Source: Bigelowiella natans CCMP2755 (lineage: Eukaryota > Protista > Cercozoa). Taken from it: a DNA stretch of 64,000 nucleotides. Within the stretch, counting starts at the first letter, position 1; the number at the start of each line of letters is the position of its first letter. The DNA lies in the NCBI GenBank assembly GCA_000320545.1, contig ADNK01000413.1:1-64000 (forward strand). The letters run 5' to 3'. The position numbers and the translations under genes were made by a program. Below are positions 1 through 64,000 of the stretch, one piece after another. The notes below the pieces were generated by a model. It ran no database searches and was not told the origin of the DNA. It saw only the letters and a list, made by a program, of their open reading frames with translations.

Positions 1-86
1 GAGTTCCCAATTGTTAGGGAGTTATATTTTAAATCACAAGTTCCTTCCGTAATACAGTATTGGCCAAATAAATAGGTTGATTTTTT

Positions 87-87
<1 letters not shown>

Positions 88-149
<62 letters not shown>

Positions 150-156
150 CCCCCCC

Positions 157-242
<86 letters not shown>
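88..242. repeat. (CT)n microsatellite interrupted by a poly-C run
   Basis: Directly visible. Similar (CT)n, (CA)n, (TA)n and (GAT)n tracts fill many host introns, e.g. 3076-3150, 12642-12714, 17656-17745 and 32420-32553. Confidence 0.95.
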
Positions 243-246
<4 letters not shown>

Positions 247-1450
247 TGGGTCACTTCGTCGTGGGAGACAACAGTATGATTTTCGCTTCCATATTCTACG
301 ACAATGAATCAGGATTTACGCAGATAAAAAGCATACATTGAGGGAGCGATAACCTAACTGGCTCAAGAAAGCTGTGTTTATTACCTACGACAATGGATAT
401 GTTCATCTTCGCTCTTGACCTATCATACAGGGACAACGTTTGTTATGGCAACGACTGAAATAAATTTCTCAAAAACTACCACAATGGATTGTGTCTCAGC
501 CTTCGAGGGCGAGAGACGACTGGAGTCGTTACGACACTTTTGTTTCTTCTATCGATCTCTCCACTCATTGGCTTCTCCGGGCTGGCAACGGCATCGTTGA
601 CAAACCCTCCTCCTAAGATTAGGAGGAAGAGAGAGATCGACGTCATCGATCGGAAGGGGGCAGCGAAGTTGATGATGCGCGAATGCTCTTCTCTCTTTCC
701 GAGTAAATTATTGTCGCACTTAGAATTGATAGGACATTTTAGTAATATTCGTGAATACAAGCTCAGGGTGCTCCAACTGGGAAAATCGCTATGTCGTTAA
801 AGCTTAATGTCCTCCCATATCTAACATTCTTCAAGATCGACTAATTACATGCATTTTCCATTCTTGAGTAGATCTAGAACTTTTTTTCTTCAAGTTGTTT
901 GCGCGCGAAGGAAACCCTGTCGCAGCAAACAATTAGATGTAGGGGGATCGTCGTATGTATCAAAATTAATGCCTTCTCTCTCCTTTTTCTTCTCGGAGTT
1001 TGGAAAACATGGACGTTTAGGCCCGCTTTGTGTGCTATGCCAAGGCACAAAATCGGATTCTATGCCTCAGGCACAAACACTGTAGAAAGAAATTGCGGCA
1101 CGGTTTCATTTTCGAAGAAAATCCAGATGTGATAGTTGTCGTTCAACTATAAACACACTGTTTCCTCCAGATGTTGTAGAGTTCTCAGATTTCTCTCGAG
1201 TTTGAAACTTCCTTTGGATGGTCTATCACACTTGGAGCCAGAAGTGATCGCGTTGATCATACAAAATGAATGATATTTCTTTGTGAAGACAAAAAATAAT
1301 ACCGCACATTCATGACATTTATTCCTGTTTCAAAAAAATAAAGGAGGGAAATTCGGTCTTAGTTGAGATACACTCTCGCACATCACAATCTAATTCCTCA
1401 CCTCTTCCATAGTGGCTTTTGGTTAGATTCATCACAGTCTAAAAGTGAAC

Positions 1451-2049
1451 ATGTCCGCGAAACCAAAAAACGAAGACCTTGGGGGCCTTGACGAGGAGTT
1501 GAAAGACGATGAAAAAATCACTTTAGTTTCTAAAGACAGCAAAAGTATCCAAGTGGTCAAGAAATATGCATTCATATCACAGGTCCTCTTCATGAAATAA
1601 GTATATAAGTTGGCCATCCCTTATTCTATTCTCTTTAGGTCATCAAAACAAGTCTTGAAAACGACTCCGATTCCAAGAATCTCCCAATTATGGGTGTAAT
1701 GGCTGAGACCCTTGAATCCATTGTGGAATACATGAACCACCACCAGGGAACTGAGCCTGCGATTATTGATAAGCCCCTCCGCAATAAAAAAATGTCTGAG
1801 AATGTCAAAGATAAATGGGATGCACCATTCATTGACGGAATAACCGAAAAGAGTAAACAGGCTCTTTACGACCTCATCCTTGCAGCCAACTATATGGACA
1901 TCAAAGCTCTTCTTCATCTCGGATGTGCCAAAGTTGCTAGCCTGATTAAGGGCCAACCTCTAGAAAAAATTAAGGAAATTCTTGACCCCAAGAACAAGGC
2001 TGAAAAGAAGGACGAGTCAAAGGAGGCGAAGAAGGCTGAAAAGGCATAA
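1451..2049 (+). CDS. SKP1: SKP1-family protein (SCF ubiquitin ligase subunit); 2 exons, 1451-1582 and 1639-2049
   Basis: Exon 1 encodes ITLVSKD. A GT-AG intron at 1583-1638 is phase 0. Exon 2 carries the SKP1 signature LYDLILAANYMDIKALLHLGCAKVASLIKG. Confidence 0.93.
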
Positions 2050-2139
2050 TCTTGGAAAGTTACATCATTCATATGTAGTTTTCAGGCTTTAATTAAATCC
2101 TGTAAAAACCACAGATTTCACCATATCGAGGCATTGGTG

Positions 2140-2640
2140 CGCATGCACAGCGGTCTGCATTCTCTAGTTTTAGAGTTGCTGATACACATGTATGCGGTGA
2201 CATATCTAGACATAGCCGCCGCCGAGACGCACTATGTACGCTAGTACGGCACGATGCGCGCTGCGCCATCGTCCAGCTAGCGCCAGATCTAGCAGATGTC
2301 CAGATTCCAAGCTAGCACATTGCGCAAATCTGCTACATGCATGCTAGCATGCTAGCATCTAGAGCATGGCATGTGCCTGTTGGTCGCAGTTCTAGAGTTG
2401 CCCATGCATATCTTAGTTGCACATGTCTATAGCTAGATAGACACACATCTATGCTAGCTGCTAGCATGGAGATCAACAAAGCTAGAAAGTCTAGAAGTAG
2501 TTGATGAATTTAATTCGCGTCATGCTATAGCGATGATAGCTAGTAGCTTGCACAGCTACCAAGTAGTCTTGCGTGTAATAAGGGTGACCACACATCTAGA
2601 CATGAATGCGATGAGGTCGAAGTTGCATCGCTAGATCGGA
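2140..2640. other. TpA-depleted, CTAG/TG/CA-rich intergenic patch between the convergent SKP1 and dynein 3' ends
   Basis: Most remaining TA lie in CTA/TAG context (gctagc, tctaga); catg and tgca are abundant. Boundaries approximate. Confidence 0.6.
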
Positions 2641-2766
2641 ATCATTAACTGTTAGAAATTTATTTGGAAATCACGACATCTCTTTGGCTTGAGTTGAGTG
2701 CAAAGTGCTCATTTAGAGCTCATCACCCATCTAATTTGTATGATCTAAGCTTTATCAACAATTCTC

Positions 2767-3073
2767 TCACATTGAAGAAATGAATAGTGCTGTGCCACCA
2801 AGTACGCATACTTCGTGGTACTTTGGATCGCAAGGTACGCCAAGCTCACATATGAAATCTTCTCTGCTGCCCATGAAATACATTGGTAATGCCACGTTAT
2901 TGCTAAAATTCCCTTTCTGAAGTTCTTCTTTATCAACCTGAGGTGAATATGCATGTGGTAAAATAGTCTTTTACCAGAAGGAAAAATCTAATAGAAAATC
3001 TATAGAGTTATCTATGAGAGTACATGAAAATAATCAATCACAAAATATTCTGTGAAACATCGTCTCACAAGCG

Positions 3074-3115
<42 letters not shown>

Positions 3116-3116
3116 G

Positions 3117-3156
<40 letters not shown>

Positions 3157-4232
3157 TGCGTCTCTCTGTTTCCGTAGATCTGCTGGCTCTGCTAAGTATG
3201 GAATAACAAACGGGTTGAATGTAAGAAATACCCATGAGACGATACAGTTCGGCATGGTCGTTAGTGAGGGACGATTAGCGTTTGGAACAGGGACTAACTG
3301 CCCGTTTTTGATTTCGCTGAATGAAATAATAATCAATCAATTTACAAGCATCAATATATATAATGCGTTCTAGCTATAAGTATGTACGACAGCCAAATCA
3401 AATACTGGCAATAACAAAAAAATATAATGCATACGGCATATCGACTGAAACATTCCCATTTCTGACAAATTCAAACTTATTATTCATTTTATCCTTATCA
3501 GGTGACCTGCCCTGGATGAGGATTCCTGTAATTTCAACTTGCAGGATGGCGGATTTTGGCATTTGTGCCCGATCAAGGCTACAGAAGAGTGCCAGCTTTC
3601 CAATTTGCACCTTTGCCTCACGTGCTGTCTGTTGCCTAAAAAAAGAAAGAGCACTTAGGAATAGCCACAATACATGTTGTCCTTGGTAGAATGATGAAAC
3701 TTATTCAGACCCCTGGATTCGTCAGGATGTCACACACTCCAAATCTTCATTGTTCTCATATGAGAAAAATCATTCGTTTTCTTTTCTTTCGTTTTTATCA
3801 TTTGTCCATGATTCAAAAGAACATGCACATATACTCCTGCCACCTTAAAGAATTAAAGAAAACTTCAATCTGGAAAAGATCAGCAAGGCACAACGGGGCA
3901 CCGAATAAAGACCCCGATTCTATCCTGTATAGAGTGGGCAGAGAATATATGCGAAAGGGTGTTTTACGCTCAACAATCTCAATGTTCTTCATACAAGCTT
4001 AGGCGCCCACAACTCCTCCTCCTACTGATTCCCATTTGATCTCTACTGACCTCTCTATCCAGGAGTGCAAAGCAACTTTCCTCTTGACAACTTCTCTGAT
4101 CCACGCCTGAACATTAGATACAATATGTGAATGTGGTTGGGATAAACATATGTGCTGCTATTAACTTGAAAATATATACTACATTACTTTTTTGCACGGG
4201 TGCACGTCCGCGTGCATGCAAGCACACAGGAG

Positions 4233-4271
<39 letters not shown>

Positions 4272-7015
4272 TCGGCTCTTCTGGTCCCCACCAGTTCTTG
4301 GCCCATGCCCACGGCACCTTGCCTTTCAACAAATCCTCACCATCTTTCTGTGGATTGAGAACAAAAAACAAGCAATCTGTTACCACTTCTCACAGTTCAT
4401 CAATCATTACGATCACCATCGATCCGAGCAACACCTACTACCTCGATTTGTGGCGTCAAACTGCCCGTTTTATAGAGCACAGAATCTAGGCCCCCAAGAG
4501 AGTGCGATAAGATCGAAATGAGCTTCCAGGTGCGTCCCATTTCGCCATACACGAATCCATCCACAGGATTCATGGTCAATACCTTCTCGTCCATGCTGAT
4601 ATGAATTGATGAGAAAGGAGAACACACGACACAACAACTAAGGTAAGCTGCAATCCAGCGATGTGCGGATACATCATATTCATTCTTGATTTCCATCGAA
4701 AAGGCAAATTACATTGGCGGTTTTTGGCTCAACAATGGATTCTGCTTGGCAGTGTCCCAGACTTTGAAAACTCCCTTGAGTTGATTCCTCCACAATGCCT
4801 TATTGAAGTTGCTCGAGAGTGATGTTGAAACGGCTAGCTTCCGAAGCTGAACAGCTACTTGACGAGTGCGCTTCTGTACAACCAACCTGTGTACGTGCAC
4901 ACACACGCGCACACCGACACACAAATTCAATATCTACGAAGCCTAGCGCGTTTACTGATACGTCGTAATTACGAATTTGCTTCTTACCCTTCGTCGATAT
5001 TGTTTGGAAGGCCAAACATTGCAGGATTGTCATTTGCTGACAGTGACTTTATAAACTCTACATAATCCCTATGCGACTTGGAGTCAGGGATTACACGACA
5101 TCCTGGGGCAAGCGAGGCTCGTGGGGGGGACGACACCTTGTAAGGGTAGCAACATTAAGTAGGAAACAGGTGGGTTGACGATCGACCCACAATACACACC
5201 AGAATACATTTTTCAATATCTAAATTTTCCTTCTGTGTAGCACATCACTCAGTACATCTCCTTAGGAATTCTCTCTTCCTTCCCCACACAAACTACAACT
5301 TATTATTGCGTGTGTCAACGCTGTGTCGTTACTTGGTTCTTATTGAAGTAGCGGTTGAGATACGTATCAAGGATTTTGAGATCATGCTTTGAGTCGATTC
5401 TGCCCCCATAGATCGCTGTCTTAAACAAGCCCAACAACGTCTCCCACGGCACGCTCTCTGGCGTCGCGTTGTCGGCCACAATTTCATCGATAATATCTGA
5501 GCCACTCCGGAGATCTGCGTTGGAAAATTCGTAGAACTTCGTCCATCCCTGGGGCACGTAAGTACGACGCTCTTGCACTATGGCGTGGAACCAAGCCAGG
5601 ATGAACAGGAGCTTCGCGCGGAGCTTACCGCCTTTGGCGATGTAAGCGGGGGACCAGTTGCTGAGGAATTAGGAGGTGTGTGTGATGGAGGTGGTGGTGG
5701 GGGGGGAGGGGGGCAATGCTGGGTGTCGTAGCTAATTCGCCTTTTAACGAGGATCGTGGCCACATGTCCACGCACACAACGCCTTGATTAAAGTGTATAA
5801 TTACCTATAGGTTCTGAGAAGGTTCTCCTTTATTCCAGGGGGTGCTTCGAACGAGATCTTCAGACTCTGCTCTAGCAGAATGGGGGGGAAATTAGAGTGC
5901 GTCTCCGTTGTCAACCAGATCCGGAAAGACGGTTGCGCGCTTTGACTTAGGGATTTGACCAACTTCTCGAGGTGTGGGAGCCACGTTGTCACAAGGTGCA
6001 AGTTTTTAAGCAGGACCATGCCACCCGTGCGCGCGGCCTCCGTAACAAGCTTTTTGTCAAAAGAAAGATAACGGTCAGAACAACCCCCCTCGCTCCTTTG
6101 TTGAGAAGAAAGTGGTGACATGTAGTAGAAAGATGTGGTATGGAAGTATAAACATGTTGGTGTGTTGCAGTACTCCATTGCGAAAATTCGCATGATCACC
6201 TTTACAGCCACTTCTCCCTGCCCAGACCCCATTGCGAGTTGCTTGAATTTGTCTTTTCCGACTTGACTCACAGCAAATTCTTCAATGTCTCTAGATGGGT
6301 CCGCCCCTGCGCTCGTCATGAAAAGTATAGGGGTCGTCTTTGACGCTCGAGTGTTAAGATCCTCCATATCTGTGTGGAATTTCCGAACAAAATACTGAGT
6401 TGCATATGGCCGCACCACAAAGGAATGGATCGCGTCGAAAGTACAACGAAAAATAAATGCTGAAAAAGTGGACGTTGAAAAACGAATAGGCCCTCTTTCC
6501 CGATTCATTCCATATAATTCTTGACGGACGATTAACAATGGTACGCACTTGTCGGAGGCGGTGCGAGGTATTCCTTCCCTATGAGGCCACAGCAGAAGAT
6601 CTTCATGGCCTCTATCACGCGGTCTGGTCGGAGCGCTTGAACAACGAGCAACCGCTGGAACGCTGAGATATGCCCAGGCCCACCTTTGATGGTCTTCGGA
6701 AAGTCTTGGACGGTCTCACAACGTGGGGCCTTCATGAAAGAGGCCCATTCGGTGTTGTCGATGTTGAGAGTGGCAACGAGCGACGGGAATGAGGCCTGCA
6801 GGGCTTGGAATCGCGCGCAAGTCGAAGCGGGGAGTGACTGCGACATCCACTCTGGGAGTTGCCCTTTGGCCTCAAGCTGGACGGACTGTCAAAAGTTGTT
6901 GTTAAAGTGGAAGAAATTGAGGATGAAGGAGAAGCTCGTGCAATCTGTAAAGTGACTATTTGTATTAGCAGCTGTTGCTGTAATTGCTGAACAAATCTCC
7001 CTCACCCTTTCCCCC

Positions 7016-7063
<48 letters not shown>

Positions 7064-7692
7064 ATGTGCACCGTTCAAAATCAAACATTTGGCGTCTCCA
7101 TTGTCGTATTCACGTTGTGACAACCTGTCCGGTGAAGAACTCCCATTCCTCTCCAGCAAATCTCTTGTGAAACATGCAGTGCGTAAGATGCATCCCGAAC
7201 ATCAATCGGTCCTCTTTGAACAGCGAAAGCACTACATAGTCGAAGATCCTGATCAAAGGAGATGCTCATTAGAGAGAAAGAGAGAGAGAGAGGGGGGGGG
7301 GGGGGGGGGGGGGAGTTAACATACGGCAACGTGGGGAGAAGGTGTCTCTGAATCTTTAATTCGGTATAAGTCAAAAAGAATAATTTGAAGCTATATCCTT
7401 TCGCACCTGACAACGAGGCTTCTACAAAGGCCACGAATACGCTGCTTGACTGCATCCTTAGAATCTCCAGCCTTCTCTCTTTGGGCTGCTAAGTTGACTC
7501 GGAAGATATCCAGGAACGCGGAAAGGCTGTAGCAAAGAATTCCAAAAGTAGTAATAAGTGGAGAATTTGAAGAAATCACCATCGATCAGCATGGCCCAAC
7601 AACTGATGCACCAACCTCATCAAACAAGTAGACTATTGACCATCTGCTGCTGCAGCAGCTGCAACGTTGACGACGACGACGACGACGACGAG

Positions 7693-7731
<39 letters not shown>

Positions 7732-10700
7732 ATCACACACGCATCCACACACACACACGCACGCACCTGTAGCGGTACATGTGGTTGACCGCATGGAGTT
7801 GTGCAATCGTGAAATAGAGCCGAGAGCCCGCTCTGGCGATAGGGCGGTAGATGTTTCGCTTGTTGTCAAGGTCCTCGCCAACCTGCTTGCTTTTCTGCAG
7901 AGCCTCTGCGATCACGATCGCCTGTTTTTTGGTCTTGTTGAGAGAGCTGATGAGGGCCTTGTTCTCCAGAATGTCGCCCTCTGAGTTTGCGAGCTCGCTT
8001 AGCAGTGACTCCTCCAATTGTGCGATCTGAATTTTCATGTCTTCTTCCTCCTTGAGCAGCGCGGACTTGCGCGTCTCAAGCTCTGGCATTTCACGGCTAA
8101 GAGTGATACCCAGCAATTGCCCTTCCAGCCCCGATCGTGTAATGGTAAAATTACACTCAGTAATCAAGGCCGACATGTCAGGGCTCAAGTGCGCAGTAGC
8201 AGATCTTGTAGCCAAGAACAAGCGGAAGTTTTCGTTATAGTCGAGTATCTTATCGCCAACCTGGACAACCCAGCGCGGTCCCTGCCGAGTCAAATCTTTG
8301 CGAATCACCTGATGCAATGAAAACAGAGGTGATGTTCAGGGCACCAATGCAGTATAAAGTTTTAGCATGCATTGCTGATACATATAGCATTCTATGTAAA
8401 AAGTGATTGCGATACCGGGACGAGGATTGGCTCGATCGCGTCGACCTCAAGCACAACGAGCGTTTTACCAAATCTCACTGCGAGCTCAAGTGCGTTCACA
8501 AATCGAGCTTCTTGCTGCATGACTACCTCCACCGAACTATTCTTCTTCAGCTCCTTCTGAAGCCATTTTGTTGCTTGAGTGTTGGGGTCTATGATAAAGG
8601 GCGTCTGCGATGTGTTGCGAATTATGAGTGCGTTTTGCATCGAAAGAAGATCTCCGGGGAGGCCATCTGCTTTGAACTTGAGCATTTCGCTCTCGCTCGA
8701 CATGAACTTTATGAGGTCAAATTTGCGAATGTTGGCGAGTTTCATCCACTTTGAAAGCTCTTCCTCGCGCTCACTCTCCGCCTCACCTCCAAGATACCTG
8801 CCATTTATGTAGAACAACCGGTTATTTGTGAAGGGATGGAACGGCCGAAGAGAAGTCTACACTAGGTAAGTTGCGTTGGTTCTTACGTGATGAATCCTGC
8901 CGCGAGGAGCGCATTGAATGGCACCTCGCTGAGGTCTGCTGATAATTGTTTGACCTGCCCCTGCCAGCGGCTTTTCTCACCGCTCAATTTACCGATCAAG
9001 CTCTGTGCGGAATTCAAAATGGTCTCGGTTTTGTTAAGCTCGATCTTGAGCACCTGTGCTTCCTCTGTCGTTTTCTTGAATGTTTGATTTAGCCGCTTCA
9101 CCTAAAATAAATGACGGGAGAGGTCATTCTTGTTTCATTATCATCATCGTCATCCGCCTACCTCATCTTCCAAGTCCTGTTTTTCCTGCTTGCAGCGCGC
9201 GAGGCGAGACTCTGCTGCTTTTAGTTTTTGTGTTGCAGCGGCCTGTTTGGCCTCCAACGGTTTTACGTTGTCCAGCACTTCAGAGTAGGTAAGATTTGCC
9301 TTCACCCACGAAGCCATCGGGGCACAAGCCTGGTTCACACGCTGAATTCGTGCGGGCTCGAACGAATCGCCGGACTTTCGGATGAGGTCCCTCACTGAAG
9401 ATTCACGAGGTCAAGTCAGGTAAGAGAAACTTCCGATTTCTTATTTAGATTAAATACACACAAAAATTCTAAAGACAACGCACCCTTCGCCCGTATTTCC
9501 GGCGTTATATTCCTAGCATCGAACTCCATGATCGAGGTTTTGACATGTGGACTGCCCAAGAACTTTTTCATGTTGTTCCAGCTTGTGTCAAACTCCCCCA
9601 AAATGTACAGAACCGCTGATATCACATCCTGGATTGCATTAGGTGGTATTCGAAGGGCACGAATCTCGTTCAGATTCCTCTTATTAATGCCATTGACGGC
9701 CTTTTTCGCCTCGTCTATTAGCGGCTGAATTTCTTTGAGCTCGGCCTCGATCTTGGTGCGCTCTCCTGTGAGCTTTTCCTCCTCAACCTGCGTTTATCCG
9801 ACAAGAATGATGCAAATGTGTGTTTGTTCTATATGTCGTCGTCATCAATTTGTGGTAGTAATCTAGACATCAGAGAGTTGGAATATCATGGTGCAAGATC
9901 AGACGGATCCACCTCCACTACTTACTTCTATATCTTAATAGCTCGTCTAGAAGAACAACCTTAAGAGCCTTTTCTAGCGTGTCAGTTTCCTGTTTCCTCG
10001 TAGCTGAGAGTGCCATCCGCTGAGAAATAGTCTTGAGCTGGTCGTCCGCTTCCGCGTTTTTCTTCGTTAGCAGCTGCCTCTTGACAGTAGCTTCTCGGCT
10101 CATAATGTCAACCTTTTCACTGGCTTCAACAAGTTTATCCAGCCCGGCTTTCAACCGCTTAGTTTCCTCCAGCTTCACAGCACGCTTCGATCGTAAGATT
10201 GTCTCATACGTATTGAGGAAAGCAATAAATTCTAAAGGCGTGGAGCCTTTGCAGATGACTTCAATAAGCTTCACGACTCCGTCCTGCTGACCGGCAGAAC
10301 TTGCAGCTTTCTGGTCGACATTGACCTCCGCATCGTCGAGAAGCTCAAACAGCGATGAAAGTTTGAGCTGAGGTACCTGGCGCATCGTGTTTTGTGACCA
10401 TGATCCAAGCCAAAGAACGGTACAAGTTGTAAAGATGGCCGGATTGGACTCACAGCGAGAAGCAAACTCGGGATGCTCTGGGTTGAAGCTGAGCACCAAA
10501 CGGACGTTGCGATGCACGCGGGCCACAAAAAATTGATACACAGTCCGGTAGTTGCCATCGCGTTGAAAGTCATCTTTCAAAGGTGCAAGCAGCGGGTCGA
10601 GCTCCGCGGAGCTGAAAAGACCCGGAATTTCACCCGAGGCAAGGAGAGAATTCACAGCTTCGAGCATCACATTTTCAGTGATCTGGAAATCCTCTAGGTA

Positions 10701-12638
10701 GAGCAGAATCTTGGTGTTCTCAACTCCTGCCTTCCGAACCACATTTTGCATGTCAGCCTTAAACTGCTTCATTGTGTAGCCGCGGGACATTCTGGGAGAA
10801 AACACTTCCAAATGATGAATGTGCGCAACGACTGTGATTGTAGAGCGCCTCCCGACCCCCGATCTCCCCACCAATAGCAGCGAACCCCCAGGTTGCGAGA
10901 GGACACGGTCTTCAAAGGCAAGGATATCGAGCACTTGCGGAAACAGGATCAGATTCAGCATCTTATAGTCACGCTCATAGGTACGGATGGCGTCGCGGAC
11001 GAGTTCTTTAAAGTCCTCAACAGAGACCCTTGTCATCTCCTTTCCAAGCTCTTTTGGAACACCCAGGGCATTCTGAGACTTCTTGTCGTCCCCTCCTCCC
11101 GAGTTGACTGGTTCAGCTGCCTCGGATGCAACGAAAGACGCGAAGCACATGCCGTCAATTTTTACCTCATACTTCCATTTGTTGCGCAGAGTGCTGTGAA
11201 CAAGGCCTTTGAATTTCTGCTTATTGGCTTCCTCCACGAGGCGGTCCGCGAAGAGTCTGTGCGCTTCATAGGCCCATACATCGAGGAGTGACTGCGCAGA
11301 GAGGTCGTAGCGCATAAGATTGAAAATCCACCTGGTTAGATCACGTGGGCAAAATAGGTAATGGCGCTGCTCAGATGTGTTGAACTTCCGCCTCAGTTTC
11401 TGGTAGATATCAACAGAAGTTGCAGCAAGCTGCTGATGCGCCTGGGGCTTAGACCACGTTCCGCCCTGCACCATATCTCTCACCTCCGTGCGGTTGTATT
11501 TGATTGCTGCGGCCAGATAGTTTGTGTATATGGCCTTGAGCTGGTCTTGTGCCGGGTAATCGATGTAGCATATATTGACAATAGAAGTGAAGCGAGAGGA
11601 GAGTTTATTGCGGCCAACAGTTGTGCTGGGGTTCATACTCCCAACCACCTGCACCTTCTCGATACCAATCCAATCCAACGAGTCGTCATAGAATCCGTTG
11701 TATGTGATAAGCTGCTGCAAGAAAGAGATCAACTCGCTAGTATTGTATTGATCAGGCTTTGGCAGGTTCAGATTCCTGAGATAAAGGATGAGCCTTTCCC
11801 CGTCCTTTGGTCTCAGTACCCTTCCGCTGTTCGTGTTGAACATGCTGCAGCACTCAAACAGCTTCCCGATTACGTTTTTGGAGTCGGTCTGCGATGAGCA
11901 GTTGATCGTCGCGATGTTTGCCGCTTTTATCTCCGAGAAGGCGTGGCGGAGCAGCATCGTCTTCCCCGCGCCCTCAGGGCCCACTACGATGAATGGTCGT
12001 AGCGCTCGCAACCACGGCCTGATGATGTCGAGATTCGTTTGTATGTCCACGGTCTTGATCACAGGCGGTTCGGTGACCGAGATGTCATCAAAAGTGATGC
12101 TAGCATTCTCTTGTGCATAGCACGCAAGTCGGCTGGTCTTGCGGTCGTAGTAGCAGTTGAGGATGTTGCGAGGATCCGGAGGCTGGATTGACCCAAGAGC
12201 ATAGATACGCTTAGCAAACTCCTTGCGCTCCTGAGCGAAAGATCATAGGGTAGTAGATTCATGAGTGGGAGTGATGACAGCATTAGTAGGCCAGCTACAT
12301 AGATAGACACCACAATTAGCTTATTATGCCTTAGAAGAAGAAGAGTCTTCCTCTTCAAGCCATAATTATCCAAGGAAACTGTTGTACCTTAAGTTGCATA
12401 TTGGAACCGAGTCCACGAATAACACCTAATACGAATTCCACGCGGGTCTTGATTTCCCCTCCCTCGAGCTGTGAGAAGCATGATGTGACGAGACCAACTT
12501 TCGAAGTCTTGACCACCTGGCAATCCATCTTCAACACCCACTCGAGTGCTGAGTAGAAGATCGCGTCCATCCATTCTGATGTGAAGGCGAAAGTTATGTT
12601 GGATGAGTTTTAGGACGCTTTTTTGTTTTGGGGAGAGT

Positions 12639-12717
<79 letters not shown>

Positions 12718-13985
12718 CCAAACGCTGCCCCGCTTTACCAAATACCTGTGAGCTTTGCTCTGATCTCCTTGGGCTGCTGTCGGGAAATCCACGACGCCAC
12801 AAGCCCCTTGATGTCAACATCCTCTTCGCTTAGCAAGATCATACCCATTCGAGAGATGGTCGCTGGTGATGCGAACTGCAAATCGTGTGACTCGAAGATG
12901 AAGTTGACATTACTTCCAAACTGAATCCTTTCGCCATTAGGCATTGTGAGCAACTTGTTGTCGTCCAGCACCGAGTTAAGGGACTCGACCCAGACTGGAT
13001 CTATGTCACCATCGCAGAGAATCCACGAGTGATGTTCTGGAGGCTCTTTCATAACCTGTCGTGCGCTGGCTGTGAGCACGCCATCCTGCCACTCTCGCGT
13101 GTCGGGATCCATTTCCCCGAGCAGCTTGGTGCGGTCCATGGCCTTGGGATTCATTACGTGTGTAACGATTTTGCGCCCCATCTTGCCCAACGCATGTTTC
13201 AACACGCGCCACATTACGGACTTCCCGCACCCTAAGTGACACAAGCACAGGCGTAGAATTCATGTCCATGAGAACGATGAAGACGTGAGAAAGTATGAAA
13301 CGCCGACGTGAGACTACAACGTGCAGTAGTGAGCTCTTTTAGTCCTGTTTGATTCTTTTCTTCTTCTGCATTAGAATTACCTGAAGGGCCAACCACAACA
13401 CAACCCATTCTTTGATTCAACGCCGCGTGCAGTTGCAGCGCTTTCCTGATTTGCGAGTCATTAATCTCCAATTTGAGCTCTTGCAGACTTTGAACGATTG
13501 CCTTTTTCAGGTCGAGGTTCACAACCTCCTCCACCTTCAATCCCGAGAATACGTCCTGACACCAAGGAAACACACACACGAGAATCATCACACAGAAGTT
13601 GCTGATGTTGTTTTGTGCTGCACATCGCATCATGTAATGACGAGCTACTAACGCAGGAACATCATACCTGTACAAGCTGGTTGAATCTAACACCATCCGT
13701 ATATGTGAGCTTTGACAATGTATTGATGCACGCAGCGCCGACTAAAAGCTTGGCCTCCACGTTCCAATCAACCGTTCTCCCTGCTCTGCGCTCTTTTTGA
13801 ATTAACGCGCCTCCGTATCGCAACACCGTTTTCAGTGCGCGCAAGCCCCAGTCGTAGTGCTTTTGGCGGGATAATAGCTGTTTCGAAAGCTGGTAAACTT
13901 CGATGAGTTTGTGGCCAAGGTCTCTTGCGTGTTCAAATCCCTCCGCGTAGAGCATCACCTTGTGAAAGATAGTATATTATATATA

Positions 13986-14029
<44 letters not shown>

Positions 14030-14436
14030 CACGCACATTTTTCTATATTTTTTCAGATATGTTTATCTATAGCCGGATATTTGCTCTCTACATTCAATGA
14101 CGTCCAGCCCTCCCCAAAAAAGTGGTTGTGTGCTACATGATCACACCCATCTATGTATGTGCATAGTTGCAAAGATCCGAAAAGGAGGGGGAGTGCGGGA
14201 GGGATGTACCCACCTCTCCGATCAGCTTCATGTTTGGCTTTGACATGGCAACAGCACGGAAGAGCTGTTTTAAGTTGTGTGGTAGCTTCGACCGACCGCC
14301 GTATTCCTTGGAAGCTGGATTCATCGTGACAAAGATAGCAGCGTTCCTGTTTACCTCGACGGATGTGCCTAAAATCTCTGCCATCGGCTCGCCGTGTTTC
14401 AGAGCAGCCTTATGACAATGATTAAGATCAGGCAAA

Positions 14437-14470
<34 letters not shown>

Positions 14471-17400
14471 GGATGATGAAGCAAATGTAAAAAGAGCCAT
14501 AATTCGTGCTAAACCCAGAAAATATTGGGAACAAATATACACTAGACGGACAGGGACCAAAAAAGCGTATGCGTACAAGATTAGTCTGAAACATAGCCTC
14601 CAATAATACCACTGGGGCCACTTCTCTCACCAGCTACGTGCATGGCCTAAACGTACCTGAATGCTCTGGATCTGCTGCGAGACAGCTGAGAGCTGGTCTT
14701 CTTTAAGCCGGTTAAATTCGTCAAAACAGCCCCATGCACCACTCTTCACGAGGCCACGAAATATCCTTGCCATCGAGCGGAAGTCAATAGCTTCATCGCA
14801 ATTGAATACCAACGTCTGTCGCCCAAGACAGTTGCCCAATGCCTTGACACTCTCAGTCTTCCCTGTCCCAGCAGGGCCGTATGGGTTGCCTGTGGTGCAC
14901 GCAGCAATCAATCCATCCATCCATCAATCAATCAATCAATCACAACGCTGGCGCTAAGTGATCGAACGTGATTGATAGTGCATACGACGCAACAACATTA
15001 ATAAGTTTTCATCATTGTATTTTGGTGATGACTTACCCCCGTAGCCAAGATGCATGCCTTGCGTGAGCACAAGGTAACATTTATCCGTTAAAGGTGTGTG
15101 CACCAGTTTGGCTGCATTTCCGTGGTACTCGTACGAATAGTTGAAGTCGGAACCGCACATCTTCACATGGCAATTGCCGTCGTCAGGCCGCAAGTAATAC
15201 CTAAGCTGCTTCTGCCACATCCAATGGGAAGTTGAGGTGCACCGCGCTTGTATGAGCTGCTCCACGACCTCGATGTTATGGATGAGATCGAATACCATCA
15301 CCTTGATCTTGCTGCGGAGCTGTTTGTTTTGCTTCGTCTCGATTCCTGTTAGCTGATTGAATATTTATGCGCATGTGTGATGGGACCGCAGAATCCAGGA
15401 CGGAAAGAAAGAGGGGGGAGATAGAGAAAAACCACTCGCACACAAAAGATGCTGGGGGAAAGGGGGGGGGGGTTGATCAAAAGCACGAACGCATGTCTAC
15501 CTGAGCCAATTTCTTCTTAAGAATCTCATGATACTCCTTCAGATTCCCATTCTGCATTGCACGCTCACATTCGAGCGTAAATATGACCATTTCCGCAACA
15601 CATAGAATTTGTGCCGGAAACTTATCGTAGTGAATCTGCTGGCTATTCACACAGTCTCGTAGTAGTTGCGATAGGGTCGACACCATTGCTTCAGACAGTT
15701 CTTGAAGCCTGTTCAAGTTTGCATGTCACGGTGTGTGCAGGTGGTATATACACGTTTATGCAGTGGTGTGGTGGTGTATCGGTTGTATGTTACGAGGGTG
15801 CTGTCATACTTCCCATCCCGCAATGGCTGCCGCAGCTGTTACTACAACTACAGCAACTACTACTAACTCTATACACTAAGATTATTACCAACTCTCAACT
15901 TCTTCCGTGACAACGACGGGCTCAAGCAATGGAACCTCTTCACCAGAGCTCGAGCATATTGTGGTAATCTTAGTTTTTGCTTCGTTGAACTTACACGCGT
16001 GGATGCCGGCAAAAAGCTTACGGAGATGTGTCAAGATGACCGCAGGATTCTGTGCCTGGCCTAAGATCTCTAGTAAATCGTCGTCTCCGATGAAATAGAA
16101 TCGAGGAAATTTTGACCTAAAAATAGGGGAAATAGTCAAGTTGCATGCTTGAAGGCGACAAACCTCCACACCACAACCACCACCACTGTTGTATATTCCT
16201 ATGTATTGCTCTAATAGATATGGCCTCCTAGAGATAAGAAGAGCAGCTACCGTTTCGTCTCCAGGAAGTTATTGAGCGCTTTGGAGCATTGCTCAAGTTG
16301 GCCCAGCAGCATACTGACCGTGTCCTCTAACCCGGGAACCATCGCCAGATTCATCACATTGGGGTTCGACTTGATCTCGCCGAGGAGCTCCAAGAAGCTC
16401 GAGTCGATGCGTCGGAAGCGGCCTTGCTCCTGTGGCAGAGCACCGCGGGAGAATATCGGCTCGAGATAAACCCATTTTCTCTGTACGATGTTGAGGTCAC
16501 GTAGAACCATATCCAGCAGGCTCAGCCGTGTCTCAATCCCCTCCACCTGGTCGGCAAATGGAGGAAAGTGCGGGGACTCTTTCAGAGATGCCAGCAAAGA
16601 GCGCTTATCGCCCAGCTTCGTGAACAGATCTTTCCATTCCTTTATCAAGTACCTATCCGTTGAAGAACATTTAGAAGCATTGCATATGTGAGGCAGGAGG
16701 AGGAGGAGGAGGAGGAGGATGTAAAGAGAAGTGCATTCTTATCTTTCCTACGTCGTTCTGTTGGTGGTCTTGTACTCCAAAAGATCAAAGTCAGTCTCCT
16801 CAGCAAACACTTTGAGTTCCTGAACTCCCTCTCGTATCTGCACTTCTCCTTGTGCACGTGCCGCGAGGGCAGCAAGCTCACGCGACTGCTTTACCATCCG
16901 ATCTTTGGCGTCGAGGAAATGCCCCAACGTGAGCTTCGTAAGTGTCATTCCCTTAAAACCCAGCTTAGTGAAGAGAATCTTCCAATGTTCATTTTCAAAT
17001 ATTTCACCTACAAGGAACATCCTCAGTTTCATCATCACCATCTTTGCTATCGTTGTAGTTGTCGAGATCGATATCACCATCGTTATGACAGCGTAAAATT
17101 GGTTATGTGATTTCGGTGTTAGGCACCGACTCTTATTTCCAAATTCCGAAGTATTTAATATTAACCTGTAACTCTTCGTAGCAACGGGAAGACATCCTGG
17201 ATCATACTCAGCTGGTCTCGAATCGACGATGTCACAACGTCCAAAGGTTTGCCCTTGATGCGCTTCTGCCACTGCTCTCTGAACTCGTCAAACATGTAAA
17301 GCTTTCCCCTGAATGATATCCACTGCTCGTCGGTCATCTTCGTCAACCCTTTGGAGTACTCCTCGTACATTCCCCACGCCTATACATACATCATGAGAAT

Positions 17401-17654
17401 TAGTATCAATGATGATCAATACTTTTGCCGAAGCACAAAGGCATCATCTCCCCCCCCTCAGTACAGACCCAGCCAACCCAACCATTCCTACTTTTCGGTA
17501 TGAGAGAATGTCCTTTCGGATATCCTCCAGTACTTCAAAGGTTGGTTCCTCCATCTCGAAGCTGTTCGCGTCCAGAACGATCTCCTTGCTCTCTGCTTCC
17601 ATCGCCTTGTACCTGTACCAAATAGCAAATGGGAGAGAAGGAACAGGAAAGAGA

Positions 17655-17729
<75 letters not shown>

Positions 17730-18873
17730 GGGGGGGGGGGGGGGGGCGGGGCGGAGAAATACGTTGATGTAAAATTTGGAAATGCAACGTAGTTCTGGTG
17801 GTAGTGGTGGTGATGGTGAGAGCAGCAACAATGACGGCAGAAGTGGTTATACAAAAGAACTCACTCGTCCTCCCAGTCGGCAATTTCCGAAAGAATCTTC
17901 TCTGCCCGTTCCGGGCTCACTTTCCCTTCCGCCTTGGGTTTGAGCCCTTTCCACTTGGCAAAGAAGCCGTCTGCCTTGATTTTACACTCTTTAATTCGCT
18001 CTTCGACTTGATGTTTTAGTTGTTCTTTCTGATCTATCATACTCTTATCAAACTGCTCCAAAGCAGCAATGAATTGGTCGTTCCATTTGCTGCGGAGGTC
18101 TGCGACGGCAAGAGGAGCGGCGGCCATTCGGCGCAGTAACCGGTTCTTACGCTCGCACTCGCCCAGAATCTTCTCCACACCACCCTTTTTCGAGTCGATC
18201 GCGCTCCATTTTTCCTGAGAAAATTCGTGTAATTAACGTCAAAATCAAAATCTCGTCGCCGATAACCCCTTCTGGCACTTTTCTTTTATAGTGAGCATGC
18301 CAGTGTTGGATGTGTTGAGTATTATCCTCTCTCAGTGTATTTGTTCATTAGTAAGACGTGTGGTATTTGACCTGGCTGCTTCGCATATCCTTGACGGTGC
18401 GTGGTAATGAGGCGAGTCCAGTCAGAGAAGTTTCCAGAAACTCCTCCACAACTTTATACTCTTTCTGTGCAACCCTCTTTAGGCTCACCAGCAAGGCGTC
18501 ATTAAGCCGATCCATGTGGTCTTCGATGGTCAGCTTTAGTGCACTAAAGGACACATTGAAGCATCCCACTCGCTTGGACTCGGGCAATCGCTCTGCGTCG
18601 TGCCGCTTCCGTATGAGAGCCTTCAGATTCCTTTCCCAGTCCTCGACCGTGTGCAAACGCTCCATCACAAAATCTTCTAGGTTCACGGTCCCCAGAGCAA
18701 CCCATGATAGCAGTCCCTCCCGAAGCTTACGCAAATTGATGAAGAGCCTTTCGGCATTTGCGTGCACGAGGAAGAGCCCTTTGGCGTTTTTCTCCGGGAT
18801 TTTGGCATAGATACCTTCAGCGCCACCAAAGCCTGGATAGTGTATATTGTTTTCTGTTAATTGAGGCTGCATC

Positions 18874-18953
<80 letters not shown>

Positions 18954-19893
18954 CGACACAAACAAAGACGCACTTGCTCCCATTTTGGATGAATATCGGA
19001 ATATTGATATCATTCGTACAAGGTGCTGCTTTTGGCATTAAAGAAGTCTCGAGACACAAAAATGTTGCAGCGTACCTGTGAATGTCTTCGGTAGGTCGAT
19101 GAGCGTCTTGATGTTACGGAAATAACGCAGGCGCAGCTCCTCGAGTGGCGGTTTGAATTTGAGCGCTCCTGCAGAGAAGTAGAGAGAGACCGGGATCTCC
19201 CTTACCTTCTCATTGAGCGTTTGTAAGCACATTCGGTACTGCAGTTCCAGAGCCTTGTACAATTGCATGTCCCAATGGGCTGAGGAATGGGGATAGAATA
19301 TTAGACAACCGATCATTATTATCAGCAGCCAGAAAATAATTACACATGGCATTGGAGTTCAGAAGATTTTGGGAGAGCAAAAAAGAAAAAAGGCTGAATT
19401 CATTTTTTATGACGAGTTATCAATAGGGTGCTCAACTCCCATTCTCGAGATACTTAAAAAATAAAATTTACACGCTTAAACTCAAGTATTTTACAGCGGC
19501 AATCGCGGAATTCTACACGCAGAACGACCTTTCCATGCAAGAATGGAAGCTTCCTCGTTCCGTTTTTCTTCCTTACTGAAAACCTTCTTCATCTCTGCAA
19601 TCTTCCTCATCCAATGGTCCATTTTCGACCACAAATCAGTGTTCATTAGCTCCACGACATCTTCTGCAAGTCGCTGGTGCTTAGCGCGCAAACGGCGGTT
19701 GCGACTCGTCAATTCTTGCCCTGCTTCCATCAGCCTGATTAGAAAGGAACAGAACTAAATTAGCGACGCAAATAGCAGTTGCAGAACGCGCACACAGTAG
19801 ATTCGATGGAAGAAAAGCAGAATTGTCCTAAATTAATCGAAAGAAGGCTCGATAAAATATGAAGCAGGAGAGAAAAGGCCCGAATAAACAATG

Positions 19894-19939
<46 letters not shown>

Positions 19940-21070
19940 ATATTTTTATAAGTGTGTGTGTATGTGTGTGTGGAGAGTTACTGTTGCATGTAGCGTTCGC
20001 AAGAATCAGGGTTATCCCAACGCACGTCCGTCCTGGTCACGACTCTTTCAAATTTGTGCGCCTCGACCGCAAGCATTCCCATCTGGCTTGGGATGATTTG
20101 CTCGCCAATCGTATTGTAGAAGTTCGCTACTTGCTTTAGTTTCAGTCCATATCTATATGGGGGAAGAGAAATATTTGGTTAAAATGACTCGAAAGAATAC
20201 TTATACAGCTTTCATCGTGGACTTACAAACATCGGCGTGCAACATCATGGAGTTTAAAAGAGACAATAAAAACCAATATCACGCCGAGGTATCTTTTGAA
20301 AATTCATACCATCACTACATCGATATTGTATTCTAATAGGATCCTTACCGATAGTAGCTCTGGCCTTTCTCCACTGCAGAAATGATTTCTTTTGGGATCT
20401 TGTAGCCAAACTCAGAAAACTGCCTCACTTCACGAAGCAGCGTAACTAAACGCTCGGAGAAGTGCACTTTCAGCAACCCGGAACCCATTACCTGAGAATA
20501 GAGAATTGAGGCAAGCGATGTAAAGCAGCCTCAGCATGAAAGCAAATATATCACTCACACCATTTGCGTCAGAATATGTATAATAAATGGTGTGCTGTTT
20601 GTATCTGTATACATGTATATAAGCGTCCAATGCACGTACGTATGAACATTTTCACCATAAGACCATGCCTCCTTCCCCCCAGACCCCATTTGTATAAAGA
20701 TAAAGACAAACAAAAGAGAGAAGAGAAGAAGAGAGATGAGAAAATAATTTGTTTTGTATGTTTTTGCTACATCAAGTTCCATCAGCTGGCCGCTCGTTTC
20801 AAGTCTGAGAGGCGATTTGTGGTCCCTCAAGCTGTCAAGATTTTCATTGCACCAATCCTCAAAGAGCTCCTTTTTGAAGTCTCTCAGCCCATTCAAAAGC
20901 TCCGCAGATTCACCAATAAACTTTTGATAGCCGTTCACATCCGACAGGATTACCTATGGTTTAAATAGATCTGCCTGAGTCTGGCCGTTTTGTTCACACA
21001 CGAGTTCTGCACTTTCTTGTTGCTAATAGCATTTTATCCCGTTGGTTTTTTATTATGGTTTCGCCTCCAC

Positions 21071-21113
<43 letters not shown>

Positions 21114-22880
21114 AGACATCTATCTAACATGATCCATTCGGATAAGAAGCCGCCACTACCTTCACAATCGTCGTGGCTTGACGACATCGCTGCTCCAGCT
21201 GAGAAGCCCAAATCACCTTATTAATTTTCTCCGATAGATTATGGCCACTCTCCTGATATAGATTACAACCGTGCAATATATGATGATGATGATGATGATG
21301 ATGACGATGAGGTGACATTTTTATTTTGTTAGTCGCAGTTTCAGTTAGCTGTTTCAGAGCTTACTTCCGGTTTGTAGCTCGATTCTGAGAAGCCAGAGTC
21401 GAATTGATGCCTCAGGTTCTCTAAATGCGCTAAGAGTTGCCCTAAGAGCGTCTCCCGTTCGAGCCGTAGTAGATTCTTCATCGACGGCCGTTTCATTAGT
21501 TTAGCAAAGTTTCGAAACTCGGCAAGCAACAGCTGCGGTTTGCTCGAAAGGCGTTTTATTCTCTCTCTGAGTGCGGTTACAGCCTCACGCTCTAGAGGGA
21601 TGCAGAGGCGGTTGAACTCCTCGAGCGCCAGTCCCCACATTTCGTCAAGGAGAGGGCCGCTGTAAAGCACGTCAATGTTCCTGAACGGCTTTACAGTTTC
21701 GGAAAGACTTGGGCCCGCCAGCTTCACAGCTTTGTTCCTTGGGATGAGCCGTAACAGCTCCTGCTGAAGCGAGCGGACATCTAGCACGCTCCGAAGACGG
21801 CGACCGAGGCACATGAGAACCTCATCGTTGTATGGCCGACCGCGTCCATCTTTATTCCAACGAGCCTTCCACTCGATCGTCGTTAGCTCTTTGCTCTCGT
21901 CAACCCAGAGCTTGCATAGTCGGATTGCGTCACGGAGGAGAGGCTGCAGCACGGGGAAGGGCGATTCCCAGAGGCTAACACTCCCAAGCTTCATACGAAT
22001 ATTCTTCGCAACAGCGACGCCCACGAGTTCCAGTAGGTGCATCATGCGCTCGCGTGGATATCTTGCCCCGGAATCGAAATCTTGCTCCTGCCACAGGCCG
22101 TCGAGAGCATCTTTTGCGTCACCAAGTAGCCTGTACAACTCCGAAAATTTGAGGTTAGCAGCACTCTTGAAGTGAGATGCAACGGCTTTGAGGTGACCCG
22201 CAAATGCTTGCGCGCGGTCTTTTGCTGCTGGTTCCACTCCCTGTCGCTCGGCAATCCCCTTCCAGTAATCAAGCTCGTCGTGAAGGGAGTCAATGCCAGA
22301 TACGTCAGTCTCGCGAGCCCCCCCACCCTTACGACCAGAGGATTGACGGACCTGTCGCATGAGGCTAGAGTACAAATCGACCAGAAGTCTTTGTATCTTG
22401 GGGTTAACGCTATCCTCGCCTTGCATGGTTTTAAACTTGGGACCGTAGATGTGACGGATACCCAGTAGGAGGGACAACAAGGGGGACTCGGGAATAGAGT
22501 TCACAGTTATCAGCTTTTCGAATCCCTTCTTGGGTACCACCCCGCGGCCTTTCTTGATCAGAACAACTTCGCGGCCTTTAACCCCTGTCTTCTCGGTTTT
22601 AGATGCTATTGTGTTGGAGAGTACGACGCCCCCTTCCATTGTACGTGTGGCTCGAAGGCACATAGTCTCGGGGTCGTCCAGGAACCTACGGACAGTCCCA
22701 TCCTCCTGCAGAATGATATCGTATCATTTCTTAATCGATCGAAGGAAAACACAAAAACATTGAACACCACAGCCAAAAAGAGAGATTAGCTCCCACCTTG
22801 ATCTCATGCTTCCATTTCGCATCCACTGCAAGAATATCTTGCACAGTTGATGCAGCGAAATCAATTCGCGGATCATCCAT
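2767..22880 (-). CDS. DYNC2H1: Cytoplasmic dynein-2 (retrograde IFT) heavy chain, multi-exon
   Basis: AAA P-loops [12 protein letters not shown] (~14.85 kb), GPSG|CGKS (~13.3 kb), GPEGAGKT (~11.98 kb) and GRSGVGRRS (~10.86 kb); CFDEFNRL; [24 protein letters not shown]-terminus MDDPRIDF at 22880. C-terminus [20 protein letters not shown]...GTALFISSM* (TGA at 2767-2769) resembles DYNC2H1. Internal exon boundaries not all resolved. Confidence 0.93.
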
Positions 22881-23563
22881 TGCGATTGAGTGCCAGGGAG
22901 ACTAATGAATGAGGTCGCAGCTGGAAGGTAGTTATTCCTGCACAGGGCGGGAGGCCATTCTCATTAGAATTTGTCTTTGAACTCGCTCTCCTGTAACTGA
23001 TGCAGAAACACATTTCAGTCGACCATAGAAGGGGATAAACTTTGTGCGACAATAACCCTGCTCACAGTTCCTTTCCAAATGCTGATGATGATCAATCCCG
23101 AGACTGTCTCCGAACATCTCGGGCTTTGGAATTTCCGAGAGTATCCGAGACATGGAGACTGACGCGCGAGATAGCATTACCTCTCCGTTTTTCCTGTGTG
23201 TATAGAATCCCGTCATTATCCGATATTTAATTGGATTTATACTAAATTGATGGGATTTCTGTCTTGAGTCATACCTGTAGACTGGACCACACCTAGAGAC
23301 TTGTGTCTGTTACTACAATTGGAGAGATTGCAGGGGGAGGGTGTTTTCCTGACACATTGAGAAACCAGGTAAAGAATCTTCGAAAGGGGAAAACAGTTTT
23401 TAGCCACAATAAATCCCTCATGGCATTTTTTCCCGCACAATGAGGAGAAATCAAAACGAAAACGAGTATCGAATCTGGTACATTATGAAGTATTTGTTTT
23501 TGCAGGGAAGGCTGCCGAAATAACGAGGATCTGCGTTTCAGTGCCTGGTAGAGGGTCTGGAAG

Positions 23564-26500
23564 ATGAGCGGTGGTCCATCTCGAAACGCAACAGCAGATG
23601 CTCACTTTTCTGGAACATTGAGGCCAGGTGCTGAATCACACCTACCGTCTGAGCTTCGAATGAATGCTCCCAGAACCAGGAACTTGAAGGTACGATTACC
23701 AAGGGTAGGCGCATACATGGAATATATCATTAACTTATCTTTCAACAATGACATACATAGTAGCTAGTTTCAATAGCGCGCGCGCACACACACAAAACAG
23801 ATGGACACACAATGCATGGGCCGACAATACACGTAAACCTATTTCTATTTCAAATATGATATACTTGTACACTATGGTTGACATTCATCCTCAGCCGCAA
23901 AAATAGTAAAGTATCAGGAAGGAATATGTTATGATTATAGTGTGTATAAAATATTTTTTAATTCACGAGGCCTAAAAGATGTTACCCTGTTTAGTCGATG
24001 CCGATGAACTGGCGGTCTGGTAGCAAGACACAACAAATACAGCAGAAGACATTTCTCCCAAAGCTAGACCAAATTTCTCCGCGTCTGCATCCGCGTCAGC
24101 ATCCGCGTCCGCAAAGTGCAAGTAAACGAAAGGCTTCTAAAAGCACGGGGGGGGCTGTAAAGAAGAAAAGTGCCCAGCAGGCTAAGCTAAGAAAGTCTGG
24201 TGATTCTCTTTTTCAGCCAAAAACCATGTCAAGGAGACAATTTGCAAGCACTAGGACGAAAATGATGGAGAATTTGAAAAGAAGTAGTCCATATGCGGGC
24301 AATCCACGAGTTAATCGTGGATATGGGAAGGAAATGATGGCCTCGTTTAGTGGGGGTGCTGGAAGACCAGACTACAATAAAATCGGGTCTATGGCACTTA
24401 AATCGAGGATAGACGATGAGGAAGAAGAAGACGACATGGCTCCAGCTGAGAGGGAAAAAATAAAATTGCAAACATCCCATTCAGCCTGGGGTAACACCCA
24501 AAGTCCAAAGCGGGAGGACGAAGGCGGTCTGTTCAGTTCTGCTGCGATGGTTTTATCTGCTGATCCTATGAAGCCCCCTTCAACGAGAGGATCAGATGCA
24601 AAAGGTGCTGAAGAGAAGAAAGCAGAAGTACGCCCGTTTTATATGCAAGTTCTAAAGAACATCGACAATAAGCAGAGACAACGTCTAAATGCTTCATCTG
24701 GTATGAGTCTTGAACTCGACACGGAGCCTGAAAGGGAACTCACAGAGGAAGAAAAGCAAAAAATAGCGGAAGAAAACGCCAGGCGTGAAGCTGCTGAAGC
24801 ATCCAAGGTGCTATTCTCAGAGGTTAGTGCAAAAGATGCCAAAGAAGAAAAAGTTGCCATTGAAGAAATAGAAAAGGAAGAGGAACAGGATGTATTTGCA
24901 AGCGTTATCCAAAACAAAGAATTAGAGGCGGAAAAAGAAGCCGAAAATGCCGATCCACTTACGAAAGCTCTTCGTCGTATCGAAATTCTTGAACTTCAAC
25001 TCGCCCAATCCCAAAAAATAGCTGATGAGGCTAAGCTGGAATCAAAAAGACATCTTAAGTTTGCCCGGGTGTCAAAGCGCGACTTTGAACAGCAGATGAT
25101 AGATTCTCTTACAGCACTCCGGGAAACTGAAAAACAGTTGGACAATTCTAAAGCCGACCTCAAACGAGTGGGTGAGGCGCGGCAAAGAGCAGTTGAGAAT
25201 GCCGAGTCTGCACGGCTTGAAACTGCAGCAATGCAAGAAAAGCTTAAAGATATGCGGCAGGAGCAGGAAAACACCCTGGCCCTGTTGTTAAAAACGAATA
25301 GAGAAATAGATTTTGAAGATCCTCTCAACAAGGACCGTAATGGATCTCCCATTATAGCTGAAGATGCGAGTAGAGCTGATTCAATCCAAGAGCAGGTTCA
25401 GAAGTTACGCACACGGCAACAAGGAGAGAGAAAAAAGTTCTCGACTAAGCTAGATGCGTTACGAGATGAGTACTTTCAGCAGAATACGAAGCAAAGGCTT
25501 GCTTACCAAGAAGAGATGAATACTTTGCAGCAACGCTTGGCGACTCTAGAAAATTATAACAAACAGGTCGAAAAGGATCTGCTGATGGTTGCACAGATAA
25601 ATGATGAAGTTTCCAGTGCAACGGCAGATGCAAAGCAAATTAGCCATTTGACAGGATTGATGGGAGAGCAATCGTCAAAAAATAGGCTGTTAGAATTGCT
25701 CCAGCAGGCTCTCGAACATGGTTCGTCATATTACATGCAAGCTACGATAGAAGCTGCAGTTGCTTTTGGCATGAAGTCTGATGAGCTGGAGAGGTTCAGG
25801 ATAGCTATGGAGCGAGCACGTGAGCTCGAACGATTAGCCAAGGACGCTTTAGCAGAGAAAGTTGCCAGGTTAGAGATGCGAGAGCTTGGATACAACTCAA
25901 TGAGCGATTTCAGGGCTGGGAAAAAGATGCAAAAAGCCGATGATATTGATCTCTACAAAGTAGATCCGCGCTTGTGCCCGATTTCTCTAGGCCAGCCCAT
26001 ATGCATTAAAGGAAAGAGTTGCAGGTGTGAAGGTCAAGGTTTAGATCTAAACATATTGAGAGTTCGGTTAGAGGAAGAGGGATATTGTCCAGTGAAGGTT
26101 AGTGAAGATGGTGGAGATGAAGATGAAGAGCTTCATGATGACACTTTATCGTGCCCGATGACCATGGGAGCATCGCTATGCTGGGATAAAATGGAGGATG
26201 GAATTTGTCTAGAATGCGGTGTGAATAAAATGGGCGAGTTTCCGGATGGAGAGGGTGACACAGACGGGAAGTCAGAGGCTGGAGTACCTAGTTTAGATAA
26301 AGGAGCAGTAGGATTTTTGAATGCCGCTGCAGCTCTTGATCGTATGCTTCTATCAAGCAGCAAGGTTGAAGTAGGGCATACGAGCGCTAAGAGTACCAAA
26401 ATTTTGGAGAGCGAAGCCACTAGCCGACCACAAGAGGCTCCTGTTGAGAATAAAAGCTCCACAGAACATTTTAAAGCTGCAGGCATTTTAGATGATATCG

Positions 26501-27723
26501 CCGAAAGCAGCTTTACAAAATCTGCACAAGAAATCAAAAATGAAAAAACAAATGATAAATCCTCCAGCAACCTCAAAGCTGCAGGAATAGACAACATTGC
26601 CACTGGCTCAAAGTCACAACCAAGTGGAAATGTAGAAAAGAAGGAAGAGGAGGAGAATGTAAAGAGAGGGAAAGCAGAACAGAAACAAGAGGAGAAATCG
26701 GACAACCTAGCTTCCAAGACAGCTGGCAGTGAGGCGAAAGAACCAGAAGTAAAAAAGAAGGAGGAAGTTGAGGGAAAAGAAACCAAGAGCCCAGAGGCTA
26801 CAAAAGCTGAGGCTGAGAAGAAAGAGGCTGAGAAGCAAGAGGCTGAGAAAAAGGAATCCGACAAGCCAGATACTGCAAAAGTTGAGGCTGAGAAGAAAGA
26901 GGCTGAGAAGCAAGAGGCTGAGAAAAAGGAATCCGACAAGCCAGATACTGCAAAAGCTGAGGCTGAGAAGCAAGAGGCTGAGAAAAAGGAATCCGACAAG
27001 CCAGATGCTGCAAAAGCTGAGGCTGAGAAGCAAGAGGCTGAGAAAAAGGAATCCGACAAGCCAGACACTGCAAAAGCTGAGGCTGAGAAGAAAGAGGCTG
27101 AGAAGCAAGAGGCTGAGAAAAAGGAATCCGACAAGCCAGATACTGCAAAAGCTGAGGCTGAGAAGAAAGAGGCTGAGAAGAAAGAGGCTGAGAAGCAAGA
27201 GGCTGAGAAAAAGGAATCCGACAAGCCAGATACTGCAAAAGCTGAGGCTGAGAAGAAAGAGGCTAATGAAAAGGAATCTGAGAAGCTAGATGCTGCAAAA
27301 GCTGAGGCTGAGAAGAAAGAGGCTGAGAAAAAGGAATCCGACAAGCCAGATGCTGCAAAAGCTGAGGCTGAGAAGCAAGAGGCTGAGAAAAAGGAATCTG
27401 AGAAGCCAGATACTGCAAAAGCTGAGGCTGAGAAGAAAGAGGCTGAGAAGCAAGAGGCTGAGAAAAAGGAATCCGACAAGCCAGACACTGCAAAAGCTGA
27501 GGCTGAGAAGAAAGAGGCTGAGAAGAAAGAGGCTGAGAAGAAAGAGGCTAATGAAAAGGAATCTGAGAAGCCAGATGCTGCAAAAGCTGAGGCTGAGAAG
27601 CAAGAGGCTGAGAAAAAGGAATCCGACAAGCCAGATGCTGCAAAAGCTGAGGCTGAGAAGAAAGAGGCTGAGAAAAAGGAATCTGAGAAGCCAGATGCTA
27701 CAAAAACTGAGGCTCAGAAATGA
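23564..27723 (+). CDS. Large coiled-coil protein with Cys-rich segment and C-terminal K/E/A-rich tandem repeats, function unknown
   Basis: 1241-aa ORF at 23998-27723 plus a probable first exon 23564-23689 (phase-0 GT-AG intron 23690-23994). Confidence 0.75.
26797..27720 (+). repeat. Coding tandem repeat built from 15-bp units ([10 protein letters not shown]) and a longer SDKPD(T/A)AKAE unit
   Basis: gaggctgagaag(a/c)aa and gaatccgacaagccagatactgcaaaagct are repeated many times. Confidence 0.95.
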
Positions 27724-27833
27724 GAAGATGGCCAGGCACCCATGGCAACTTGAGAGGAAGACAGATGATGAAGAAATGAGATCCGCAGCCCGCCAAAATG
27801 TCATGTACGTTCTGCACTAGGAGCATTGATTTT

Positions 27834-29400
27834 TTGTTTCATTGACTGGTTGCTGTGCATGTCTAGCTAGCTAGCGATGTCAGCAGTGCGTCGCACCAGC
27901 TGCCTGTCTGCCATCACGATGTGCAAATGAACGGATGCAATGAACAAAATCAAACTTGTTGAATGTGGTCATCCTCATGATGTAGCTGTCCACGGTGCAA
28001 TGCAGCAGCTACGATGCGCACAGCGCTGCAATGCATCGTAGCCAATGTTGAATTTGCGTAGCCAGGCGCTTTCCAACACTGTGTGTCTTTGGCAATTTGT
28101 CAATTCGGCAAATTGCAATGCAATCACAGTGCTAGTCACCATGAGTCACAGAGGCCATGTTGTCGCACGCAAGCAAAATCCCTGATGTTGTCAACAATGT
28201 GTTCAAATTGTCTCTGCTGTGCAGCAACATGTCAACGACAATGCAACTTGCACTCACAATGTCAATGACAATGTGACTTGTGTTTGCACGATGTGTGTTT
28301 TGAAATCAATGATTCATCAAAGCACATTTTTGTAGGTGCATGCTGATGATTTTGAACAGATGGTGTTTGTGAGAATCATGCATTGTCAACAGCTGTGTGT
28401 GTCACATTGTTGACAATGTGTGTTCAGAACACACACTGCTGCAATATGACGCAGTGTCGACAGTGCATGTTTCATGCAAACTCACAGTGCACTCACGAAA
28501 ACGACAAAATGTCAAATTGTCATGATGTTGGCACGAGGCGGCGCTGCATGCTAGTCCAGCACATGGAGCATGCTGGCATGGTTTGCACGTGAGTGTCAAA
28601 TGTTGTGAGAAGCCACATGATGCATGTGTTGCTGCGCTAGTCCACGCATTGATGCTCGACTGTGCAGTCACAGCGAACACTTGCTAGCCTTGTGGAACAA
28701 CACGCATGCATGCATGTGACGACGCGAACGCGCAAGCGCATGTGATGCATGCATGCACTGCCCATCGCATCGTCACAATTTGGAGCGACATGCAACAATG
28801 ATGTTGCGTCACTAAATGCAACAACGCATTGATGACTTGATGACTGCCATCATGGACCGCGCAATGCAATGACGAATGACGACACGGAACCAAACAACGA
28901 CTGAAAACATAGCTAAATGAAGAGAAGCACGACATTGTGCTAGATCCGTCTTGCATTGTGCTAGCCATGACACGGTTGCATAGTGAGGCAATCTAGCAAC
29001 ACAGTGTCATTGCAAATTTAATGCGTGCATGCAACGTGTAGTTGTCATAAAACCATAGAGACAATGCCCTCATAGCTACGTTGCACATCAGAATCACGTC
29101 GCTGTTGTTGTCATTCTGCGTAAACCAATATGCACTATGGCACACGAAGCTAAGCTCGTGCTACGCGTATGCAGGGTGGCACTACGAATACGATGATGCT
29201 CAGAGATTACAAGTCAACAATCTAGGACGCGGCTGATGTGACGCTAGGGCGTGTCATATGCAGCGAGGCCACACATACATTACACATACTTATAAGTGAA
29301 CCATTTTTAGATGTATGTGCAACTACAGATGCGTGATAGTATCGTAAAAAATGAGTCATAGTTGATTACAAAAAGAGACAATGCGTATAGTAAATATCTA
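27834..29400. mobile_element. Decayed, TpA-depleted insertion flanked by a 13-bp direct repeat
   Basis: GAGCATTGATTTT at 27821-27833 and 29401-29413 brackets a TG/CA-rich, TA-poor tract with no recognisable coding remnant. Confidence 0.45.
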
Positions 29401-29459
29401 GAGCATTGATTTTGGATATGTTAATCCAGATCTAGCCCACGTCTAAACAGTCGTAGAAA

Positions 29460-30452
29460 TTACGTTGACAACCACAATTGCGCACTTTTCGATTCACCTA
29501 TAGTTGTCCCGTTCGTCTTGATATTTGATGTTATCACCGAGAACTGAAGTGAACGAGAGTACAGATCAGATATTGAACAACGTCAATCCAGAAATTAGAC
29601 ACCTTTACGTGAACGATCCCTTGTGTATGGACATTGTGGGCAATATTCTTAGACGATGCCTTTGCGATGACATCCGGATTCTTCAATTTTGGGAATCCTC
29701 CGACGAAAGAGGCTGCGTAAGGAGCCGTATTTAGTTTTCGAGCAAAAACAGAAAATACACATTAACTGCTTACATGAAATGCTCGTCCAAAAATCTCCCT
29801 GTGGTCTTGAAGTCACAATTTCCACTTCTTGCATTCCAGATGAAAGCGGAACATGGCAAAATCCATATCCAGCTGATTCATATGGTCATTTTGTGTCAGA
29901 TGAAGACGAGATTTGATTTTGGAAGTGGGCACTATTTTTTCATATTTTCTGTCATGAAGTGAAGTGTGTTGAAATTTAATTATTGCCAAACCGAGGTCTA
30001 TCCTATCTTCGTCGTCGATCGAATTCACTTGCACTCTTAATTTTGGCCATCCATGCAATCCAGATGCAGCATATTGCACTTGAATTGGATGATTCAATAC
30101 ACATTTCTTATCAATCTGAAAAAAATGTAGATACATGGTAAGGCACAAGCATTTTTCTTCAAGTAAGTTTGTCCAGTACCATTTCTTCCGCGACCCATGT
30201 AGTCCCGGAAACAAGTCCCTTAACGCATTTCCATTTATCACCTTCAGTGATGAATTTATATTCCACTTGAAGTTCCTGAGTTACTTGCTTGAGAAATAGA
30301 AGATAAAATAGCAATTGGTAATCGTGAAACCTTGCAGCCGAATCCTGAACAGCCCAAAATTTCCCCAATGATTGTAACTGCACAAATAAAGATGTAAATA
30401 CTTCATAAAATCACTAAAAAAGAATGATAGGAATGTGATTACCCAAGGGCAT
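29460..30452 (-). CDS. B9D2: B9-domain ciliary transition-zone protein (B9D2/MKSR2-like), multi-exon
   Basis: Spliced MPLV|TIIGEILGCSGFG, LNHPIQVQYAASGLHGWPKLRVQV, GYGFCHVPLSSG and VHVK|FSVITSN match B9D2 motifs. Confidence 0.82.
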
Positions 30453-31322
30453 CCTATGTGTGCATGCAGTGAGCGACTCAGTGAATTAGGCTGGGAAAAT
30501 TCTTTCTGGCTATGAGGGCTCCATGTAAAGCAGAGAGTTGCCCGTTTTTGGTCTGTAAGACACGAGGTGTCGTTGCTCTTCCTCCTCTACGATCCCTTTT
30601 TGCTGCTTCTCCTGTGGGAGTACTAGTCAGTTACTGATGACTGCTCAGTTAGATCTGTAGTTCTCCCGAGAGTCTCGAAGAATTTTCAAAAGACTTTGTC
30701 CGTTTGTTGCTCCTTTTTCTTTTTTTCTGGAAGAGATTTCTCGCAACATTTTCCGTTAGAAACTTATGAGGTACCGGTACTCTGAGAGATCACCCTGTAC
30801 ACAAGTCGCATGGACTTGCGGATTTTCTCAATTTCTCCAAAATTTCAGTGATCACATCCCTCACGAGAGTCTCCAGAGCCTTTGATTTGTACCCCACCTA
30901 AAAGGGCGTCTGACTCATACCCCACCCTCACCGTGAAAGGCCCTGCCTTTTTTGATGCCTCTGTCACCACGAGAATACATCTCTCATGTCGCGTCTAAAC
31001 AGATCCCCAACGTTTTAGCCAAAAGAACATGACAATTCTGTGGTGTCACAGACCGGTGGTCTAATTATTTGGTCAAACCCGGACCAATATTTGTCGATAA
31101 TGTGAATTATCCGTTGTCGTAAGAGAGATATTGGAGTAGATTCCGTTTTCACAGAGCACTTCAATTTCACCCACAAGTTTCGAACACTGGAGCCCCCCCT
31201 GGCTAGCTGGCCAGCGTCATCTACTCCATCGGGTAAAAGGTAGCAAGCACGAAAAGGGCTTCCTGGTAATTTGTTACTCATCATATAACTTCATACTGTG
31301 TCCAGATGACGCAGGCCCAGAT

Positions 31323-32416
31323 ATGGTCCCAGATACCTTCGACATTCGAAAGCAGTCTCGAGGCTGCAAGCGCGAAAGACGAATGGCTCTACTGCTATTC
31401 TTGATCATTGGGATGTTTTCCTATCAGCATCAATTCTTTCCTCAGCAGAACTCTGGTAGGAATCTGGGAGCCTTAGGAGATGTTGTTCGCGGTCCTATCA
31501 AAGTTTTGTCCGGTCTGCCAGCTGTACGGGCTGTCGGGAAGGGACTTCGAAACAAGGACTATGTTTTTGACCACCTCACAACGCAAGTAAAGAAGATGGT
31601 GCCCAAGACTCGTTTTCGCGATCGTAGCAGAACTGTGCGATCTGTAGAGCACATGAATCGTCTACTTAACCGCCTGCCCCTCAAGAAGCTCTCTGTGAAA
31701 GGCCAGGGTAATGATGCTAGCATTACTCACCAGCCTGTCTCTGTCTGAGAAGTTTATTGCGTCATCAGGTGATACTGCCGCGAACTTACGCTCTCATCCG
31801 GTTCTAAAGATAATGCGGCAGCGGATTGAAAAGGGCTACAGGTTGCGATTTTCCCTGTCTGGATTCAGGAACACGGCATATGCTCACTGAATTGTAACTG
31901 TGCAGGCCTGGACAAATGCGAGATGGGAATAAAATTGCATTGGCTATTGAGGGAGGTGGTATGCGTGGAGCTGTTTCAGCCGGAATGGCACATGCCGTCT
32001 CTGTCCTGGGTCTAAATGATGCTATCGATTGCGTGTACGGCAGCTCTGCGGTATGTGTCAGTAACTGAGAAAGAAGGGCAAAGGAAGTACACTGATAAAT
32101 CGTTGTACTGCTTTTTCCAGGGTAGTATTGTTGGTGCGTATTTTGTGTCACGTCAATGGCGGGCAACAGGGATTTACAGAGATCTCCTTCCATGTGCCAA
32201 AGATAGATTTTTGGACATCCGGCATCTCATCCCAGCGCTTGTTCCCTCCCGTGGGCTTGAGTCGCGCGCGGAGTTAGAAGAAGTGTCACCTCTAAAATCG
32301 GGATGGAGAGGGGGAGGTCTTGGAGAGGTTTTCAACCTTACATTCCTTCTAGAAGATATTATGGGTATAGCACACACAAAAGATATTATACGCTTCCCTC
32401 CCTCATCTATTCACTG

Positions 32417-32453
<37 letters not shown>

Positions 32454-32490
32454 CATACATATTTGCTAAATATTACCTAACATTAACTCT

Positions 32491-32559
<69 letters not shown>

Positions 32560-34185
32560 CGTGGTGTAAACGATATCCAGGAAATGCGGGTCATTATCCT
32601 CTTGATTGGGAAACTTTTGTCCGTAACAACGAACACCAGGTTTGTTATCTCTCCTTTACATTTCATGTGATGATGATCAAAACGTTGTGATTATACACAT
32701 GCCCAATTCGATCATCATTAACTCCACCCTTTCTTACATTTAAACAGCCCCTCCATATAGTCGCTGCAGCTCCTTTGACCCGGCGTTCAGTGCGCCTTAC
32801 ACAGCAGGACGGGCATTTCGATTCACTTTCTGAGTTGTTTTCTTGTATGAGGGCCTCTATGTGCGTCCCCGGGCTTGCCGGACCACCGCAGTATCTTGAG
32901 CCACATCAATCAGGCAGCCATCTTCACCATCTCGGGGAGGATTGGGGAGCTATGTCTGGACGATGCGAACCTCTCGTATGTGTATAATTCAAATTTCTCC
33001 CCACCATTTACTGAGGAAGTTAGTAAAGCTTAAAACAAAAACATACTATGTTGGCAGGTTGACGCCTTACTGTATGAGCCGATTCCTTATCGCCAGGCCG
33101 TGAAAGACGGAGCAACACATGTGTTGGTGAGAATACATCGAGTTTCGTACATAATATGCGATCTCTTGAAGCCATAGTGACGTGACCCCAAAAAAATAAA
33201 TAGGTTTTAAGGACGCGAGCAGAGGATGCGGAGGTCCTGGGAGAAACGAATGCTGGCGGGATATGGGAGCACCATATCTGCGACAACTATTTCAAGCGAT
33301 ATGGATTGCACAATGCTGCCCAGTTCATGAAGCAGTTGGGAGATAAAAGGATCTATGCAGAGGATGTTCTCACGTTCGATTCTGCTGCAAACGGGGACTG
33401 TGTGCAACCACCGGCACCCTTTGGCGAGAGGAAGCAAACGATGAAACAGACATTCATCATGAATATGGTGCCACCGGAGGGGTAGTATATCAACAATTAA
33501 ATGGGAGAACTTAAAAGGTATAACGAGGGGTACGACTGATGATCTCATTTGTTGTTATTGTTTCTAGTTGCTCCGTAACAGAGATGGAAATGGATCGTGA
33601 AAAGATCCTTCTTGGACTTAGAAAAGGGTAAAGAAGAAGACAAAATTTTCGTAGTAAAGTCGGTTGTTGAACGAAAACCTCACTTCATTCGGTATTTGGC
33701 CGGAAATATGTAGGTTTGCTGCTGCGTTTGACGCTCTTGCCACAGACGAGCAACTAGCAGCAGCAGGAGGATCTGGAAACCGAGCCGCTGAGGAGGCATT
33801 TCCAGAGAGCTGTATGCTGTCTGAATATGACTTTACTGTGCAAGCACGGGAGAGGCTTCTCGAAGCTGGTGTAAAGGTAGATGATGATGATGATGTCGGT
33901 GACGATGATGATATGAAATAATTCCAAATGAGGGCGGCTATTCTTTAATTTATGAACTGAAATTTTTAAATGATATCACAGATTTATAAAGAAACCGATC
34001 GTAATTCACGCCTGCTAAAAGTTCTAGATGCAGCCTCATCCCTGGCCACTATGCCAATACGAGCACCTTATTCTCTTTTCACGAAGCTGCGTGATCGTAG
34101 ACGTGAGAGGAAACTTAGCAACAAGAGAATGCACCTGTCGAAGGAAGGACAAGTTGCTCATATTCCTGCTGATCCTGCAAGCTAG
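31323..34185 (+). CDS. Patatin-like phospholipase with hydrophobic N-terminal presequence, multi-exon
   Basis: Oxyanion motif LAIEGGGMRGAVSAGM (~31.94 kb); nucleophile elbow VYGSSA|G; ASMCVPGLAGPP; VDALLYEPIPY. The start could be 31323 or 31383. Confidence 0.82.
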
Positions 34186-34279
34186 TCGTCAATAAAGCTG
34201 TTACAGTAAACACAGAGATTCAAGACAAAGCTTCGGCCATTAATATATTTGGATACAATTAAACTAATTGTTCAGCAAC

Positions 34280-34990
34280 TTGTGTAGCTAGCTAGTAGCA
34301 CAGTGTACACAGCAAGAAGTATGTACAGATTATATATCGCAGCAATACATGTCCACGTATCGTTGTCATTACATTTATACTTTAAAAAAACTTTGATTTA
34401 AAGATCTCACTTTTGTTTGTTCTCACTATAAATGTCAAACATTGTGTTCATCTTGTGCGCACGCCTTGCACAGTCCATGCACTACGATACTCTAGATACT
34501 GCTACGTACATCATTGTAGCTATCTTAAATCATGTAAAATGAAGTAGAGTCTTTTTTCATACGGTCATTGTAGCACATATTTGACACATTGCTACGACTA
34601 GCTATGCCAGTCGTGGCCATTCGTGCCGTATGACACTGTGGCATCGACTCTTAGCTCATCTGACTTGTGAGACGGGTGTAGTTAATCGAAATGATTACAT
34701 TTGCATCTGTTGACTTATCTAGTTGTACGAGACGGATGTAGCGCATTGATTAAATCTTTTCAAGGGTCATCCTAATGTAGCTACATGTGCAATGCAGCGG
34801 CTGCACGCTTGTGTTGTGTCTGTTTGTTTCCATCTGATGACTTGCATGCACAGCGCTCATTAGATTGTGTTTGTTAGTTTGTGCAATTGTGTGTGTCATG
34901 CTAGCGCTTGAGGAGGCCTAGCTAGCTAGCTAGAGGCGTTGATGATCGATGATGCTGCGCGCGCGCGACGTAAATGTACTACTAGCACAT
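34280..34990. other. Partly TpA-depleted intergenic patch between the convergent patatin and CK1 3' ends
   Basis: gctagctagctag runs and TG/CA excess; carries a copy of the short dispersed repeat at 34729-34802. Confidence 0.5.
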
Positions 34991-35016
34991 ATCTACTATA
35001 TAAATAGAATATACAT

Positions 35017-35078
<62 letters not shown>

Positions 35079-35484
35079 ATTGTGTACATTAGTACACGTG
35101 TATGTGCGTGTTACATGCACACATACAGAGAGTTAGTTATTACGCTGTGCTCGATATGTACAACCTAGACAGTAACTGTGACTATTTAGTGTGTGCTTCT
35201 TACTATAGGCAGGTACTGCGTGGAGAATACAGAATGATATTTACTACTAAAATATTTATTTATCATAATAATAGTCTCAATTAGTCGCCCCCGCTAAACC
35301 CCTTATCTCGGGTTCATCTATCTCACAGCAATGCCTTACATATCGGCCTAAATGCATATTTTTTTGTATGCTTTATTGTGTGCCATGTTGTTTTCATTAT
35401 TTTATCACTCTCCCAAACAATTTACATGTGATGGAAGGTGGAAGGATTTATTCGCGCTCCCATTTTTTAAAAATTAGAACATCT

Positions 35485-36615
35485 TCAATTGTCACCAGAA
35501 TTCGACACATAAGGCTTCGATGCCTTCGCACTGATGTGCTTCTTAAGATCTTCGATCTCTTTACGCATCATCTTCATTTTTTCTTCCTGCTCTGCGCATT
35601 TCTTTTTGAGCTGGTCTCTATCGGCTTGAAGCTTCATGTAGGCCTCGCTTATGTCCTGCTGCTGCCGGTACCTAGGTTCATTTAAATACCGGACGCCAAT
35701 ATCCATTGACTTGGGCTCCGGATTAGACTTGATCATCCAGTCGAAGATCCAGTCATCCCGATATGCACAATTCTTAAAGAGCTCAGAGAAGAGGGAACGA
35801 AGGTATATGTAGTTTGGTTTTTGGGAGAAGCGGAGCTCTTTGCAGTAGTTGAGGTACAGTGCGAACTCCTTTGGGAAACCCTTGCAGAGGGCCTCGACAG
35901 GGATGGATTCCTTGCGGTTTCCAATCTTATCGTATTTCTCCTGTTTGGTACGAGCTTTTAGGCCCTGCCATGGGAGTTTACCCAGGTTAAAATACATGAG
36001 CATATAGCCTAGAGATTCTAAATCATCACGTCTGCTCTGCTCTATTCCATGATGGGTGCAGATGCTGGCGTAGCGAGGAGTTCCTGTGAATTTTTTTTTG
36101 TCTCGGTACCGAATGTGCTCGAGTGTGGTCGGATGCATGTAGCGCTTACTTAATCCCATATCGATGGCAAAGAGGATTTTCTTGTTGCTGTTTCTGCCCA
36201 TAAGGAAATTGTCTGGTTTGATGTCACGGTGGAGGAAGAAGCATTTGTGCACGTGCTCAATACGATCAATCAACTGAATCGCAAGCATTAGTATCGTCTT
36301 CATGCTAAATTTACGACCGCATTTTGTATATAAAGATTCCAAGCTCTCCCCTAGAAGATCCATGACCATAACGTTGCATTTGCCAGCAGTGCCACACCAA
36401 TGCACGTTTGGAATGCCTGTTCCAGATTCTAAAGCTCTGTAAACTTTGTATTCGTACGTGAGCTGAGGATACTTTGTGTTTTTATTTTCCAATTTTATGG
36501 CCACAGGCTCCTTGGTTCGGACATTTTCTCCTAAATATATATCACCAAAGGAGCCGCTGCCGATTTTGTGCTTCATGCGATACTTCGTCTTGTTTCCTAT
36601 CAAAATCTCCGCCAT
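35485..36615 (-). CDS. CSNK1: Casein kinase 1 family Ser/Thr kinase, intronless
   Basis: [48 protein letters not shown] and LPWQGLKA; the DFG motif reads DMG. Confidence 0.95.
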
Positions 36616-37052
36616 CCTTGCTTTTCCTGAAAGCCTATGTGCTATCGATACTCTTTGTTGACTTCCAATTGCCCCCTTTGTCCCCCAGTGGACCGGCAGT
36701 AAAGCAGCACAAGGGGTTGGCGGCTTTTTGAAAGGGGTCGGGGCTACGACCTAAATGATGTGTGTCATTGTCCAGGCTCATGCCAAAAAAAGTCGGTACA
36801 GCACCCAACTATCGCCTATTTCTCCCCCGACTACCTTGTCGCATCAGGAAATCCTGCTGGAATATCAAATTAAAGGATTTTCCTCGAGGAAATTCCAGTG
36901 TACAAGGCTATCCCTGGCTAATTCCCCAAGACGGAAAGGAAGAGACGCCTACTTTTCCCATCACCCAGGAGAGAGTTGTAGCTCGCTTTTCCGTCCGAAA
37001 TACGCTTGATATCCCTGTCGCAGATACAGAACAGTCTTGATTTAAACTAAAG

Positions 37053-37178
37053 ATGCTCTATCGTCATCGGAACGGGAACAAGTCGAATAGATCAGGCAGA
37101 ATGGCAGACGTGGCCTAGGCTGCATCTGCTCACCAAGGCTACTCGACCAGTAACTCTTTCTGCTGATGTAAAACTATA

Positions 37179-37230
<52 letters not shown>

Positions 37231-37245
37231 TACCTGTATAATTAT

Positions 37246-37282
<37 letters not shown>

Positions 37283-38209
37283 TCAAGCGAGTTTTTGGAT
37301 GTGTTGGAATAGATAAGAACCCCATTGGCACAAGGCGGAAAGCAAAATGGGATCTGACACTGCTAAAGCGTCCAGGAGAATACCATTTATGGCGATGACC
37401 TCGATCTCCGCAGCAACGCGGAAGATGCAGTCACTAGGTCACTATTTCTAGTATATTTCTATCTTCAGCTGTGTTAAGCTTCGTTGTAATAATGTAGGAT
37501 TGGGAATTGTCGTACTCCCATTATTTTTCCTCCTCGTTATGATCTTGGGGTTTCCAACTTCAAGGGGAGAGTTTATGATGAACACCGCTACGGCAGGAAG
37601 CAACAGTGGGCCAGAGGTAAAGCAGGCCATTGATCTCGTCATCTTTGCGGCCACGATGTACCCGAACATCTCAACTCCGAGATTTAAGGAAGTAAGTTTT
37701 ATCAAGTGTCGTAGCAGAGCAGTGCTCGTAGTAGACGCCATTCACTTGGCATTTGAGTACAACCACTTTAAGAATTTAAGGTGTGAATCTGCTCTTTCAA
37801 TGTTAGTCTATCGCATCAATTAAAAATGCCCGCGATGCTGGCTTCAATGTCGCCGTCTGCGACAACTCTCCCAGTGAGGAAGTGCGGCAAATAATGCGTA
37901 AGGCAGGAGCCGTTGTTAGAAAGCAATCGAAAAAAGGTCAATGAAATGAATGACACTAGAGCATATCTTTTGAATGAATACGAATAGGGAAGGGGAAATA
38001 TGCCATTGTTTCAGCTTGCGTGAAAGTAGAAATTGACAAAATGATAATGAATACAAAGGCAAGAAAGGCGTAGGTTTGAGAGAGGCGCTGGAGCTTGCAG
38101 CACGCATGGTTAAGGGGAAGAATAACCACGCCATCCTTGCTTTCCAGGTGTGTGAGAAAATTTCCTTCCTGAATCTGACATTATGTTCCTTAGTCACGTA
38201 CAAATTTGA

Positions 38210-38250
<41 letters not shown>

Positions 38251-38476
38251 ATGTTCGTGCGTTTGTGTTGTGAATGAAGGAATTAGAGAAAGGAGATATG
38301 CCATTGCACTGGGATTTTATCAGAAAGGTTGTTCTCGGCATCACTACCTCTTGTTGTGAAACCGTTCTGTGGTAGAGAGACACATATCCAATACTTAATG
38401 AACACACGTTAATCTTGCACATGCAATTCATATAAGTTTTACATTATTTATATTTAATATATATCAATCAATACAT

Positions 38477-38524
<48 letters not shown>

Positions 38525-38530
38525 TATGTG

Positions 38531-38574
<44 letters not shown>

Positions 38575-40159
38575 CGTGTTTGTGTGTGCGTGTTATATGT
38601 AGAGGATGGAATATCTGCGTGCTGACATCGCCGTGCCTAAAAGAGATGACTCGTACTTCGGGAAAACGTAATTATTTCATTGTCAGAAAGATGATGATCT
38701 TCACATTCTTCTGCGGCTCCTTCATTTGTTTGCTGCTCACTTACTACCAACACTGTTAGGTATCCGATTGGCCAGTACCACTCCGAATCATTTGGTTGTT
38801 GTCTGTGTGGAACCCTGCATTCTCTCCCCCTCCCCCCCCTCCCCCCCCTCACCGCCCCTTGTTTGTATTCCCTTCGTCGTGTCTAGTTTTGCCTTTTACA
38901 CGTTTGCCAATGTTAATTAAAGTATCCAACTGCATTTTGGAAAGGAATAAGCTTGTAAGTATGAAAAATAGCAAGATGACGTAAACCGTGAACCTAATAA
39001 CAGGCGCAGCATACCTTAATGCAATGGCTCGCGAGAAGCTGAGGATGGTTGGGATGTCTGGATCTAGCAATGACGGCCTCGACAGTGACCAGAATTATCG
39101 CTTTCCCAATGCTGCTGCTCACAAAAGCAAGTCCGGTTCTAGTGGTGGAAGAAACAGAACTGCGAATAAGTACTACAGTAGCAGCAAATGGCAGGACATC
39201 GACTGGCTGTTTGGGCCCTTTGCGTTCAGAAAGGTGGTGGTGATGATGGCGATATTGCTTCTAGTTTATCAGGGAGCTACGCAACGATAATAACGATCAT
39301 GATGATGATGACGATGAATAGTAATGAATAATAATGATGAAGACGACAACGATGATGATGCTGGTCGAGATTCCAGTGCTGTGCATTTTAGATATTAACG
39401 GCACAAAAGTAAGGCATGTGAGTACGGCAGGAATGGGCCGACTTCTGGTTACGCTATGATGGTAGCTTGTGGGATGCTCAGGTTTTCTAATAGTATTTGC
39501 CAGCAATAATACATATATGAGACAGCCGCACCTCATTTCCGACTAGATTTCAGTTTCTACTACAAGCAGCACTCACGCAGCACTTCTTCGTTTCTGCCAC
39601 CATACCACGATGAATACAATTGTTACTCGCAAAGCAGTAAAGGGATCGAGTTTAAATAGTTTGGACATCTGTAGATGATGAGTCAACGAATAATAAGAGG
39701 GTCCTTTTTGTTTTTTTATAACTATCTTTCAGATCTTGCCTATGGTATATGCCATTCGGAGTGGTGCGAAGATTATCTCTGTGGAGGTTCTGTTAAGACG
39801 TATTAGGGAACTTGTGTCAAATCGAGTCTCGTGGTTTAAATTATTATTTTTTCCAGGTGGAGTTTAAAGCAAGTGTAATGATGCACGATGAGGAGGAAGG
39901 AAATCCAAAGTGATGATGCGTGATGATGATGATAATAATAATAATGATGATAACGAAGTTGATATCGATAATTATGGTGATATAGATGATGATGATGTCG
40001 TTGAGAATAAAACAAAATAAGGACCAATTGCAAGTATTTCTTGATAATGTTTCTGTTATAATAGTTTTCCTTTGCAAAATATTAAATTGTATTTCCTATC
40101 ACCGATAACTTGTTAAGACAGAAAGCTGAATAATTGACAGATTTTAGTTGTTGTCCCAC

Positions 40160-40196
<37 letters not shown>

Positions 40197-40254
40197 ATGC
40201 TCCATACTATTTACATTTTCGTCTCCCCCCCTCCCCCCCTTTCTGTGCGCGCGT

Positions 40255-40300
<46 letters not shown>

Positions 40301-40596
40301 ACGCAATTTCAATATCTTTTAATGTTGTACCGATTTGTAGAAACCTGCTTGTTTGAGCTGGACTGATAAAATATATACACATTCAATATATAACAAGATT
40401 CTTGTTGAAGAGAAGGCAGCAGCTGGAAGCGCTGCTGCCAACTATCGAAGAATCCCTCTCTGGTGCCTCGTTAGAATTATGTAACAGCAATGATGATGAT
40501 AGTAATAACGACGATACGGATATCAAAAATGATGATGAAGATGTAGTTGTGGATAACGACGACACTGATGATTATTTGAGCACCGCCGATTATTGA
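37053..40596 (+). CDS. Multi-exon gene, probable membrane-anchored GT-A-fold (glycosyltransferase-like) protein
   Basis: Exon fragments: TM segment IVVLPLFFLLVMILG, AVCDNSP, KGVGLREAL, ELEKGD, IDWLFGPFAFRK, WDAQ|ILPMVYAIRSG..ISVE, EEEGNPK and KRRQQLEALLP. Start and exon structure are uncertain. Confidence 0.5.
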
Positions 40597-40859
40597 GGCG
40601 CACCACACCTTCTAGCTACTACTCTTCTGTACTTAGAGCTATTCGTTGTCACGATCTTACATATAATTCTATACAGGGCCTGTTCCTGACTACACGCACG
40701 AAATCAGGGCGCGTATAGTGGATGCAGCCAAGATTCTGGCGTAAGTTTGTGTAGTATCGCGTGAGCAGTGAACGTGCCTCGTCTGCGCGCTCCCTAATAT
40801 TAAGCCGGCGTTCTAGCATATAATAACTACCAGCGTTAACATTTCATTATCATTACCAC

Positions 40860-41811
40860 AGCGTGTGTTGCGAGGGTGTGCATTAATTGTTGCCATTTGA
40901 TGTGCACGCTGTCATACAAACGTTGCATGGTGCATGGCATCAATCAGCATAGACGACAATAGCGAGAATTGTGCAATGAGCAGAAAGAGAGGTAATTATT
41001 GTGGCACTCAATGATGCTCGCTACGTGCACACGTTCAGCTACGCTAGTACGCCACGCGCACGCGCATGCACATCGATCATGGCGGCAATTCTATTTGTAT
41101 GCGCAGAACGTTAATTGCGTGCGTGCACATGCTAATGTGTACGTGGAATGCACCAACACGACCAATGATGCAATCGATGAATGCCGCGTGCGCGTTGTTG
41201 ACGCCGACAGCAGGGGCGGGCACGCTAGCTAACAAGCACCGGAGCCTTGCAAGAGCTAGACAGCATGACAGCTGCAAGAGAGACGGACACAATGATCAAT
41301 CAAATTGAATTTGTTCAATGACTGGTCATCCTCATGTAGCTGTGCAGCAATGCTAGAATGCAGCGGCTAAGCGATGATGACAGACACAGTGACATCACAC
41401 ATGCAGAACACAAGTCACATCACAAGTGATCAAGTGACATCATGCACATGGCGGAGGAGCACACATTGCATTCACATGTCCATCATTCAGCGCTGTTGAT
41501 GTCAAATCTGTTGGTCTTCGCTGTGATCGAGCGTGTGACATTTCATGCAACAATGTGTTGTGACGACCACAGCTGTGACGATGGGCAACAAGTGGGGCGG
41601 TGCTCAGTGAGCAGTCTAGCAGTGCTGCTCTGGCTAGCTAGCACTGCTGCAGATTGCTAGATTGCCTGTGCGTGGCTGTCACTTGTGGCCGCCAGCTGGA
41701 GCACTGCAGAGCGCCATGCCAGAGCGCATGCATGCTGCAGCTCGCGGACACGTGCATGCGCATGCACTAGCGCTAGCTAGGACAATCAGCCACATGGAAC
41801 GCGCGTGTGCT
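40860..41811. other. TpA-depleted decayed repeat-like DNA flanking the left TIR
   Basis: Few TA outside CTA/TAG; contains a copy of the short dispersed repeat at 41278-41368. Confidence 0.6.
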
Positions 41812-42169
41812 GCAGCAGACTGCTGCACCATGCCCCACATTTGATTTCCCATCTGCCGTCAGTGGGGGAATGACACAAAATTTTCATTTCAAAAATTCAC
41901 CCACTGACGACCCACTGCTGAACTGAATTGCTAGAATGACATGGCAAAATTGCACGAGCATGACACGTCAAGTGTTCTGCATTTGATTTCCCATCAGCAA
42001 TCAGTGGCAAAATGTGCGAAAATGCGCAACATGAAAGCTTCACCCACTGACGACCTGCTGCTGAACTGAATTGCTGTGATGACATGATGAAAATCACAGG
42101 CACATCCCATGTGTTTTGTGAAAACAATCTTTGTTGAAAATGACATGGCAAAATCCACAGCAGAGCATC
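41812..42169 (+). repeat. Left terminal inverted repeat (~358 bp, with two ~143-bp internal subrepeats)
   Basis: Reverse complement of 60271-60627 with about 26 differences by eye. catttgatttcccatc recurs at ~41838 and ~41980. Confidence 0.92.
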
Positions 42170-42209
42170 GTTGAAAACACTGCAAACTTGTTCTCACGCA
42201 AAGTGATGA

Positions 42210-42941
42210 ATGAGAACATTTGAATCAAAAAAAGGAAAACCATCAGATGAATGGCTGACTGAAAAACAATTTGAATCTTTGAAAAACAAAAGATTTTTGC
42301 ATGTGACATCATCAAACATGGACACACACAAAAGAAAACCCACTGAAGAACTTGTTGTCAAACTTGGGCAAGGTGAGGGAACTCAGCCAGCATCAAGATT
42401 GAAAGATTGCATTTCACATCATGGTTGCACTGACTCCAAAAGACCTTGGATGGGTTGCAAATTGCATTGTTTGTTCGCAACAGAAAAGAATGAAAATGTG
42501 GCAGCAACAAACTCCATGGTTCATGAATGTGAACTCAAATCAAAACAGCATGCTGAAAAAAACAACTTGTTGGTAGACAGAGGCGATGAAAGGACATTGA
42601 CAAGATCAAGTGAATTGATTGGAACATTGGATTGCAAACAATTTGAAAAACTCACAGACATTGAGTCAAAACCTGCATGCAATTTGCGAAATGAAAAGCA
42701 GAAATGCATCGTTGAAATGTCAGACCATGCAAACAAAGCAAAGAAAAATGACCATCAAAAACCTGCTACCTTCAAAGTGAAACACAGTGATGGCAGTGCA
42801 GAAGGAACAATTGGAAATGTGTCACCTAATGATGTCAAATCAAAGAATTTTGACAAGTCATTTAGAGAACATTGTGAAAAATCAAATGACAAAGACAACA
42901 TCAAATTAGAAGATGAACATGTGAAACACCTTGGCATTTGA
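42210..42941 (+). pseudogene. Hypermutated viral ORF, possible T5orf172/GIY-YIG-like nuclease domain
   Basis: FL(H=Y)V...VVKLGQG...PASRLKD(C=Y)...RGDE pattern; zero Tyr in 243 aa. Confidence 0.4.
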
Positions 42942-43133
42942 TCATCTACTGAAACATCATGCACAGCCCATTTTGCATCTTCATCAAAATCAAATGGTTT
43001 TTTCATGATTTGCAATTTGACAAACAAATCACCATTTTCTGTCATCAACAACTTGTCAATTTTTTGCAATTTGTTCATCCTTTCTTCTAATTTTTTTGAT
43101 CGTTTCTCTAATTCCATTGTTTTCAACAAACAT

Positions 43134-43337
43134 TCAATGAGATTTGTTGTCATTGATGACAACAACAAAAATCACTTGCTCACCACACTTTTCAGTTGCC
43201 ATCTCGTGTGCTTCTTTGAAAGTTTCACCTGACACAAGGTTCATTCTCATGGAAGCCATGTGTTTTTTGCCATGATGCTTGCCATGAGCTGCTAATGAAT
43301 CTTTCTGTCTTTTGGTTGATTTTTTTGATGCCATCAC
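43134..43337 (-). pseudogene. Small basic His-rich viral hypothetical protein
   Basis: TKRQKDSLAAHGKHHGKKHM...GETFKEAH resembles a small protein seen in aquatic viruses (recall, not searched). Confidence 0.4.
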
Positions 43338-43352
43338 ATCACTGTGGATTTT

Positions 43353-44084
43353 TCATTTTGACAAAGGAACATCGTGTTTGTCAACCATCTTTTTGTCAAT
43401 GTTGCGAGATGGTCCACCAAACAGAACAGAACACAGACGGGCTCTGCTCCAAGACTCGGCACTTTGATTTGGACGACTTCCTCCAGAACAGTGAGCTCCT
43501 TTGCCTTTGTTCACAATTTCTCTTGAAGATTTCAAAGGAACATCCAAAACTTCAGTCACATTGGATGAGGATGCATCACCTTTGAAACACTTGTCTGCTT
43601 TTTGTGTCCATTTGGATTTCTTGCTTTTGAAACTTCTCAACTTTGGTCTGTTTCTGCCATGAAAAATGCTCTCTGTTTGTTTTTCCCCATCTTTTTTGCT
43701 CAACGATTTGGGCACATGCTTCTCATTGATGCTCATCTCACATTTTTTAACAGCATCTTGAACTGCTTTGCTGTTCATCCATTCACATCCGGCATCTGAA
43801 CCCCACGAAAGCCAAGCCACAGCACCTCTTCTCTCATTTCTTTGTGATTGGTCCATCGGTTTGCCATCATTTTTCCATCTGTCGCATCCTGGTTTAGATG
43901 TGCATTTGTGACGAGCGAACCAAGCATTCACAACAATGACATCTTCAACATCCATGGCATCGTCATGTGCTAATTGTTCAGCTCTTTTCATTCCTGTTTC
44001 AATCGTGCCTTTCCAATTCAGCTTCTTTGATTTCAATGCTATTCGGGCTTTCTTCCTCACTTTCATTGGCATTTTCAATTTCAT
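43353..44084 (-). pseudogene. Hypermutated two-domain viral ORF: phage-like RA.QLA/AW..WG.D.G domain followed by a DUF5824-like giant-virus domain
   Basis: (H=Y)VPKSLSKKD, RPKLRSFKSKKS and KGKGA(HC=YY)SGGSRPNQSAESWSRARL; zero Tyr. Confidence 0.6.
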
Positions 44085-44653
44085 TGTTCAATTTGAGAAG
44101 ATTTTTTGCATGCTTTTCACAAAGAATGTGTTTGTCATGACATTTTTTGATCACAAATCCATCACAGAAGGGACAACACATTTTGAGAATGTGTTTGTCA
44201 CAATGTTTTTTGGTCACAAATCCATCACAGAAGGGACAATGTGTTTCATCGTGTTTCGTTTCATCTTCATGACAATCTCTCGCACAAGCATTGATGCAAT
44301 CTCCATCATCTGTTCCATGTTGTTTCATGTCTCTACCTGGAACATTTTCATTGACACATTTTCTTTTCATTTTTTCTTCAGCTGTTAGTTCTGCTTCTTT
44401 CTTTCTTTTCTGATGAACAGATATTTTTTTGGCATCCTTTTCCAATGACTTCAAAAGGTGAACCTTCAACATTTGATTCATTGCAAGTTCTGCCACCAAT
44501 CTTGACTAATCGGTTGGTGTTGATGTTGCATCCATGACCATTTTTCATCTCTTTGTTTTCAATTTTAGCAAAAAGCTTTTGCAAGTTCTTTTTTTGAAGA
44601 GAACTAAACTTTCTAAATTTTTTCAAAAAACTTTTCATTGTGTCATCAGACAC
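43999..44653 (-). pseudogene. Hypermutated, frameshifted viral ORF with two tandem CPFC..H zinc-finger-like repeats
   Basis: CPFCDGFV(T/I)KK..DKHI occurs twice; 63-bp-period direct repeat at 44123-44243. Confidence 0.5.
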
Positions 44654-45778
44654 ATCATCATCACAGATTAGATTTCTTCAAGTGAGAATTGAACGAATGA
44701 AAATTTGAAAAAAAACCACAGTTTTTTTGAGAGTTTTGAAACGACCACAAAATGGTTCAAAAAGAAAAAATCTGCAGCATCACAATGAGCGAAAATGTTG
44801 TTGGCGGAGCAACTCTAAATCCCAAAGGATTGAACAAAATGTTCAAATCCAAAACTTCAGGATGTGTGAAAGAATGCCACAAAAAGAACTCTCAAAAATG
44901 GCTACGAAAGGCAGAATGCAAAGCCTGCAATTGCATGATTGGATTAGCATCACTGTCTCGTCACAAAAGAACTGAAAAAAACACATGCTCAATGGTGATC
45001 CTAATCCATCCGAAGAGCAGAAAAAATTTGTAGATGATCATGAATGTGTCAAGTTCAGGAAATGCAAATTGGTCAAATTGGAAGAAAAATCAGATTTTGT
45101 CATGAAGAAATCAGAAGAGTTAGGAAACAAAACACAATGAATGCAATTTTGTGATCATCATGATTGCCATCATGATCACAAAATGACATCATGAACAAGT
45201 TGAACATTGACAGTTTTTGTTTCATGACCATTGATGTCATCATTGTGATTGTCAATGTCCTCAAATCCATCATGCCAAGATGGTCCACCACATTGTTCTT
45301 TTTCTTCAACATCTGGTTTAGCAAGACCAAGTTCAATCAATGTGTCTCCATTTTGTCCCTTGTGATTGTCAATGTTCTTCACAAATGCTTCTACAGTTTC
45401 ATCATCAACCTTTGGTTTTGTTGGAACTTTTTCATCCTTGTCATCATTGCTCATCACAACATGACTGTGCATTTCACAATGATTTCAAACGAACATTGAT
45501 CAAATGATGCTGTCATGCCATCAACTTTTTTAGGAACCTTTGGAATTTCTTTTTTCTTCTTTTCCTCCTCTTTCATTTTTGGTTTACGAACATCCTCAAA
45601 ATGTTTCTTGTTGTGTTCACTTGTCTTCTCTTTTTTTTCTTGACATCTCTTCTTTTGGTGTGCTGTCATTTTTTCTCTGTTTGGTTTGTGACATGCTTTT
45701 TGTTTTTCCTCATCAGACATTTGTCAAAACAGTTTGGATTTTTGCATTTGAAAAAAATGATCTCAACTCAATTGACAT

Positions 45779-47008
45779 GTGAGCAATTTGAGAGAAACAG
45801 AAAAAAGGTTCACACGACAGTGGAACAATTGTTTTCCATTGATGGAAGAAGATGGAAAAGGAAATGAAGTTCCAAGTGAAGTCAATGTTGATCATCTTCT
45901 TTGGATGATTTTCAATGAAGACTCCATTGGAGGTGACAGAAAACTTGTGGTGAGAAAAACTGACACTGCGGTGATTGGTCCAATGACAGAAACAAGAACA
46001 CATTTGTCGAACATGGAAAAGAATTCAATCACATGTGCCAATGACAACGGATTTGACATCAGTGATCCAACAGAAGATTCAAGAACACCACCAAGAGCAC
46101 AAACACCGCCAAAAATGACAAGAACACCAGCACCACCACCATCTAGAAATGGGTCAAGATCATCAACACCATCGCCAAGAGGACCAGCACCAAGAGGACC
46201 AGCACCAGGAGGACTAGCACCAGCACCAGCACCAGCACCAGCACCAGCACCAGCACCAGAAAACAGACAACAACAGATGGCACAAGAAGCAAAACTACCA
46301 GCATTAGCAAGATCATCTGGTCGTGATGTTCCAACACAAGCAACACCATCACAAAGATTTGACCAACAACCAGGTTTCAGTCCAACCCCAGTTGTTCCTG
46401 CAACGGCACCTGCTGGATTTGAATCAACACCAGATGACACAGGTGAGAAAAAATTGACAGATTCATCTTTGAAAGAAATGAAAGAACATGATGATTTTCA
46501 GAGACCGCTACCTGATGTTTCAGAAAGACAAAATGCAATCTGTCAGACCAAGATGAGGCAAGGATTGATCCAAGAAGCAACTCATCCATTCGGAGGTAAA
46601 CGTGATGTGACCAATGAATCACAAATCAATTGCAATGCTGATCATGAAAACCCATTCATCAAATCTCAAGCAAGATTGAAGGTGAAAGAAATGGATGACA
46701 CGAGCATCACACACAAACCTCAATTGCAAGAGGCCATTGATGATGCCAAACCATCTGCTAAATTGCCAGCAAAGATGGCCAATGTGAAAGCACTAAAAGT
46801 TGAAGTTCCAGTTGAACCTCCGTTCAAAGCAAGAGGTTTTGATCCAAAGGAATTGCGACCTGCATTTGAAATCAATTGCACTCACGGCATGGTGCCTCAT
46901 CACATGTCTCAAGCATGCAAAAAGAAGAAAGATGAAGTAGCAGATGTGCATGCTGCTCACATCAAATCAAAACAAATGAAAGATGCTTCTGATTTGTTTT
47001 TTCAATGA
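45779..47008 (+). pseudogene. Hypermutated viral ORF with Pro/Ala (GCACCA)n low-complexity linker, unknown function
   Basis: 409-aa ORF with zero Tyr and an APAPAPAP repeat at ~46215-46260. Confidence 0.5.
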
Positions 47009-47033
47009 AAATGACTCAAAGATGTGAACACAC

Positions 47034-47639
47034 ATGAACACAATGAAACATGTGCCAGATCATGCCAAAGGAAAAATTTGCAAACTGCACATGTCAGGAA
47101 ATGAAGATTCAATTTGTCATGGTTCTGCCATTCAAAGTTCAAGTGTGAGATCATCTGGTCATAGAAAAAATTTGAAATGTTGGAAAAAGGGTACAGGTTC
47201 ATTCATGACATCATTTGAATCATTGGAAAATGAAAATGCAATCACAACCCTTGTTGAAAATTTCCCTTGTGATTCTGAACATGAATTAGAAGCCAGAGAA
47301 CGATTTTGCATGGAAAACAACAAATGCATCAATGAAAATGCACCCACAAGAACTGCAAAAGAATGGAGAGAAACAAACAAAGAACGATCAAAACAATGCA
47401 GACAAGATGACAAAGAACGAATGGCAAAACCAAACAAAAAATGTCATGAAGATGACAAAGAATTGTCAAAGGAAAAAAGAAAAGAACACTTTGCGAATCA
47501 CAGAAAAAAGAACAAAGAAAAATTTGAAGAAAAAATCAAATGTCCCTTCTGTGGTTGTTCTGTTGGAAAATCCAATTTGAAAAGACATCAAAGAACCAAA
47601 AAATGTTCAAAAGCACAAGAAGAATTCAAACAAAAATGA
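47034..47639 (+). pseudogene. GIY-YIG endonuclease (NCLDV/PLV type) with C-terminal zinc finger, hypermutated
   Basis: GKI(C=Y)KL...I(CH=YY)GS...R..GH, LVENFPCDS..EL.ARERF(C=Y) and CPFCGCSVGKSNLKRHQRTKKC. Confidence 0.8.
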
Positions 47640-47665
47640 ATGTTTGAAATGATTGTCGTTTCATT

Positions 47666-48451
47666 GTGATTGTCATCATCCATTGCAATCACAATGTGAC
47701 CAATTCTGAAAAGGGCAAATGCAAAAAATTAGACATGAAACCAACAATGACAACCAAAAAAAAACAGATCCACAACAATTGCAACTTGACACCTTCGTTT
47801 CCAAACAGATGCTCATTCACAGCTCCAACAGGAAGTGGAAAATCAGTGGTGATGGCAAATTTGTCAACTCGTAAAAGACATTCAAGAAACTTCTTTGATG
47901 TTGTTTTGTTTCACTCTCCAAACGTTCACTTTGAAGACGAACGTGCAGAAACAAAGGCAAAAAATGAAAAAGCAGAAATGAAATTTGAAGAAAAGTTCAA
48001 AGAGAAAGAGTTTGGAGCCATGGTTCATGAAGTGATGCGAGAACAAAAAGAACTAAAAGACAAAAAGAAACACATGAAAAAAACATTGACAATCATTGAT
48101 GATTTCGCTTCAGATGAAAAAGTGATGAAAAGTGAAACATTGAAAGATTTGTTCTTTGCTGGTGGAAAATGTGGTGCATGTGTTTGGATCACCAGTCAGT
48201 GTTGCAAAATTGTTTCTCCTGATGTTCGCACAAATGCCGAACATTTGATTGTTTTTAGCAGACAACCTTCAACTGAATTGAAAAAGATGGCTGAAGAAAT
48301 GTCAACAGGCAAATGCACTGAGAAAAAAATTGTGGAAACACTTGATGAAATGTCTTCTGTGGATCATTCATTTCCACATTGCAATCGCAAGCAACCAATG
48401 AATGAAAGGTGCATGATCAATTTTCAAAGTTTCATGAACATCCAAACATGA
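47666..48451 (+). pseudogene. A32/FtsK-HerA-type viral genome-packaging ATPase, hypermutated
   Basis: Walker A APTGSGKS; Walker B TIIDD; LFFAGGK...WITSQ..KIVSPDVRTN motif region; zero Tyr in 261 aa. Confidence 0.85.
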
Positions 48452-48707
48452 TCAATGTGGATGAACTTTTGCCAGAATCACATTCAAAAAAATCAGGAAC
48501 AAATCATCATCATTTGACAGTCGTCCAAAAAAAAACAGCAAATCCTTTTTCACATTCAAAAAAATCAGCTGTCATGGTCCCAGCTGTCAAACCTGCTGGT
48601 TTTTTTGCGAGAGAATTTGTGAGAAAAGAAGTGCCTGTGAGCATCAAACGAACATTTGAAAGGTGTCAAATGTCAATTAATTGTCATCTAAACGTTGACA
48701 ATGACAC

Positions 48708-49271
48708 ATGGGAAATGACAATTCTTCACCACCAAAACCAAAACCAATCCACATTCCAAAGCCACATTTTCCAAAACCAAAACCAATGCATGTTCCAAGA
48801 ATTCCCACAGAAAAAGCAACTAAGCCTGTGAACAAAGGAACAAAAAAAGGAGCAAATCATCTTGAAGACAAACTGACACATCCAGTTGCTGCTGCAAATG
48901 AAGCTGAAGGAGCATTGAGTGAATTGGATTCTGTGTCTCACGGCAGTCTTGGTGTTGTGCATCAGGGATCTCAAGTTGTGTTTCCACAATTTGGATTGGC
49001 CGTCACATTGGCCACTGTAGCAGATGAAATGGCTCACAATGATGGTGAGTCATCAAAAAAAACATCAAAAAACATCTCATCAAATCAGGCTACAGGAGGT
49101 GTTTGTGGTGATTGTCAAAGTGTCAGAACCATTGAAAAATCAGAGCTTGTGACTGAAATGGAAAACAAATTCAATGCAGATTCACACGACTCACCAGATG
49201 TTGATGGAGCAATTCCAGTTTCTGTGGAAGGCAAAATTTCTGTTGATGATGCGACCAGAAAACTCAGATGA
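48708..49271 (+). pseudogene. Hypermutated viral ORF, unknown function (MGN start, PK repeats)
   Basis: 187-aa ORF preceded by TCTA at -21; zero Tyr. Confidence 0.5.
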
Positions 49272-49683
49272 ATCACTTTTTCTCATCTTCTTTGATTTCA
49301 GGACTTGGCAGAAATGTTCCAAGTGTCAGAATGACAACGTTTGAAAAAGCATTTCTTTCTGCTACATTTTTTGCTGTTGCAACTTGAAGCACACTGAATG
49401 TTGAAACACTGAACATTGCACCAGATTTCAGGAAAAACTCTGAAGCCCTTTTGTCAGAAGTTGAACAACAAGACTGGTGAGCATCAATGTGTTTTTCATC
49501 CTCTGATTCTTTTCTGTGTGGCATCTCTTCCATCATTCTGTCTTTGCATTCTTCAGAATCATTCATGTCTGCAACTTTTTGTTGTTTTTCATCTGCTTTG
49601 TGTTCGATGGATTGTGGAACAATCATTGCAAACAGTCACAAACAAAATGCCACAATGATTTTTTTTCTGTTCTTGTGATGACA

Positions 49684-50578
49684 ATGGGATCATTTGATGA
49701 GATGAAAGATGGATTCAAAAAGGCTGTTAATGATGTGCAAAAATCATCAGGGCATGCAACAAAGCAAATCAAAAAAGACTTCACAAAAGCAGGAGATGCT
49801 GTCAAAGATGTGTCTGTCATGGCAGGTGATGAAATCAAAAAAGGAGCCCATGAAGTTGGAGATCAACTGAAAAAACAAGAAGTCCAACAGGCACTCGCAG
49901 GGACTGGAATTGCTTTAGCTAATGTTGCTACTGGAGGGGCATTTGCTCCAGAATTAATGGCAGGTGGATTAGCAATTCAAGGTGCCATTGAGTCAGCACA
50001 TTCAAAATCTTTACCTCATGACACTGTGCTGCAGGCAGGAACCGCATGTGCCACTGGTGAATTAGATTTTAACAAAAGAGGACCAGGTGTTGGTTCATTT
50101 AGCGAAGGTATTTCTAATTTGAGAGAAGAAGGTGTGAAACGATTTGATGGTGTTGAAGATGAATTATCAGATGAAGCTATGAAAAGACATGATGATGTAA
50201 AAGGCAAAGCATCAGCAAGATTAGGATTTGATCCAACACAAATGCAATCTACAGATGAAGCTATGGATTCATTAAAAGCACAAATTGACAAAAATAGAAA
50301 TATTAGAGCAACAGCTAATGGATTTAAGAAGTGGAAAAGCATTAGAAAATTTAACAAACAAAGCAAAAAGTGAATTAAAAAAAGAAGTAAGTAGTCAAGG
50401 CAATAAAATACTAAATGATGTTTTAGGTAAAGTGTCTCAAAAGAAAAGCAAAGTGAAAAAAGCCATGAAAAAAGTTAAGAAGAAGATGAAATCTTCTAAA
50501 GGCAAAATGGCTGATGTCATTAAAAAGGTGAAACAAAATCAACAGAGATACAGAATGTCAAGTGGCATTGTGAATTAA
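49684..50578 (+). pseudogene. Viral ORF with Gly/Ala hydrophobic segment and basic C-terminus, probably frameshifted near 50290-50370
   Basis: MGSFDEMKDGFKK...ALAGTGIALANVATGGAF; the overlapping ORF 50285-50578 continues with K-rich sequence. Confidence 0.45.
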
Positions 50579-50646
50579 AAAAAAAACACATCATGAAAAA
50601 ATTACATTCGTTTTGATACAATTTTTTTCATCTACACATTGTTAAC

Positions 50647-52311
50647 ATGGATGCAATTAGTGAAACTACCGATGTTAGTAGATTTCCAGAAATCGACTAC
50701 AGTTTACCCCCTATGGATAAAATTTTCATTGATTCAGTCTCTCATTTTAGAGAAGAGATGAAAAATAGTAACAATGCTAAAAAAGCGAATACCAAAATGA
50801 GATTTTTTGTTCCAGCTCAACAAAGAGCAGTAGACCCATCTGAATTACATTTTCAATTAAATGTTGCTGCCAGAACAGCTGGAGATGCTGATTTACCAGC
50901 GGTTGACCAATTAAGATTAAGACTTGCTGAAGGTGGAGTTCATTCTCTCTTTAGAGAGATGATCATTAGAGATGGTAGAGGTAACATCATTGAAAAAATT
51001 AACAACTATGACCTTGTTACTAAAATTTTACAAGATACTTTGTTGACTAAAGAAGTTAAAAATAATTTGTTAAATGTGGAAGGTGTTCATGATGACCAAG
51101 GATTGTTCAACACAGTTCATAGCAAATTTGATATTACTGGTAACACCTTAGAATTAAAAGCACCTGTGGCTCAGGTCGTAGCTGATACTCTTCCAGCAGG
51201 TGCGGCTGATTTTCCCGCAGCCAATGCTGCTCCTGTTGCTGCTGTGACCACTCCCGCTTCACCATCAAGAGTACTTGGTGTAGGAACTCAATTCTTAACT
51301 GAACTAAGACCAGGTTCTGTTGTTAAATTCAATGGAAACAGTTACACAGTTGCCCATGTTGTATCTGACACAGAATTTGTATCTGCTACTAACATTGCTG
51401 CTGATGTTGCTGCTGCTAACATTGTTGCTGGTAGAGATTTTGTTGAAGGATTACTTGAAACAGAAAGTCGTTACAAAAAATTCCATCACGATGGACTTTT
51501 TACAGCAGATGGAGCTGTTCATTGCTTTCAGCCATGCTGCTCTGGGTTTTCATCTCAAAACAAATACCTTCATCTTGATCATTGTGGTGGGTTAGAATTT
51601 GAATTTACTTTAGATAGCAATGCCATGATTTTCGATGATGCTAATGCAGCAGGTAATGCCAATATTTTCATTAAACAAGGATATGTTCATCACACTGCTC
51701 TTGAATTTTCACCAGTTGTTGAAGCTGCTCTTGCTAAAGCATATGTGAGAGGTTTATCTATGAGTTTCCCTGTGTACCATGTAGTTAGTGGAACACAAAA
51801 TGCTTCTACCTCTGTTTCTCAGGAATATCAAGAAAGTTTAGCAATTCTTGAAATGGTTAAAATTGTTAGTAGACCAACTGGGTTTGATGCAAATGCTGGA
51901 GCATCATTTTTCTTTGAAGATCTAACCAGTGCTAAAAGAATTTACTGGGAGATCAACAAACAAAGATTTACTGAGTGTGGCAATGATGACATTTTACCTC
52001 AAGTTGTTTTTGTGAACAACAGAATCGGTAAAAATCTATTAGGAGATTACAAACATGCTACAATTTCTTATGGAGAATTCAAAGAAGCAGGTAAATCTGC
52101 TTTAATTTTCAATGCGCAAAACTACAAAGAAGGTAATTACACAGGAGTTAACACCAACCGAGCAACTATGAGACTTAAAATTGAAGGAGGAGATGGTGTT
52201 GGTTCTTTACAACCTGGTATTGCTAATCAAGGTAGACAAATCGATGTGTTAATGATGCACGAGCAATACATTATGTTAAAAGATGGAGAAAGTGTGACAG
52301 TTCGTAGCTAA
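50647..52311 (+). CDS. Major capsid protein (PLV double jelly-roll type) with internal insertion
   Basis: MRFFVP...VDPSELHFQLNV and GGVHSLFREMIIRDGRGNIIEKINNYDLV match the N-terminal PLV MCP pattern; 554 aa; lies directly upstream of the penton-like gene. Confidence 0.78.
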   Translation: MDAISETTDVSRFPEIDYSLPPMDKIFIDSVSHFREEMKNSNNAKKANTKMRFFVPAQQRAVDPSELHFQLNVAARTAGDADLPAVDQLRLRLAEGGVHSLFREMIIRDGRGNIIEKINNYDLVTKILQDTLLTKEVKNNLLNVEGVHDDQGLFNTVHSKFDITGNTLELKAPVAQVVADTLPAGAADFPAANAAPVAAVTTPASPSRVLGVGTQFLTELRPGSVVKFNGNSYTVAHVVSDTEFVSATNIAADVAAANIVAGRDFVEGLLETESRYKKFHHDGLFTADGAVHCFQPCCSGFSSQNKYLHLDHCGGLEFEFTLDSNAMIFDDANAAGNANIFIKQGYVHHTALEFSPVVEAALAKAYVRGLSMSFPVYHVVSGTQNASTSVSQEYQESLAILEMVKIVSRPTGFDANAGASFFFEDLTSAKRIYWEINKQRFTECGNDDILPQVVFVNNRIGKNLLGDYKHATISYGEFKEAGKSALIFNAQNYKEGNYTGVNTNRATMRLKIEGGDGVGSLQPGIANQGRQIDVLMMHEQYIMLKDGESVTVRS

Positions 52312-52428
52312 TTTCATTTTTCTATCAATCATTCCAATCCTTTGGGATTTGGAGTTGCTTCGCCAACATTTGTTGTTAAATTCCACCAAAATTTATATCA
52401 TGAAAATTTATTTCTAATATAAATTAAT

Positions 52429-53145
52429 ATGAAACAACACAAAATTTATTTTAATAGCAAAGATAGAATTACTGGAACAACCAATAATTTAAATTATCAA
52501 TTAAATAGTGTAATTGATAATGTATCTTCTATTTCTATTACAAGAGCAAGATTTCCAATTACTTGTTACAATGTGTCAGCTAAAAATAACATTTTAGAAA
52601 TTGAGAATAGTTCTGGAAACAAAACAAGTATGGAATTAACAAAACAAAATTATGGTGCTACTGAATTAGCAACAGAATTACAAACTAAACTTTCAACTAA
52701 TGCCTCAACAGTAGGAACTTTTACTCCTGTGCACAATGCTAAAACAGGAAAATTTAGCACAGGTTGTAGTAATAGTTTCAAAATAATTAAAAACGAATGC
52801 TCTAAATTTTTAGGTTATAATGACACTACACCTCTTTCTACATTGCATGTAGCAGATAATATGAGTAATCTATCACCAAAACCTGTTTACATTCAAACTG
52901 ATTTACAACTGGATACAGAATTAGCAGGTCAATTGTCAAGTGTTGTGCATGAAGTCTCTGGCGATGTGTCTTTTGGTAGTATCTCATATGATAATGAGAA
53001 ACCAAGTGAAAGGATTGAATTAATGAAAAAAAAGAATGTAAGCAACTTAAAATTTACACTTGTAGATGGTAATGGAGATGAAATAGAAAATAATGGTACA
53101 GATCATTCTATGATGGTATCTTTGTTTTGTCAGACTAAGGAATAA
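52429..53145 (+). CDS. Minor capsid (penton-like) protein
   Basis: IYFNSKDRITGT..L...IDNVSSISI..ARFP...YNV...NN, NY...ELA.ELQ and LKFTLVDGNG..IENNG.D.S match PLV/virophage penton patterns. Confidence 0.75.
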   Translation: MKQHKIYFNSKDRITGTTNNLNYQLNSVIDNVSSISITRARFPITCYNVSAKNNILEIENSSGNKTSMELTKQNYGATELATELQTKLSTNASTVGTFTPVHNAKTGKFSTGCSNSFKIIKNECSKFLGYNDTTPLSTLHVADNMSNLSPKPVYIQTDLQLDTELAGQLSSVVHEVSGDVSFGSISYDNEKPSERIELMKKKNVSNLKFTLVDGNGDEIENNGTDHSMMVSLFCQTKE

Positions 53146-53175
53146 GAAAAAAATATCTAATCATTATTAATAAAA

Positions 53176-54738
53176 ATGAGTGTTAGTATTACAGGTGAAA
53201 ACATCCCTAACCCTAATGTATCTGGTGGAACAAACAATGATAACAATTCTTCAGCAGGAGGCATAGTTGGGATTACAAGCAATTCGAATGACATTAATTT
53301 TGATGAAGGAGTTTCTGTGAATGGCATAAAATTTCAAAACACAGGAAACCAAAACGGACTTTTTATGGGTGTTGATTTGTCTGGTAATTCGTCTATGGAA
53401 ATGGTCTCTCCAACAACCTACATTGATTTTGTACATCAATTAGGTTCTGATTATACGAATCGTGTTCTGTCAAAAAATGACGGTATTCACTTCACAGGGG
53501 ATTTACACATGGGCATTATTAGACCTAATTATGTATCTTCAAGTACAATAACATCTACGAATGGAACTTTTAATGCTATTAATTTAGACGGTGTCCCTTT
53601 GAATCCAAGAAATTGTTTAGTTCACGGGATTACATCTGACATTGTAAGTGGAAACATGAAATTTACTATGAATTCTAATTTTCAAGAAAAATTAACAACA
53701 TTAGGCGATTATGATCTGTCAAACAAAATAACAAATGATGCTACAAATGGTTTGATTGTTAATGCTAATAATGTTAATGATGCAAGTGTTTTATCAACCA
53801 AAGTATCAAAATTTTCTTCATCTGTATCAGGAAAAGAACCAAAAATATTAAGTATTGACAATGATTTACAATTAGCTAATCATTCAGGTACACCTCAAAT
53901 GCGATTCAAAGATAACAGTGGCAATGTTCAAATTTCATGTAATGAATTAGAGTTAACAGATAATGTAGGGGAGGTAAAATTAAAGATCTTAGAAAAAATA
54001 AATAATGTAGAAACAAAAACAACAACAACAGAAAACAAACTTAATCCAATTACTTCATCTAACAACGAACATCAATTTTCAAGTTCCATTTTTGTAAATG
54101 GTTTGAGAAGCACAACACAACCTCATATCGATGGTATTCATTTAGGAAAAGATGTTCATAATGGTAGTAGCATTGAATTCGTTAGTCCAACATGTTACAT
54201 TGATTTCGTTCATAACAATTCAGGGACAGATTATGCGAATCGTATTTTATCCAATAATGATGGAATTCACATCACAGGGGATTTGCATGTTTTCAATACA
54301 AAAATTGCTGGAGATGTTACATTTCAAGGTTCATTGTTATCGAACACATTGACAGATTTAACAAATGGATTAAATGCAATTGAAGCATTAGCTATGAGCA
54401 ATAGCAACAATGTTCAAAATGGATTTAGCAATGTAAATGTCCCTATTGTAAGAGTCATTAATAATTCATCTACTGTTGTTTTCTTTGAAAGTGGTAATCA
54501 GCCACCTTTTTACAATCCTCGTGTAGAAAATGGTAAATCTACCGTTTTAGAACATGCTTCAAATGTTGTGTCATTAAATGTTCGTTCATCATCTCCATCA
54601 TGTAATTCATTTAATCTCACAGCAGACAAAGCAGTTAGCATAAATTCTGGTTCTGATCCTAATATGCCAACTGGGGCACAACATAGAATCGAATTGAATG
54701 GTCTGAATTTTGTAACCTTTACAATTTTCAATCCATAA
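53176..54738 (+). CDS. Asn/Ser/Gly-rich putative virion fibre protein with a duplicated ~50-aa module
   Basis: SSMEMVSPTTYIDFVH...DYTNRVLSKNDGIHFTGDLH is repeated as SSIEFVSPTCYIDFVH...DYANRILSNNDGIHITGDLH. Confidence 0.6.
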   Translation: MSVSITGENIPNPNVSGGTNNDNNSSAGGIVGITSNSNDINFDEGVSVNGIKFQNTGNQNGLFMGVDLSGNSSMEMVSPTTYIDFVHQLGSDYTNRVLSKNDGIHFTGDLHMGIIRPNYVSSSTITSTNGTFNAINLDGVPLNPRNCLVHGITSDIVSGNMKFTMNSNFQEKLTTLGDYDLSNKITNDATNGLIVNANNVNDASVLSTKVSKFSSSVSGKEPKILSIDNDLQLANHSGTPQMRFKDNSGNVQISCNELELTDNVGEVKLKILEKINNVETKTTTTENKLNPITSSNNEHQFSSSIFVNGLRSTTQPHIDGIHLGKDVHNGSSIEFVSPTCYIDFVHNNSGTDYANRILSNNDGIHITGDLHVFNTKIAGDVTFQGSLLSNTLTDLTNGLNAIEALAMSNSNNVQNGFSNVNVPIVRVINNSSTVVFFESGNQPPFYNPRVENGKSTVLEHASNVVSLNVRSSSPSCNSFNLTADKAVSINSGSDPNMPTGAQHRIELNGLNFVTFTIFNP

Positions 54739-54782
54739 TTCGTTTAGAATGAAAAAAAAATACATAGTCATATTGTAATCAT

Positions 54783-55163
54783 GTGGATAATGTTAGTAAT
54801 GTTAGAGAAACTTTAAAAGGTTATAGAGTTACACAATTGAAAGAATTGTGTCGTGAAGTAGGAACATCTCAATGTGCCAGAAACAAAAAAACTTTAATGG
54901 ATAGATTGACACCTATAGTTCTAAAAAGTGCTGGATATGAAGTCGTTTCTATTGAAAAAGAAGAAGAGGTAAAAAAACCAGCTAAAAAAATCAAAAGAGT
55001 TCCAGTTAAAAATAGTGTTAAAAAGAAAGAAGAGGAAAAAGTAGAGGAAGAAAAAATTAGTCTTGAATCAAAAGAAGATAGTAATGATGAAAAAGTAAGC
55101 ATAGAAATAGAAGAAGATGGTAATGATGAAAGTTCAGTAACAGAATCAGATGTAGAAAATTAA
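54783..55163 (+). CDS. Small SAP-like motif protein with acidic tail
   Basis: YRVTQLKELCREVG...NKKTLMDRL resembles SAP/HeH DNA-binding motifs. Confidence 0.45.
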   Translation: MDNVSNVRETLKGYRVTQLKELCREVGTSQCARNKKTLMDRLTPIVLKSAGYEVVSIEKEEEVKKPAKKIKRVPVKNSVKKKEEEKVEEEKISLESKEDSNDEKVSIEIEEDGNDESSVTESDVEN

Positions 55164-55355
55164 CTCTGTTCATGTAATGGGAGGAACAATAATTGTTTTA
55201 TTAACTTTAGGTGCATGTGTGATGATTGGACACATATTTGGTAGAGTGTCGGCATCAATTACTGATTTAGACCCTACTAACGATTATTTGATTGTGAATT
55301 AAAAAATTATTTTTTTGAAATTTTGTTTATAAAAATTATCTAAATCTTTATAACT

Positions 55356-55964
55356 ATGAGTTCTTCTACCGCACATTTCCGTAATTCAGTTTTAATTGAT
55401 GGATTACTTACCGGTCCTACCATTGTTAGAATAGACACCGAAAAAACTGCTGTTCTCAGCAGTCTTAATCAACAAATTTCTGACTTTCAAACAGCAGAAA
55501 CAAACAATGCTCAAGCAAGAGCAGATTTGCAAAATCAAATTGATGATGCTAATGCTTCTATGACTCAGGCTATGGGTGATTTAACCCAACTTGTTAATGA
55601 CAACAAAGCAGACATTGAAGGTAAATTAGCAACAGAAACTAATGAAAGACTTTCATTAGCAAGTGAAGTAAGCAACAGAAATGCATTTGTAGATGGTGAA
55701 ATTACCAGACTTGACCAACAACATGCTGATGATGATGCTAGACTTGCAGCTGTTGAAGCAACACAAGCTACTTTTAATTCAGATGTGGAATCTAAAATTC
55801 AAGAGAGAATTGATGCTCACAATGCTGATCTTGATAATACCCTTCCTCGTTTAGCAAAATTAGAAGAGTGTTTAGAAACAGATGAATCTGATCCTGCTAA
55901 TCCAGTCGTAAGAATTAAAGGAGGTGTTAAATTTGAAGTAAGTGGTGATTTCGTCCAAGGTTAG
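55356..55964 (+). CDS. Coiled-coil putative virion fibre protein
   Basis: Heptad-like Q/D/A-rich helix; C-terminus VRIKGGVKFEVSGDFVQG; TCTA at -17. Confidence 0.55.
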   Translation: MSSSTAHFRNSVLIDGLLTGPTIVRIDTEKTAVLSSLNQQISDFQTAETNNAQARADLQNQIDDANASMTQAMGDLTQLVNDNKADIEGKLATETNERLSLASEVSNRNAFVDGEITRLDQQHADDDARLAAVEATQATFNSDVESKIQERIDAHNADLDNTLPRLAKLEECLETDESDPANPVVRIKGGVKFEVSGDFVQG

Positions 55965-56011
55965 ATTGCAAATGTGATTTAAACAACATATAAAAAATCT
56001 AACAATTAATA

Positions 56012-56258
56012 ATGATGTCTAATATTAAAAGGTGGTGGTGCTTTTTTCAAAGAAACACCTGCAATAGCAAACAATGTAGTAGGTCAAACAATAGATACTA
56101 TTAATCAACAATTAAACGATAATAATACACAAAACACAGAAAATAAATTACAACTTGATTTTTCAAAAGAAGTTTTTATAATAGACAAAGAAAACAAAAC
56201 TATTACGATAAATCCTGAATGTAAACTCATTGTGCCTAATGATTTAATTCAAGGATAG
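56012..56258 (+). pseudogene. Short paralog of the preceding ORF, frameshifted after the start (not in the ORF track)
   Basis: The frame reads KGGGAFFKETP...TITINPECKLIVPNDLIQG*, ending like ...SGDFVQG*. The ATG is out of frame across an A-run. Confidence 0.45.
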
Positions 56259-56297
56259 TTCGTTTAAAAATAGTATAGTTTTTTGTAGTCATAAGTA

Positions 56298-56490
56298 ATG
56301 ACTATAAGAAAAGTGTATTTTTATGGATTAACATGTTTAAATACAAGAGAAACATATATAGGTTCTACTACTATGGATCCAAAATTAAGATTACAAATGC
56401 ATGTCGCTAATTTTAGAGCACATGAAAAAGGTTTTGGTAATTTTTGCTCTTCGTATCAAATTTTAAAAAGAGATAATTATATGTTTAAAG
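56298..56490 (+). pseudogene. N-terminal half of a GIY-YIG endonuclease, truncated
   Basis: VYFYGL...TYIGSTT...RLQMH...CSSYQIL, followed by an abrupt switch to helicase sequence. Confidence 0.7.
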
Positions 56491-57744
56491 TTAAACAACG
56501 AATGTAAATACATAAGAAAATTTGATATTTCACCACATGATGTTATATGCTTTGATGAGGTTTATATATATTCACTACATCAACTATCAAAAATTAAGTT
56601 ATTTATGGATAAGCATGTTGATAAAAAATTTATTGCTACTGGTGATTTAGCTCAATTGGATCCCATTGAAAACGAATATCTGTTTAACAACATCAAAGAC
56701 CTTGATGTTAGAACAACTGAAGCTATGAATGATATGTTCCCTAATCAAATCACTCTTAAAATCTGTAAGAGAGTAAAAACAGACGAGGAAAGAAATACTC
56801 TTGCACGATTAAAACAAGAAATATTTGATGTAAAAACTAAACCATTTGATGTGCTAAAAAAATATTTTAAAGTTGTTGAAAGTATGGATAAAGTAAAGAC
56901 TCTTAACAATATTACCTTCTACAACTTTAGATCCCGTTCAGTAGGTAAGTATATCCACGGTCTACAATAGAAACCGAGAAAAAAAGTTTATGTAGATGGT
57001 ATTTGCTACTATGCTGGTATGGAGATTGTGTGTAAAAAATATAATAAGAAACCAAAACTATATGTGAACTATGCTTATGAAATTGTTAAAGTAAGTAAAA
57101 AAGAATTTGTAATACAGGATGTATGTGATATGGAAGAAATAAGAATTCCTATAGAATTAATTAGTAAGCATTTTAGATTATCATATGCCTCTACCTGTCA
57201 TAGTTTCCAAGGATTATCAGTAGATGGCCCTATCACCGTATTCGATACTAACACCTGTAGAATTAATCGCAAGTGGCTCTGGACTGCTATAACTCGTTCA
57301 ACTGACCTATCACAGATACAAATATATCAGCACAGCGATAAAGAATGCTACAGATTAAAAGAAAGTATGATTTCTCAAAAACTACGAATGAAAGTATCTT
57401 CATATGAATCTCAGGACAAAAGAGCTGGTAGAACTTGGAAAGATAAAGAACATATTGATGAGGAATGGATAAAAAGAACTGTTAATAATCATCCACAATG
57501 TCCTGTGTGTAGATGTGGATTTACTGCTGATAATGTTTCTGTGGATAGAATTGATAATGCTCAACCTCATCTGTGGAATAATTGTAGATTGACTTGTGTG
57601 GAATGTAATCTTAGTAGAAATAATCAACAGACTTACCCAGCATTTGGTGAGTACACCCCTCAGGATGTTGAGTTTGAAGATGGCTTTGAGGATCAATGGG
57701 TGAAACCTGGGTACGAAAACACCATCACTGGGCTGGAGCTTTGA
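56491..57744 (+). pseudogene. C-terminal fragment of an SF1 helicase plus HNH-like domain (PLV replication protein), with in-frame stop at 56968-56970
   Basis: VICFDEVY (Walker B), ATGDLAQLDPI, YASTCHSFQG, WTAITRS, then CPVC...VDRIDNAQPH..NNCRLTCVECN. Walker A is absent. Confidence 0.78.
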
Positions 57745-57991
57745 GGCATCGTGTGCCCCGAAAATTTGACATTTAATGTCTTTGCCACATCAGCCACACG
57801 TGTCAGTTCTTCACCGGAGACTCTCCCCGCTGCTGGGCATTCCGGGATGAAAATGGGAGTCCCTAATCTTCGGACACTAACGGACACTAACGGGCAATAC
57901 CGGTAATACTCCCGGTAATGCTCTTTCCGGGGATTCGCCGCAACGAGAGTCTCCCGTGAAGATCTTCACTCCAGACTCGAAATCAGACTCG

Positions 57992-60183
57992 ATGAAGCGT
58001 AGTGGATCTTTTGACGAGAAAAGGAAGGTAGATGAAAGAATCCCTAGCAGGAGAAGTTCGAAAGCACAGGTACTTATCCTACGAGGCTTGCGTTCGGGAG
58101 CTTAAGCTTTGATGTGTTCTCAGCGTTCTGAGGTATGGGGAAATCAGATGGACTCTATTAGCAAACAAATCGAGAAATTGAGGGATGAAAGAAAAGCTTT
58201 GAGCATCGCTTGGGCAACGGAGAAGAATAAGGAGAAAGAAGAGGCGCTCAAGGGTGCTATTGACAAATTGGACGAGGAAATTCAGGCGAAGGAGGCAGAA
58301 CTGAAGGAAACGATAAAGAAATTCGAGGAGGCAACCCAAGGTTATGAATTCTGTTAACATCTGAGGAAACAATCGGTGTGCTGAGATATTTTTGCGTGTG
58401 TGTTCAGCCATGGAAATTGAGGAAAGCGGCAGGGGGGGTGATGCCCAATGTCTCTGTGCAAATAATCCATTGTTCTAATTTTATTGTGATTTGATTTCAG
58501 GGGAGAAACGCAAAAGCATATCGGATTACGAACGAGGAAGCGAAACAAAAGGTGACTAGACTCATCCTCTCTAAGTATCTGTTTGATAGTCCCGCTTTAC
58601 GTGGATACACAGGCAAACGATTCAAGATTGACACGGATGCCGAAGAATTTTTCCAAGCTTTGAGAGACACTCCGTTCACAAAAGGGACTGCAATGCAGCT
58701 GGTGCGCATAACGAAGAACATCCTCGTACCTGGGCATCGTGCTAGTTGGATTCGGGGGTCCAGGCACCCTGTTACTCTTTTCTACCGCAAGGCATTTTCA
58801 GAAGCAGTACGCAGATTTCGAGAATGTTATCAACTTCGCCGTGAGGGAAAGTCGAGCATTGATTGCTGTATACTCTCTGGGCAAAGTGGTATAGCCAAGA
58901 GTGTGGCCTTTTTGCTAACGTACATCAAGGTGGCGCTTAAAAATGACGAGAAGGTTGCGTTCTATTCCGTGCCAGAGGGTATCCTTTACTGCATCTACGT
59001 CGAGAACGGTACAGTCAAGTGTTCAACATCTGTAGTTACCCCCTTAACATTCCACAGTGAAGAATGGAAAAGCTTTGACTCTACTTCGACACACCTTGTC
59101 GTCGATCCCGAGAACGGATTCGGGCACCTAAATGTCAACATCACAAAAGCCTTTGTGGTAGTGGCAAGCTCGCCCAATAAGGAGTGGAAGCAATTCGAGA
59201 AACTCCTTAAGGCCGGAACGAAGAAGCGGGATCTCACCTTGTATGCGGATGTCATCCAAGAAGATGAATTCAACGATATTTCTGCGGGAAACAATGAGAG
59301 TGGCGGGGCGGATGGAAACTGTACTGTCAAGGGCTTAAAAAGCCGATCCGAGATAGCCGGGGGGATGTTGCGGCACATTGTGGACGAGCAAAAGTTCAAG
59401 AAGTTTCAAGACTCCCAAGACCACATGTTGCGAATGTTTCAGGGCAAGATTGGCGAAAACGTGGAGATGATACAACCTAGGGATGTCGCTTTACCAAGTT
59501 CCGTGTTCTGCATCCGCCCCATTCTTAAAGACGGTTCGCACACTAGTTCGGATTTTGTCCTGGATTTCCTGAGCCCTTATGTAGAATCCAGAGTGGTAGG
59601 GGCGCTTGCCGAGGAACAGTCTAAGCAGAGTGAAAGTATGTCTGGTTTAGAGGCAGAAAGAAGGTGGTTTCACCTCATAAAGAATGGGGGAAATTTTGAA
59701 GGCCGACATGTCGGCTCACATTTGCCAGAAGAATTGAAAGGCAAGACTATCACTGTCTCATTTAGTCGACACAAACGAGTGATTCACCATCGCGAAAATA
59801 GTAAGGAAGAAAAGAATAAGTGCTTGGAGGAAATCCGCGAATTGAAGGATTCGAGCACGCTGGTCATTTGCCCTCCGAACTACACAAACATAGATGGTGC
59901 TTCAAGTGCTGAGGTGCTGCATCAGATGGCTAAAGGAAATGTTCACGACTTTAAAGTCAAACACAAAGACGAGGTTCTTGTGGATACGAAAGTTGTCACG
60001 ATTTACTACTACACTTTGGAGAAGCATTATCATACATTCCGTGTGAATTTCGTTTACAAAGACGTGTCAAAATCTGACCAGGAAGCGTGGAAGAAAACCT
60101 GGCACAAGCACTTGAGGTTCGTAGTCGTAAAACTCGATCCGGTAAGATTTTGGGATAAATTAAAGAAAGCACTTGGAAAATGA
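57992..60183 (+). CDS. Crinkler/RHS-like effector gene (N-terminal coiled coil, P-loop NTPase, REase-like C-terminus), spliced, inside the TIRs
   Basis: ILSGQSGIAKSVAFLLTY, LVVDP, VVVASSP, GGMLRH and PPNYTNIDG...HQM...H motifs; GT-AG intron 58070-58123 joins in phase. The splice path into 58501 is not fully resolved. Confidence 0.6.
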
Positions 60184-60270
60184 AAGCGAAATCCGAAAGG
60201 TTAAAGCGATCATTAGCGATGAGTGAGGCGCACACTACTGTGGCTAGAATTCAAGATGTAGCGATGACGT

Positions 60271-60627
60271 GATGCTCTGCTGTGGAATTTGCTATGTCAT
60301 TTTTAACAAAGATTGTTTTCACAAAACACATGGGATGTGCCCGTGATTTTCATCATGTCATTCTAGCAATTCAGTTCAGTAGTAGGTCGTCAGTAGGCAA
60401 ATTTTCATGTTGCGCATTTTCGCAATTTTTGCTACTGATTGCTGATGGGAAATCAAATGTGGGTCACTTGACATGTCATGCTCGTGCAATTTTGCCATGT
60501 CATTCTAGCAATTCAGTTCAGCAGTAGGTCGTCAGTAGGTGAATTTTTGAAATGAAAATTTTGTGTCATTCCCCCACTGACGGCAGATGGGAAATCAAAT
60601 GTGGGGCATGGTGTAGTAGTCTGCTGC
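60271..60627 (-). repeat. Right terminal inverted repeat
   Basis: Reverse complement of 41812-42169; retains more TpA than the left copy. Confidence 0.92.
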
Positions 60628-61070
60628 GCACACGATGCATGACGTGAGCAGCTTGTCTAGCACATGGCCACGGCGACCAGGCTAGCTAGCTAGGCCTGCG
60701 CATGTGCTGCGCATGCGCAGCGCATGCACGCCGCACGCAGCGTAGCCGCCATGCTGCGCACGCTAGCACACGTGCTACGCACTGCTGCTCCAGCTGGCCA
60801 GTGCTGTTGGACTGCACATGTGCATTGCTAGATTGTGACGGACCATTGAAAAAAGTGACAGATCATTTCATTGCATCCGTCTCGCTACCATCTCGCACTG
60901 ATGAAACTTCATTGCTGCTAGCTCTAGTTAGCTAGGGCTAGCTAGTCAGCAGCACGTGCAGCAGCTGCTGTTGCGATCGTGCACATCTTGCGAGAGCGCA
61001 GCTCATTCTCATTGGTGCAACAAACTAGCAATCAAAAACATGTGTCTGCAACATGCTGCATTGCTTTTGC
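60628..61070. other. TpA-depleted, CTAG-rich flank to the right of the element
   Basis: gctagctagctag runs; virtually all TA in CTA/TAG context. Confidence 0.6.
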
Positions 61071-61398
61071 TTCCCTGATTTCACCAAAGAAACAACCAAT
61101 CAGATGCCATGTTAGTACTGTTTTAAATTATATTCACAATTGACAACCCCACCCGCAGGGCTTGTCATTTTCTATCAGAATGTATCTTGTATGAAGCTCC
61201 ATTTTAGAGAAGCATTACTCGGCATGAAAAGGAAAATGATGATTTAAACGCTTCGATGGATTCAGGATTCAGACATACAAGGACACCCTTGACAGTTTGT
61301 GTACTCCGGCTGAGAAACGAAAGTTTCTTCTGCCTTCAGTTGATGCTCATCATAAGGTTTTCAGAGAATACTGGATCCTACAAAGTTCTCGTGCGCGT

Positions 61399-62312
61399 TT
61401 AGCTTAACCTTGGGAAATCGTCTGCCCTCATAGCGCGTTGAGGTGCCTGGTTGCCACCCCTTCGACCACGGCCACGGCCTCGGCCTCGCCCCCCACGGCC
61501 GCGTCCTCCACGGCGGCCACGACCACGGCCACGATCCCTGTTGTCACGATTTTGGCGACTGCCTCGTGCAGGTTGGTAGCTAGCATTGAATGAACCAAGG
61601 TCGAGAACTTTCTTCGACTTCTTCTTCTTCTTCCTAGACTTTGATTTCACCTCTTCGAAAACGTCTCCATAGAGGGCTCCCTCATCGGTCTTCTTTCCCG
61701 CGAGCTTGCCAGTCTTGAAGCCTTCTTCTTCAACAACTTCACGTGCTTTTTTTGCGTTCCCATCAATCTGAACTTTTGCCAGGTATTCTTCAAGAGTGAA
61801 GTTATCTTTCTCCTCTTCTTCCTCCTCCTCCTCATCAAATAGATCATCTAGCTCCTCATCCTGAGCGAGCTCGTCTCCTTCCTTCTTCTCCCCATCAGCA
61901 CCCTCCTCCCCAGCACCGCGGCCTCGTCCGCCACGGCCCTTGCGTCCACGGCCTCCTTTGCCGCGCCCACGTCCGCGTCCGCGTCCACGTCCGCGTCCGC
62001 GTCCGCGTCCGCGTCCACGGCGCGAGCCATCGTCAGCTTGAACACCATACTCGGTTCCCGGAACTCCCCATCCACCCTTACCTGCACCCTTCTTTCTGAT
62101 CTCGCGACCGCGTCCGGTTCCACTACGACGGTCGAATTCACGCTTTGGTCCGCGACCTCCTCCAGTCGCTGCACCTGAATAGTTTTCATTCACGATTGAA
62201 TTGGATTTCTCTTGTTCTTTACATACTATTTTGTACCTCGGGCCTTGCTCTTTTCCTGATCCGCGGGTGCTTGCAGTAATGCAAATGGGTTCGAATCTCC
62301 CACCCCACTCAT
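61399..62312 (-). CDS. HABP4/PAI-RBP1 (SERBP1/Stm1-like) RGG-rich RNA-binding protein
   Basis: N-terminal NPFALL, KREFDRRSGTGR, KKGAGKGGWG, FTLEEYL, RG repeats and C-terminal DFPRL; one short intron near 62190-62236. Confidence 0.85.
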
Positions 62313-63384
62313 GGCTGTGGAATGCTGGAGGCTGTCCTGGAGAAGAGCAACCAGATTAGCAAAAAATCAAAAGTTTCCGACCACACTGCCGTGTGAAGCA
62401 TGGGATAACATTTCAATTCAATATTCCCTGAAACCTAATTATATCTAATTCTTCTTAGAAAAAATGGATAAGAGCTCCAGCGCTAACCTTTAGGGGGAGG
62501 CAAGTCTCCACGCTATTGTTATTGCTTCTGCCAGCAAAAGGTAAGACCCAATACGACACAATTGTCGAATAGTGATTGAAAATATCAAGGTTATCATAAA
62601 TATACTATATTACTATGTACCGACATCCTTTTGAAGAGATAAATAGAAAGACTATCACCATCACATATTTGTTATATTGATTAAACGACAACATACAAAC
62701 AGATATCTATTAAAATTTAACCTTGCTTCCTAAATATTCGGAAACGTAACTCTCTTTCGGGGAATGATACCCAATAATTATCTCGGATTCACCTGGATTT
62801 CCTACATATGGGATGTGAATATTAGCAAACAGCGGAACTGAATATTGTTTAATCTTTTGCCGATTTGCAGGCTGTTTTGTGTCGGATTCCGTTGCAATCC
62901 TTGTGAAATCGTTGGGAAATGATCGGCGTTTTCTCACTGCGAAACTAACCTCCGGATACTCCGCAAGTAAAATTTGCTTTCAAAAGAGAGAGAGGACATT
63001 TTAGGGAATAGAAATATAGAAAGCCGAGAAGGTATTTAATTTACTTTTTGAAGACAAACATCCTGCAAAATCCTCTGAACTATGGTGATATTTCTCAAAT
63101 AGTACATTTTAATGCGCAGGCAAAAGAGACGGAAAGAGAAAGAGAACCTGATTGTGCCAAGCTCTCCACGGAGAGCACAGCTTCATTTGCATTTTTTGCA
63201 TACGACGAGATATTGAGTATGTCTTTTATTTATTTTTCACATATTTTCCTTTATGTTTAGTTTATTACATTGTAATTTTAGGCTGCGACATTTATATTGT
63301 CCGAATAAGTTAGAAAATTGTGGCATTCTCACTCGCTAATCGGTGAATTGGATTGGAAATTCGCCGTGGTCCGCCTCACAGACG

Positions 63385-63999
63385 ATGAAGTTTAATAAAG
63401 GTTGACCCCTCCCTGCCTCCACTCAATCATATGTGTACTGAAACTGCCACACGTAATTATTCAGCTGTAAGCTCATCCCGTAGAAAGAGCCGCAAGGCTC
63501 ACTTTACGGCTCCCTCGAGCCGCCGTCGCAAGATTATGAGTGCTACTCTCTCAGATGAGCTTCGCAAAAAATTTAACGTAATCCTCTTCGTGTACTTTAA
63601 GAAAGAGAAAAAGAGATTCATTTAGAGTTACTTTTGTCAAACTTCCATTAACATCCAGAATGGTTATATATAATTTTGGTAACTTAGGTCCGCTCTATGC
63701 CTATCCGTAAGGACGATGAGGTACAGGTGTTCCGTGGTAATCACAACAACCGTGACGGAAAAGTGCTTCAAGTTTACAGAAAGAAATATGTTATCCACAT
63801 TGATCACGTTAACCGCGAAAAAAACAACGGGGCTTCCGTTATGCTTGGCATTGCTCCTTCTAACGTGATCATTACCAAGCTCCACCTCGATCCTGACCGC
63901 AAGAGGCTTTTGGGACGTAAGAATAGGGCTGCAATGACTAAGGGTGAAAAACTTTCTTCGAAGGATGTTCAAGATGCTGCTGGAATTGAACTTGATTAA
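63385..63999 (+). CDS. RPL26: 60S ribosomal protein L26 (uL24), 3 exons (63385-63400, 63464-63577, 63688-63999)
   Basis: MKFNK|[36 protein letters not shown]|[14 protein letters not shown]. Confidence 0.97.
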
Positions 64000-64000
64000 A

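Follow-up and report, generated by a model that had tools for sequence, protein, structure and literature searches.

In fungi, RIP introduces dinucleotide-specific transitions on both strands, which ruins repeats, and it makes TpA from CpA. RNAi at convergent genes of S. pombe, disiRNA in Neurospora and nat-siRNA in plants need overlapping transcripts and result in methylation, not in A>G changes. For Bigelowiella natans, the main text of Mettrop et al. (bioRxiv 10.64898/2026.01.13.699255) describes A>G hypermutation restricted to TpA in integrated viral DNA, which operates as a de novo process in a silent viral insert of 186 kb and has left its footprint on RT/DDE genes. In this study we analysed a 64-kb stretch of B. 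natans DNA (the window), and the likeness to that system is close: TpA is converted to TpG/CpA on both strands of a virophage-like insert and of RT-bearing elements. TA>TG/CA editing in Bigelowiella is thus already known (Mettrop et al.), and the process in the window matches it. The words "orientation", "CTAG" and "trinucleotide" are absent from the main text of Mettrop et al., and "convergent" is used there of evolution only; placement relative to gene orientation, sparing of CTA/TAG, a one-sided gradient and alternating flanks are not covered in it. Our literature search found no earlier account of CTAA/CTAC/CTAG sparing, of a one-sided editing gradient or of alternating flanks.

The nine host genes of the window (Table 1) alternate strictly in strand, as the earlier note had claimed, and leave four convergent and four divergent gaps. 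Splice joints in RNA contigs place the B9D2-like transcript on the minus strand (CT..AC) and the patatin-like one on the plus strand (GT..AG); the patatin-like gene has an additional intron (33874-33980), which puts its stop near 34184. The last exon of the dynein gene is 2937-2767 on the minus strand, and the closest organism-named matches of the CK1 protein came from Lotharella (83-84%). A Pfam search with the long coiled-coil gene gave no match, and neither of two exon scans of the 37347..40596 gene gave a hit above the cut-off; "GT-like" is the label of the earlier note.

The earlier note had proposed that TpA-depleted tracts cover all four convergent gaps, with introns and divergent intervals spared. 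We computed TpA ratios for the intervals it had delimited, with microsatellites masked. The divergent gaps were indeed ordinary (0.63, 0.62, 0.66 and 0.78, against a background of 0.67 in host gene bodies), and introns were spared: of the 11 intact (TA)6+ runs, 7 fall within the spans of the dynein, patatin and 37-40 kb genes, three at the edge of a divergent gap (36.9-37.3 kb) and one (35032-35057) in convergent gap 3. Every depleted tract was convergent, but the depleted tracts did not extend to all four convergent gaps. The patches at 2.1-2.6 kb and 34.3-35.0 kb had ratios of 1.27 and 0.99, above background and outside B. natans-type TpA hypermutation. Real depletion was found in two of the four gaps, at 27.8-29.0 kb and at 41.1-50.0 plus 60.3-61.1 kb. 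The ratio was 0.49 over 27.8-29.4 kb (0.20 for 27880-28980 alone), 0.10 over 40.9-50.0 kb, 0.69, close to background, over 50.0-60.2 kb and 0.58 over 60.25-61.0 kb. The 40.9-61.1 kb patch is convergent as described, but within it lies an element bounded by terminal inverted repeats (TIRs) and edited in its left half only, which had been missed. All 11 runs longer than 500 bp without TA outside a CTA/TAG context lay in convergent gaps 2 and 4. The published cut-offs for B. natans hypermutation (TpA ≤0.43 and CA+TG ≥1.52; a cluster being at least three 1-kb windows) were passed by 10 of the 64 one-kb windows, a lone one at 28 kb and nine consecutive ones at 41-49 kb, and by none at 2 kb or 34 kb, with a ratio computed here that may differ slightly from the published one.

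Table 1. Host genes, convergent gaps and inserted elements of the window.
Feature	Position	Strand	Remarks
SKP1 gene	1451..2049	+	Pfam Skp1, E 6.7e-07; ORF; stop 2049
Convergent gap 1	2050..2766		Core 2120-2640 alternating, poor in CC, rich in CTAG; TpA not depleted
Dynein heavy chain gene	2767..22880 (start approximate)	-	Pfam DHC_N1, AAA_7/8, AAA_lid_11
Long coiled-coil gene	23560..27723 (start approximate)	+	ORF 23995-27723; stop 27723
Edited core of convergent gap 2	27806..29019		Within 1.2 kb, a single TA not in CTA/TAG context
LINE ORF2 3'-end stub, gap 2	27915..28030	-	L003 match E 5e-04, alignment
Multicopy repeat relic, different family	28045..28674		Paired TG/CA differences among copies
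B9D2-like transcript	29330..30618	-	Spliced RNA contigs in 3/3 RNA runs; Pfam B9-C2
Patatin-like transcript	31306..34354	+	RNA contigs, Pfam
Convergent gap 3	34355..35484		Alternating, CC-poor; edited core only 220 bp (34751-34971)
LINE ORF2 3'-end stub, gap 3	34716..34840	-	Best-preserved copy of very abundant family
Casein kinase 1 (CK1) gene	35485..36616	-	Pfam Pkinase
Intron-bearing gene, earlier labelled "GT-like"	37347..40596	+	
Left flank of gap 4	40600..41811		Alternating; TA-rich edge, with a gradual change to edited sequence from about 41140
LINE stub, gap 4 left flank	41265-41385	-	
Left TIR	41812..42169	+	92-95% complementary to 60271-60627
Fully edited left half of element	41812..49955		TpA ratio 0.07; ATPase without Tyr
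A32-type packaging ATPase, edited	47735..48451	+	Relatives carry Pox_A32
Likely major capsid protein, partly edited	50647..52311	+	5/19 informative Tyr changed
Likely minor capsid protein	52423..53145	+	DUF5901 below cut-off; downstream of capsid gene
SF1-type helicase, C-terminal part	56467..57744	+	UvrD_C_2 E 1e-06; broken by stop at 56968
CRN/RHS-like open frame inside TIRs	58495..60183	+	Several near-identical copies; not TpA-depleted
Right TIR	60271..60627	-	Inverted counterpart of left TIR
Right flank of gap 4	60628..61398		Alternating, CTAG-rich
LINE stub, gap 4 right flank	60800-60895	+	
SERBP1-like gene	61399..62330	-	Pfam HABP4_PAI-RBP1
RPL26 gene	63381..63999	+	Pfam Ribosomal_L26

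The mutation type and its direction could be read from several comparisons. Differences among the contigs aligned to 41.2-61.2 kb (run X1) were mainly transitions (A>G 704, T>C 667, G>A 438, C>T 432). When the edited ATPase gene was polarised against the consensus of its wild relatives, 38 of the 50 differences were undone by TG/CA>TA (shuffles: mean 11.4, maximum 20), the other 12 being unaccounted for by TA>TG/CA. Conserved tyrosines of this protein were lost to Cys (5), His (3) and Phe (1), and in two B. natans capsid paralogs all 17 informative tyrosines had become Cys or His. The right TIR has kept TA at most positions that read TG/CA in the left TIR, and a short burst of TA editing simulated on the right half of the element yielded the 4-mer spectrum of the left half (r=0.96). 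The edits strike both strands alike, with at least 15 paired TG-versus-CA sites among the 80 contig rows listed. RIP likewise ruins repeats by dinucleotide-specific transitions on both strands; here, unlike in RIP, TpA is destroyed and G+C goes up (32% in the right half versus 38% in the edited left half). C>T change at CpA with gain of TpA is ruled out by the values in the left half (TpA 0.07, TG/CA 1.77). CTAA, CTAC and CTAG sites escape editing, and this rule recurs in the independent locus L005. A model with slow CTA or slow TAG fitted the site contexts better (AIC 60.6; free model 44.2) than a per-strand TAY rule (AIC 91.6), which was rejected. Survival counts are the same whether CTA or TAG is the slow strand; the composition shifts (CCA +82 and CTG +27; ATG +137 and ACA +63) lean weakly towards slow CTA and fast ATA.

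The element in gap 4 measures 18.8 kb from TIR to TIR and is multicopy, as 1140-1252 contigs per run aligned to 41.2-61.2 kb in all four DNA runs. It resembles the endogenous virophage/Polinton-like elements of B. natans (Blanc et al. 2015, as cited in PMC13196603, Mettrop et al.) in being TIR-bounded and multicopy and in carrying an A32 ATPase, likely major and minor capsid genes and part of a helicase. It differs from them, as they are described there, in the CRN/RHS-like frame inside the right TIR, and in that Pfam detected no integrase, protein-primed PolB or virophage cysteine protease among its 14 frames, although edited frames may escape such a search. A wild relative of the ATPase (P0003, 71% identical) matched Pox_A32 with E 1.4e-12. 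The frame of the likely major capsid protein, considered as a candidate for the double jelly-roll type, had no Pfam match; its Atlas features scored 0.96-0.97 to viral clusters including Capsid_NCLDV, the single-sequence fold of a wild relative reached only pLDDT 30, and the order of the likely major and minor capsid genes recurs in Bigna1 131131. In another copy the helicase part is joined differently at 56493, where contigs contain both a joint and a loose end. The named proteins nearest to those of the element were Bigna1 models (76-84%). No capsid or ATPase relatives were present in the viral contigs searched, and the two loci returned by a TIR motif scan were not otherwise similar.

The other edited DNA is repetitive as well. 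The relic in gap 2 had a summed contig depth of 521-925 versus 77 for single-copy DNA (run X14), i.e. 7-12x, and the LINE stub beside it scored 90 against a null maximum of 68. The gap 3 stub was 82% identical to L003 over 118 nt (E 1e-25), with a summed depth of about 49,000 versus 70, about 700x, and 100 contigs at 34764. L003 is a LINE and encodes an ORF2 with endonuclease and reverse transcriptase (Exo_endo_phos_2 1e-17, RVT_1 2e-16); the window holds only stubs of about 100 bp from its 3' end. Stubs scoring above the null were found in 3/4 convergent gaps (4/5 convergent flanks) and in 0/5 divergent or upstream gaps. A LINE motif scan of viral contigs returned 62 loci, with alignments of at most 24 nt. 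L004, one of three metagenome loci, was discarded as a chance match.

The earlier note had offered two explanations, and that of insertions tolerated at convergent ends and then edited fits these data: the strongly edited stretches are all multicopy, LINE stubs are distributed 3/4 versus 0/5, and the divergent gap at 30.6-31.2 kb is single-copy by contig depth. We consider it reasonably probable that the TpA-poor stretches are repeat insertions edited TA>TG/CA on both strands, that their convergent placement likely reflects insertion tolerance, and that the editor is likely orientation-blind and acts on silent repeats. Insertions, here the virus-like element, the second repeat and the LINE stubs, would survive in convergent gaps, which likely gather them because no promoter is broken there, and selection would remove those in divergent gaps. 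The editor, presumably the adenine deaminase proposed, ahead of any test, by Mettrop et al., would act on silent repeat DNA whatever the gene orientation, with silent chromatin as the putative cue. Untranscribed DNA as the substrate is compatible with the data. Against insertion tolerance, gap 1 carries the flank signature described below, but the repeat search there, including that for LINE stubs, was empty; against simple repeat recognition, little or no editing is seen in the element's right half and in the CRN-like segment, which is multicopy. Selection and an insertion preference of the elements would both give convergent placement as read here. The window has convergent and divergent gaps and no tandem ones, and "convergent" coincides in it with "past any 3' end". 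Most virophage insertions in Cafeteria lie within genes (15, against 4 in 3' UTRs and 3 in intergenic DNA; PMC8547959), and purging is therefore not universal.

The other explanation was that read-through from both genes would cover the gap with dsRNA or small RNA, which would guide the editor there. All edited stretches of the window do lie within convergent gaps, editing begins about 80 bp past the stop on the coiled-coil side, and RNA guidance is raised as a possibility by Mettrop et al. However, TA persists for 300-700 bp past five of the six gene ends beside edited cores, and also in L005; full editing is seen as far as 9 kb inward from the closest host gene end, it falls equally on the two strands, and the least edited gaps are the two shortest, in which transcripts would be most likely to overlap. 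RNA contigs from two studies end at 34342-34354 and 29330-29361 where the DNA contig continues, a weak hint from unstranded, low-depth data. In the RNA contigs (X15-X17), 27730-29305 and the greater part of 34355-35290 have no cover bar short repeat matches, which with low depth and filters proves nothing. As in convergent-transcription silencing, the marks lie between convergent gene ends; unlike there, they are A>G edits which mostly avoid the DNA next to those ends. We regard read-through guidance as very improbable.

The earlier note had fused TpA editing with a second signature, the composition of the flanks. All four convergent gaps showed R/Y alternation of 0.56-0.63 versus 0.43-0.46, a CC/GG ratio of 0.41-0.55 versus 0.87-1.14 and 8-25 CTAG per kb versus 0-2.9, a signature found after the fact. 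TA editing as its sole cause was rejected (r≤0.58): transitions cannot alter the R/Y pattern, and the editor therefore did not make the flank alternation. Inside the element alternation was 0.447 (left half) and 0.474 (right half). Adding C>T at CC to the simulation gave r of at most 0.73, never a fourfold CTAG and GpC of 1.8 jointly, and no simulation tried reproduced the flank values (GpC 1.8, CTAG 4.2; best r 0.72-0.79). The methylation motifs of ChlorV (TGCA, RCGY; PMC13196603) showed no link to the host flank composition. On a second mutator for this composition the data point neither way. The alternating, CC-poor flank is likely a separate feature, normal DNA just past gene 3' ends with partial editing overlaid. 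It recurs in L003 and in L005, where a plus-strand gene ends at 1061 and gives way to a TA-rich flank of alternating sequence (0.69), which contains a LINE end, and then to an edited LTR-type element.

Such flanks bear on whether two edited inserts merely happened to fall in two of the four convergent gaps beside ordinary 3'-flank DNA. In this single window with four gaps of each class, 2/4 versus 0/4 depleted gaps gave p=0.21 (Fisher; 3/4 and 4/4 versus 0/4 would give p=0.07 and p=0.014), the 4/4 flank signature was picked after looking, and yeast 3'-end efficiency elements also alternate (UAYRUA; PMC6420913). The LINE stub distribution speaks against chance placement, and so does L005, which repeats the layout on its one readable side; we hold it to be quite improbable.

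Editing along the element is one-sided: complete at 41.1-49.9 kb, it drops over 49.75-50.5 kb to about one quarter in the capsid gene and reappears in the right TIR and right flank. This pattern would be expected if convergent gaps were nucleation sites, in which the alternating, CTAG-rich flank or old LINE stubs seed silence and editing spreads kilobases into inserts. The recurrence of the flank signature in L003 and L005 agrees with this, as does the TA-poor 3' kilobase of the L003 LINE beside its CTAG-rich flank (13 free TA in 251-1250 versus 41 in 1501-2500). However, the edges of the flanks are in many cases rich in TA and free of editing, the CRN-like frame adjoining the right TIR is unedited, and in two further element copies editing continues across the capsid gene. 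Recombination or gene conversion between edited and unedited copies would leave a mosaic of identical appearance, and rearranged copies exist. We consider nucleation unlikely, and equally doubtful its fuller form, in which R/Y-alternating, CTAG-rich gap sequence seeds a DNA adenine editor that spreads over kilobases, leaves transcribed DNA alone and is sensitive to the base next to TA (slow at CTA/TAG).

The question addressed by the window is how the chlorarachniophyte TpA editor selects its targets, and it provides three testable handles: whether edited islands track orientation or repeats, whether editing becomes weaker away from the flank, and the flanking-base rule. Any candidate deaminase should reproduce the survival of CTAA, CTAC and CTAG. 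For genome-wide screens it matters that a low TpA ratio is one thing and a 3'-flank sequence rich in TGCA/CATG/CTAG another. If seeding by the gaps were true, gene orientation would position a mutagenic genome defence.

Among named organisms, the closest protein matches of the CK1 gene were those of Lotharella (83-84%), and the viral proteins had their closest named relatives among Bigelowiella natans gene models (76-84%). The window is chlorarachniophyte nuclear DNA. Its nine consecutive host genes alternate strictly in strand, as the earlier note had described, leaving four convergent gaps (1 to 4, from left to right), four divergent gaps and none in tandem; this alternation (positions 1451-63999), seen after the fact, has a chance of 1 in 256 if orientations are independent.

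The earlier note had further held that TpA-depleted tracts lie only in convergent gaps and cover all four of them. Observed/expected ratios were 0.62-0.78 in the divergent gaps and 0.67 in genes, so the patches in gaps 1 and 3 show no depletion. Gaps 2 and 4 contained all 11 runs longer than 500 bp without TA outside the CTA/TAG context, and gap 3 had a 220-bp core. Confinement to convergent gaps was thus upheld, whereas coverage was reduced to two of the four, against none of the four divergent gaps (p=0.21). The AEKKE-type coding repeat represents a false positive for TpA screens.

Features of the window and TpA observed/expected ratios, the latter computed with microsatellites masked over the intervals drawn in the earlier note
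Feature	Position	TpA observed/expected	Remark
Patch, gap 1	2.1-2.6 kb	1.27	
Coding tandem repeat, AEKKE-type units	26700-27720		TpA lowered in 500-bp windows without any editing
Patch, gap 2	27.8-29.4 kb	0.49	
Imperfect 117-bp palindrome in gap 2 repeat relic	28365-28481		
Patch, gap 3	34.3-35.0 kb	0.99	
Gap 4	40.9-50.0 kb	0.10	
Gap 4	50.0-60.2 kb	0.69	
Gap 4	60.25-61.0 kb	0.58	
TIR-bounded element	41812-60627		inverted repeats ~360 bp, 92-95% complementary
Internal 142-bp duplication in each TIR	41838-42086 and 60354-60601		
CRN/RHS-like frame within the TIRs	57745-60270		several copies, 1-6 differences per 0.4-1.2 kb, unedited

When the ATPase was compared with four wild relatives, 38 of 50 differences vanished on reading TG/CA as TA (shuffles: mean 11.4, maximum 20), and the window protein had no Tyr at all versus 10-13 in the relatives. 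Copies differed as TG versus CA at at least 15 sites among the 80 rows listed (with 3029 and 124 further rows), so either strand gets edited. A short TA-editing burst simulated on the right half of the element yielded the 4-mer spectrum of the left half (r=0.96). Surviving TA in the left half stood mostly in CTAA/CTAC/CTAG on either strand (47/57 versus 169/621 in the right half, p=2e-16), as did 52 of 56 TA sites in an edited LTR-type element at an independent locus, L005. Because both outcomes occur at CTAC, these contexts are slow rather than immune. A TAY rule describes the surviving sites less well than a slow CTA or TAG does. TpA editing itself is already known: Mettrop et al. (bioRxiv 10.64898/2026.01.13.699255) caught it happening de novo in B. 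natans, and the window is a further instance of that process.

The element in gap 4 carries an A32-type ATPase, part of a helicase and a CRN/RHS-like frame, and likely also encodes major and minor capsid proteins. It was multicopy in all four DNA runs compared (of 14 listed; these may include the window's own source). Since summed depth at 56.5-58.5 kb exceeds that of the core, shorter derivatives carrying the right arm are suggested. CpG was low across 42200-57740 (0.29 left, 0.40 right; flanks 0.75-0.96) and several paralog differences in gap 2 were CG versus TG/CA, a composition hinting that the repeats may be cytosine-methylated. Editing of the element is one-sided: it is complete up to 49.9 kb, changed 5 of the 19 informative Tyr of the capsid gene (from 22 columns, leaving aside 3 Phe) and is absent from the CRN-like segment with its several near-identical copies; in two B. 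natans capsid copies 17 of 17 informative Tyr were changed. In P0032 (Bigna1 131131), a fully edited copy, the capsid and minor-capsid frames are fused in one 779-aa model, as expected if the TAA stop was edited away. That a flank seeds editing, which then spreads into neighbouring inserts, would account for the gradient in the element and for that at L003, a metagenome locus, but mosaicism between copies would explain both as well, and we consider seeding unlikely.

The convergent flanks (gaps 1 to 3 and both flanks of gap 4) share a second signature, from which the impression of four depleted gaps probably came. Compared with five divergent/upstream gaps, purine/pyrimidine alternation was 0.56-0.63 versus 0.43-0.46 (gene windows: median 0.47, with a maximum of 0.67 in an intron rich in microsatellites), CC/GG 0.41-0.55 versus 0.87-1.14 and CTAG 8-25 versus 0-2.9 per kb. 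Transitions leave the R/Y pattern unaltered, so the editor is ruled out as the maker of alternation, which was 0.447 in the edited half of the element and 0.474 in the other. Alternation sets in where transcripts end, in DNA that still has abundant TA, and the edited cores are found further inside; at L005, readable on one side only, a gene stop (1061) is followed by an alternating flank (0.69) that is rich in TA and bears a LINE end, with edited LTR DNA beyond it. A modelled alternating skeleton with partial editing gave r=0.78, partly by construction, and left GpC, CTAG and AGCT unaccounted for. Tandem 4-mers (73 versus 20 expected) may contribute, as may (GCTA)n runs close to LINE ends.

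Insertion at convergent ends followed by editing, as the earlier note proposed, agrees with the repeats in gaps 2-4; in gap 1, motif scoring gave no LINE stub above null. A second multicopy relic occupies gap 2. A ~100-bp motif present in gaps 2 and 3 and in each flank of gap 4 is a LINE ORF2 3' end, since it matches the terminal part of the L003 endonuclease-RT frame; at ~700 times single-copy depth, it exceeded null in 4/5 convergent flanks and 0/5 divergent/upstream gaps. The L003 LINE (1-5162) appears intact, with ORF1 and endonuclease-RT ORF2; its 3' kilobase is thinned in TA, and the DNA on either side of it is rich in CTAG. The L005 LTR-type element (2250-6162; integrase zinc-binding match) has four TA outside the CTA/TAG context in 3.9 kb, and a (TAAA)n run at ~1745-1770 may be a LINE tail.

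Read-through dsRNA directing the editor, also raised in the earlier note, fits poorly and is very improbable: TA is kept for 300-700 bp past 5/6 gene ends adjoining an edited core, editing is least in the shortest gaps and, as a weak hint, RNA contigs of two studies end before the edited cores. Chance placement of the edited inserts is somewhat less improbable. Our literature search, with most subscription journals outside its coverage, found no report in this alga of a bias by gene orientation, of spared CTA/TAG sites or of alternating flanks; the positional pattern is plausible and statistically thin. We regard it as fairly probable that strictly alternating genes make convergent gaps a promoter-free space, in which LINE stubs, other repeats and the virus-like element would persist, presumably by selection, fall silent and then be edited by a putative TpA-acting enzyme.

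Follow-up and report, generated by a model that had tools for sequence, protein, structure and literature searches.

In fungal RIP, C is changed to T at CpA, which creates TpA; sequence duplication sets the process off during the sexual cycle, via a RID-type methylase. A hypermutation of TpA to TpG/CpA in integrated viruses has been measured in Bigelowiella natans, and the comparison with RIP has already been drawn (Mettrop et al., bioRxiv 10.64898/2026.01.13.699255). That preprint measured two regions, one inserted from a giant virus (Rho TpA 0.45) and the other a virophage region rich in TpA. The process was ongoing at ~6e-7 per site per generation in only some lines, all GC-ward changes fell at TpA, and the main target was single-copy and mutated in cultured clonal lines. 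The preprint lists 231 new mutations. An ADAT2 was named there as a candidate on motifs and predicted fold only.

The window analysed here, the whole 64,000-nt stretch from contig ADNK01000413.1 of B. natans CCMP2755, resembles the system of Mettrop et al. in the TpA to TpG/CpA change and in having integrated viral DNA as its target. It differs from the regions measured there in containing a Polinton-like virus that has almost reached the end state (Rho TpA 0.05–0.13). TpA hypermutation is already described for the lineage by the 2026 preprint, and the window is a confirmation, not a discovery. Nine consecutive 1-kb windows, 41001–50000, pass the cluster cut-offs of Mettrop et al. as recomputed here, a calculation that may differ from their formula, and the present locus may be among their 124 clusters. 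Their main text does not contain 'Polinton', 'trinucleotide', 'TAG' or 'tyrosine'; a Polinton-like virus brought close to saturation, survival according to flanking base, the contrast in load between copies of the same gene, a tract end inside the element and the small host repeats go beyond it.

As in RIP, transitions at the locus are densely packed, affect both strands of selfish DNA and fall at a single dinucleotide. The direction is opposite, with TpA lost rather than made in the window, and the preprint's single-copy main target, mutated in clonal culture, is likewise unlike RIP. With the ADAR and ADAT/TadA adenosine deaminases it shares an A read as G with U/T 5' of it, although the substrate here is nuclear DNA. 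A heritable A-to-G mutator against foreign DNA in a eukaryote nucleus is unusual, and the window shows its end state on a third virus kind, with the direction proven via natural relatives.

A Polinton-like virus depleted of TpA in its left half

The saturated tract makes up the left half of an 18.8-kb Polinton-like virus integrated at 41812–60627 and bounded by terminal inverted repeats of 358 nt that are 93% alike (left, 41812–42169, plus strand; right, 60271–60627, minus strand). Other contigs depart from the sequence at 41812. The earlier note had ended the affected viral DNA at 50300; the element instead ends at 60627, and its right half retains most TpA. The element is multi-copy and its right 4 kb is part of a more numerous family. 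A related-locus search found no relatives in viral contigs or metagenome contigs.

Between 41812 and 50300 there are 74 TpA (observed/expected 0.09), against 809 ± 19 in 200 base shuffles of the same stretch (minimum 752). Observed/expected values for the other dinucleotides were 1.69 for CA, 1.84 for TG, 1.24 for AA, 1.37 for TT and 0.90 for AT, in agreement with the near-absence of TpA amid abundant AA, TT and AT that had been noticed earlier. The count of roughly 50 given at that time holds for 41812–49900 (55) and falls short for the full stretch. About nine-tenths of the TA pairs in the left half of the virus are gone to TG or CA; per kb, the left and right halves contain 7.1 versus 90.4 TpA, 206.9 versus 139.2 TG+CA and 9.9 versus 10.4 CpG. 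The saturated tract proper (41812–49700) has 0–8 TpA per 500 nt. It is followed by a transition to lightly mutated sequence (49700–50400), within the ORF at 49516–50373 and graded over ~700 nt (0, 1, 5, 9 and 14 TpA per 200 nt).

All seven ORFs previously named as lacking Tyr do have 0 Tyr, as do two further ORFs in the tract. All nine stop at TGA, and the viral ORFs right of 50.6 kb stop at TAA or TAG in 5/5 checked. Absence of Tyr alone is no proof of saturation, because the Tyr-free ORF at 55356–55964 sits outside the saturated tract.

The Tyr-free ORFs of the left half include, on the plus strand, products of 243 aa without a family (42210–42941), 409 aa rich in Pro/Ala (45779–47008), 187 aa without a family (48708–49271) and 285 aa across the transition (49516–50373). 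On the minus strand are a 166-aa product with Cys-rich repeats (43999–44499) and a 243-aa product (43353–44084) assigned by its Pfam match to DUF5824 (E 4.4e-10), for which a search of viral contigs retrieved no relatives; the changes proposed earlier at GAYYSGGSRPN and YVPKSL in this ORF are putative. The mutated GIY-YIG nuclease-like gene (47034–47639, plus strand) encodes a protein 35% identical to P0016; the latter has a Pfam GIY-YIG match and the window copy has none. The change of GKIYK to GKICK proposed earlier is seen in this alignment. An A32-type packaging ATPase, saturated with mutation (47666–48451, plus strand), is 70–71% identical to environmental A32 proteins.

The genes of the right half include a lightly mutated major capsid protein of predicted double jelly-roll fold (50647–52311, plus strand), in which 4/15 conserved Tyr are changed. 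The model of its relative P0006 (71% identical; pLDDT 87.6) matched the Sputnik, iridovirus and faustovirus capsids in Foldseek at E 1e-14. Modelling the capsid protein of the window itself gave only low confidence (pLDDT 38), and the fold search from it was uninformative. The capsid family had no Pfam match, and no solved structure matched below E 0.1 in a profile search. From its position, the following 238-aa ORF (52429–53145, plus strand) is likely a minor capsid protein. The C-terminal part of an SF1 helicase with an endonuclease VII-like end (56467–57744, plus strand; UvrD_C_2 E 1e-6, PHROG endonuclease VII E 2.7e-6) is broken by an in-frame stop at 56968–56970. A Crinkler/RHS-like ORF of 562 codons (58495–60183, plus strand; Atlas 0.98) has host-like composition without TpA depletion and belongs to a multi-copy, transcribed family. 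RNA depth is ≤0.5 across 42.6–56.9 kb. The window proteins are present in EukProt, and their nearest named relatives are B. natans models (76–84%).

Under the definition of Polinton-like viruses taken from PMC5499653, the element agrees in its inverted ends, size of 18.8 kb, double jelly-roll capsid (via P0006), A32 ATPase (via relatives at 70–76%) and SF1 helicase (the broken C-terminal part only), and in showing no protease or pPolB among the ORFs scanned. It is unlike them in carrying the Crinkler/RHS-like ORF and a capsid family without a Pfam match. Among the ORFs scanned, no match was found to the maturation cysteine protease of virophages (Lavidaviridae) and Polintons or to the pPolB and RVE integrase of Polintons. 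No integrase or tyrosine recombinase was recognised among them either, but mutation may mask one.

Direction of change and flanking-base preference

Three comparisons, with natural relatives, with sister copies and between the inverted ends, give the direction of change, and all of them show that in this endogenous virus A becomes G at TpA on both strands. The window ATPase was compared with two environmental relatives over the 209 columns in which these agree; 41 of its 50 differences fit TA to TG/CA, compared with a mean of 12.3 and a maximum of 22 in 5000 permutations. At 11 conserved Tyr, the window copy has 7 Cys, 3 His and 1 Phe. The environmental relatives carry 10–13 Tyr in the ATPase and 23–27 in the capsid protein, and two Bigelowiella-labelled capsid copies carry 0. 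The contrary outcomes set beforehand (relatives alike, a spectrum without enrichment, an artefact) did not appear.

Among codon-initial positions, A to G was observed at 55/148 sites after T, 0/130 after A and 0/41 after G. A further 14/94 sites after C also differ, and we read these as probable sites with CA in the window and TG in the other copy. These comparisons indicate that, whichever the strand, A changes to G only where T precedes it. Sister copies have Cys in some and His in others at one and the same site, and a gene that is saturated in one copy is only lightly mutated in another. Each copy is mutated independently, and the load is set by the location of the copy rather than by gene identity. 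The A32 profile score drops as load rises, from 48–53 bits to 44.6, 25.5 and then no match; such elements are likely undercounted because they fall below family searches in this way.

The inverted repeats have 25 mismatches, of which 10 are TA in the right repeat and TG/CA in the left and 4 more are TG/CA swaps. The left repeat retains 1 TpA and the right 12, of which 11 have a 5' C or 3' G. TpA flanked by 5' C or 3' G survived ~10 times better, with CTAG lasting longest and CTAT/ATAG sites scarcely protected (2 vs 57). TAG was the least-hit target (9/43 vs 81/188, p 0.009), which is unlike ADAR, whose preference is given as 5'-UAG-3' in PMC11334849. Full protection of TAG was considered and rejected, as TAG was struck in 5/10 clean changes between the inverted ends and as protection is so slight at CTAT/ATAG sites.

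Possible causes

It is very probable that the left half of the virus was run nearly out of TpA by change to TpG or CpA, with a host nuclear enzyme that would deaminate adenine in the DNA of silent foreign or repeated stretches as the likely agent. That the hypermutation is host-driven is highly probable; the host process suggested in the earlier note is supported by the published mutation-accumulation experiment in B. natans. An ADAT2/TadA-like deaminase is narrowly favoured as the agent, and selection of the hypermutation as a defence is modestly favoured. Adenine would become hypoxanthine and then be copied as G, and a single hit would destroy its target TpA, so that a tract would proceed to a TpA-free end state. 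Genes would remain open because change at TpA creates no new stop, and alteration of ~1/5 of conserved residues would disable the proteins. Since the helicase gene is broken even in the lightly mutated half, hypermutation may have struck a copy that was already dead. No new hits in the present copy were apparent from the contigs, although with a multi-copy element these do not tell a recent mutation from a sister copy.

We tentatively propose a chromatin-guided DNA adenine deaminase with a TpA signature opposite to that of ADAR (TAG/CTA disfavoured and CTAG almost untouched), acting in bounded silent domains, sparing transcribed cargo and saturating small host repeats. If so, the CTAG share of surviving TpA would measure exposure across the genome and would give a fingerprint by which to select the enzyme in vitro. 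The flanking-base preference and the boundary are constraints for any candidate enzyme and targeting model.

An error-prone Y-family polymerase acting at silent viral chromatin could instead, while repairing or replicating DNA, place G across from T at TpA, giving A to G on both strands with no need of a modified base. Pol eta prefers A after T or A, which counts for such a polymerase at TpA. A Pol-eta-like cause is weakened, because A after A was changed at none of 130 sites; AA is also undepleted (1.24), and the preprint's GC-ward changes were all at TpA (bioRxiv 10.64898/2026.01.13.699255). A polymerase is unlikely. Somewhat less probable still is a two-step route of the kind proposed for fungal RIP, in which methylation of the A of TpA is followed by deamination or miscopying of the marked base. 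This would account for both the strict dinucleotide specificity and the confinement to chromatin domains. However, eukaryotic 6mA as described in the title of PMC7145601 sits at ApT and is tied to transcription, while ApT is undepleted here (0.90), and among the papers listed by a literature search there were no methylation data for B. natans.

Decay of 5mC at CpG would also leave TG/CA swaps between copies and a TG/CA excess, with low TpA then being intrinsic to the virus, and CpG is indeed lower in the viral part (0.28–0.44) than in host DNA (0.86). Such decay fits none of the 50 ATPase and none of the 20 capsid differences, CpG per kb is equal in both halves and the environmental relatives are Tyr-bearing; CpG decay is refuted as the main cause, and the reading as a whole is extremely improbable. 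The chance that the pattern is an assembly or base-calling artefact is smaller again. The element is multi-copy and no single contig piece spans it whole, but pieces of 1075, 388 and 366 nt within the tract have 0 differences in contigs of three runs, the 1075-nt piece being letter-identical in 3/3 DNA runs. An artefact is therefore refuted for the tract and applies at most to the junction. A credible minority possibility is that the process is real and the step at 49.7–50.4 kb is the point at which recombination or mis-assembly joined a saturated copy to a lightly mutated one, not a chromatin-domain edge. Both halves exist as saturated and as light copies, the right 4 kb comes from the more numerous family and, among the pieces listed, none bridges the full transition. 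Against a join are the graded change over ~700 nt, the 93% likeness of the inverted ends and a 242-nt piece (50218–50459) with 0 differences in one run.

Flanks and small host repeats

The neighbouring host DNA had been described as normal, which is correct for more distant host genes (0.5–1.1 per kb) and incorrect for both flanks and for a separate patch. The left flank (41250–41811) and the right flank (60628–61000) are TpA-saturated repeat-like DNA in which CTAG makes up 9/11 and 11/15 of the TpA, respectively. Spread of mutation from the element into unique host DNA was considered for the flanks and rejected, as these resemble each other and the TpA-saturated patch at 27840–28900, which is 74% alike to the left flank over 107 nt. 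Small host repeats are also targeted by the TpA mutation.

TpA loss and the direction of change

Between 41812 and 50300, 74 TpA dinucleotides were counted against 809 ± 19 expected from 200 base shuffles (observed/expected 0.09), with CA (1.69) and TG (1.84) raised and AA, TT and AT near or above expectation. This confirms the earlier note's description of viral DNA nearly devoid of TpA but retaining AA, TT and AT. The seven long viral ORFs that it reported as Tyr-free each contained no Tyr, as did two more, and all nine end in TGA; the stops of five viral ORFs farther right are TAA or TAG. Relative to the lightly mutated right half of the element, the left half had 83 fewer TpA and 68 more TG+CA per kb, with the same CpG. 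CpG is low in the viral part (0.28–0.44; noted at 50400–57700), TpA-depleted or not, against 0.86 in host DNA, reflecting either intrinsic composition or methylation.

The TpA-poor tract is not an artefact of assembly or base calling, a possibility raised earlier that is contradicted by exact matches: 46921–47995 (1075 nt) and two shorter pieces had zero differences in contigs from three DNA runs. Other copies of the element were found at 80–95 % identity. Transitions accounted for 1181 of the 1481 differing places in run X1, and in the 40 difference rows listed, beside 1550 further rows, 31 lay at TG or CA of the window and two at CG.

The ATPase (47666–48451, +) differs at 50 of 209 columns where two environmental relatives agree; 41 of these differences fit TA>TG/CA and none CG>TG/CA, whereas shuffling residues among the ATPase columns gave a mean of 12.3 and a maximum of 22 fits in 5000 trials. 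Its 11 conserved Tyr appear as seven Cys, three His and one Phe. The Pfam A32 score drops with mutation load: environmental proteins reach 48 and 53 bits, a partly hit copy 44.6 and a Tyr-free copy 25.5, and the window copy gives no match. Measured against the lightly mutated capsid region of the window, codon-initial A had become G in two Tyr-free B. natans copies at 55 of 148 positions after T, compared with 0/130 after A and 0/41 after G, so that the spectrum is TpA-enriched; the 14/94 changes after C are tentatively read as TG/CA swaps. Among 25 mismatches between the inverted ends, ten pair TA on the right with TG/CA on the left and four are TG/CA swaps. The same site is Cys in one sister copy and His in another, indicating that the copies mutated independently. 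The proposed A-to-G change at TpA on both strands of an endogenous virus is thus supported, 41 of the 50 ATPase differences fitting it. In P0003, a B. natans gene model from a sister copy devoid of Tyr, the capsid reading continues through the following gene, which is what stop loss by the same process would produce.

Candidate agent and flanking-base preference

TpA hypermutation has already been described in print for the likely host (Mettrop et al., bioRxiv 10.64898/2026.01.13.699255), the only report of the process in the literature searched. In that mutation accumulation study, 231 of 302 new nuclear substitutions fell in a giant-virus insert and a virophage region (~6e-7 per site per generation there); changes were nearly all TpA>TpG/CpA, in 11 of 15 lines. 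The preprint gives 124 low-TpA clusters, likens the process to RIP and puts forward a putative ADAT2 candidate. Nine consecutive 1-kb windows satisfy its cluster cut-offs as recomputed here, so the locus may be among the clusters of its Table S10.

The earlier proposal that a host process targets adenines at TpA is supported by this published experiment, and host-driven hypermutation is considered very probable. As to enzyme class, we lean towards a host DNA adenine deaminase, which would change one strand at a time within silent domains, with hits building up over generations. Change at TpA would make no new stop codon, and therefore long frames would stay open while conserved residues change. 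An error-prone polymerase is an unlikely cause, AA being untouched, and a methylate-then-mutate route is somewhat less likely still, since ApT, the eukaryotic 6mA context according to the consulted portion of PMC7145601, is also untouched. It is plausible that hypermutation evolved as defence, a candidate function. With a helicase already broken in the lightly mutated half, mutation could come after silencing instead of being what killed the virus.

A 5' C or 3' G was present at 46 of 53 surviving TpA in 42200–49700, compared with 180 of 488 in 52300–57700 (p 1e-12). Survival was 0.29 for CTAA/TTAG, 0.19 for CTAC/GTAG, 0.025 for CTAT/ATAG and 0–0.03 for most others, taking the right half as a proxy for starting composition and with survivors that could include newly made TpA. 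CTAG made up 27 of 40 TpA in the flanks (41250–41811 and 60628–61000) and the 28-kb patch (27840–28900) versus 49 of 1241 in host DNA, an excess that may owe something to a motif proper to a repeat. Counted per strand, 9/43 TAG targets (p 0.009) had been hit, 22/70 CTA (p 0.12) and 81/188 others. TpA loss depends on flanking bases, and protection of sites with 5' C or 3' G is only partial, as five of ten clean changes between the inverted ends struck TAG. ADAR, according to the consulted portion of PMC11334849, favours UAG; here the reverse holds, TAG targets being less often hit. The preprint main text is without 'TAG', 'trinucleotide', 'Polinton' or 'tyrosine', and this context signature is not in it. 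What goes beyond that main text is the end state, a flanking-base signature and a boundary inside the element, which make the enzyme search more testable.

The viral element and the position of mutation

Terminal inverted repeats of ~358 nt (41812–42169 and 60271–60627) bound an 18.8-kb element carrying an A32-type ATPase (70–76 % to proteins with Pfam Pox_A32), a GIY-YIG-like gene, a DUF5824 gene, a broken SF1 helicase end and a 554-aa protein. The last is assigned as a double jelly-roll capsid from the predicted fold (pLDDT 87.6) of a relative at 71 % identity. The element ORFs scanned gave no recognisable protease, pPolB or integrase. Under the definition given in the consulted portion of PMC5499653, the element is classed as a Polinton-like virus. 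The closest named relatives of its capsid and ATPase are B. natans gene models, which makes this alga the likely host. The six bases on either side (41805–41810 and 60628–60633) differ as TG versus CA at two places and may stem from a single target-site duplication whose two copies mutated differently, an extra base separating the left one from the element.

Mutation load goes with position. The capsid gene (50647–52311, +) keeps 11 of 15 conserved Tyr in the window copy and none in two other copies; the ATPase keeps none in the window copy and 7 of 11 in another. Depletion tails off across 49.7–50.4 kb, the end of the saturated tract thereby falling within the element, and the step at 50 kb may instead be a join of two copies. 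The viral interior was almost silent in RNA (one run, ~6/100 of it read). A Crinkler-like ORF family at the right end was transcribed, with normal TpA and reads not assignable to the window copy. Its member within the inverted ends, a Crinkler/RHS-like ORF of a multi-copy family (58495–60183, +), has host-like GC, CpG and TpA. Inside the right inverted end, 35 reads, likewise not assignable to the window copy, carry a poly(A) end at position 60326. From ~56.2 kb onward the depth of contigs is several times higher, and 56494 is a point where others join; 56494–60627 (helicase end, Crinkler-like ORF and inverted end) seems common to a more numerous element. Depth is much greater again at the inverted ends.

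Other parts of the window

A second TpA-saturated patch of ~1.1 kb (27840–28900) closely follows the stop codon of a host gene's ORF. It has 5' C or 3' G at 13 of 14 TpA, is 74 % alike to the element's left flank across 107 nt, and is likely a small repeat family struck by the same process. A host ORF of 1242 codons (23995–27723, +) carries a long Lys/Glu/Ala repeat; its low TpA at 27.0–27.7 kb is due to codon make-up, being without a matching TG/CA excess. An intronless casein kinase 1-like gene (35485–36615, −) lies among intron-rich host genes, and 5800–22700 (−) holds the exons, with microsatellite-rich introns, of a host gene named dynein heavy chain-like from its translation.

Follow-up and report, generated by a model that had tools for sequence, protein, structure and literature searches.

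The Polinton-like viruses of the PLV-Bnat family in Bigelowiella natans were reportedly first named transpovirons by Blanc et al. in 2015. Base-composition bias is not discussed in the main passages and supplement of a description of this family (Krupovic et al. 2016, PMC5499653). In the same species, de novo TpA → TpG/CpA hypermutation has been documented in an NCLDV region and in a virophage region (Mettrop et al., bioRxiv 10.64898/2026.01.13.699255, 2026). The main text of this preprint describes 124 TA-depleted clusters in B. natans, presents the NCLDV target as single-copy, and proposes an ADAT2-like deaminase as a hypothesis; it also discusses the preference of ADAR, APOBEC, and TadA-type deaminases for a 5' T/U. 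A literature search at listing level found no other papers on a TpA erasure process, and the accessible part of the paper on ApT 6mA (PMC12695648) holds no mention of this lineage.

The locus described here lies in a 64,000-nucleotide stretch of contig ADNK01000413.1 of B. natans CCMP2755, analysed as a whole and termed the window. It resembles the regions of Mettrop et al. in the species, in the TpA → TpG/CpA change, in the foreign nature of the target, and in its regional clustering. Unlike the de novo changes reported there in NCLDV and virophage DNA, the changes here are historical and fixed, and they lie in a Polinton-like virus. Nine consecutive 1-kb segments (41001-50000) fall within the cluster cut-offs of Mettrop et al., applied through our own implementation of Rho, and the domain may well be in their Table S10. 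The terms CTAG, polinton, inverted repeat, flanking, and trinucleotide do not occur in the main text of the preprint, which thus leaves the edges of domains and any preference for flanking bases undiscussed; its Table S10 may include the locus, and its Fig. 2B and Table S2 (231 de novo mutations) a wider motif. Context-biased deamination as an antiviral defence is also a feature of ADAR/APOBEC hyperediting and of TadA-type DNA adenine deamination, but at the present locus kilobases of chromosomal double-stranded DNA serve as the substrate, and the enzyme is hypothetical. Fungal RIP makes CpA → TpA. It shares with the present locus dinucleotide-specific transitions that ruin mobile DNA in regional tracts and on both strands; its polarity, however, is opposite, the direction found here being the reverse of C → T at CpA.

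The element and the genes to which the text refers are the following.

41812..60627, no strand: Polinton-like virus (PLV-Bnat family), integrated, 18.8 kb long, with an internal rearrangement, TIRs, MCP, and ATPase
41812..42169, + strand: left TIR, 358 bp, with two internal 142-bp units and 1 TA; other copies diverge before 41812
60271..60627, - strand: right TIR, 357 bp, with 12 TA, 11 of these in CTA/TAG context
43353..44084, - strand: DUF5824 protein, 243 aa, 0 Tyr
43999..44446, - strand: C-terminal half of a split GIY-YIG gene, heavily edited (TA at 4/92 sites)
47034..47639, + strand: GIY-YIG nuclease, 0 Tyr, Atlas score of 0.96 to GIY-YIG clusters
47666..48451, + strand: A32-like packaging ATPase, 0 Tyr, whose relatives match Pox_A32
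50647..52311, + strand: major capsid protein (MCP), lightly edited, 11/15 outgroup-conserved Tyr kept
52429..53145, + strand: minor capsid protein (mCP), matching PLV-Bnat26_10 by eye
56298..56493, + strand: N-terminal half of the split GIY-YIG gene, TA-rich (25/45 sites), Pfam GIY-YIG E=7.7e-5
56494..57744, + strand: C-terminal remnant of an SF1 helicase with an HNH tail, matching UvrD_C_2, its 5' part missing and with one internal stop
58552..60183, + strand: Crinkler/RHS-like cargo gene of host-like composition, ~5-6 near-identical copies, Atlas 0.98
63697..63999, + strand: host ribosomal protein L26 exon, 100/100 aa identical to a B. natans protein, the next named relatives being chlorarachniophytes

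Judged from its protein sequences, the element is a PLV-Bnat Polinton-like virus, because the MCP, the mCP, and the HNH tail match PLV-Bnat26 sequences in the supplement of PMC5499653. By eye, the two capsid proteins match PLV-Bnat26_9 and _10 (Fig. S1 of PMC5499653), and the helicase HNH tail matches Bnat26 (Fig. S4). With PLV-Bnat, as presented in the main passages and supplement of that paper, the element shares the MCP, the adjacent mCP, the A32-like ATPase, GIY-YIG, the 243-aa hypothetical protein, the SF1 helicase with its HNH tail, and the TIRs. The present copy differs in that its GIY-YIG gene is split, its helicase truncated, and its genome half-edited. Gene models on two other B. natans scaffolds show 83-84% identity to the MCP, and the ATPase is 76% identical to a gene model on another scaffold. 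The assignment of the MCP, including its double jelly-roll fold, rests on PMC5499653; the model predicted here (pLDDT 34.8) is too poor for a fold search. At positions ~160-235, the MCP profile has an inserted domain with matches to repeats of numerous large proteins. The edited ATPase of the window matches generic ATPase models only, and the nuclease at 47034..47639 has no Pfam GIY-YIG match. The Tlr1-like SF1 helicase is represented by its C-terminal remnant only, and contigs of other copies show loose ends before 56494. The rearrangement at 44446/56493 has divided the GIY-YIG gene and cost the helicase its 5' part; in another copy, 56493 and 44446 are directly joined, on opposite strands. 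Neither an integrase nor a polymerase gene could be recognised in the element, Rfam gave no match in the window, and viral and metagenome contig collections yielded no locus for the DNA of a free viral relative. On the host side, an intron-rich flagellar dynein heavy chain gene occupies ~4000-22700 on the minus strand, with B9-domain and kinase genes nearby.

Global alignment of the left TIR with the reverse complement of the right TIR reveals 26 differences in 358 columns. At 11 of these, a TA of the right copy faces TG (8 columns) or CA (3 columns) in the left copy, and the reverse is never found (sign test for the 11:0 polarity, p=0.001). The only TA of the left TIR lies in a CTAG. Both the alignment and the recount agree with a first-pass annotation of this DNA, which had noted about 26 differences in 358 positions, 11 right TA facing left TG/CA with none reversed, and 1 TA (in CTAG) in the left TIR against 12 in the right. 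The transitions are concentrated in TA: among the A/T bases of the right copy, 11/24 inside TA differ by a transition, vs 4/186 outside (Fisher p=4e-9), and none of these four lies in an AA/TT context. The remaining 15 differences comprise 8 other transitions, 6 transversions, and 1 gap; they are mostly clustered and bear no relation to TA. One of the 11 TA sites, at 42076, sits among three adjacent differences. TG outnumbers CA in the TIR (8 vs 3), CA is above TG in the domain described below, and gene content differs between zones. The edited left copy is real sequence and no assembly artefact, because single-copy-depth contigs match the edited window copy without any other letter in 4/4 DNA runs, at ~41324-41855 (to 41830 in one run) and at 46921-47995.

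The sequence comparisons make the direction TA → TG/CA near certain. Within the TIRs, both right 142-bp units read CCTACT, and the left units read CCCACT and CCTGCT. Other genomic copies of B. natans are visible as collapsed contigs of a multicopy family, and as proteins. The first-pass annotation had considered that a consensus of these copies might reveal TG/CA as ancestral; they carry instead the right-TIR letter at 6/11 sites, with 47, 65, 92, 92, 51, and 48% of the summed contig depth in run X1, depths that pool many short repeats, lean toward the copy used as reference, and are not copy counts. At the remaining 5/11 sites, no TA allele appears in other copies at the 15% listing threshold. 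A 20-kb comparison with other copies gave 2043 difference rows, of which the 40 best supported fall inside (15) or outside (25) the domain. Of the 15 inside, 12 have TG/CA in the window vs TA in the other copy, and none shows the converse; 2 more are partner rows belonging to the CA outcome, and the last is a transversion. Among the 25 outside, 9 run one way, 5 the opposite way, and 11 are unrelated. Furthermore, copies show discordant TG/CA outcomes at 44491-92, 44503-04, and 52113-14, and a TA ancestor is therefore needed.

The proteins point in the same direction. Compared with four outgroup proteins, the ATPase has lost 6/6 conserved Tyr (4 to Cys, 1 to His, 1 to Phe), and TA edits could produce 29/36 of its changes at columns conserved in the outgroups, with 0 reachable only by the reverse. 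Two other B. natans MCP copies keep 0/14 conserved Tyr, vs 11/15 for the MCP of the window, and at the same column one of the two often has Cys where the second has His. MCP relatives outside B. natans contain 2.4-6.3% Tyr in 30/30 examined, namely 4 close ones and 26 chosen from 150 listed matches for similarity beyond the inserted domain. In the domain, 10/10 of the listed ORFs that were examined lack Tyr and terminate at TGA. In protein P0129, which belongs to another copy in B. natans, the MCP frame continues into the minor capsid protein, as a lost TAA stop would explain.

In the opposite reading, the right TIR would have gained its TA through RIP-like CpA → TpA mutation. All 11 sites formally fit C → T at CpA, yet this reading is hardly credible: TA is ancestral according to the internal repeats, the other copies, RNA reads (see below), and the outgroup Tyr, and the discordant pairs between copies demand a TA ancestor. 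The outgroup proteins rule it out. The direction TA → TG/CA advanced in the first-pass annotation is thus upheld by the internal repeats, the other copies, and the loss of Tyr relative to outgroup proteins.

Beyond the TIR, the TA loss extends over a domain with a sharp inner edge, and similar zones occur elsewhere in the window.

41144..50063, no strand: heavily edited domain bounded by changepoints; TA share of TA+TG+CA 0.038 vs 0.31-0.32 on either side
41144..41811, no strand: left flank, a multicopy TA-poor dispersed host repeat; 13/13 surviving TA are CTA/TAG; at most 17 contigs at 41319
60184..61050, no strand: short edited zone across the right TIR and its flank; TA at 2/111 easily edited and 30/85 CTA/TAG sites (counted to 61000)
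27780..29000, no strand: second TA-depleted repeat region, non-viral, 1.2 kb; CTA/TAG survival 20/85 vs 2/249 for other sites

The TpA observed/expected ratio is 0.05-0.13 at 42-50 kb vs 0.5-0.87 at 50-60 kb, and editing is found on both strands. The changepoints fall at 41144, ~670 bp outside the left TIR, and at ~50063. The right edge, at 49.9-50.06 kb, is inside ORF 49516-50373, and gene order continues normally across it. This inner edge is compatible with a step or with a ramp whose scale does not exceed 200 bp; from 400 bp upward, ramps fit worse by at least 6 log units. Editing outside the TIR is no proof of in-place spreading, because the flank repeats are TA-poor elsewhere too (27.8-29.0 kb). 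This second region directly follows a long host ORF and contains a dispersed repeat motif common to both virus flanks and ~34.5-35 kb. The host ORF (1241 aa, 23998-27723) ends in a long array of 15-bp repeats, and its TpA drops toward the end that adjoins the edited repeat.

The split GIY-YIG gene bears on how the domain arose. Its half inside the domain and its half outside differ strongly in TA (4/92 vs 25/45 sites, p=2e-11). The depth of editing does not change at the 44446 junction, beyond which TA stands at 8/107 sites. Since the two halves are edited according to their present position, editing in place after the rearrangement is favoured, and in-place editing of the domain is likely. 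Against this reading, the edge is described no worse by an abrupt step, such as a recombination breakpoint would leave, than by a ramp of 200 bp or less. The locus could accordingly be a recombinant, formed in the cell or in the assembly, between an old, fully edited left copy and a younger right copy; the mutator would still be real, the edge would be the breakpoint, and the TIRs would stem from different integrations. This is decidedly unlikely. Fully edited copies do exist, a clean target-site duplication was not found, and many of the 15 non-TA TIR differences are clustered, some of them common to about half of the other copies. Against it, both junctions of the GIY-YIG rearrangement are present here, one per zone, so that the donor would need the same rearrangement, and gene order is normal through an edge that lies in an open ORF. 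Among the matches listed, no contig bridging the edge was read out.

The data support that the left TIR received more edits than the right after the two separated. Easily edited TA remain at 1/51 and 0/52 sites in the two TIRs. Only 2 discordant TG/CA sites are seen between them, vs ~8-10 expected under independent editing that started at the TA level of the viral core (p ~0.001). So most of the TA deficit of the right TIR predates the split, is native, or was homogenised later. The TG at 41863-64 is common to both TIRs, and other copies have TA there in 73% of the depth. The first-pass annotation had proposed that both TIRs were edited after integration, the left more heavily; the data bear this out in part, for the excess in the left after separation but not for substantial post-integration editing of the right. 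It had also derived a ctgc/ccac pair at ~41977 from an ancestral ctac. The pair is present, at 41978-79, inside a 5-bp cluster holding four differences; the ctac ancestor found no support, other copies listing no TA allele at 41978/41979 and the sister unit reading CCAC in both TIRs. A second discordant CA/TG pair, overlooked at first, is located at 42041-42. Candidates for a target-site duplication amount to 5-6 bp with 2-3 transitions, and joining the flanks did not yield a single empty-site repeat. The lack of a clean duplication, together with the 15/26 TIR differences unrelated to TA, leaves a single integration unproven.

The TA that escaped editing show a marked flanking-base context. 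CTA/TAG-type sites survive at 47/516 in the domain, 13/63 in the left flank, and 30/85 at the right end, vs 7/1184, 0/111, and 2/111 for the other sites. Host genes are without such skew (137/575 vs 179/884, p=0.12). Relative to the viral core, CTAA/TTAG and CTAC/GTAG survive at ~26%, and other non-CTAG contexts at 2%; ATAG/CTAT behaves as easily edited (2/167 survive). In the MCP, edited Tyr columns number 0/3 in CTA context and 5/16 in others, a small sample from which 3 Phe columns were left out. Rather than resistant sites, the survivors might be TA regenerated by later cytosine deamination in CAG/CTG. CTAG accounts for 10/15, 14/18, and 11/16 of the C_G sites in edited repeats, vs 10/66 in host genes, and CpG is also low in the element. 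The failure of ATAG/CTAT to survive argues against regeneration, as do the CTA/TAG-context TA of the TIR, which are common to both units, hold 65-92% of other-copy depth at 41864, 41902, 42006, and 42076, and look ancestral. Regeneration is rather unlikely as a general account; a change of CAG into TAG stays in contention above all for the CTAG sites of the repeats. The low CpG spans the viral part at 42000-57500, with observed/expected ratios of 0.29 and 0.39 vs 0.89 in host genes, the edited and lightly edited zones being alike.

Concerning the chemistry, adenine deamination is favoured, on the pattern of base changes, with a hypothetical enzyme. As TpA is palindromic, however, the sequence does not separate A from T as the target, and T → C and A → G at TpA could also arise from thymine-directed chemistry (a modified T in TpA) or from a polymerase (error-prone patch synthesis). 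Polymerase eta makes A → G at WA motifs. A polymerase of this type would be expected to touch AA, but AA is untouched, and 0/4 of the non-TA A/T transitions in the TIR lie in AA/TT. In the accessible part of the preprint, all GC-biased mutations in viral regions fall on TpA (Mettrop et al., bioRxiv 10.64898/2026.01.13.699255), which also argues against this alternative. Taken together, the thymine-directed and polymerase-driven routes are improbable. The specific WA signature of a polymerase eta-like enzyme is ruled out by the unchanged density of AA (126.8 vs 128.1 per kb).

One spared part is the cargo gene. It has host-like GC and CpG, is not heavily edited, and displays no CTA/TAG context skew. 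Its region (58.5-59.9 kb) reaches a depth of 430-520 vs ~80 for single copy, with 5 other letters in 1029. In fungal RIP, by contrast with this locus, near-identical repeats such as these 5-6 copies would not be spared heavy editing. Because this near-identical multicopy region is spared here, and the NCLDV target of the preprint is single-copy, sequence homology alone does not trigger editing. In a B. natans-labelled RNA run, of which ~6 in 100 reads were read and 208 short reads aligned, 41 reads end loosely in poly(T) at TIR position 42114; 16 reads continue into right-end-type sequence. At that place, the reads carry the right-TIR letter in 83/112 and 59/93 cases. This points to a polyadenylated transcript that terminates in a right-type TIR and may come from this or another copy or strain; the near-identical multicopy cargo gene is apparently transcribed and polyadenylated within the TIR, and transcription may protect from editing. 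The TIR parts at 41916-41943 and 42112-42153 reach summed contig depths of 20000-30000 vs ~80 for single copy, which suggests that TIR derivatives, solo or non-autonomous, form a family of high copy number.

In the reading that is probably correct, this Polinton-like virus of B. natans lost nearly all TA to TG/CA over its left 8 kb, including the left TIR, likely through a host deaminase that acted on the adenine of TpA in place, in a silenced chromatin domain. The adenine would be converted to inosine and fixed as G, yielding TG on the edited strand and CA when the other strand was hit. The domain may have nucleated at a flanking dispersed repeat or at the TIR, and editing would have spread inward over ~8 kb and halted at a chromatin boundary, largely sparing the transcribed right end. 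The outcome would be a dead left half, with an ATPase and a nuclease deprived of Tyr, through a defence working like RIP with the opposite polarity. A bolder extension, tentative and with the balance against it, is that B. natans possesses a DNA adenine editor whose reach is set by chromatin: it would begin at dispersed repeats or viral ends, cover ~9 kb, end at an edge of nucleosome scale, leave transcribed cargo alone, and produce a footprint in which CTAG, CTAA/TTAG, and CTAC/GTAG are resistant; Polinton-like viruses with already edited TIRs would still have given new insertions. If true, this resistant footprint could be used to identify the editing enzyme.

The locus is a genuine record, with clear polarity, of a process and a virus family that were both known before, and it newly constrains the targeting and the context of the enzyme. 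It adds the sharp-edged domain, the CTA/TAG survivors, the position-dependent GIY-YIG halves, and the spared multicopy gene, details absent from the main text of Mettrop et al. The TpA mutator of B. natans was reported in 2026 ahead of any known enzyme or targeting rule, and the locus supplies constraints on both. Any candidate deaminase must reproduce the flanking-base hierarchy, with ~26% vs 2% survival; the sharp intragenic edge can be compared with chromatin maps; and sequence homology is insufficient to trigger editing. The list of targets is widened to Polinton-like viruses and non-viral repeats, and viral gene models of B. natans that lack Tyr call for caution, as edited relics.

Follow-up and report, generated by a model that had tools for sequence, protein, structure and literature searches.

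A defective, internally inverted copy of the PLV-Bnat family in Bigelowiella natans, with TpA depletion over its left part

The window analysed, a 64,000-nucleotide stretch of Bigelowiella natans DNA, contains at 41812..60627 an element of 18.8 kb bounded by terminal inverted repeats (TIRs). The left TIR (41812..42169, + strand, 358 bp) has internal repeats of ~142 bp and retains 1 TpA; the right TIR (60271..60627, − strand) retains 12 TpA and contains a poly(A) site. The arms pair as 41812-42036/60403-60627 (95%) and 42043-42169/60271-60397 (92%), and, taken as a single repeat, differ in 26 of 358 columns (93% alike, far above chance). As the earlier note had assumed, these TIRs are the ends of the element and not unrelated host repeats: position 41812 is a family terminus, at which three contigs (X1) and four contigs (X12) continue into unlike flanks. 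Among the isolated TIR differences, 10 of 13 are TpA in the right and CpA/TpG in the left, with none in the reverse sense. Poly-T loose ends at 42114, the mirror position of the right-TIR poly(A) site, occur in 41 RNA reads, and this site serves transcripts of the element or of a sister copy. The flanks, themselves TpA-mutated, hold no exact target-site duplication.

The major capsid protein (MCP; 50647..52311, + strand, 554 aa) has a predicted double jelly-roll structure with a beta-barrel insertion at ~155-272. A model built from 7 close sequences had a pLDDT of 37, and a 27-sequence alignment was used instead (pLDDT 79). The resulting model superposes on the PBCV-1 capsid with a Z of 26.4 (rmsd 3.1, 350 aligned), and its top PDB matches in Foldseek are all double jelly-roll capsids (E<1e-11), headed by the Sputnik MCP in rows of 8-10% identity that do not rank families. 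Sequence searches with the MCP gave no Pfam, PHROG (outside the insertion) or PDB match (the PDB being searched with 2 profiles). ORF 50647 is, according to the structural model, a double jelly-roll MCP, and it is followed by a minor capsid (penton) gene (52429..53145, + strand, 238 aa) with a DUF5901 match at E 2e-4; this ORF shares ~89% identity with the annotated minor capsid protein PLV-Bnat26_10 and is by this resemblance predicted to be a single jelly-roll gene. The pair had been proposed from the letters alone, and both members hold. Downstream are an Asn-rich protein with an internal repeat (53176..54738, + strand, 520 aa), possibly fibre-like, and a coiled-coil protein (55356..55964, + strand, 202 aa). 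Both ORFs exist as announced, but neither has a Pfam or PDB match of weight, so that their identity as fibre genes stays a guess; PDB sequence searches with the penton and fibre ORFs gave nothing meaningful.

The packaging ATPase recognized earlier is of the A32 type (47696..48451, also with a start at 47735, + strand) and is degenerate. Relatives 56-76% identical to it match Pox_A32 (PF04665) at E 1e-12 to 4e-14, whereas the element's own Pfam match to this family is lost. Its lesions include a GTG at the relatives' start codon, a conserved GRK changed to GGK and the absence of all six conserved Tyr, and the element is probably unable to make a working ATPase. With MCP, penton, A32-type ATPase and 358-bp TIRs present, the general description as an endogenous Polinton-like virus (PLV) with a morphogenesis module is upheld.

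Several smaller genes complete the left part. ORF 42210..42941 (+ strand, 243 aa, without Tyr) possibly belongs to the GIY-YIG superfamily, with what we take to be a T5orf172-like motif. The DUF5824 protein (43353..44084, − strand, 243 aa), previously noted as a giant-virus-like gene, is confirmed by Pfam (E 4.4e-10) and equals PLV-Bnat26_14 in length. A GIY-YIG gene is split into a 3′ part with Cys-rich repeats (43999..44445, − strand, TpA o/e 0.09) and a 5′ part (56298..56493, + strand, TpA o/e 0.91), and a second GIY-YIG-like ORF (47034..47639, + strand) has a C2H2 finger and no Tyr remaining. Of the two or three such nucleases counted before, ORF 56295 stands by its Pfam match (GIY-YIG, E 8e-5), 47034 is only weakly alignable to it (E 9e-6, 39 aa) and 42210 has no Pfam match. 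A small Cys/His protein (44752..45033, + strand), divergent from the helicase start, is likely the PLV-Bnat Zn-ribbon gene, judging from the arrangement given for the family in PMC5499653.

The Tlr1-like polymerase-helicase gene is also split. Its 5′ stump (44446..44638, − strand, codons 1-~65, TpA o/e 0.18) matches residues 1-67 of the relative P0022 (tblastn, 54%, E 7e-15), and its 3′ remnant (56494..57744, + strand, residues ~860-end, TpA o/e 0.87) comprises the SF1 helicase from Walker B onward and an HNH domain, with an in-frame stop at 56968. The relatives P0021 and P0022 align to the element as two pieces on opposite strands. Other copies contain opposite-strand joints at 44437/56461, 44445/56492 and 44446/56493, and each of the three DNA runs has three distinct joints (4443x-4444x/5646x-5649x). 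Sequence that breaks away from the element at 44448 and 56494 indicates that other copies extend both helicase stumps. The two-strand mapping and the sister-copy joints together imply that the 12-kb block 44446..56493 is flipped relative to other PLV-Bnat copies and that ~800 codons were lost. No piece bridging the element's own 44445/6 or 56493/4 junctions was found among the matches listed, and the inverted order could conceivably be an assembly artefact. The earlier statement that no polymerase is recognizable is correct in that the pDNAP-like domain is gone, but both ends of its gene are still present. Relatives have pDNAP-like motifs visible by eye, and the polymerase-like domain of the family is fused to the SF1 helicase and is not a stand-alone protein-primed PolB; the published PLV-Bnat protein is a Tlr1-like SF1 helicase of 1268 aa with an inactivated pDNAP domain (PMC5499653). 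Read from these alignments, the missing polymerase is a lesion of this copy and not a family trait, and the lesions predict that the element cannot produce a working helicase. The helicase-HNH remnant, the 5′ stump, the TpA depletion and the Crinkler/RHS-like gene described below are features absent from the earlier note.

The family itself has been in print since 2015-2016, first as 'transpoviron'-like elements (Blanc 2015) and later as PLVs (Krupovic, Yutin, Koonin 2016; PMC5499653), with BnTV13/26/87 as members and inverted repeats as ends. Compared by eye with the supplement of PMC5499653, the element is ~92% identical to PLV-Bnat26 in the MCP (12 differences to PLV-Bnat26_9 within the first 158 aa), ~89% in the penton (25/238) and ~96% in the HNH domain (3/77), and its gene sizes agree with Table S1 of that paper. 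B. natans gene models on scaffold-13 and scaffold-87 are 83-84% identical to its MCP, and the corresponding figure for its ATPase is 76%. At ~89-96% identity to PLV-Bnat26 proteins the element is a further copy of this family, defective and internally inverted; its grouping with Bnat13/26/87 in MCP, ATPase and helicase trees would on this ground be nearly certain, and it may be among those already enumerated by Blanc 2015. It shares with the family the ATPase, GIY-YIG, 243-aa hypothetical protein, Tlr1-like helicase-HNH and TIRs, and the family as listed in PMC5499653 includes no protease or integrase; it is none of the three published copies (26, scaffold-13 and -87) and differs by the 12-kb inversion, the deleted pDNAP-like domain and the degenerate ATPase. 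In the element, 109 six-frame ORFs of at least 55 aa (17 scanned from ATG or near-full) gave no match to an integrase, which leaves the family's integration route without a recognized enzyme, and none to a protease, an absence weakened by the fact that hypermutation erodes matches, the ATPase having lost its own.

This hypermutation is unevenly distributed. TpA o/e is 0.07 in the left part and 0.73 in the right part. The saturated zone (41812..~49900, CpA/TpG o/e 1.77) extends ~600 bp into the left flank, and TpA recovers to a plateau over ~49800-50200, rising from 1 to 14 per 200 nt across ~600 bp inside ORF 49678. Conserved Tyr are kept at 0/6 positions in the ATPase and 0/3 in the polymerase stump, as against 11/15 in the MCP and 14/16 in the helicase. 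Of the split genes, the GIY-YIG gene has 25 TpA in 196 nt in its 5′ half (right) and 4 in 447 nt in its 3′ half (left), and the polymerase-helicase has 4 in 193 nt in its 5′ stump (left) and 124 in 1251 in its 3′ half (right). Since the halves of each gene differ by present position, TpA mutation likely came after the inversion. Among surviving TpA, 47 of 55 lie within CTA/TAG, CTAG being the most resistant; an avoidance of CTA/TAG would be opposite to the UAG preference of ADAR. Taken together, it is with good confidence that the locus is read as a defective PLV-Bnat copy in which 12 kb were inverted, the polymerase-like domain was lost and the left half was then likely saturated in place by the host's TpA→CpA/TpG hypermutation.

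The steep transition inside ORF 49678 could also be a crossover, and the half-and-half pattern could have arisen, instead of by mutation in place, when a saturated copy of some age recombined with, or was converted by, a younger copy carrying few mutations. Copies with very different loads do exist (P0002 and P0003 keep 0/14 conserved Tyr), and the right arm looks recently amplified, with a 482-nt contig (6 differences) at depth 97 when exact-match viral contigs reach only depth 12-18 in X1. This explanation is nevertheless rather improbable: each TpA zone crosses one inversion junction (44445/6, 56493/4) and both junctions share a single breakpoint within the GIY-YIG gene, so that donors in the ancestral order cannot give either zone in one tract, and the depleted zone includes the left flank.

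Between the PLV helicase end and the right TIR lies a gene of another kind (58112..60183, + strand, 616 aa), host-like in its GC content of 46% and not TpA-depleted. Its predicted exons (58112-58340, 58501-58551 and 58613-60183) are separated by GT-AG introns and keep the frame open. Pfam gave no match; the language-model neighbours in the ESM Atlas are a CRN cluster (0.98) and an RHS cluster (0.94). The N-terminus is a short coiled coil, the P-loop reads GIAKS, and by eye we take the gene to contain P-loop and REase-like motifs. It is predicted to encode a putative Crinkler/RHS-type nuclease. All RNA reads at 58258 (31/31) differ from the window sequence, so that at least some of the Crinkler-like RNA must originate in a different copy or strain. 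Crinkler/RHS proteins with an NTPase and a REase C-terminus are described in PMC5289972; the present gene is from a free-living alga. No Crinkler gene in any PLV was found in the titles and abstract openings of the literature searched, and none of Crinkler/RHS type is named in the available text and supplement of PMC5499653. Nematode Mavericks with cargo genes (10.1101/2022.07.12.499685) similarly hold a host-type gene inside a virus-like TIR element.

The host-like GC content and introns could mean that the TIRs and this gene are a host TIR transposon family in their own right, into which the viral core was captured or recombined. Summed contig depth in X1 (TIR bin 657, Crinkler-like bins 119-234, viral bins 14-86) and a form joining the TIR straight to 58308 (X15) point the same way; however, summed depth is no copy number, and non-autonomous derivatives would also account for the surplus over the TIR. 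Moreover, the left TIR directly adjoins a viral ORF, a further B. natans locus (P0027) likewise has the helicase end followed by the Crinkler-like gene, and PLV-Bnat elements are described with inverted repeats at their ends (PMC5499653), all of which makes a separate transposon unlikely. Least credible is the undescribed PLV lineage suspected in the earlier note, or a virophage, despite the MCP's lack of Pfam, PHROG (beyond the insertion) and PDB matches, the Sputnik MCP on top of Foldseek and the 11 virophage-type MCP matches given for B. natans by Bellas 2023, as ~90% identity to published PLV-Bnat26 proteins refutes it and Foldseek rows at 8-10% identity cannot rank families.

For the inverted PLV-Bnat copy, the following history may be proposed. 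An intact virus of ~21 kb would have used the A32 ATPase to fill a jelly-roll capsid with linear DNA. It would have replicated via the Tlr1-like helicase with its inactive pDNAP domain, a host or giant-virus polymerase being borrowed for the purpose. A single break-and-rejoin event would have severed the GIY-YIG and helicase genes, after which a host mutator would have acted on a contiguous chromosomal domain of about 41.2-50 kb, with a weaker effect as far as 57.7 kb and renewed action over the right TIR and its flank, attacking first TpA outside CTA/TAG and sparing the intron-bearing Crinkler/RHS-like gene. Such a copy would be mobile only with proteins supplied by another copy. It is suggested, tentatively, that PLV-Bnat elements and their many TIR derivatives carry and spread, as stable cargo, a spliced and polyadenylated host gene for a Crinkler/RHS nuclease toxin and that the mutator works as a bounded, spreading chromatin domain which spares transcribed cargo, avoids CTA/TAG and is targeted by position.

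On how TpA hypermutation selects its sites in B. natans, the inverted copy provides two constraints: within each split gene the load depends on where the halves now lie, and CTA/TAG sites, CTAG above all, resist. The spared host-like gene within the same TIRs is an internal control. If the proposal is true, the inversion amounts to a natural experiment by which the mutation can be dated, and position, rather than the kind of gene or its being repeated, determines the targeting. In fungi, repeat-induced point mutation (RIP) also consists of dinucleotide-specific transitions that kill repeats and leak into flanks; RIP creates TpA, whereas the process seen here removes it, and the sparing of the multi-copy Crinkler-like gene makes repeat status seem an insufficient trigger. 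TpA hypermutation by T/A→C/G transitions is described for B. natans viral inserts by Mettrop et al. (preprint, 10.64898/2026.01.13.699255), with TpA loss and CpA+TpG gain clustered over foreign DNA, and the present locus may be among the 124 clusters counted there; its Table S2 covers 231 de novo TpA mutations. That study measured NCLDV and virophage inserts, whereas here the boundary falls inside one element. The words 'trinucleotide', 'context', 'spreading', 'flank' and 'Polinton' do not occur in its main text, beyond which the position-dependent load, the CTA/TAG survivors and the spared spliced gene go.

Compared with other systems, the element shares with the PLV class (Yutin 2015/Krupovic 2016) the double jelly-roll MCP, penton, A32-like ATPase, TIRs and 15-25 kb size, as well as the Tlr1-like helicase/pDNAP/HNH protein, represented here by both ends without the middle (HNH 96% to Bnat26). 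Its family differs from Polintons/Mavericks in having no stand-alone protein-primed PolB, and it differs from transpovirons in having virion genes (MCP, penton, ATPase). Against virophages (Lavidaviridae) the MCP fold does not distinguish and no protease was found, but identity places the element with PLV-Bnat. It also explains why MCP surveys overlooked this family. In the 6% that was read of a single short-read RNA run, depth over the viral core does not exceed 0.33 per strand, too thin a basis for 'silent'. Related-locus scans found none for the MCP in viral and metagenome contigs and none for the ATPase, helicase piece or Crinkler-like ORF in viral contigs, and 47 distant relatives had no capsid or polymerase family match in Pfam. 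A helicase alignment scan gave three distant loci at 28-33%, one of which (L003) encodes an MCP-like protein, an ATPase and a Pol-helicase. The relatives P0004, P0013 and P0022 come from ENA (10,688 bp) and P0005 and P0011 from Logan (7,684 bp) contig sequence, and unmutated relatives with 64-67% MCP identity are present in public metagenome assemblies.

The element at 41812–60627 is a known virus family that has undergone a known host process, here in a rearranged copy, and this copy constrains how the hypermutation process targets DNA. What Blanc 2015 called 'transpovirons' in B. natans was reclassified as PLV-Bnat, a group of Polinton-like viruses (PLVs), by Krupovic, Yutin and Koonin 2016 (PMC5499653), whose Table S1 gene list gives an ATPase (269 aa), a GIY-YIG protein (205), a hypothetical protein (243 aa) and an SF1 helicase (1268 aa). 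Compared by eye, the major capsid protein (MCP) shows 12 differences from PLV-Bnat26_9 across the first 158 residues, the penton differs from Bnat26_10 at 25 of 238 residues and the HNH region from Bnat26 at 3 of 77. Judged from these likenesses and the gene list, the element is a further copy of PLV-Bnat, and its host would be B. natans or a very close relative; the undescribed PLV lineage proposed in the earlier note is not borne out, MCP, penton and HNH being closely similar to those of published PLV-Bnat26. Four such elements are reportedly listed in Blanc 2015. The trees of Krupovic 2016 (PMC5499653) contain three (PLV-Bnat 13, 26 and 87), so the polymerase-less window copy may be the fourth. 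Supplementary rows of Bellas 2023 give only 11 MCP hits of virophage type for B. natans. A distant related locus (L003, an IMG/VR contig of 18,085 bp) has a capsid-like ORF of 403 aa, an ATPase gene and a Pol-helicase of 1219 aa that shares 28% identity with P0021, one of the polymerase-helicase relatives used for comparison.

The MCP ORF at 50647 (554 aa) has six close relatives, namely two B. natans gene models (83–84%) and four metagenomic proteins (64–67%). A profile search against 1.84 billion representatives returned 252 proteins at E ≤ 0.001, many covering the inserted domain alone; for the fold, 22 full-length-looking matches among those listed were aligned with 5 close sequences. The resulting model (pLDDT 79) matches best the Sputnik, iridovirus, faustovirus and PBCV-1 capsids (E < 1e-11), and in a wide structure search ranks 1–16 are all jelly-roll virion proteins (top Z 26.4, rmsd 3.1, 350 aligned), so that structure prediction upholds the capsid candidate. 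A beta-barrel is predicted to be inserted at residues ~155–272 (window ~51110–51460), with weak resemblance to phage tail domains (Z about 6). This insertion is common to repeats in large PKD-domain proteins and phage tail proteins; B. natans copies have ~25–30 additional Ala/Pro-rich residues that the metagenomic relatives lack.

Full-length relatives of the helicase remnant measure 1205–1321 aa and map in two pieces: residues 1–67 match the minus strand at 44638–44438, and the part from residue ~860 to the end matches the plus strand, starting at 56494. Three different contigs, in 3/3 DNA runs, carry opposite-strand joints (44437–44446/56461–56493) that restore the whole GIY-YIG gene, and other contigs extend the polymerase stump at 44448 (3 in run X11) or, 2–3 per run, carry the helicase further upstream from 56494. 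Sister copies therefore have another gene order, and the window copy is inverted over 44446–56493 and has lost ~800 codons of the polymerase-helicase gene. The missing domain corresponds to the inactivated pDNAP of Krupovic 2016 (PMC5499653); the earlier statement that no polymerase is recognisable thus holds for this copy but not as a family trait. Among the matches listed, no contig bridges the window copy's own two junctions. Counted from 44752 through the inverted block and on along 44445–42210, the genes would fit the Bnat26 numbering (ATPase 5, MCP 9, penton 10, GIY-YIG 13, 243-aa gene 14). The source contigs of equal length (10,688 bp each) of the relatives P0022 (polymerase-helicase), P0004 (MCP) and P0013 (ATPase) suggest that these belong to one element.

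The observed/expected ratio of TpA is 0.07 in 41812–49900, 0.73 in 50601–57750 and 0.66 in host DNA, and that of CpA/TpG 1.77, 1.32 and 1.14, respectively; this signature was measured in B. natans mutation-accumulation lines (bioRxiv 10.64898/2026.01.13.699255). Tyr is absent from 9/9 ORFs counted between 42210 and 50373, and likewise from the right-half ORF 55356. Where all metagenomic relatives have Tyr, the window keeps 0/6 in the ATPase (five now His/Cys, one Phe), 0/3 in the polymerase stump, 11/15 in the MCP and 14/16 in the helicase. In two B. natans paralogues of the MCP, 0/14 remain. Hypermutation also cost the ATPase its start codon and the Arg of the conserved GRK. Within the split genes, TpA o/e tracks present position (GIY-YIG, 5′ half 0.91 versus 3′ half 0.09; polymerase stump 0.18 versus helicase remnant 0.87), and mutation therefore likely postdates the inversion, in a contiguous zone that takes in ~600 bp of left flank. 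The TpA rise over 49.8–50.2 kb is steep, so a crossover at this boundary remains a rival explanation.

Surviving TpA lies in CTA or TAG at 47/55 sites in the saturated zone versus 187/511 in the core (Fisher p 3e-12), with 481/1241 in host DNA and 11/11 and 15/15 in the two flanks; the main text of the same preprint makes no mention of a wider sequence context. In the lightly mutated core (50601–57750), CTAG is strongly avoided (o/e 0.05), as is CpG (0.40); CTAG is the best-retained TpA context in the flanks, unlike its scarcity in the core. A second TpA-depleted, CpA/TpG-rich island (27800–29000; o/e 0.28, surviving TpA in CTA/TAG 20/22), 74% alike to left flank 41273–41376 over 107 nt, is probably another hypermutated repeat.

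The claimed terminal inverted repeats (TIRs) are confirmed, with 26 differences across 358 aligned columns (41812–42169 versus 60271–60627). Among isolated differences, 10/13 have TpA in the right arm and CpA/TpG in the left, the reverse occurring in 0/13. Contigs of other copies depart into unlike flanks exactly at 41812 (three in run X1, four in X12), which is therefore a terminus common to the family. Summed contig depth over the TIR (41933–42565) is ~10x that of the viral core, with several variant TIR ends, and many non-autonomous TIR derivatives likely exist. Both flanks (41250–41811 and 60628–61000) are hypermutated, the left being multi-copy with indels in 6–11 contigs; the virus seems to lie within another decayed repeat.

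A cargo gene (GC 46%) with two GT-AG introns and a predicted open frame of 616 aa separates the helicase from the right TIR. Its product has no Pfam match; in a language-model comparison, the clusters with a name that come closest are Crinkler (0.98) and RHS (0.94). Literature searches turned up no report of such a gene within a PLV. On another scaffold, a B. natans model joins the same helicase end to a cargo gene 82% identical and alike in splice pattern, and a contig of run X15 departs at 58552, carrying the exon 3 start. A poly(A) tail occurs in 41 RNA reads, from this or a sister copy, at the mirror position of 60326 in the right TIR. The gene shows neither CpA/TpG excess (1.08) nor CTA/TAG bias (44/105).

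The viral part has 35% GC versus 45% for host DNA, and neighbouring host genes are eukaryotic (dynein heavy chain, casein kinase 1 and Skp1 by eye; RPL26 by Pfam). A 72-aa ORF without Pfam match (43134–43352, minus strand) presumably resembles a small protein, rich in His and Lys, known from PLVs and giant viruses. The host ORF 23995–27723 (plus strand, 1242 aa) ends in ~60 degenerate 15-bp Glu/Lys/Ala repeats.

Follow-up and report, generated by a model that had tools for sequence, protein, structure and literature searches.

Hypermutation of TpA sites in integrated viral DNA is already known in Bigelowiella natans, where Mettrop et al. (bioRxiv 10.64898/2026.01.13.699255) put the rate at which new mutations still arise near 6e-7 per site per generation, found de novo A-to-G/T-to-C changes only at TpA in the integrated viruses of mutation-accumulation lines, with ~230 TpA mutations in these lines, and proposed A-deamination as the mechanism. 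In the main text of that report the signature stays a dinucleotide and flanking context is not mentioned. The locus described here lies in a window of 64,000 nt (contig ADNK01000413.1 of strain CCMP2755, the whole stretch of DNA that was analysed) and shares with the reported system TpA to CpA/TpG changes on both strands, integrated virus-like DNA as the target and multi-kb clusters poor in TA and rich in CA/TG, being an 8-kb cluster within a capsid-encoding element bounded by terminal inverted repeats (TIRs). Beyond that system it shows editing run to saturation, a sharp boundary and a hierarchy of rates over four bases, the last of which is the new finding. RIP (repeat-induced point mutation) of fungi, which Mettrop et al. 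also name, is similar in being a regional, both-strand and dinucleotide-specific load of transitions on repeats or invaders that spills into the flanks; however, RIP makes TpA from CpA and is linked to a cytosine-methyltransferase homologue and the sexual cycle, whereas at this locus TA is lost (observed/expected 0.07, against 1.77 for CA+TG) and not raised by C-to-T at CpA. With ADAR and TadA/ADAT2-3, whose natural substrates are RNA, the pattern has in common the A-to-G outcome and the preferred 5' U/T. Viral APOBEC hypermutation is strand-biased, unlike the strand-balanced pattern found here. Context-dependent deamination of DNA is also known from APOBEC3/AID and from DddA, which is able to act on duplex DNA (PMC10960570), but those enzymes target cytosine.

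The virus-like element and its genes

The element (41812-60627, ~19 kb, low GC, several copies) is bounded by TIRs whose arms are 92-95% complementary. The left TIR (41812..42169, plus strand, ~358 nt with two 142-nt sub-repeats) is saturated and its sole remaining TA is a CTAG, while the right TIR (60271..60627, minus strand) is partly edited and retains 12 TA, 11 of which are CTA/TAG, as the first-pass annotation had counted. At ten of these 12 positions the left TIR has CA or TG, and of the other two one CTAG is kept and one CTAG differs by three letters. The left arm forms the saturated TpA-to-CpA/TpG zone (42170..49900, ~7 TA per kb), in which tyrosine is absent from six long ORFs (188-410 aa) and which ends abruptly at a change point at 49900-49910. 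The adjoining partly to lightly edited region (49901..57744, ~60-110 TA per kb), which avoids CTAG and GTAC, serves as the baseline.

In its size, within the 15-40 kb of such elements, and in its TIRs, low GC, copy number, likely capsid, P-loop ATPase and SF1 helicase the element resembles Polinton-like viruses and virophage-like elements. The ATPase ORF (47648..48451, plus strand) matches a PHROG terminase family (E=5e-9), with weak Pfam matches below the cut-off, and is likely of the genome-packaging type, judging from its sequence, with a putative role in packaging. The ORF at 50647..52311 (plus strand, 554 aa, 15 Tyr) is likely the major capsid protein of the element, possibly of the double jelly-roll type: its Atlas features reach 0.96-0.97 to viral clusters and Capsid_NCLDV occurs in 6 of 30 matches, although it has no sequence match in Pfam, PHROG or PDB and its structure model has a pLDDT of 35, too low for use. 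Two sister capsid copies are Bigna1 gene models (83-84%) with 0 Tyr each, and Tyr numbers 23-27 in four relatives that are 64-67% identical. The 238-aa ORF 3' of the capsid gene (52429..53145, plus strand) has a weak DUF5901 match below the cut-off, and in the sister copy P0122 the capsid stop codon is lost and the counterpart of this ORF is fused to the capsid. Further downstream are the C-terminal part of an SF1 helicase followed by an endonuclease VII/HNH-like domain (56467..57744, plus strand; a stop at ~56968 splits the ORF), and a multi-copy 562-aa ORF (58495..60183, plus strand) without a family match, which is likely a captured gene or a nested insert, with host-like composition (GC 46%, CpG observed/expected 0.97). 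Unlike Polinton/Maverick proper, the element gave no match to protein-primed PolB or rve integrase, nor to a cysteine protease, in the ORFs scanned (Pfam for 17 of the 33 listed ORFs, NCBIfam for 11, PHROGs for 7), where heavy editing might mask one. The nearest named casein kinase is that of Lotharella oceanica (84%); with the Bigna1 sister capsids, this gives good support to a chlorarachniophyte host, probably B. natans or a close relative.

Flank dependence of TpA loss

At TpA sites of either strand, T:A has been replaced by C:G, and the replacement is present in the DNA itself. Among the differences listed (40 of 2056 rows), 22 lie in 42170-49700 and comprise 15 of CA/TG against TA, 4 of CA against TG and 3 others; single TA edits explain 49/78 and 60/87 of the amino-acid differences in the two sister capsids, and where both outcomes are visible there are 21 CA and 15 TG. 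The zone has gained the products (CA +44, TG +25 per kb) and kept AA, with an observed/expected of 0.95-1.37 per kb bin and 145 versus 162 AA per kb while TA drops from 90 to 7. Contigs of four public DNA runs show 0 differences over the 1075 nt of 46921-47995, so the zone is not an artefact of long-read basecalling.

Only 53 TA remain in the 7531 nt of 42170-49700, and 46 of them are CTA/TAG, against 182/497 in the lightly edited 52001-57500 (Fisher p=1e-12), a baseline that consists of different genes and is itself lightly edited (7/40 window-side edits among the alignment rows listed). The same holds within the zone, where C/G-flanked TA/CA/TG sites are TA in 46/480 cases and the others in 7/1132 (p=2e-18). 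Thus the first-pass annotation was right that the survivors are mainly CTA/TAG. The C/G-flanked ones are CTAA (15), TTAG (14), CTAC (9), GTAG (4), CTAG (2), CTAT (1) and ATAG (1); ctat and ctag, which it had named as common, are therefore rare, and the exceptions it had named (ttaa, atat, ttac and gtac) are all among the other seven, i.e. TTAA (2), GTAA (2), TTAC (1), GTAC (1) and ATAT (1). CTAT/ATAG sites (2/58) survive no better than unflanked ones (7/315, p=0.64) and far less often than CTAA/TTAG and CTAC/GTAG taken together (42/123, p=9e-5), and the estimated survival is 0.25 (95% interval 0.17-0.36) for the latter four, 0.025 (0.003-0.095) for CTAT/ATAG and 0.016 (0.006-0.034) without a C/G flank. 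In addition, GTAA/TTAC survive at 0.028 and CTAA/TTAG at 0.286 despite equal G:C, which indicates a base-specific readout and not melting. The survivors are balanced between strands (25 CTAH, 19 DTAG, p=0.45), a symmetry from which a recognition site on dsDNA had been inferred; by itself it is uninformative on this point, since any process hitting both strands leaves survivors that are symmetric under reverse complementation.

Likelihood fits combined the zone survivors with outcomes scored per site and copy in two sister proteins; 249 of the 266 outcomes were used, and the other 17 were left out as not explicable by a TA edit. The AIC was 681 for a uniform rate, 640 for either the 5' or the 3' flank only, 623 for the two-level D-TA-H preference proposed earlier, 617 for palindromic weights, 615 for free weights and 614 for free classes. 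Depletion of NTAN is thus non-uniform, as had been expected (uniform versus two-level, LRT 60.7, p=7e-15), and the one-flank models are rejected against the two-flank model (p=6e-7 and 9e-7). The D-TA-H proposal holds in that both neighbours count on the strand that is edited, but it fails for the unprotected CTAT/ATAG, and models with hot A/T flanks are better (p=0.007); free and palindromic weights are hardly separated (LRT 8.0, 3 df, p=0.046). On the edited strand, a C on the 5' side and a G on the 3' side each cut the rate ~2.5-fold, a 5' A raises it, ATA/TAT are the hottest contexts, and a 3' T probably raises the rate as well. These fits draw on sister copies that share ancestry and on contexts taken from the window's bases, and require a nuisance term of ~0.3 for silent differences; the direction data by themselves barely tell the models apart (AIC 324-342), and the verdict depends on pooling them with the survivors. 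The excess of product tetramers is noisy and reversed for the relative strength of 5' C and 3' G (TTGG +50, CTGA +20). An independent test on the early edits in the lightly edited capsid gene points the same way as the fits, with 2/38 protected-class opportunities edited versus 24/98 others (p=0.013), and 15/36 edited behind a 5' A versus 11/100 otherwise (p=0.0003).

The effect of the C/G flanks is a rate bias and not a recognition rule, because editing has reached such sites in the left TIR as well as in sister copies: 12 direct events concern an A downstream of a 5' C and 11 an A followed by a 3' G. A strict exemption of C/G-flanked sites does not survive these 23 events, nor the loss in the zone of ~75% of CTAA/TTAG/CTAC/GTAG and ~97% of CTAT/ATAG.

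The pattern is also present in the element flanks and in one non-viral patch. The left flank (41000..41811) is TA-poor, CA/TG-rich and CTAG-rich (11 of 22 TA are CTAG; 11/27 over 40900-41811) and has a ~100-nt repeat in common with 27922-28016; the right flank (60628..61100) has 16 TA, all CTA/TAG, including 12 CTAG that are partly tandem (12/35 over 60628-61500), and the CTAG richness noticed earlier in intergenic patches is thereby confirmed for these flanks. The separate TA-poor patch at 27820..29100 has CTA/TAG at 23 of 26 TA, including 10 CTAG, with the hierarchy of the zone. The separate patches keep the rank order of the zone (TA share 0.69 for CTAG, then 0.14, 0.05 and 0.009). Two intergenic patches of normal TA density are CTAG-rich (18/59 TA at 2050..2800 and 13/82 at 34000..35000) and are likely older scars. 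The suggestion that CTAG acts as a sink applies to the older host patches but not to the element, which has two such sites in the zone and in which CTAG was rare already before editing (1 versus 16.8 expected), the baseline for CTAG being that one site. Since a TA edit cannot create CTAG, the sink in the host patches needs back-mutation or slippage. In two patches the CTAG share (27/32, tandem units collapsed) exceeds the 0.53 predicted by neutral back-mutation (p=0.0003), and the model that we regard as the best explanation accounts for this excess incompletely.

A proposed host editor of DNA and its rivals

We are inclined, with some reserve, to attribute the pattern to a predicted host DNA adenine deaminase that is steered to silenced foreign DNA and edits TpA in a flank-dependent manner. 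Such an enzyme would act on TpA of both strands, altering the A, and would read the base preceding the T together with the base following the A; the deaminated A, as inosine, would be copied as G at replication. Its targeting may operate through heterochromatin, as a single H3K9me3/H3K27me3 state has been described for the TEs and repressed genes of B. natans, and editing would spread patchily from the left end of the element into the flank. The slower rate at C/G flanks lets CTAA/TTAG and CTAC/GTAG outlast saturation (~25% versus ~2%), which CTAT/ATAG do not, and old host patches would slowly accumulate CTAG, a context that ordinary C-to-T back-mutation and slippage replenish while little of it is removed.

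Sequence alone cannot separate A-to-G from T-to-C, and the main rival is damage to the T: a TET/JBP-type dioxygenase would oxidise the T of TpA in silenced repeats to 5hmU and then 5-formyluracil, and the latter would subsequently pair with G; flank dependence would reflect what the enzyme prefers on the T strand. This gives the same T:A to C:G outcome, although 5hmU pairs with A and 5fU is weakly miscoding. In one dinoflagellate the strongest enrichment of 5hmU is on Maverick/Polinton repeats, and a TA/TC preference was reported in older work, but no 5hmU motif was found in Breviolum (PMC11071213); phage T-dioxygenases are context-specific on dsDNA (PMC13229309). The analysis turned up neither 5hmU nor a JBP-like gene in a chlorarachniophyte, and we consider thymine oxidation unlikely. 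It is improbable that the mutator is flank-neutral and that a mark or bound protein, e.g. a methylated C of CTA on either strand, shields CTA/TAG. Protection does track the C 5' of TA on one or other strand, and protection in the patches is strongest for CTAG, which has two such C; however, CTAT/ATAG have the same C without protection, the boost by 5' A would require an additional cause, and a literature search gave no methylation data for the host. Pol eta makes A-to-G changes at WA on both strands, with TA hotter than AA, and an error-prone polymerase of this kind might misinsert G across from T when silenced DNA is resynthesised during repair. We give this little credence, as AA is undepleted in every kb bin of the zone and such mutations in B. 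natans all fall on TpA (bioRxiv 10.64898/2026.01.13.699255).

Two other enzymes seem equally doubtful: an ADAR-like one acting on RNA, and the housekeeping tRNA editor ADAT2/3 acting on DNA with a tRNA-like preference. Both enzymes prefer U/T 5' of the edited A, and ADAT2/3 is the candidate of Mettrop et al., who reported an ADAT2 homologue with DNA-editing-type residues in B. natans (bioRxiv 10.64898/2026.01.13.699255). But ADAR tolerates either A or U on the 5' side and ADAR2 prefers a 3' G (PMC11120146), while here AA is intact and a 3' G is protective, which upholds the earlier argument against ADAR-type editing. RNA editing would moreover have to reach a DNA element without a known RNA-to-DNA step. 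To our knowledge, the natural targets of ADAT2/3 are Y-U-A-(G/C/A), never A-U-A or U-A-U, so that four of the spared tetramers are tRNA-like and the hottest ones are not; this argument is weak because ADAT2/3 read shape more than sequence. It is hardly credible, finally, that CTA/TAG arose anew once saturation was reached, through C-to-T deamination within CAG/CTG under CWG methylation, or that the mutations start from ApT-type 6mA. Wherever CTAG abounds, CCAG/CTGG are drained (14 vs 33; 5 vs 31; host 62 vs 16), but CTGH+DCAG are undrained in the patches (92 vs 47 CCAH+DTGG) and early edits already avoid the protected contexts. The hottest contexts ATA/TAT do overlap ApT; yet the A inside ApT is unfavoured against the A behind it (5/10 vs 13/23 early edits, and 3 vs 8 at sites where either outcome can be seen), and the ApT-free TTAA and GTAA/TTAC saturate too, so 6mA of this type is not supported as a precursor.

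Implications for a putative genome defence

The 2026 description of the hypermutation identified no enzyme and gave a dinucleotide signature only, and the four-base hierarchy is a testable fingerprint of such an enzyme. A candidate, whether ADAT2/3, another deaminase or a thymine dioxygenase, must be slow at CTAA/TTAG and CTAC/GTAG and fast at ATA/TAT, leave CTAT/ATAG unprotected and edit one-flank sites in both directions. If the reading as an adenine editor of duplex DNA is true, the enzyme would do for adenine what DddA does for cytosine and would mirror RIP. The DNA adenine deaminases used in base editing had to be evolved from tRNA editors, and a natural one would be relevant to that field. 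The hierarchy also predicts a genome-wide scar of CTAG-rich, TA-poor patches, of use for dating old hypermutation and for screening other protists. More tentatively, chlorarachniophytes may possess a genome-defence editor other than ADAT2/3, an adenine deaminase on duplex DNA that reads four-base TpA contexts through the identity of the bases, with ATA/TAT hot and CTAG near-immune, and whose repeated bouts would leave CTAG-rich intergenic scars recording old invasions.

TA loss in a virus-like insert and its host setting

Between the left terminal inverted repeat (TIR) and a sharp edge near position 49900, TA density stays at about 7 per kb; beyond the edge it is about 74 and then 114 per kb. 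The deficit reappears as CA and TG (CA +44, TG +25 and TA −83 per kb), and tyrosine is absent from the six long ORFs of the depleted zone. The stretch 46921–47995 shows no difference from contigs of four public DNA runs, which rules out an artefact of long-read basecalling, and other copies of the element read TA at positions where the window reads CA or TG; thus the loss is present in the DNA itself and is derived. No RNA data set carrying the zone was listed, and in the 6% of one raw run that was covered no read matched the 381 nt compared, too small a sample to count as absence. The edge falls within a single ORF (49507–50373), the left TIR is saturated and the right TIR is edited in part. 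Such an abrupt edge could be a chromatin boundary, a spread from the left flank or the product of recombination between copies.

The inverted repeats (41812–42169 and 60271–60627) bound a 19-kb low-GC element, which encodes a P-loop ATPase, an SF1 helicase/HNH region and, likely, a major capsid protein. Neither pPolB nor an integrase was found among its scanned ORFs, and the evidence carries the assignment as far as 'Polinton-like or virophage-like element'. Two sister capsids, both Bigna1 gene models, share 83–84% identity with the window capsid, making B. natans or a close relative the likely host. Searches of viral contigs and of metagenome contigs found no capsid-related locus, PDB sequences gave no match to the capsid, and its structure prediction (pLDDT 35) is too low for fold comparison. 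The 520-aa ORF had distant matches only. Contigs from other copies connect 44445 with 56492 on opposite strands, which suggests an internal inversion or a different gene order in this copy. A host-like segment lies within the TIRs (57750–60270), near-identical to multiple other copies (a 912-nt contig with 6 differences, covered to a depth of 177, where single-copy sequence reaches about 28); its 562-aa ORF has no family match and presumably resembles a CRN-type NTPase-nuclease protein. The CpG observed/expected ratio is low across 42170–57500 (0.28, 0.21 and 0.48), whereas host DNA has 0.86 and the nested segment 0.97, and since it is low in both halves, the low CpG of the element probably predates the TA editing. 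Around the element, the window holds a dynein heavy chain gene with introns and genes which we take to be Skp1-like and casein kinase genes, the kinase having Lotharella oceanica as its nearest named relative (84%), which places the host among the chlorarachniophyte algae.

Flanking bases and the survival of TA

The surviving TA are mostly CTA or TAG, as the first-pass annotation had reported: 46 of 53 in 42170–49700 vs 182 of 497 in the lightly edited part at 52001–57500 (p=1e-12), and 11 of 12 in the right TIR. As a control within the zone, TA is kept at 46 of 480 C/G-flanked sites vs 7 of 1132 others. Survival relative to the lightly edited part is 0.29 for CTAA/TTAG and 0.19 for CTAC/GTAG, 0.025 for CTAT/ATAG, 0.028 for GTAA/TTAC, 0.02 for TTAA and for ATAT, and 0 for ATAA/TTAT and ATAC/GTAT; as this baseline consists of other genes, themselves lightly edited, the absolute values are overstated and the contrast is probably conservative. 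The counts of GTAC (1 vs 4, zone vs baseline) and CTAG (2 vs 1) are too small for an estimate. Duplex melting as the cause of the sparing is ruled out, because GTAA/TTAC is unprotected. The tetramer product excess is noisy between the two halves and contrary on which flank acts more strongly, and between −4 and +4 the only hint of a wider context is that C is slightly more frequent at −4 (18/44 vs 38/181), one of several positions examined.

Since any process acting on both strands yields symmetric survivors, symmetry leaves recognition of dsDNA a possibility rather than a conclusion, and the direction of the edits was examined as well. At 10 of the 12 TA of the right TIR the left TIR reads CA or TG, 9 of them at C/G-flanked sites and in both directions; of the remaining two, one is a retained CTAG and the other differs by three letters. 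Across the TIR pair and the differences listed for other copies (40 of 2056 and 40 of 64), C/G-flanked sites show at least 12 changes of the A after a 5′ C and at least 11 before a 3′ G; TA sites with no difference in the second listing were not scored as survivors, since it leaves out 24 of the 64. The two sister proteins supply 266 site-by-copy outcomes, 249 of them usable. Joint fits of survivors and direction reject the uniform, 5′-only and 3′-only models, and a one-sided trinucleotide motif, which fits the survivors alone (AIC 285 vs 282–298), fails once direction is added. The D-TA-H preference proposed earlier, as a two-level model with a factor of 0.40 per flank, beats the uniform and one-flank models and loses to models in which A/T flanks may be hot (p=0.007). 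There is little to choose between palindromic and free weights (p=0.046), and the direction data by themselves barely distinguish the models, which counts against this reading. An independent test, on early edits that the window itself carries in its capsid gene, agrees: the protected classes were edited at 2 of 38 opportunities vs 24 of 98 for the rest, and sites with a 5′ A at 15 of 36 vs 11 of 100 others. Both flanks therefore matter, as palindromic recognition had implied, in the form of a graded rate bias and not of a palindromic rule.

CTAG in the element and in host patches

Editing yields a C solely in front of A and a G solely behind T; CTAG therefore cannot arise by it. As a sink inside the element, CTAG does not hold up (2 sites in the zone); its enrichment in host patches does. 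The lightly edited part of the element has 1 CTAG vs 16.8 expected and 4 GTAC vs 14.9, and as CTAG is rare there without excess of CCAG/CTGG (20 vs 16.1), rapid editing is ruled out as the reason and the virus avoided CTAG before editing. CTAG is the site most spared by the host mutator and the one missing from the virus. Other palindromic 4-mers are also avoided at 52001–57500 (ACGT 0 vs 6.2, TGCA 15 vs 28, GATC 9 vs 18), possibly as restriction avoidance; chlorarachniophyte giant viruses are described as encoding methyltransferases, one with a TGCA motif (10.1101/2025.11.19.688996).

In three TA-poor host patches (27820–29100, 41000–41811 and 60628–61100), CTAG makes up 33 of 48 C-(TA/CA/TG/CG)-G sites, compared with 16 of 94 elsewhere in the host DNA (p=2e-9), and below CTAG the same rank order of contexts is kept. 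Two patches with normal TA density (2050–2800 and 34000–35000) have 31 of 36. This build-up fits a ratchet, in which back-mutation and slippage, for which 7 tandem CTAG runs are cited, would feed the least-removed context. Against a neutral share of 0.53, derived from the AT bias of 2.65 given in a preprint on B. natans hypermutation (10.64898/2026.01.13.699255), the TA-poor patches agree (26/41, p=0.21) and the two normal-TA patches lie above (27/32, p=0.0003), which the ratchet does not account for. A short dispersed repeat is common to three CTAG-rich patches (27922–28016, 34765–34782 and 41273–41376; two of the copies agree at 74% across 107 nt), and the mutator likely also acts on small non-viral repeats. 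The region 26600–27720, where a 1242-aa ORF ends, was rejected as a scar, its low TA being the codon content of a KKEAE-type coding repeat with a 15-nt period.

Origin and significance of the editing

The survivor pattern is real and strongly non-random and belongs to a recently described process. In B. natans mutation-accumulation lines, the same 2026 preprint reports two integrated viral regions with about 6e-7 mutations per site per generation, almost exclusively from TpA to either TpG or CpA, for which it suggests an ADAT2-like deaminase as the cause; its main text, as far as available, mentions no context, flanking, trinucleotide, TAG or CTAG, and its supplements may contain such data (10.64898/2026.01.13.699255). 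Hypermutation is therefore already described, and the flank effect appears to be unreported within the literature searched, where no flanking preference for it was found.

Established here are T:A to C:G changes at TpA, on both strands, with regional saturation and a base-specific influence of both flanks. On balance we lean towards a host DNA adenine deaminase, which silent chromatin would direct to the invading DNA and whose product, inosine, would be read as G; B. natans transposable elements are reported to carry a single H3K9me3/H3K27me3 state. Oxidation of thymine by a TET/JBP-type enzyme would yield identical letter changes, and 5hmU is reported to mark Polintons in a dinoflagellate (PMC11071213); we regard this route as possible but doubtful. 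A protective mark shielding CTA/TAG fits worse and is unlikely; no methylome of this host was found in the literature searched. An error-prone polymerase is very improbable, since AA is unaffected, and we give equally little credit to ADAR or tRNA-like ADAT2/3 specificity, which fits worse on the base preferences of these enzymes. Regeneration of CTA/TAG, or a 6mA precursor on ApT, where eukaryotic 6mA has been reported, fits worse too and is the least credible. The preferred reading remains the adenine deaminase, and the flank hierarchy is a fingerprint for tracking down the responsible enzyme.

Neither of the two sister proteins, 779 and 542 residues long, contains a tyrosine, and in one of them, P0122, the capsid is fused to the following ORF. 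Because TA loss deletes TAA and TAG stops, saturated copies look like long, tyrosine-free, fused gene models, and a search for proteins that lack tyrosine could serve to screen other genomes quickly for TpA hypermutation.

Follow-up and report, generated by a model that had tools for sequence, protein, structure and literature searches.

Introduction

In Bigelowiella natans, direct measurements have revealed that viral inserts are hypermutated at TpA (Mettrop et al., bioRxiv 10.64898/2026.01.13.699255). According to this preprint, 231 of 302 new nuclear mutations fell into two inserts, one derived from a giant virus and one from a virophage, and 230 of the 231 were A>G or T>C transitions, all of these at TpA dinucleotides, which are still present in the inserts (0.45 for the first). 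Its main target is single-copy, and repeat-induced point mutation (RIP) is named there as a comparison. Moreover, an ADAT2 homologue with residues linked to DNA editing was proposed on the basis of prediction, and 124 TpA-poor clusters were reported for B. natans (Mettrop et al., bioRxiv 10.64898/2026.01.13.699255). The locus described here shows the same changes, i.e., TpA to TpG or CpA on either strand in DNA of viral origin; the preprint deals with new mutations, whereas here the end state (TpA at 0.07 of expectation) is seen in a polinton-like element. The main text of the preprint, supplements aside, mentions no polinton-like virus, flank ranking, bounded tract or split-gene control, and its figures or supplementary tables may list this very tract or the flank data. 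A literature search returned no other paper on the TpA process.

Polinton-like viruses of B. natans (PLV-Bnat) were first named transpovirons (PMC5499653). As far as described there, they share with the present element a stand-alone GIY-YIG nuclease, a superfamily 1 helicase (its HNH tail is likely here) and terminal inverted repeats around 15–25 kb (18.8 kb here). Their capsid gene, the candidate minor capsid gene behind it and their packaging ATPase would correspond to three frames of the present element that are assigned to these functions only tentatively. Unlike in PLV-Bnat, a 12-kb inversion splits the nuclease and the helicase genes here, and a 63-bp duplicate is present that is absent from the homologues found.

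A>G changes behind a 5′ T or U connect the locus to ADAR, APOBEC and TadA-derived DNA adenine editors. ADAR acts on RNA and favors a 3′ G, which is disfavored here, and APOBEC leaves same-strand clusters. Such clusters, as expected from APOBEC/ADAR-type processive editing, are absent (23 of 60 neighboring changes on the same strand, 29.7 expected). Fungal RIP is likewise host-driven and dinucleotide-specific; its transitions inactivate repeated or foreign DNA and reach past the edges, as do the changes seen here. However, RIP converts C to T and thereby creates TpA, whereas here TpA is lost (61 losses versus 2 in reverse), and homology does not set the load of edits, which differs between the two halves of one gene and between the two inverted repeats.

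The 63-bp tandem duplicate in this element is a new instance of the already known process; it is real, was read correctly in an initial annotation of the sequence, and confirms by an independent route what one preprint describes. Because the TpA process had already been measured directly, the duplicate, which had been proposed as an internal control, is an illustration of TpA editing and not its first control. Taken alone it adds little; the split gene, the sharp edge of the edited tract and the flank ranking are the parts worth following.

A broken and probably polinton-like element

The window, i.e., the whole stretch of 64,000 nucleotides that was analyzed, contains an element of 18.8 kb end to end with terminal inverted repeats (arms of 366 columns), which is likely a broken polinton-like virus of B. 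natans. Its features are, in window coordinates:

41804..42169, plus strand: left terminal inverted repeat, more edited than the right one (92.6% identity over 366 columns)
60271..60634, minus strand: right terminal inverted repeat, pairing with the left arm
43353..43970, minus strand: saturated DUF5824 gene with approximate start, following the nuclease on its downstream side (PF19141, E 4.5e-10; same order in metagenome contig L001)
43999..44445, minus strand: C-terminal part of a GIY-YIG nuclease, TpA-saturated, containing the duplicate (tblastn with P0001–P0007; DNA alignment to L001)
47028..47639, plus strand: second, distant GIY-YIG-like frame with Cys/His tail, saturated (27–28% identity to homologues)
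47648..48451, plus strand: P-loop ATPase frame, likely a packaging ATPase (Walker A motif; Pfam ATPase E 0.0016, under the cut-off)
50647..52311, plus strand: likely major capsid protein with light editing (14 of the 22 conserved Tyr retained)
52423..53145, plus strand: candidate minor capsid protein, by position only (DUF5901 E 2e-4, under the cut-off)
56298..56492, plus strand: N-terminal part of the nuclease (residues 1–65), lightly edited (72–78% identity to P0001–P0005 and P0007)
56493..57744, plus strand: C-terminal remains of a superfamily 1 helicase, likely with an HNH tail (UvrD_C_2 29 bits, cut-off 27.4), truncated at the right inversion breakpoint

The Pfam scan gave no hit for the capsid frame, and its predicted fold has a pLDDT of 37; its Atlas features match viral clusters at 0.96–0.97, one set of them with PF04451/PF16903. 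The nearest named relatives are two Bigna1 gene models with 83–84% identity and no Tyr; further copies within the organism of the window fall into the same identity range, and the host is likely B. natans. Placement of the host by the RNA-binding protein and ribosomal protein L26 of the window reached only the level of eukaryotes. While the capsid frame of the window holds 15 Tyr, P0009 and P0010 hold none and four environmental capsids 23–27. Cys or His occupies 17 of the 20 scored Tyr columns in each Bigna1 copy, but none of 20 conserved Arg columns in three copies. Among 25 element frames, no Pfam hit to a protein-primed polymerase B or a retroviral-type integrase was obtained, a search whose sensitivity is lowered by the editing.

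Each inverted-repeat arm carries an internal direct repeat with a period of about 142 bp (76–78% identical; 41831-42086 and 60354-60608). Between the arms, 57500-60270 is a GC-richer part with an intact frame of 562 residues (58495-60183), which contains a P-loop-like motif and matches no Pfam family. In three sequencing runs, 41851 is joined to 57574, suggesting that a short derivative exists that consists of the inverted repeats and the 57500-60270 part.

Two reciprocally edited copies of a 63-bp unit

The duplicate lies within the minus-strand frame 43999-44505 and consists of two head-to-tail units of 21 codons each:

44123..44185, minus strand: copy 1, in frame, the second unit on the coding strand
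44186..44248, minus strand: copy 2, with five reciprocal TG/CA sites and one lone A/G relative to copy 1

The 63-bp period, the start of the duplicate and all sequence strings given in the initial annotation are present; homology, however, continues five bases beyond the proposed end at 44243, giving exactly two in-frame periods (44123-44248). As read from the window sequence alone, the two units lie in tandem. The copies are identical at 52 of 63 columns. Of the 11 columns that differ, ten pair up as five reciprocal TG/CA sites, one more than the four noticed before, as 44184/44247 had been overlooked. In the order copy 1/copy 2 these pairs read TG/CA at 44138/44201, CA/TG at 44141/44204, CA/TG at 44177/44240, CA/TG at 44179/44242 and TG/CA at 44184/44247. 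The eleventh difference, at 44150/44213, is an isolated A/G that does not belong to the TpA type; a second change beside an edited site was considered as its source and rejected (0/21). When 11 transitions were placed randomly on the unit, five such swaps arose in 1 of 200,000 trials. Both TA and CG are absent from both copies.

On the minus strand, the units translate to KKHCDK and KKCHDK, as had been stated. Zinc-finger repeats had been suggested; the protein is instead a GIY-YIG nuclease that carries a Cys/His motif near its C-terminus. A protein search gave two hits among 66 candidates, whose clusters comprise seven sequences (P0001–P0007). PF01541 scored above the cut-off in all three homologues scanned, the Cys/His motif lies at the C-terminal end, and P0006 is a C-terminal piece. 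All seven natural homologues contain a single unit with Tyr-Tyr, reading KKYYDK in P0001 and P0003 and KKYYNK in the other five. This comparison had been called for by the initial annotation, which restored KKYYDK and ancestral TpA and named CG, with Arg in place of Tyr, as the competing ancestor. As Arg occurs in none of the seven, the comparison favors TpA.

On the DNA level, the nuclease is encoded by L001, a 1959-base metagenome contig that was the one locus among 358 pattern matches in a metagenome scan, and that has a TpA observed/expected ratio of 0.84. Neither the capsid nor P0001 had a match in IMG/VR. With 73–85% identity to the window, L001 represents a sister and not the ancestor, which accounts for an off-pattern background in the alignment. 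Under the unit it carries TA at eight of nine sites, namely at four of the five discordant sites and at four further sites at which both copies share one product; none of the nine sites is CG. A different codon stands in L001 at the fifth discordant site, where P0001 and P0003 have Ile, which fits TA and not CG, since CG would give Thr. Ancestral TpA at the sites of the duplicate is therefore nearly certain, and the duplication very likely preceded the editing.

Polarity, strand use and context of the changes

The 808 ungapped columns of the tract that align to L001 contain 75 TpA of L001, of which 33 are TG, 28 CA, 4 TA, 0 CG and 10 other in the window. The 11 CpG of L001 in the same columns give 1 TG, 1 CA, 4 CG and 5 other (Fisher P=7e-5 versus TpA). 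Conversely, 61 of 158 TG/CA of the window align to TA and 2 to CG, and TpA was lost 61 times versus 2 changes in the reverse direction. Both strands are used equally (33 TG, 28 CA, P=0.61), as the initial annotation had supposed; that adenine is the base being hit was its assumption. Editing stops once the TpA is destroyed, also as proposed before, with no CG product among the 75 TpA and no TGG among 21 edited TAA.

A-to-G changes depend on the 5′ base (T 62/150, C 10/91, A 14/212, G 4/99). A strand preference for TAY or RTA was rejected, because hits by 3′ base (21/46, 19/48, 12/19 and 9/17) follow no clear pattern. Same-strand runs of edits were rejected as well: neighboring changes lie on the same strand in 23 of 60 cases versus 29.7 expected. 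In sum, the changes are polar from TpA to TG/CA, use both strands equally, yield no CG and do not cluster by strand. Off the pattern remain the 10 other outcomes among the 75 TpA, the lone A/G at 44150/44213 and the absence of TA from L001 at one of the five discordant sites.

A bounded tract and an inversion that splits the nuclease gene

The edited part of the element and the rearrangement that it overlaps are:

41140..49915, no strand: TpA-depleted tract, crossing the left inversion breakpoint (change points 41135-41165 and 49890-49915)
44447..56492, no strand: segment inverted relative to the intact gene order (L001 runs from 56491, plus strand, to 44445, minus strand)

The tract comprises 8.8 kb and is sharply bounded; it starts roughly 660 bases outside the left arm of the inverted repeats. 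Its TpA observed/expected ratio is 0.07 in 42171-49700, compared to 0.74 in 50601-57500 and 0.66 in 1-27000, so that foreign-derived DNA is edited while host genes are spared. Beyond the 49.9-kb edge the ratio climbs unevenly from 0.57 beside the edge to 0.92 at 57 kb. CpG is at 0.28 in the tract, 0.42 in the light part of the element and 0.91 in 57501-60270. No Tyr occurs among the 1703 residues of seven tract frames, compared to 53 among 2080 in seven frames outside; all seven tract frames end in TGA, whereas the five outside frames examined end in TAA or TAG. Because all Tyr and all TAA/TAG stops are lost, saturated copies are mis-annotated or missed, and can be recovered by comparison with relatives that are unedited.

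The 12-kb inversion splits the nuclease gene, of which only the half inside the tract is saturated. In tblastn, the remainder after residue 65 lies at 44445-44002 on the minus strand, and L001 625-1149 matches window 55972-56491 at 85%. The joint 44446/56493, on opposite strands, occurs in contigs of runs X1, X8 and X18. As the gene is joined in L001 and in the contigs of these three runs, the window carries the segment of about 44447-56492 in inverted orientation. TpA is retained at 43 of 65 positions in the N-terminal half of the nuclease and its upstream DNA (527 columns) versus 4 of 75 on the C-terminal side (P=5e-15). TpA density is matched across both breakpoints, with 7 and 13 per kb at the left and 91 and 110 per kb at the right. 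The breakpoints of the window itself and the 49.9-kb edge are spanned by none of the contigs listed. If the window represents one molecule, editing of the tract followed the inversion, and the tract is set by position; we regard this order of events, on one molecule, as probable. The inverted repeats again point to position and not sequence, as 11 of the 12 TA in the right arm correspond to TG or CA in the left arm and none changed in the opposite direction. Thus, the split gene and the repeat pair each present like sequence with a very different load by position, which bears on how the targets are found.

Upstream of the nuclease, 56016-56258 aligns to L001 670-912 with one-base gaps, indicating a frameshift difference in a small frame.

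Other copies in sequencing runs

The matching rows listed number 20 and come from 15 studies; one of them may be the source of the window, and no RNA run is among the matches listed. Words of 41800-51700 were found at 75–81% in 18 DNA runs among those listed. In three runs, the element has many relatives, whose differences from the window are mostly transitions; in run X1, 1023 contigs align to the element, 662 of them under 99% alike (1396 transitions versus 279 other differences). Among the best-supported rows, 44491-2 and 44503-4 imply that copies with TA and copies with CA exist where the window reads TG. The edited pieces 43622-44009 and 46921-47995 occur letter for letter in three runs, and other copies are edited where the window is light, as in the capsids P0009 and P0010 without Tyr. 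The copy junction of the duplicate is spanned by none of the contigs listed. In one RNA run, of which about 6 in 100 were read, mean depth is below 0.7 over 42.3-56.9 kb; this run was not used as evidence.

One contig of run X1 has 23 dissimilar bases in place of 86 within 44119-44206 and is thereby shorter by 63; this contig is a diverged relative with a single unit in the same organism.

Flank ranking of surviving TpA

TpA survival depends on the flanking bases. In the tract, 46 of 53 surviving TpA are CTA or TAG, whereas the light part has 222 such sites among 585 TpA (P=3e-12), and relative survival is 0.18 for CTA/TAG versus 0.018 for the remaining TpA. Slower loss of CTA/TAG and confinement to a bounded tract are thus direct observations. 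In three GC-richer edited patches outside the element, CTAG makes up 30 of 46 surviving TpA, compared to 53 of 1280 in 1-27000. Hits at CTA/TAG sites, pooled from L001 and the inverted repeats, are 9 versus 11 by strand. Protection of one strand is thereby rejected, and, as both strands are slowed equally, the slowing belongs to the site. The CTA/TAG/CTAG ranking offers a fingerprint for the proposed enzyme.

The three patches outside the element are smaller than the tract. One, 27500-28800, is a second TpA-poor patch among host genes (0.19 of expectation), in which 15 of 17 surviving TpA are CTA/TAG, 8 of these CTAG; it is likely an edited repeat. The flanks beyond the inverted repeats keep only CTA/TAG, mostly CTAG (13 of 13 in 41140-41803 and 16 of 16 in 60635-61100), and the element therefore sits between edited sequences. 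A blastn comparison of these two flanks found no homology.

Mechanism and alternative explanations

Overall, the observations are best explained by duplication of a TpA-rich unit followed by a host process that edited each TpA once, a reading to which we assign a probability of about 85%. The 63-bp unit would have been duplicated while still rich in TpA. A host DNA adenine deaminase, probably of the ADAT/TadA (tRNA-deaminase) kind, might then strike TpA on either strand; the deaminated adenine would be copied as G, and one daughter would fix TG or CA. As such a site would no longer be a target, single hits could add up over many cell divisions, and the five discordant and four concordant of nine sites would represent independent even-odds hits after the duplication. 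The tract itself may be set by chromosome position, likely as a silenced chromatin domain laid down after the inversion. Both the enzyme candidate and a possible defence role against integrated viruses are adopted from the preprint (bioRxiv 10.64898/2026.01.13.699255).

TG and CA are also the textbook products of CpG decay, in which a methylated CpG would be deaminated to TG or CA in each copy, and CpG is indeed depleted in the tract and in the light part (0.28 and 0.42, versus 0.91 in 57501-60270). The lower value in the tract indicates that some CpG decay may contribute. As an account of the duplicate, however, it is very improbable: Arg is found at the Tyr-Tyr motif in 0 of 7 homologues, L001 has CG at 0 of 9 sites, only 2 of the 158 TG/CA of the window derive from CG versus 61 from TA, and 0 of 20 capsid Arg columns changed to Cys/His, whereas 17 of 20 Tyr columns did in the Bigna1 copies. 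Even less credence is given to a virus that was TpA-poor before integration, e.g., by avoidance of host or viral restriction. That CTAG is rare in the light part as well, with 1 site in 6.9 kb, would agree with such a history, but free relatives keep TpA and Tyr (0.84 in L001; 23–27 Tyr in environmental capsids), the two gene halves and the two inverted repeats differ in load, and the loss of Tyr in the tract, including those of the catalytic type, is total. An assembly artefact, joining separately edited copies at the duplicate, the inversion or the sharp edge, would leave the TpA editing real but not the order of events. It would be in line with the many relatives in the same organism (1023 contigs in X1, 662 under 99% alike), the single unit in seven homologues and in one diverged X1 contig, the intact gene junction in three runs and the sharpness of the edge at 49.9 kb. 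Homology of exactly two in-frame periods, the matched load across both breakpoints, the uneven rise of TpA from 0.57 at the edge to 0.92 at 57 kb and the exact edited pieces in three runs, one perhaps the source of the window, make it rather improbable.

The chemistry is less clear-cut. Since TpA is palindromic, A>G is inseparable from T>C, and damage to adenine, damage to thymine and polymerase errors look alike in the sequence. Instead of adenine deamination, the thymine of TpA might be modified or misread, or an eta- or iota-like polymerase at the silenced insert might place G opposite T. Polymerase eta favors A>G behind T or A, and the equal slowing of both strands at CTA/TAG (9 versus 11) resembles recognition of a duplex site. 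Here, however, ApA is spared (14/212, near the 4/99 of GpA), which is narrower than the polymerase eta pattern, and same-strand runs as from a repair patch are absent (23/60, 29.7 expected). The ADAT2 homologue of the preprint, a prediction based on residues linked to DNA editing, also speaks for a deaminase. A thymine- or polymerase-based origin is hence considered unlikely, albeit a serious contender, and adenine deamination is held, with modest confidence, to be the chemistry.

Returning to the host process acting on TpA, it is tempting to speculate, at less than even odds, that chromosome position, and neither sequence nor homology, directs the mutator, and that it reads double-stranded TpA with a ranking of DTAH, CTA/TAG and CTAG. 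The domain may, equally tentatively, spread from the edited repeats at the left end, cross the inversion breakpoint and stop inside a gene. If true, the genome would be defended by an editor that chromatin guides to adenines in double-stranded DNA and that obeys a flank code.

Other genes of the window

Dynein heavy chain exons with microsatellite-rich introns occupy 5801-22723 on the minus strand. A frame of 1242 codons (23995-27723) ends in a long Glu/Lys/Ala repeat array with periods of 60, 75 and 345 bp. Further genes encode a protein kinase (35485-36750), a HABP4-type RNA-binding protein (61399-62355) and ribosomal protein L26 (63688-63999).

Follow-up and report, generated by a model that had tools for sequence, protein, structure and literature searches.

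A staircase of TpA editing along a partly inverted Polinton-like provirus of Bigelowiella natans

The genome of Bigelowiella natans carries an integrated 18.8-kb Polinton-like element, a provirus, in which the loss of TpA dinucleotides differs strongly from one end to the other. This raises the question of what sets the level of editing along a single element. The window analysed was a stretch of 64,000 nucleotides, the genes of which have their nearest proteins among the Bigna1 gene models (83-95%). In edited DNA, the TpA observed/expected (o/e) ratio was ~0.07, with an excess of CA and TG. The changes were T>C and A>G limited to TpA, on both strands, and were also visible as CA/TG doublet differences between copies and as replacements of Tyr by His and Cys. 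At 99% likeness, four sequencing runs showed no TpA-type difference and one C>T, rare or short variants being hidden by the use of contigs and by the 99% filter. The features discussed are collected in Table 1.

Table 1. Features of the provirus and its surroundings, by position in the window
Feature	Position	Strand	Remarks
Separate edited island, same repeat family as the flanks	27806..29019		between 3' ends of two host ORFs
Left flank, dispersed host repeat	41141..41811		no TpA in fast (non-CTA/TAG) contexts
Left TIR	41812..42169	+	TpA o/e 0.04
Block A	42170..44446		saturated; ORF 42210-42941 (+), DUF5824 ORF 43356-44087 (-)
C-terminal half of split GIY-YIG gene (likely)	44378..44446	-	saturated; assigned by inferred frame continuity
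Large replicase/SF1 helicase gene, first 65 codons	44447..44638	-	saturated; left inversion breakpoint
Small Cys-rich ORF	44740..45033	+	Zn-ribbon-like by eye, no Pfam match; divergent from replicase start, arrangement as in PMC5499653
Second GIY-YIG-like ORF	47028..47639	+	Tyr all gone
Packaging ATPase-like ORF	47648..48451	+	PHROG 2666, E 5e-9; 0 Tyr in 267 aa
Sharp editing step	49890..49915		inside ORF 49687-50373; change-point support interval and model fits
Putative major capsid protein (MCP)	50647..52311	+	partly edited
Putative minor capsid (penton)	52429..53145	+	weak DUF5901 match; partly edited
Fibre-like gene	53176..54738	+	partly edited
N-terminal half of split GIY-YIG gene	56298..56493	+	Pfam GIY-YIG, E 8e-5; nearly unedited; right inversion breakpoint
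Replicase C-terminal part, SF1 helicase and endonuclease VII/HNH-like domain	56494..57744	+	faintly edited
Cargo gene, P-loop NTPase-like family with host paralogue	58124..60183	+	GT-AG introns; host-like base composition; editing faint at most
Right TIR	60271..60627	-	TpA o/e 0.40; CA/TG states mostly common to left TIR
Right flank, same repeat family, motif in inverted orientation	60628..61115		no TpA in fast contexts

An earlier note on this DNA had described a polar gradient of editing. The polarity is real, but the shape is a staircase and not a smooth gradient. Editing was ~94% and flat from 41.1 to 49.9 kb, ~30-37% without trend from 50.3 to 56 kb (Spearman p=0.93) and 0-11% from 56 to 57.7 kb, and the cargo gene was at host level. 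The TpA o/e ratio per kb was 0.05-0.13 at 42-50 kb, 0.56-0.77 at 50-56 kb and 0.86-0.87 at 56-58 kb. Its value in the cargo gene, 0.52-0.60, is similar to that of host coding DNA, in agreement with the note, which had seen no evident editing there. The saturation reported up to ~49.7 kb was also found, but its edge lies at the change-point further right. The shape fitted was a step, a plateau and a lower level, with the second step loosely placed at 51,730-56,110. A shoulder at 49.9-50.6 kb (e ~0.45-0.5) was marginal (0.45, CI 0.33-0.62, vs 0.24, CI 0.16-0.31).

A first possibility was that editing had spread from the left flank and decayed smoothly with distance, like the leakage of repeat-induced point mutation (RIP) from fungal repeats. 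The overall left-to-right order is indeed monotonic, a step plus slope was better than a step alone (p 4e-5), and editing in the left flank faded outward over ~40.9-41.1 kb. Yet a straight-line gradient gave the worst fit (AIC 1722 vs 1594 for step plus slope), and no trend was seen at 50.3-56 kb. Nor was editing weaker just left of the step, where survivors in slow contexts dropped slightly (10/185 at 47-49.9 kb vs 36/308 left of 47 kb). The flatness of both the saturated block and the plateau largely refutes smooth decay, which we hold to be very unlikely. Because the saturated block was flat up to a sharp edge, the proposal of gradual spreading from flanking heterochromatin or repeats was not supported.

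A codon-position estimator gave 0.34 for host genes as well, so that this estimator alone is no proof of editing in the plateau. Tyr sites were anchored on homologues, and His or Cys at these sites was scored as an edit. Such residues occupied 9/24 sites in the MCP, at least 4/11 in the penton, 2/4 in the fibre and 2/18 in the helicase, as expected from the earlier reading of partial editing in the first three genes and faint editing at 56-57.7 kb. The same MCP was saturated in two other copies, with 22/22 sites each vs 9/24 here (p 3e-6). Among the residues singled out by eye, the His of ELHFQL is an edit (relatives have F, F, Y and Y) and that of PVHNAKTGKF is likely one (a paralogue differs), while that of GIHF is not, GIH being present in the relatives P0015 and P0016 too. 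A gradient inside the MCP (8/14 vs 1/10; p 0.03) was rejected, the downstream penton and fibre being edited equally; a difference between TAT and TAC codons (7/12 vs 2/12; p 0.09) may add to its appearance. The size and order of the two putative capsid genes fit a double jelly-roll MCP followed by a minor capsid protein; the MCP had no sequence match in Pfam, PHROG or PDB, and its structure model reached a pLDDT of 39. Related DNA was found neither in viral contigs nor, with the MCP as query, in metagenomes.

The element also contains a rearrangement that separates place from sequence. Compared with the ancestral order, the block 44,447-56,493 lies inverted, and a contig joint between 44446 and 56493, on opposite strands, was present in 3/3 DNA runs. 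The inversion splits the replicase gene; a GIY-YIG gene is probably split as well. The replicase, which is 1205-1319 aa long in full-length relatives and matches the 1,000-1,400 aa SF1 helicase/HNH protein of PLV-Bnat, is in two pieces here. Its N-part aligned by tblastn with P0008 residues 9-73 (E 3e-11) and P0009 residues 1-68 (E 6e-14); ahead of the C-terminal part ~800 codons are gone, and this part has an in-frame stop at 56968-56970. No Pfam polymerase match was found in the replicase relatives; an inactivated pPolB domain in this protein is a trait of PLV-Bnat, and this copy lacks the middle of the gene.

In both split genes, the left-lying half was saturated and the right-lying half nearly unedited. 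Counts of TA vs CA+TG were 4 vs 30 in the N-part of the replicase and 124 vs 168 in its C-part (p 3e-4). For the GIY-YIG gene, the right-lying half of which has 25 TA in 196 nt, they were 25:20 in this half vs 2:9 in the other (p 0.04). This last value is for the gene only, a p of 5e-6 having been dropped because it counted DNA past the gene end. With the genes ranked in their present order, editing was monotonic (Spearman 0.88, p 9e-11); ranked in the ancestral order, it was not (-0.04, p 0.83). The opposite editing of the split halves therefore indicated that editing tracked present position and post-dates the inversion. Its level is not set by gene identity or copy number.

The TIRs pointed in the same direction. 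These 358-bp sequences are 92-95% complementary, and 11 sites were edited on the left only vs 0 on the right only (p 0.001). This asymmetry and the inversion test support the idea of a cis, position-dependent process. Strong editing had been ascribed to the right TIR and flank; TpA depletion was confirmed there, but the right TIR was less edited than the left. Its editing appears mostly inherited. If the TIRs were edited before this copy inserted, as is suggested, the family would be able to spread in spite of edited ends. About six further differences between the TIRs have nothing to do with TpA editing and would suit either age or exchange with another copy. A clear target-site duplication was not apparent. 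At the left flank, an exact single-copy contig spans 41324-41855. Edited tracts stop near gene 3' ends (27,723, the B9 gene, the cargo gene and a SERBP1-like gene). A search of 27-62 kb in Rfam found nothing.

The earlier note had further proposed a block near a transcribed host-like gene, and the cargo gene fits this proposal by its GT-AG introns, by RNA reads that include a poly(A) loose end, although they cannot be assigned to this copy, and by the unedited cargo carried by other copies. One cargo contig (L001) differed symmetrically from the window, 7 vs 6, hence no net editing in the cargo. P0023 and P0025, two cargo relatives found in transcript collections, have one or two informative sites each, and these look edited, so transcription is not an absolute shield.

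We then considered targeting by homology, either with guide RNAs for particular viral genes or, in the manner of RIP, through pairing or copy number. The TIRs and flanking repeat are both high-copy and edited, as this would have it. However, summed contig depth peaked at 56.4-58.4 kb (897-1336 vs ~90-360 elsewhere in the body, run X1), precisely where editing was lowest, and the largest target in the preprint is single-copy (bioRxiv 10.64898/2026.01.13.699255). Paralogues are known here from proteins and short contigs; one X6 contig still has TA at 3 listed sites within the N-part of the replicase. Each copy was edited independently. Some genes that are saturated in one copy are not so in another; the level is therefore not determined by sequence identity. 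Homology targeting is highly improbable.

Could the step be an artefact, a chimera made in assembly by joining two paralogous copies? Several similar copies of the family exist, and among the contigs listed none bridges 49,689-50,218. On the other hand, the window contains no N, and at 99% likeness all 30 bins were covered in 3/4 runs (28 in the fourth), with no joint or gap seen in these bins and one SNP in one run. At this likeness no joint or loose end lay at 44,446/7 either; the ancestral joint must therefore come from another copy. One contig joint, 49,773 to 41,295, was judged by eye to be a chance match to the flank repeat. A chimera has very little probability. The gradient was to be given up if a sharp step coincided with an assembly join or haplotype switch; sharpness was indeed observed, an assembly join was not.

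Alternatively, the 49.9-kb step might mark the place where crossover or conversion joined two versions of the same inverted insertion, one from a saturated lineage and one briefly mutated, the protection of the cargo still being positional. The sharpness of the step, the flatness on both sides and the non-editing TIR differences are in keeping with this, and lineages can differ, hypermutation being reported in only 11/15 lines in the preprint (bioRxiv 10.64898/2026.01.13.699255). Recombination between edited and unedited copies had been the note's own alternative; it is possible only between versions already inverted, and so two such versions are needed. An identical twin of either side is absent, the exact contigs on either side of the step having equal single-copy depth. 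The marginal shoulder speaks against a crossover, and the lower level past 56 kb is left unexplained by it. We consider it rather unlikely, yet the strongest of the rival readings.

We favour, with a probability of about 0.55, bounded cis editing domains whose levels are set by position. The published TpA hypermutator of the host would act on the provirus according to place: a strongly marked, chromatin-like domain would begin at the left flanking repeat and reach 49.9 kb, a zone about ten times weaker would follow up to ~56 kb, and a protected zone would surround the transcribed cargo gene. The chemistry may be adenine deamination, as the preprint proposes, with a chromatin mark as guide, the flank repeat or TIR as seed and transcription as shield. 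Against such domains stand the tenfold drop within ~200 bp in mid-ORF, which a crossover would give as well, the saturated block that does not decay from its supposed seed, and the fact that no boundary element was identified. More tentatively, a DNA adenine deaminase might be licensed by sharply bounded chromatin domains. This would be a reverse-RIP defence that takes its guidance from position and not from homology, seeded at a dispersed repeat and excluded by transcription units; a captured, spliced host gene might then shield the replication end of the virus.

The locus amounts to a natural experiment, in which gene halves were carried by an inversion from zone to zone, while editing went with place, not with sequence or copy number. 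The first description of the mutator dates from 2026, and the locus bears on how the mutator chooses its targets. Chromatin marks, small RNAs and mutation rates can be measured here at an interval of 25 bp, at the protected end and at the repeat that is the candidate seed.

As for known systems, the element shares with the PLV-Bnat family (Krupovic et al. 2016, PMC5499653) the TIRs, the ATPase, the MCP followed by the minor capsid gene, a stand-alone GIY-YIG, the large SF1 helicase protein with a C-terminal HNH-like domain and a small, divergent Cys-rich gene. It differs by the 12-kb inversion, the missing replicase codons and the intron-bearing cargo gene. The gene order of BnTV26 appears different. 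With fungal RIP and its leakage (PMC2973834), this editing has in common a dinucleotide-specific transition mutagenesis of foreign or repeated DNA and position effects near repeats. The direction is opposite, however: RIP converts CpA to TpA by C>T, whereas TpA is lost here and not gained. Moreover, the level does not track copy number here, summed depth being a rough guide, and RIP decays over ~1 kb (PMC2973834) whereas a step between flat levels is found here. The slowest common contexts were CTAA/TTAG and CTAC/GTAG, and the fastest were ATA/TAT. ADAR favours a 3' G, unlike this ranking, and is to be seen as a candidate enzyme class only. According to the preprint's discussion, TadA/ADAT and ADAR deaminases change A to G after T, as here; the preprint names an ADAT2 candidate.

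TpA>CpA/TpG hypermutation was already published by Mettrop et al. (bioRxiv 10.64898/2026.01.13.699255), with the same host, the same signature on both strands and likewise TpA-depleted clusters and transposon-related targets; a DNA adenine deaminase is only proposed there as the cause. The main text of that preprint does not use the words gradient, spread, boundar-, flank, Polinton or inverted repeat, and contains no step inside an element, inversion test or flanking-base hierarchy. What is new relative to that main text is the staircase step inside the element, the inversion and the editing contrast between the halves of split genes.

Editing of TpA to CpA/TpG along the 18.8-kb Polinton-like provirus was polar but did not form a smooth gradient. 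An earlier note had claimed a polar gradient, spreading from the flanks or blocked near a host-like gene; the polarity stood, whereas the profile turned out to be stepped. With the slow CTA/TAG contexts left out, 2406 TA, CA and TG sites remained; the share of TA among them was 0.007 to the left of the step and 0.33 to the right. By hand calculation from these fractions, the cumulative dose differs ~tenfold across the step. A straight line (AIC 1722) was clearly inferior to a step plus slope (1594). The other fits were a ramp plus slope (1595), an exponential ramp (1598), a logistic curve (1602) and a step alone (1608), and these fits do not distinguish a sharp step from a ramp extending over a few hundred bases. 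Smooth decay of editing, for which RIP leakage offers a comparison (PMC2973834), fits poorly and is improbable: no trend was present at 50.3-56 kb (p = 0.93), and slow-context survivors in the saturated block on the left fell slightly towards the step (p = 0.04), contrary to decay from the left end.

Coordinates of features in the window
Feature	Coordinates	Type	Remarks
TIRs	41,812-42,169 and 60,271-60,627	Inverted repeats	Delimit the 18.8-kb element
Unit in each TIR	41838-42086; 60354-60608	Tandem unit, ~142 bp	Degenerate
Editing step	49,890-49,915		Within an ORF
Virus body	49950-56000		CTAG nearly absent (1 in 6 kb), enriched in flanks (11 and 12)
Stop codon	56968-56970	In-frame TAG	In helicase fragment; not of TpA-editing type; relatives open there
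Cargo gene	58124-60183	Host-like gene	GT-AG introns; distant host paralogue
Edited island	27806-29019	Copy of provirus-flanking repeat	Near-saturated TpA editing; without viral genes
Repeat copy	34700-34970	Copy of flank repeat	Less edited; GCTA tandem run at end
Host ORF	23995-27723	1242 aa	Long 15-nt tandem array at 26.6-27.7 kb, rich in Lys/Glu/Ala

Composition-corrected editing, with 56-57.7 kb as baseline, was 0.93 in the saturated block, 0.45 at 49.9-50.6 kb, 0.24 and 0.28 in the two halves of the plateau, and ~0 at 56-57.7 kb; a baseline allowing 10% editing there gave 0.94, 0.50, 0.31, 0.34 and ~0.1. A codon-position estimator returned 0.94, 0.37 and -0.23, but as host genes scored 0.34 and the cargo 0.31, it is only a supporting measure. 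The element encodes a packaging-ATPase-like protein, a 554-aa putative capsid protein (MCP), penton-like and fibre-like proteins, GIY-YIG genes and an SF1 helicase fragment, the MCP, penton and fibre labels being putative assignments from size, order and weak matches. The closest capsid-protein relatives were two Bigelowiella natans gene models (84% and 83%) and four environmental proteins (64-67%). Tyr sites were edited at 9/24 in the MCP (one of the nine resting solely on paralogue discordance), at least 4/11 in the penton, 2/4 in the fibre and 2/18 in the helicase (plateau versus helicase, p = 0.06, or p = 0.017 if the helicase is counted as 2/23). Near the second editing step, a near-identical piece at another locus begins at 56,160 (loose end in 4/4 runs).

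The edits are real. DNA contigs of public runs matched both the saturated and the partial parts exactly at single-copy depth; an assembly chimera fits poorly, and we give it very little credence. In the saturated part, other copies differ from the window by CA/TG doublets, as expected if the same TA was resolved independently in each copy, and two capsid paralogues shared the CA/TG state at 13/22 such sites (expectation ~50%). Survivors at 41812-49900 were mostly CTAA/TTAG (29/199) and CTAC/GTAG (13/116), CTAT/ATAG not being spared (2/174), and in the plateau ATA/TAT contexts were the first to be lost. Occasionally CG stands where relatives suggest TA (Tyr to Arg; window 41966 and 58837, and the penton of paralogue P0002), possibly as double or second-order edits.

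An inversion separates present position from ancestral order. Helicase-protein relatives (1205-1319 aa at full length) have two separate matches in the window: the minus strand carries residues 1-73 at 44,638-44,444, and the plus strand carries residues from ~870, starting at 56,494. Contigs linking 56,493 with 44,446 on the opposite strand occur in 3/3 DNA runs, and others carry the helicase on upstream of 56,494; the joint is gone at 99% likeness and thus comes from another copy. Matches and joints together indicate that block 44,447-56,493 was inverted here, with ~800 codons lost. Of the replicase gene, the start has come to lie on the left and is saturated, and the end, on the right, shows faint editing (p = 3e-4). 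For the GIY-YIG gene, the start has come to lie on the right with hardly any editing, and the likely end, on the left, is saturated (p = 0.04). Editing is monotonic along the present gene order and not along the ancestral one. We infer that the bulk of editing postdates the inversion and is position-dependent at this locus. The same sharp edge would also arise from crossing over between two versions of the inverted insertion, which we regard as possible, if rather unlikely.

Editing level follows neither sequence nor copy number. Two other copies have a saturated capsid gene (zero Tyr in 779 aa and 542 aa), the replicase start kept TA at three listed sites in one contig of run X6, and summed contig depth, a rough guide to copy number only, peaks where editing is lowest. 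Guidance by homology fits poorly and seems very improbable.

We favour, at a probability of roughly 0.55, a position-defined domain governing access of the mutator along the provirus. Such a domain would admit the mutator between the left flank and 49.9 kb, admit it less readily from there to ~56 kb, and nearly shut it out around the cargo unit. The intron-bearing, host-like NTPase-type cargo lies inside the TIRs, and in at least one further copy (P0014) it also neighbours the helicase end. It retains 14 Tyr, and at most 2-3 sites look edited. Its relatives P0018 (0/14 sites) and P0014 (1/13) are unedited; P0020, P0023 and P0025 seem to be edited, judging by a very small number of sites. On cargo relatives, the only Pfam matches were to STAND NTPases, all below threshold; motifs of the gene may point to a Crinkler-like layout. 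In one RNA run, reads fall at 57.1-58.4 and 59.8-60.4 kb, a poly(A) loose end supported by 30 reads follows 60,326, within the right TIR, and reads end at 56,029 (six) and 50,597 (five); all are unassignable to this copy. Cargo-side transcripts appear to end within the right TIR.

Among 85 aligned TA/CA/TG sites of the two TIRs, 71 carried the same CA or TG, 1 was TA in both, 11 were edited in the left only, none in the right only, and 2 were discordant. Two or fewer discordant sites would have p = 0.002 if ~16 right-TIR sites had been edited independently, and p = 0.055 if 10. With so few, the right-TIR depletion was likely inherited or homogenised rather than spread in place, a conclusion that depends on which native TA level is assumed. 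Going by summed TIR depth, the genome appears to hold dozens of related TIRs. The provirus flanks are a repeat with further copies at 27.8-29.0 and 34.7-35.0 kb, 6/6 pairs of copies beating at least 99/100 shuffles in one orientation. Its motif faces inwards at both provirus sides, which makes a copy of this repeat the likely insertion site of the virus. The edited island sits between two gene ends, begins 83 bp past a host stop codon and fades over ~300 bp at its right.

The process itself is already known: Mettrop et al. described TpA>CpA/TpG hypermutation of viral inserts in B. natans, seen in 11/15 lines, and put forward an ADAT-like deaminase as cause (bioRxiv 10.64898/2026.01.13.699255). 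The main text of that preprint makes no mention of gradient, spread, boundary, flank, Polinton or inverted repeat; its supplementary mutation-position tables could bear on the point. Our literature search turned up no further paper dealing with how editing is laid out along the DNA in B. natans, nor, in print, a step within one element, the inversion test, inherited TIR edits or the context order. As for the element, its gene set agrees with that given for the PLV-Bnat family (PMC5499653).
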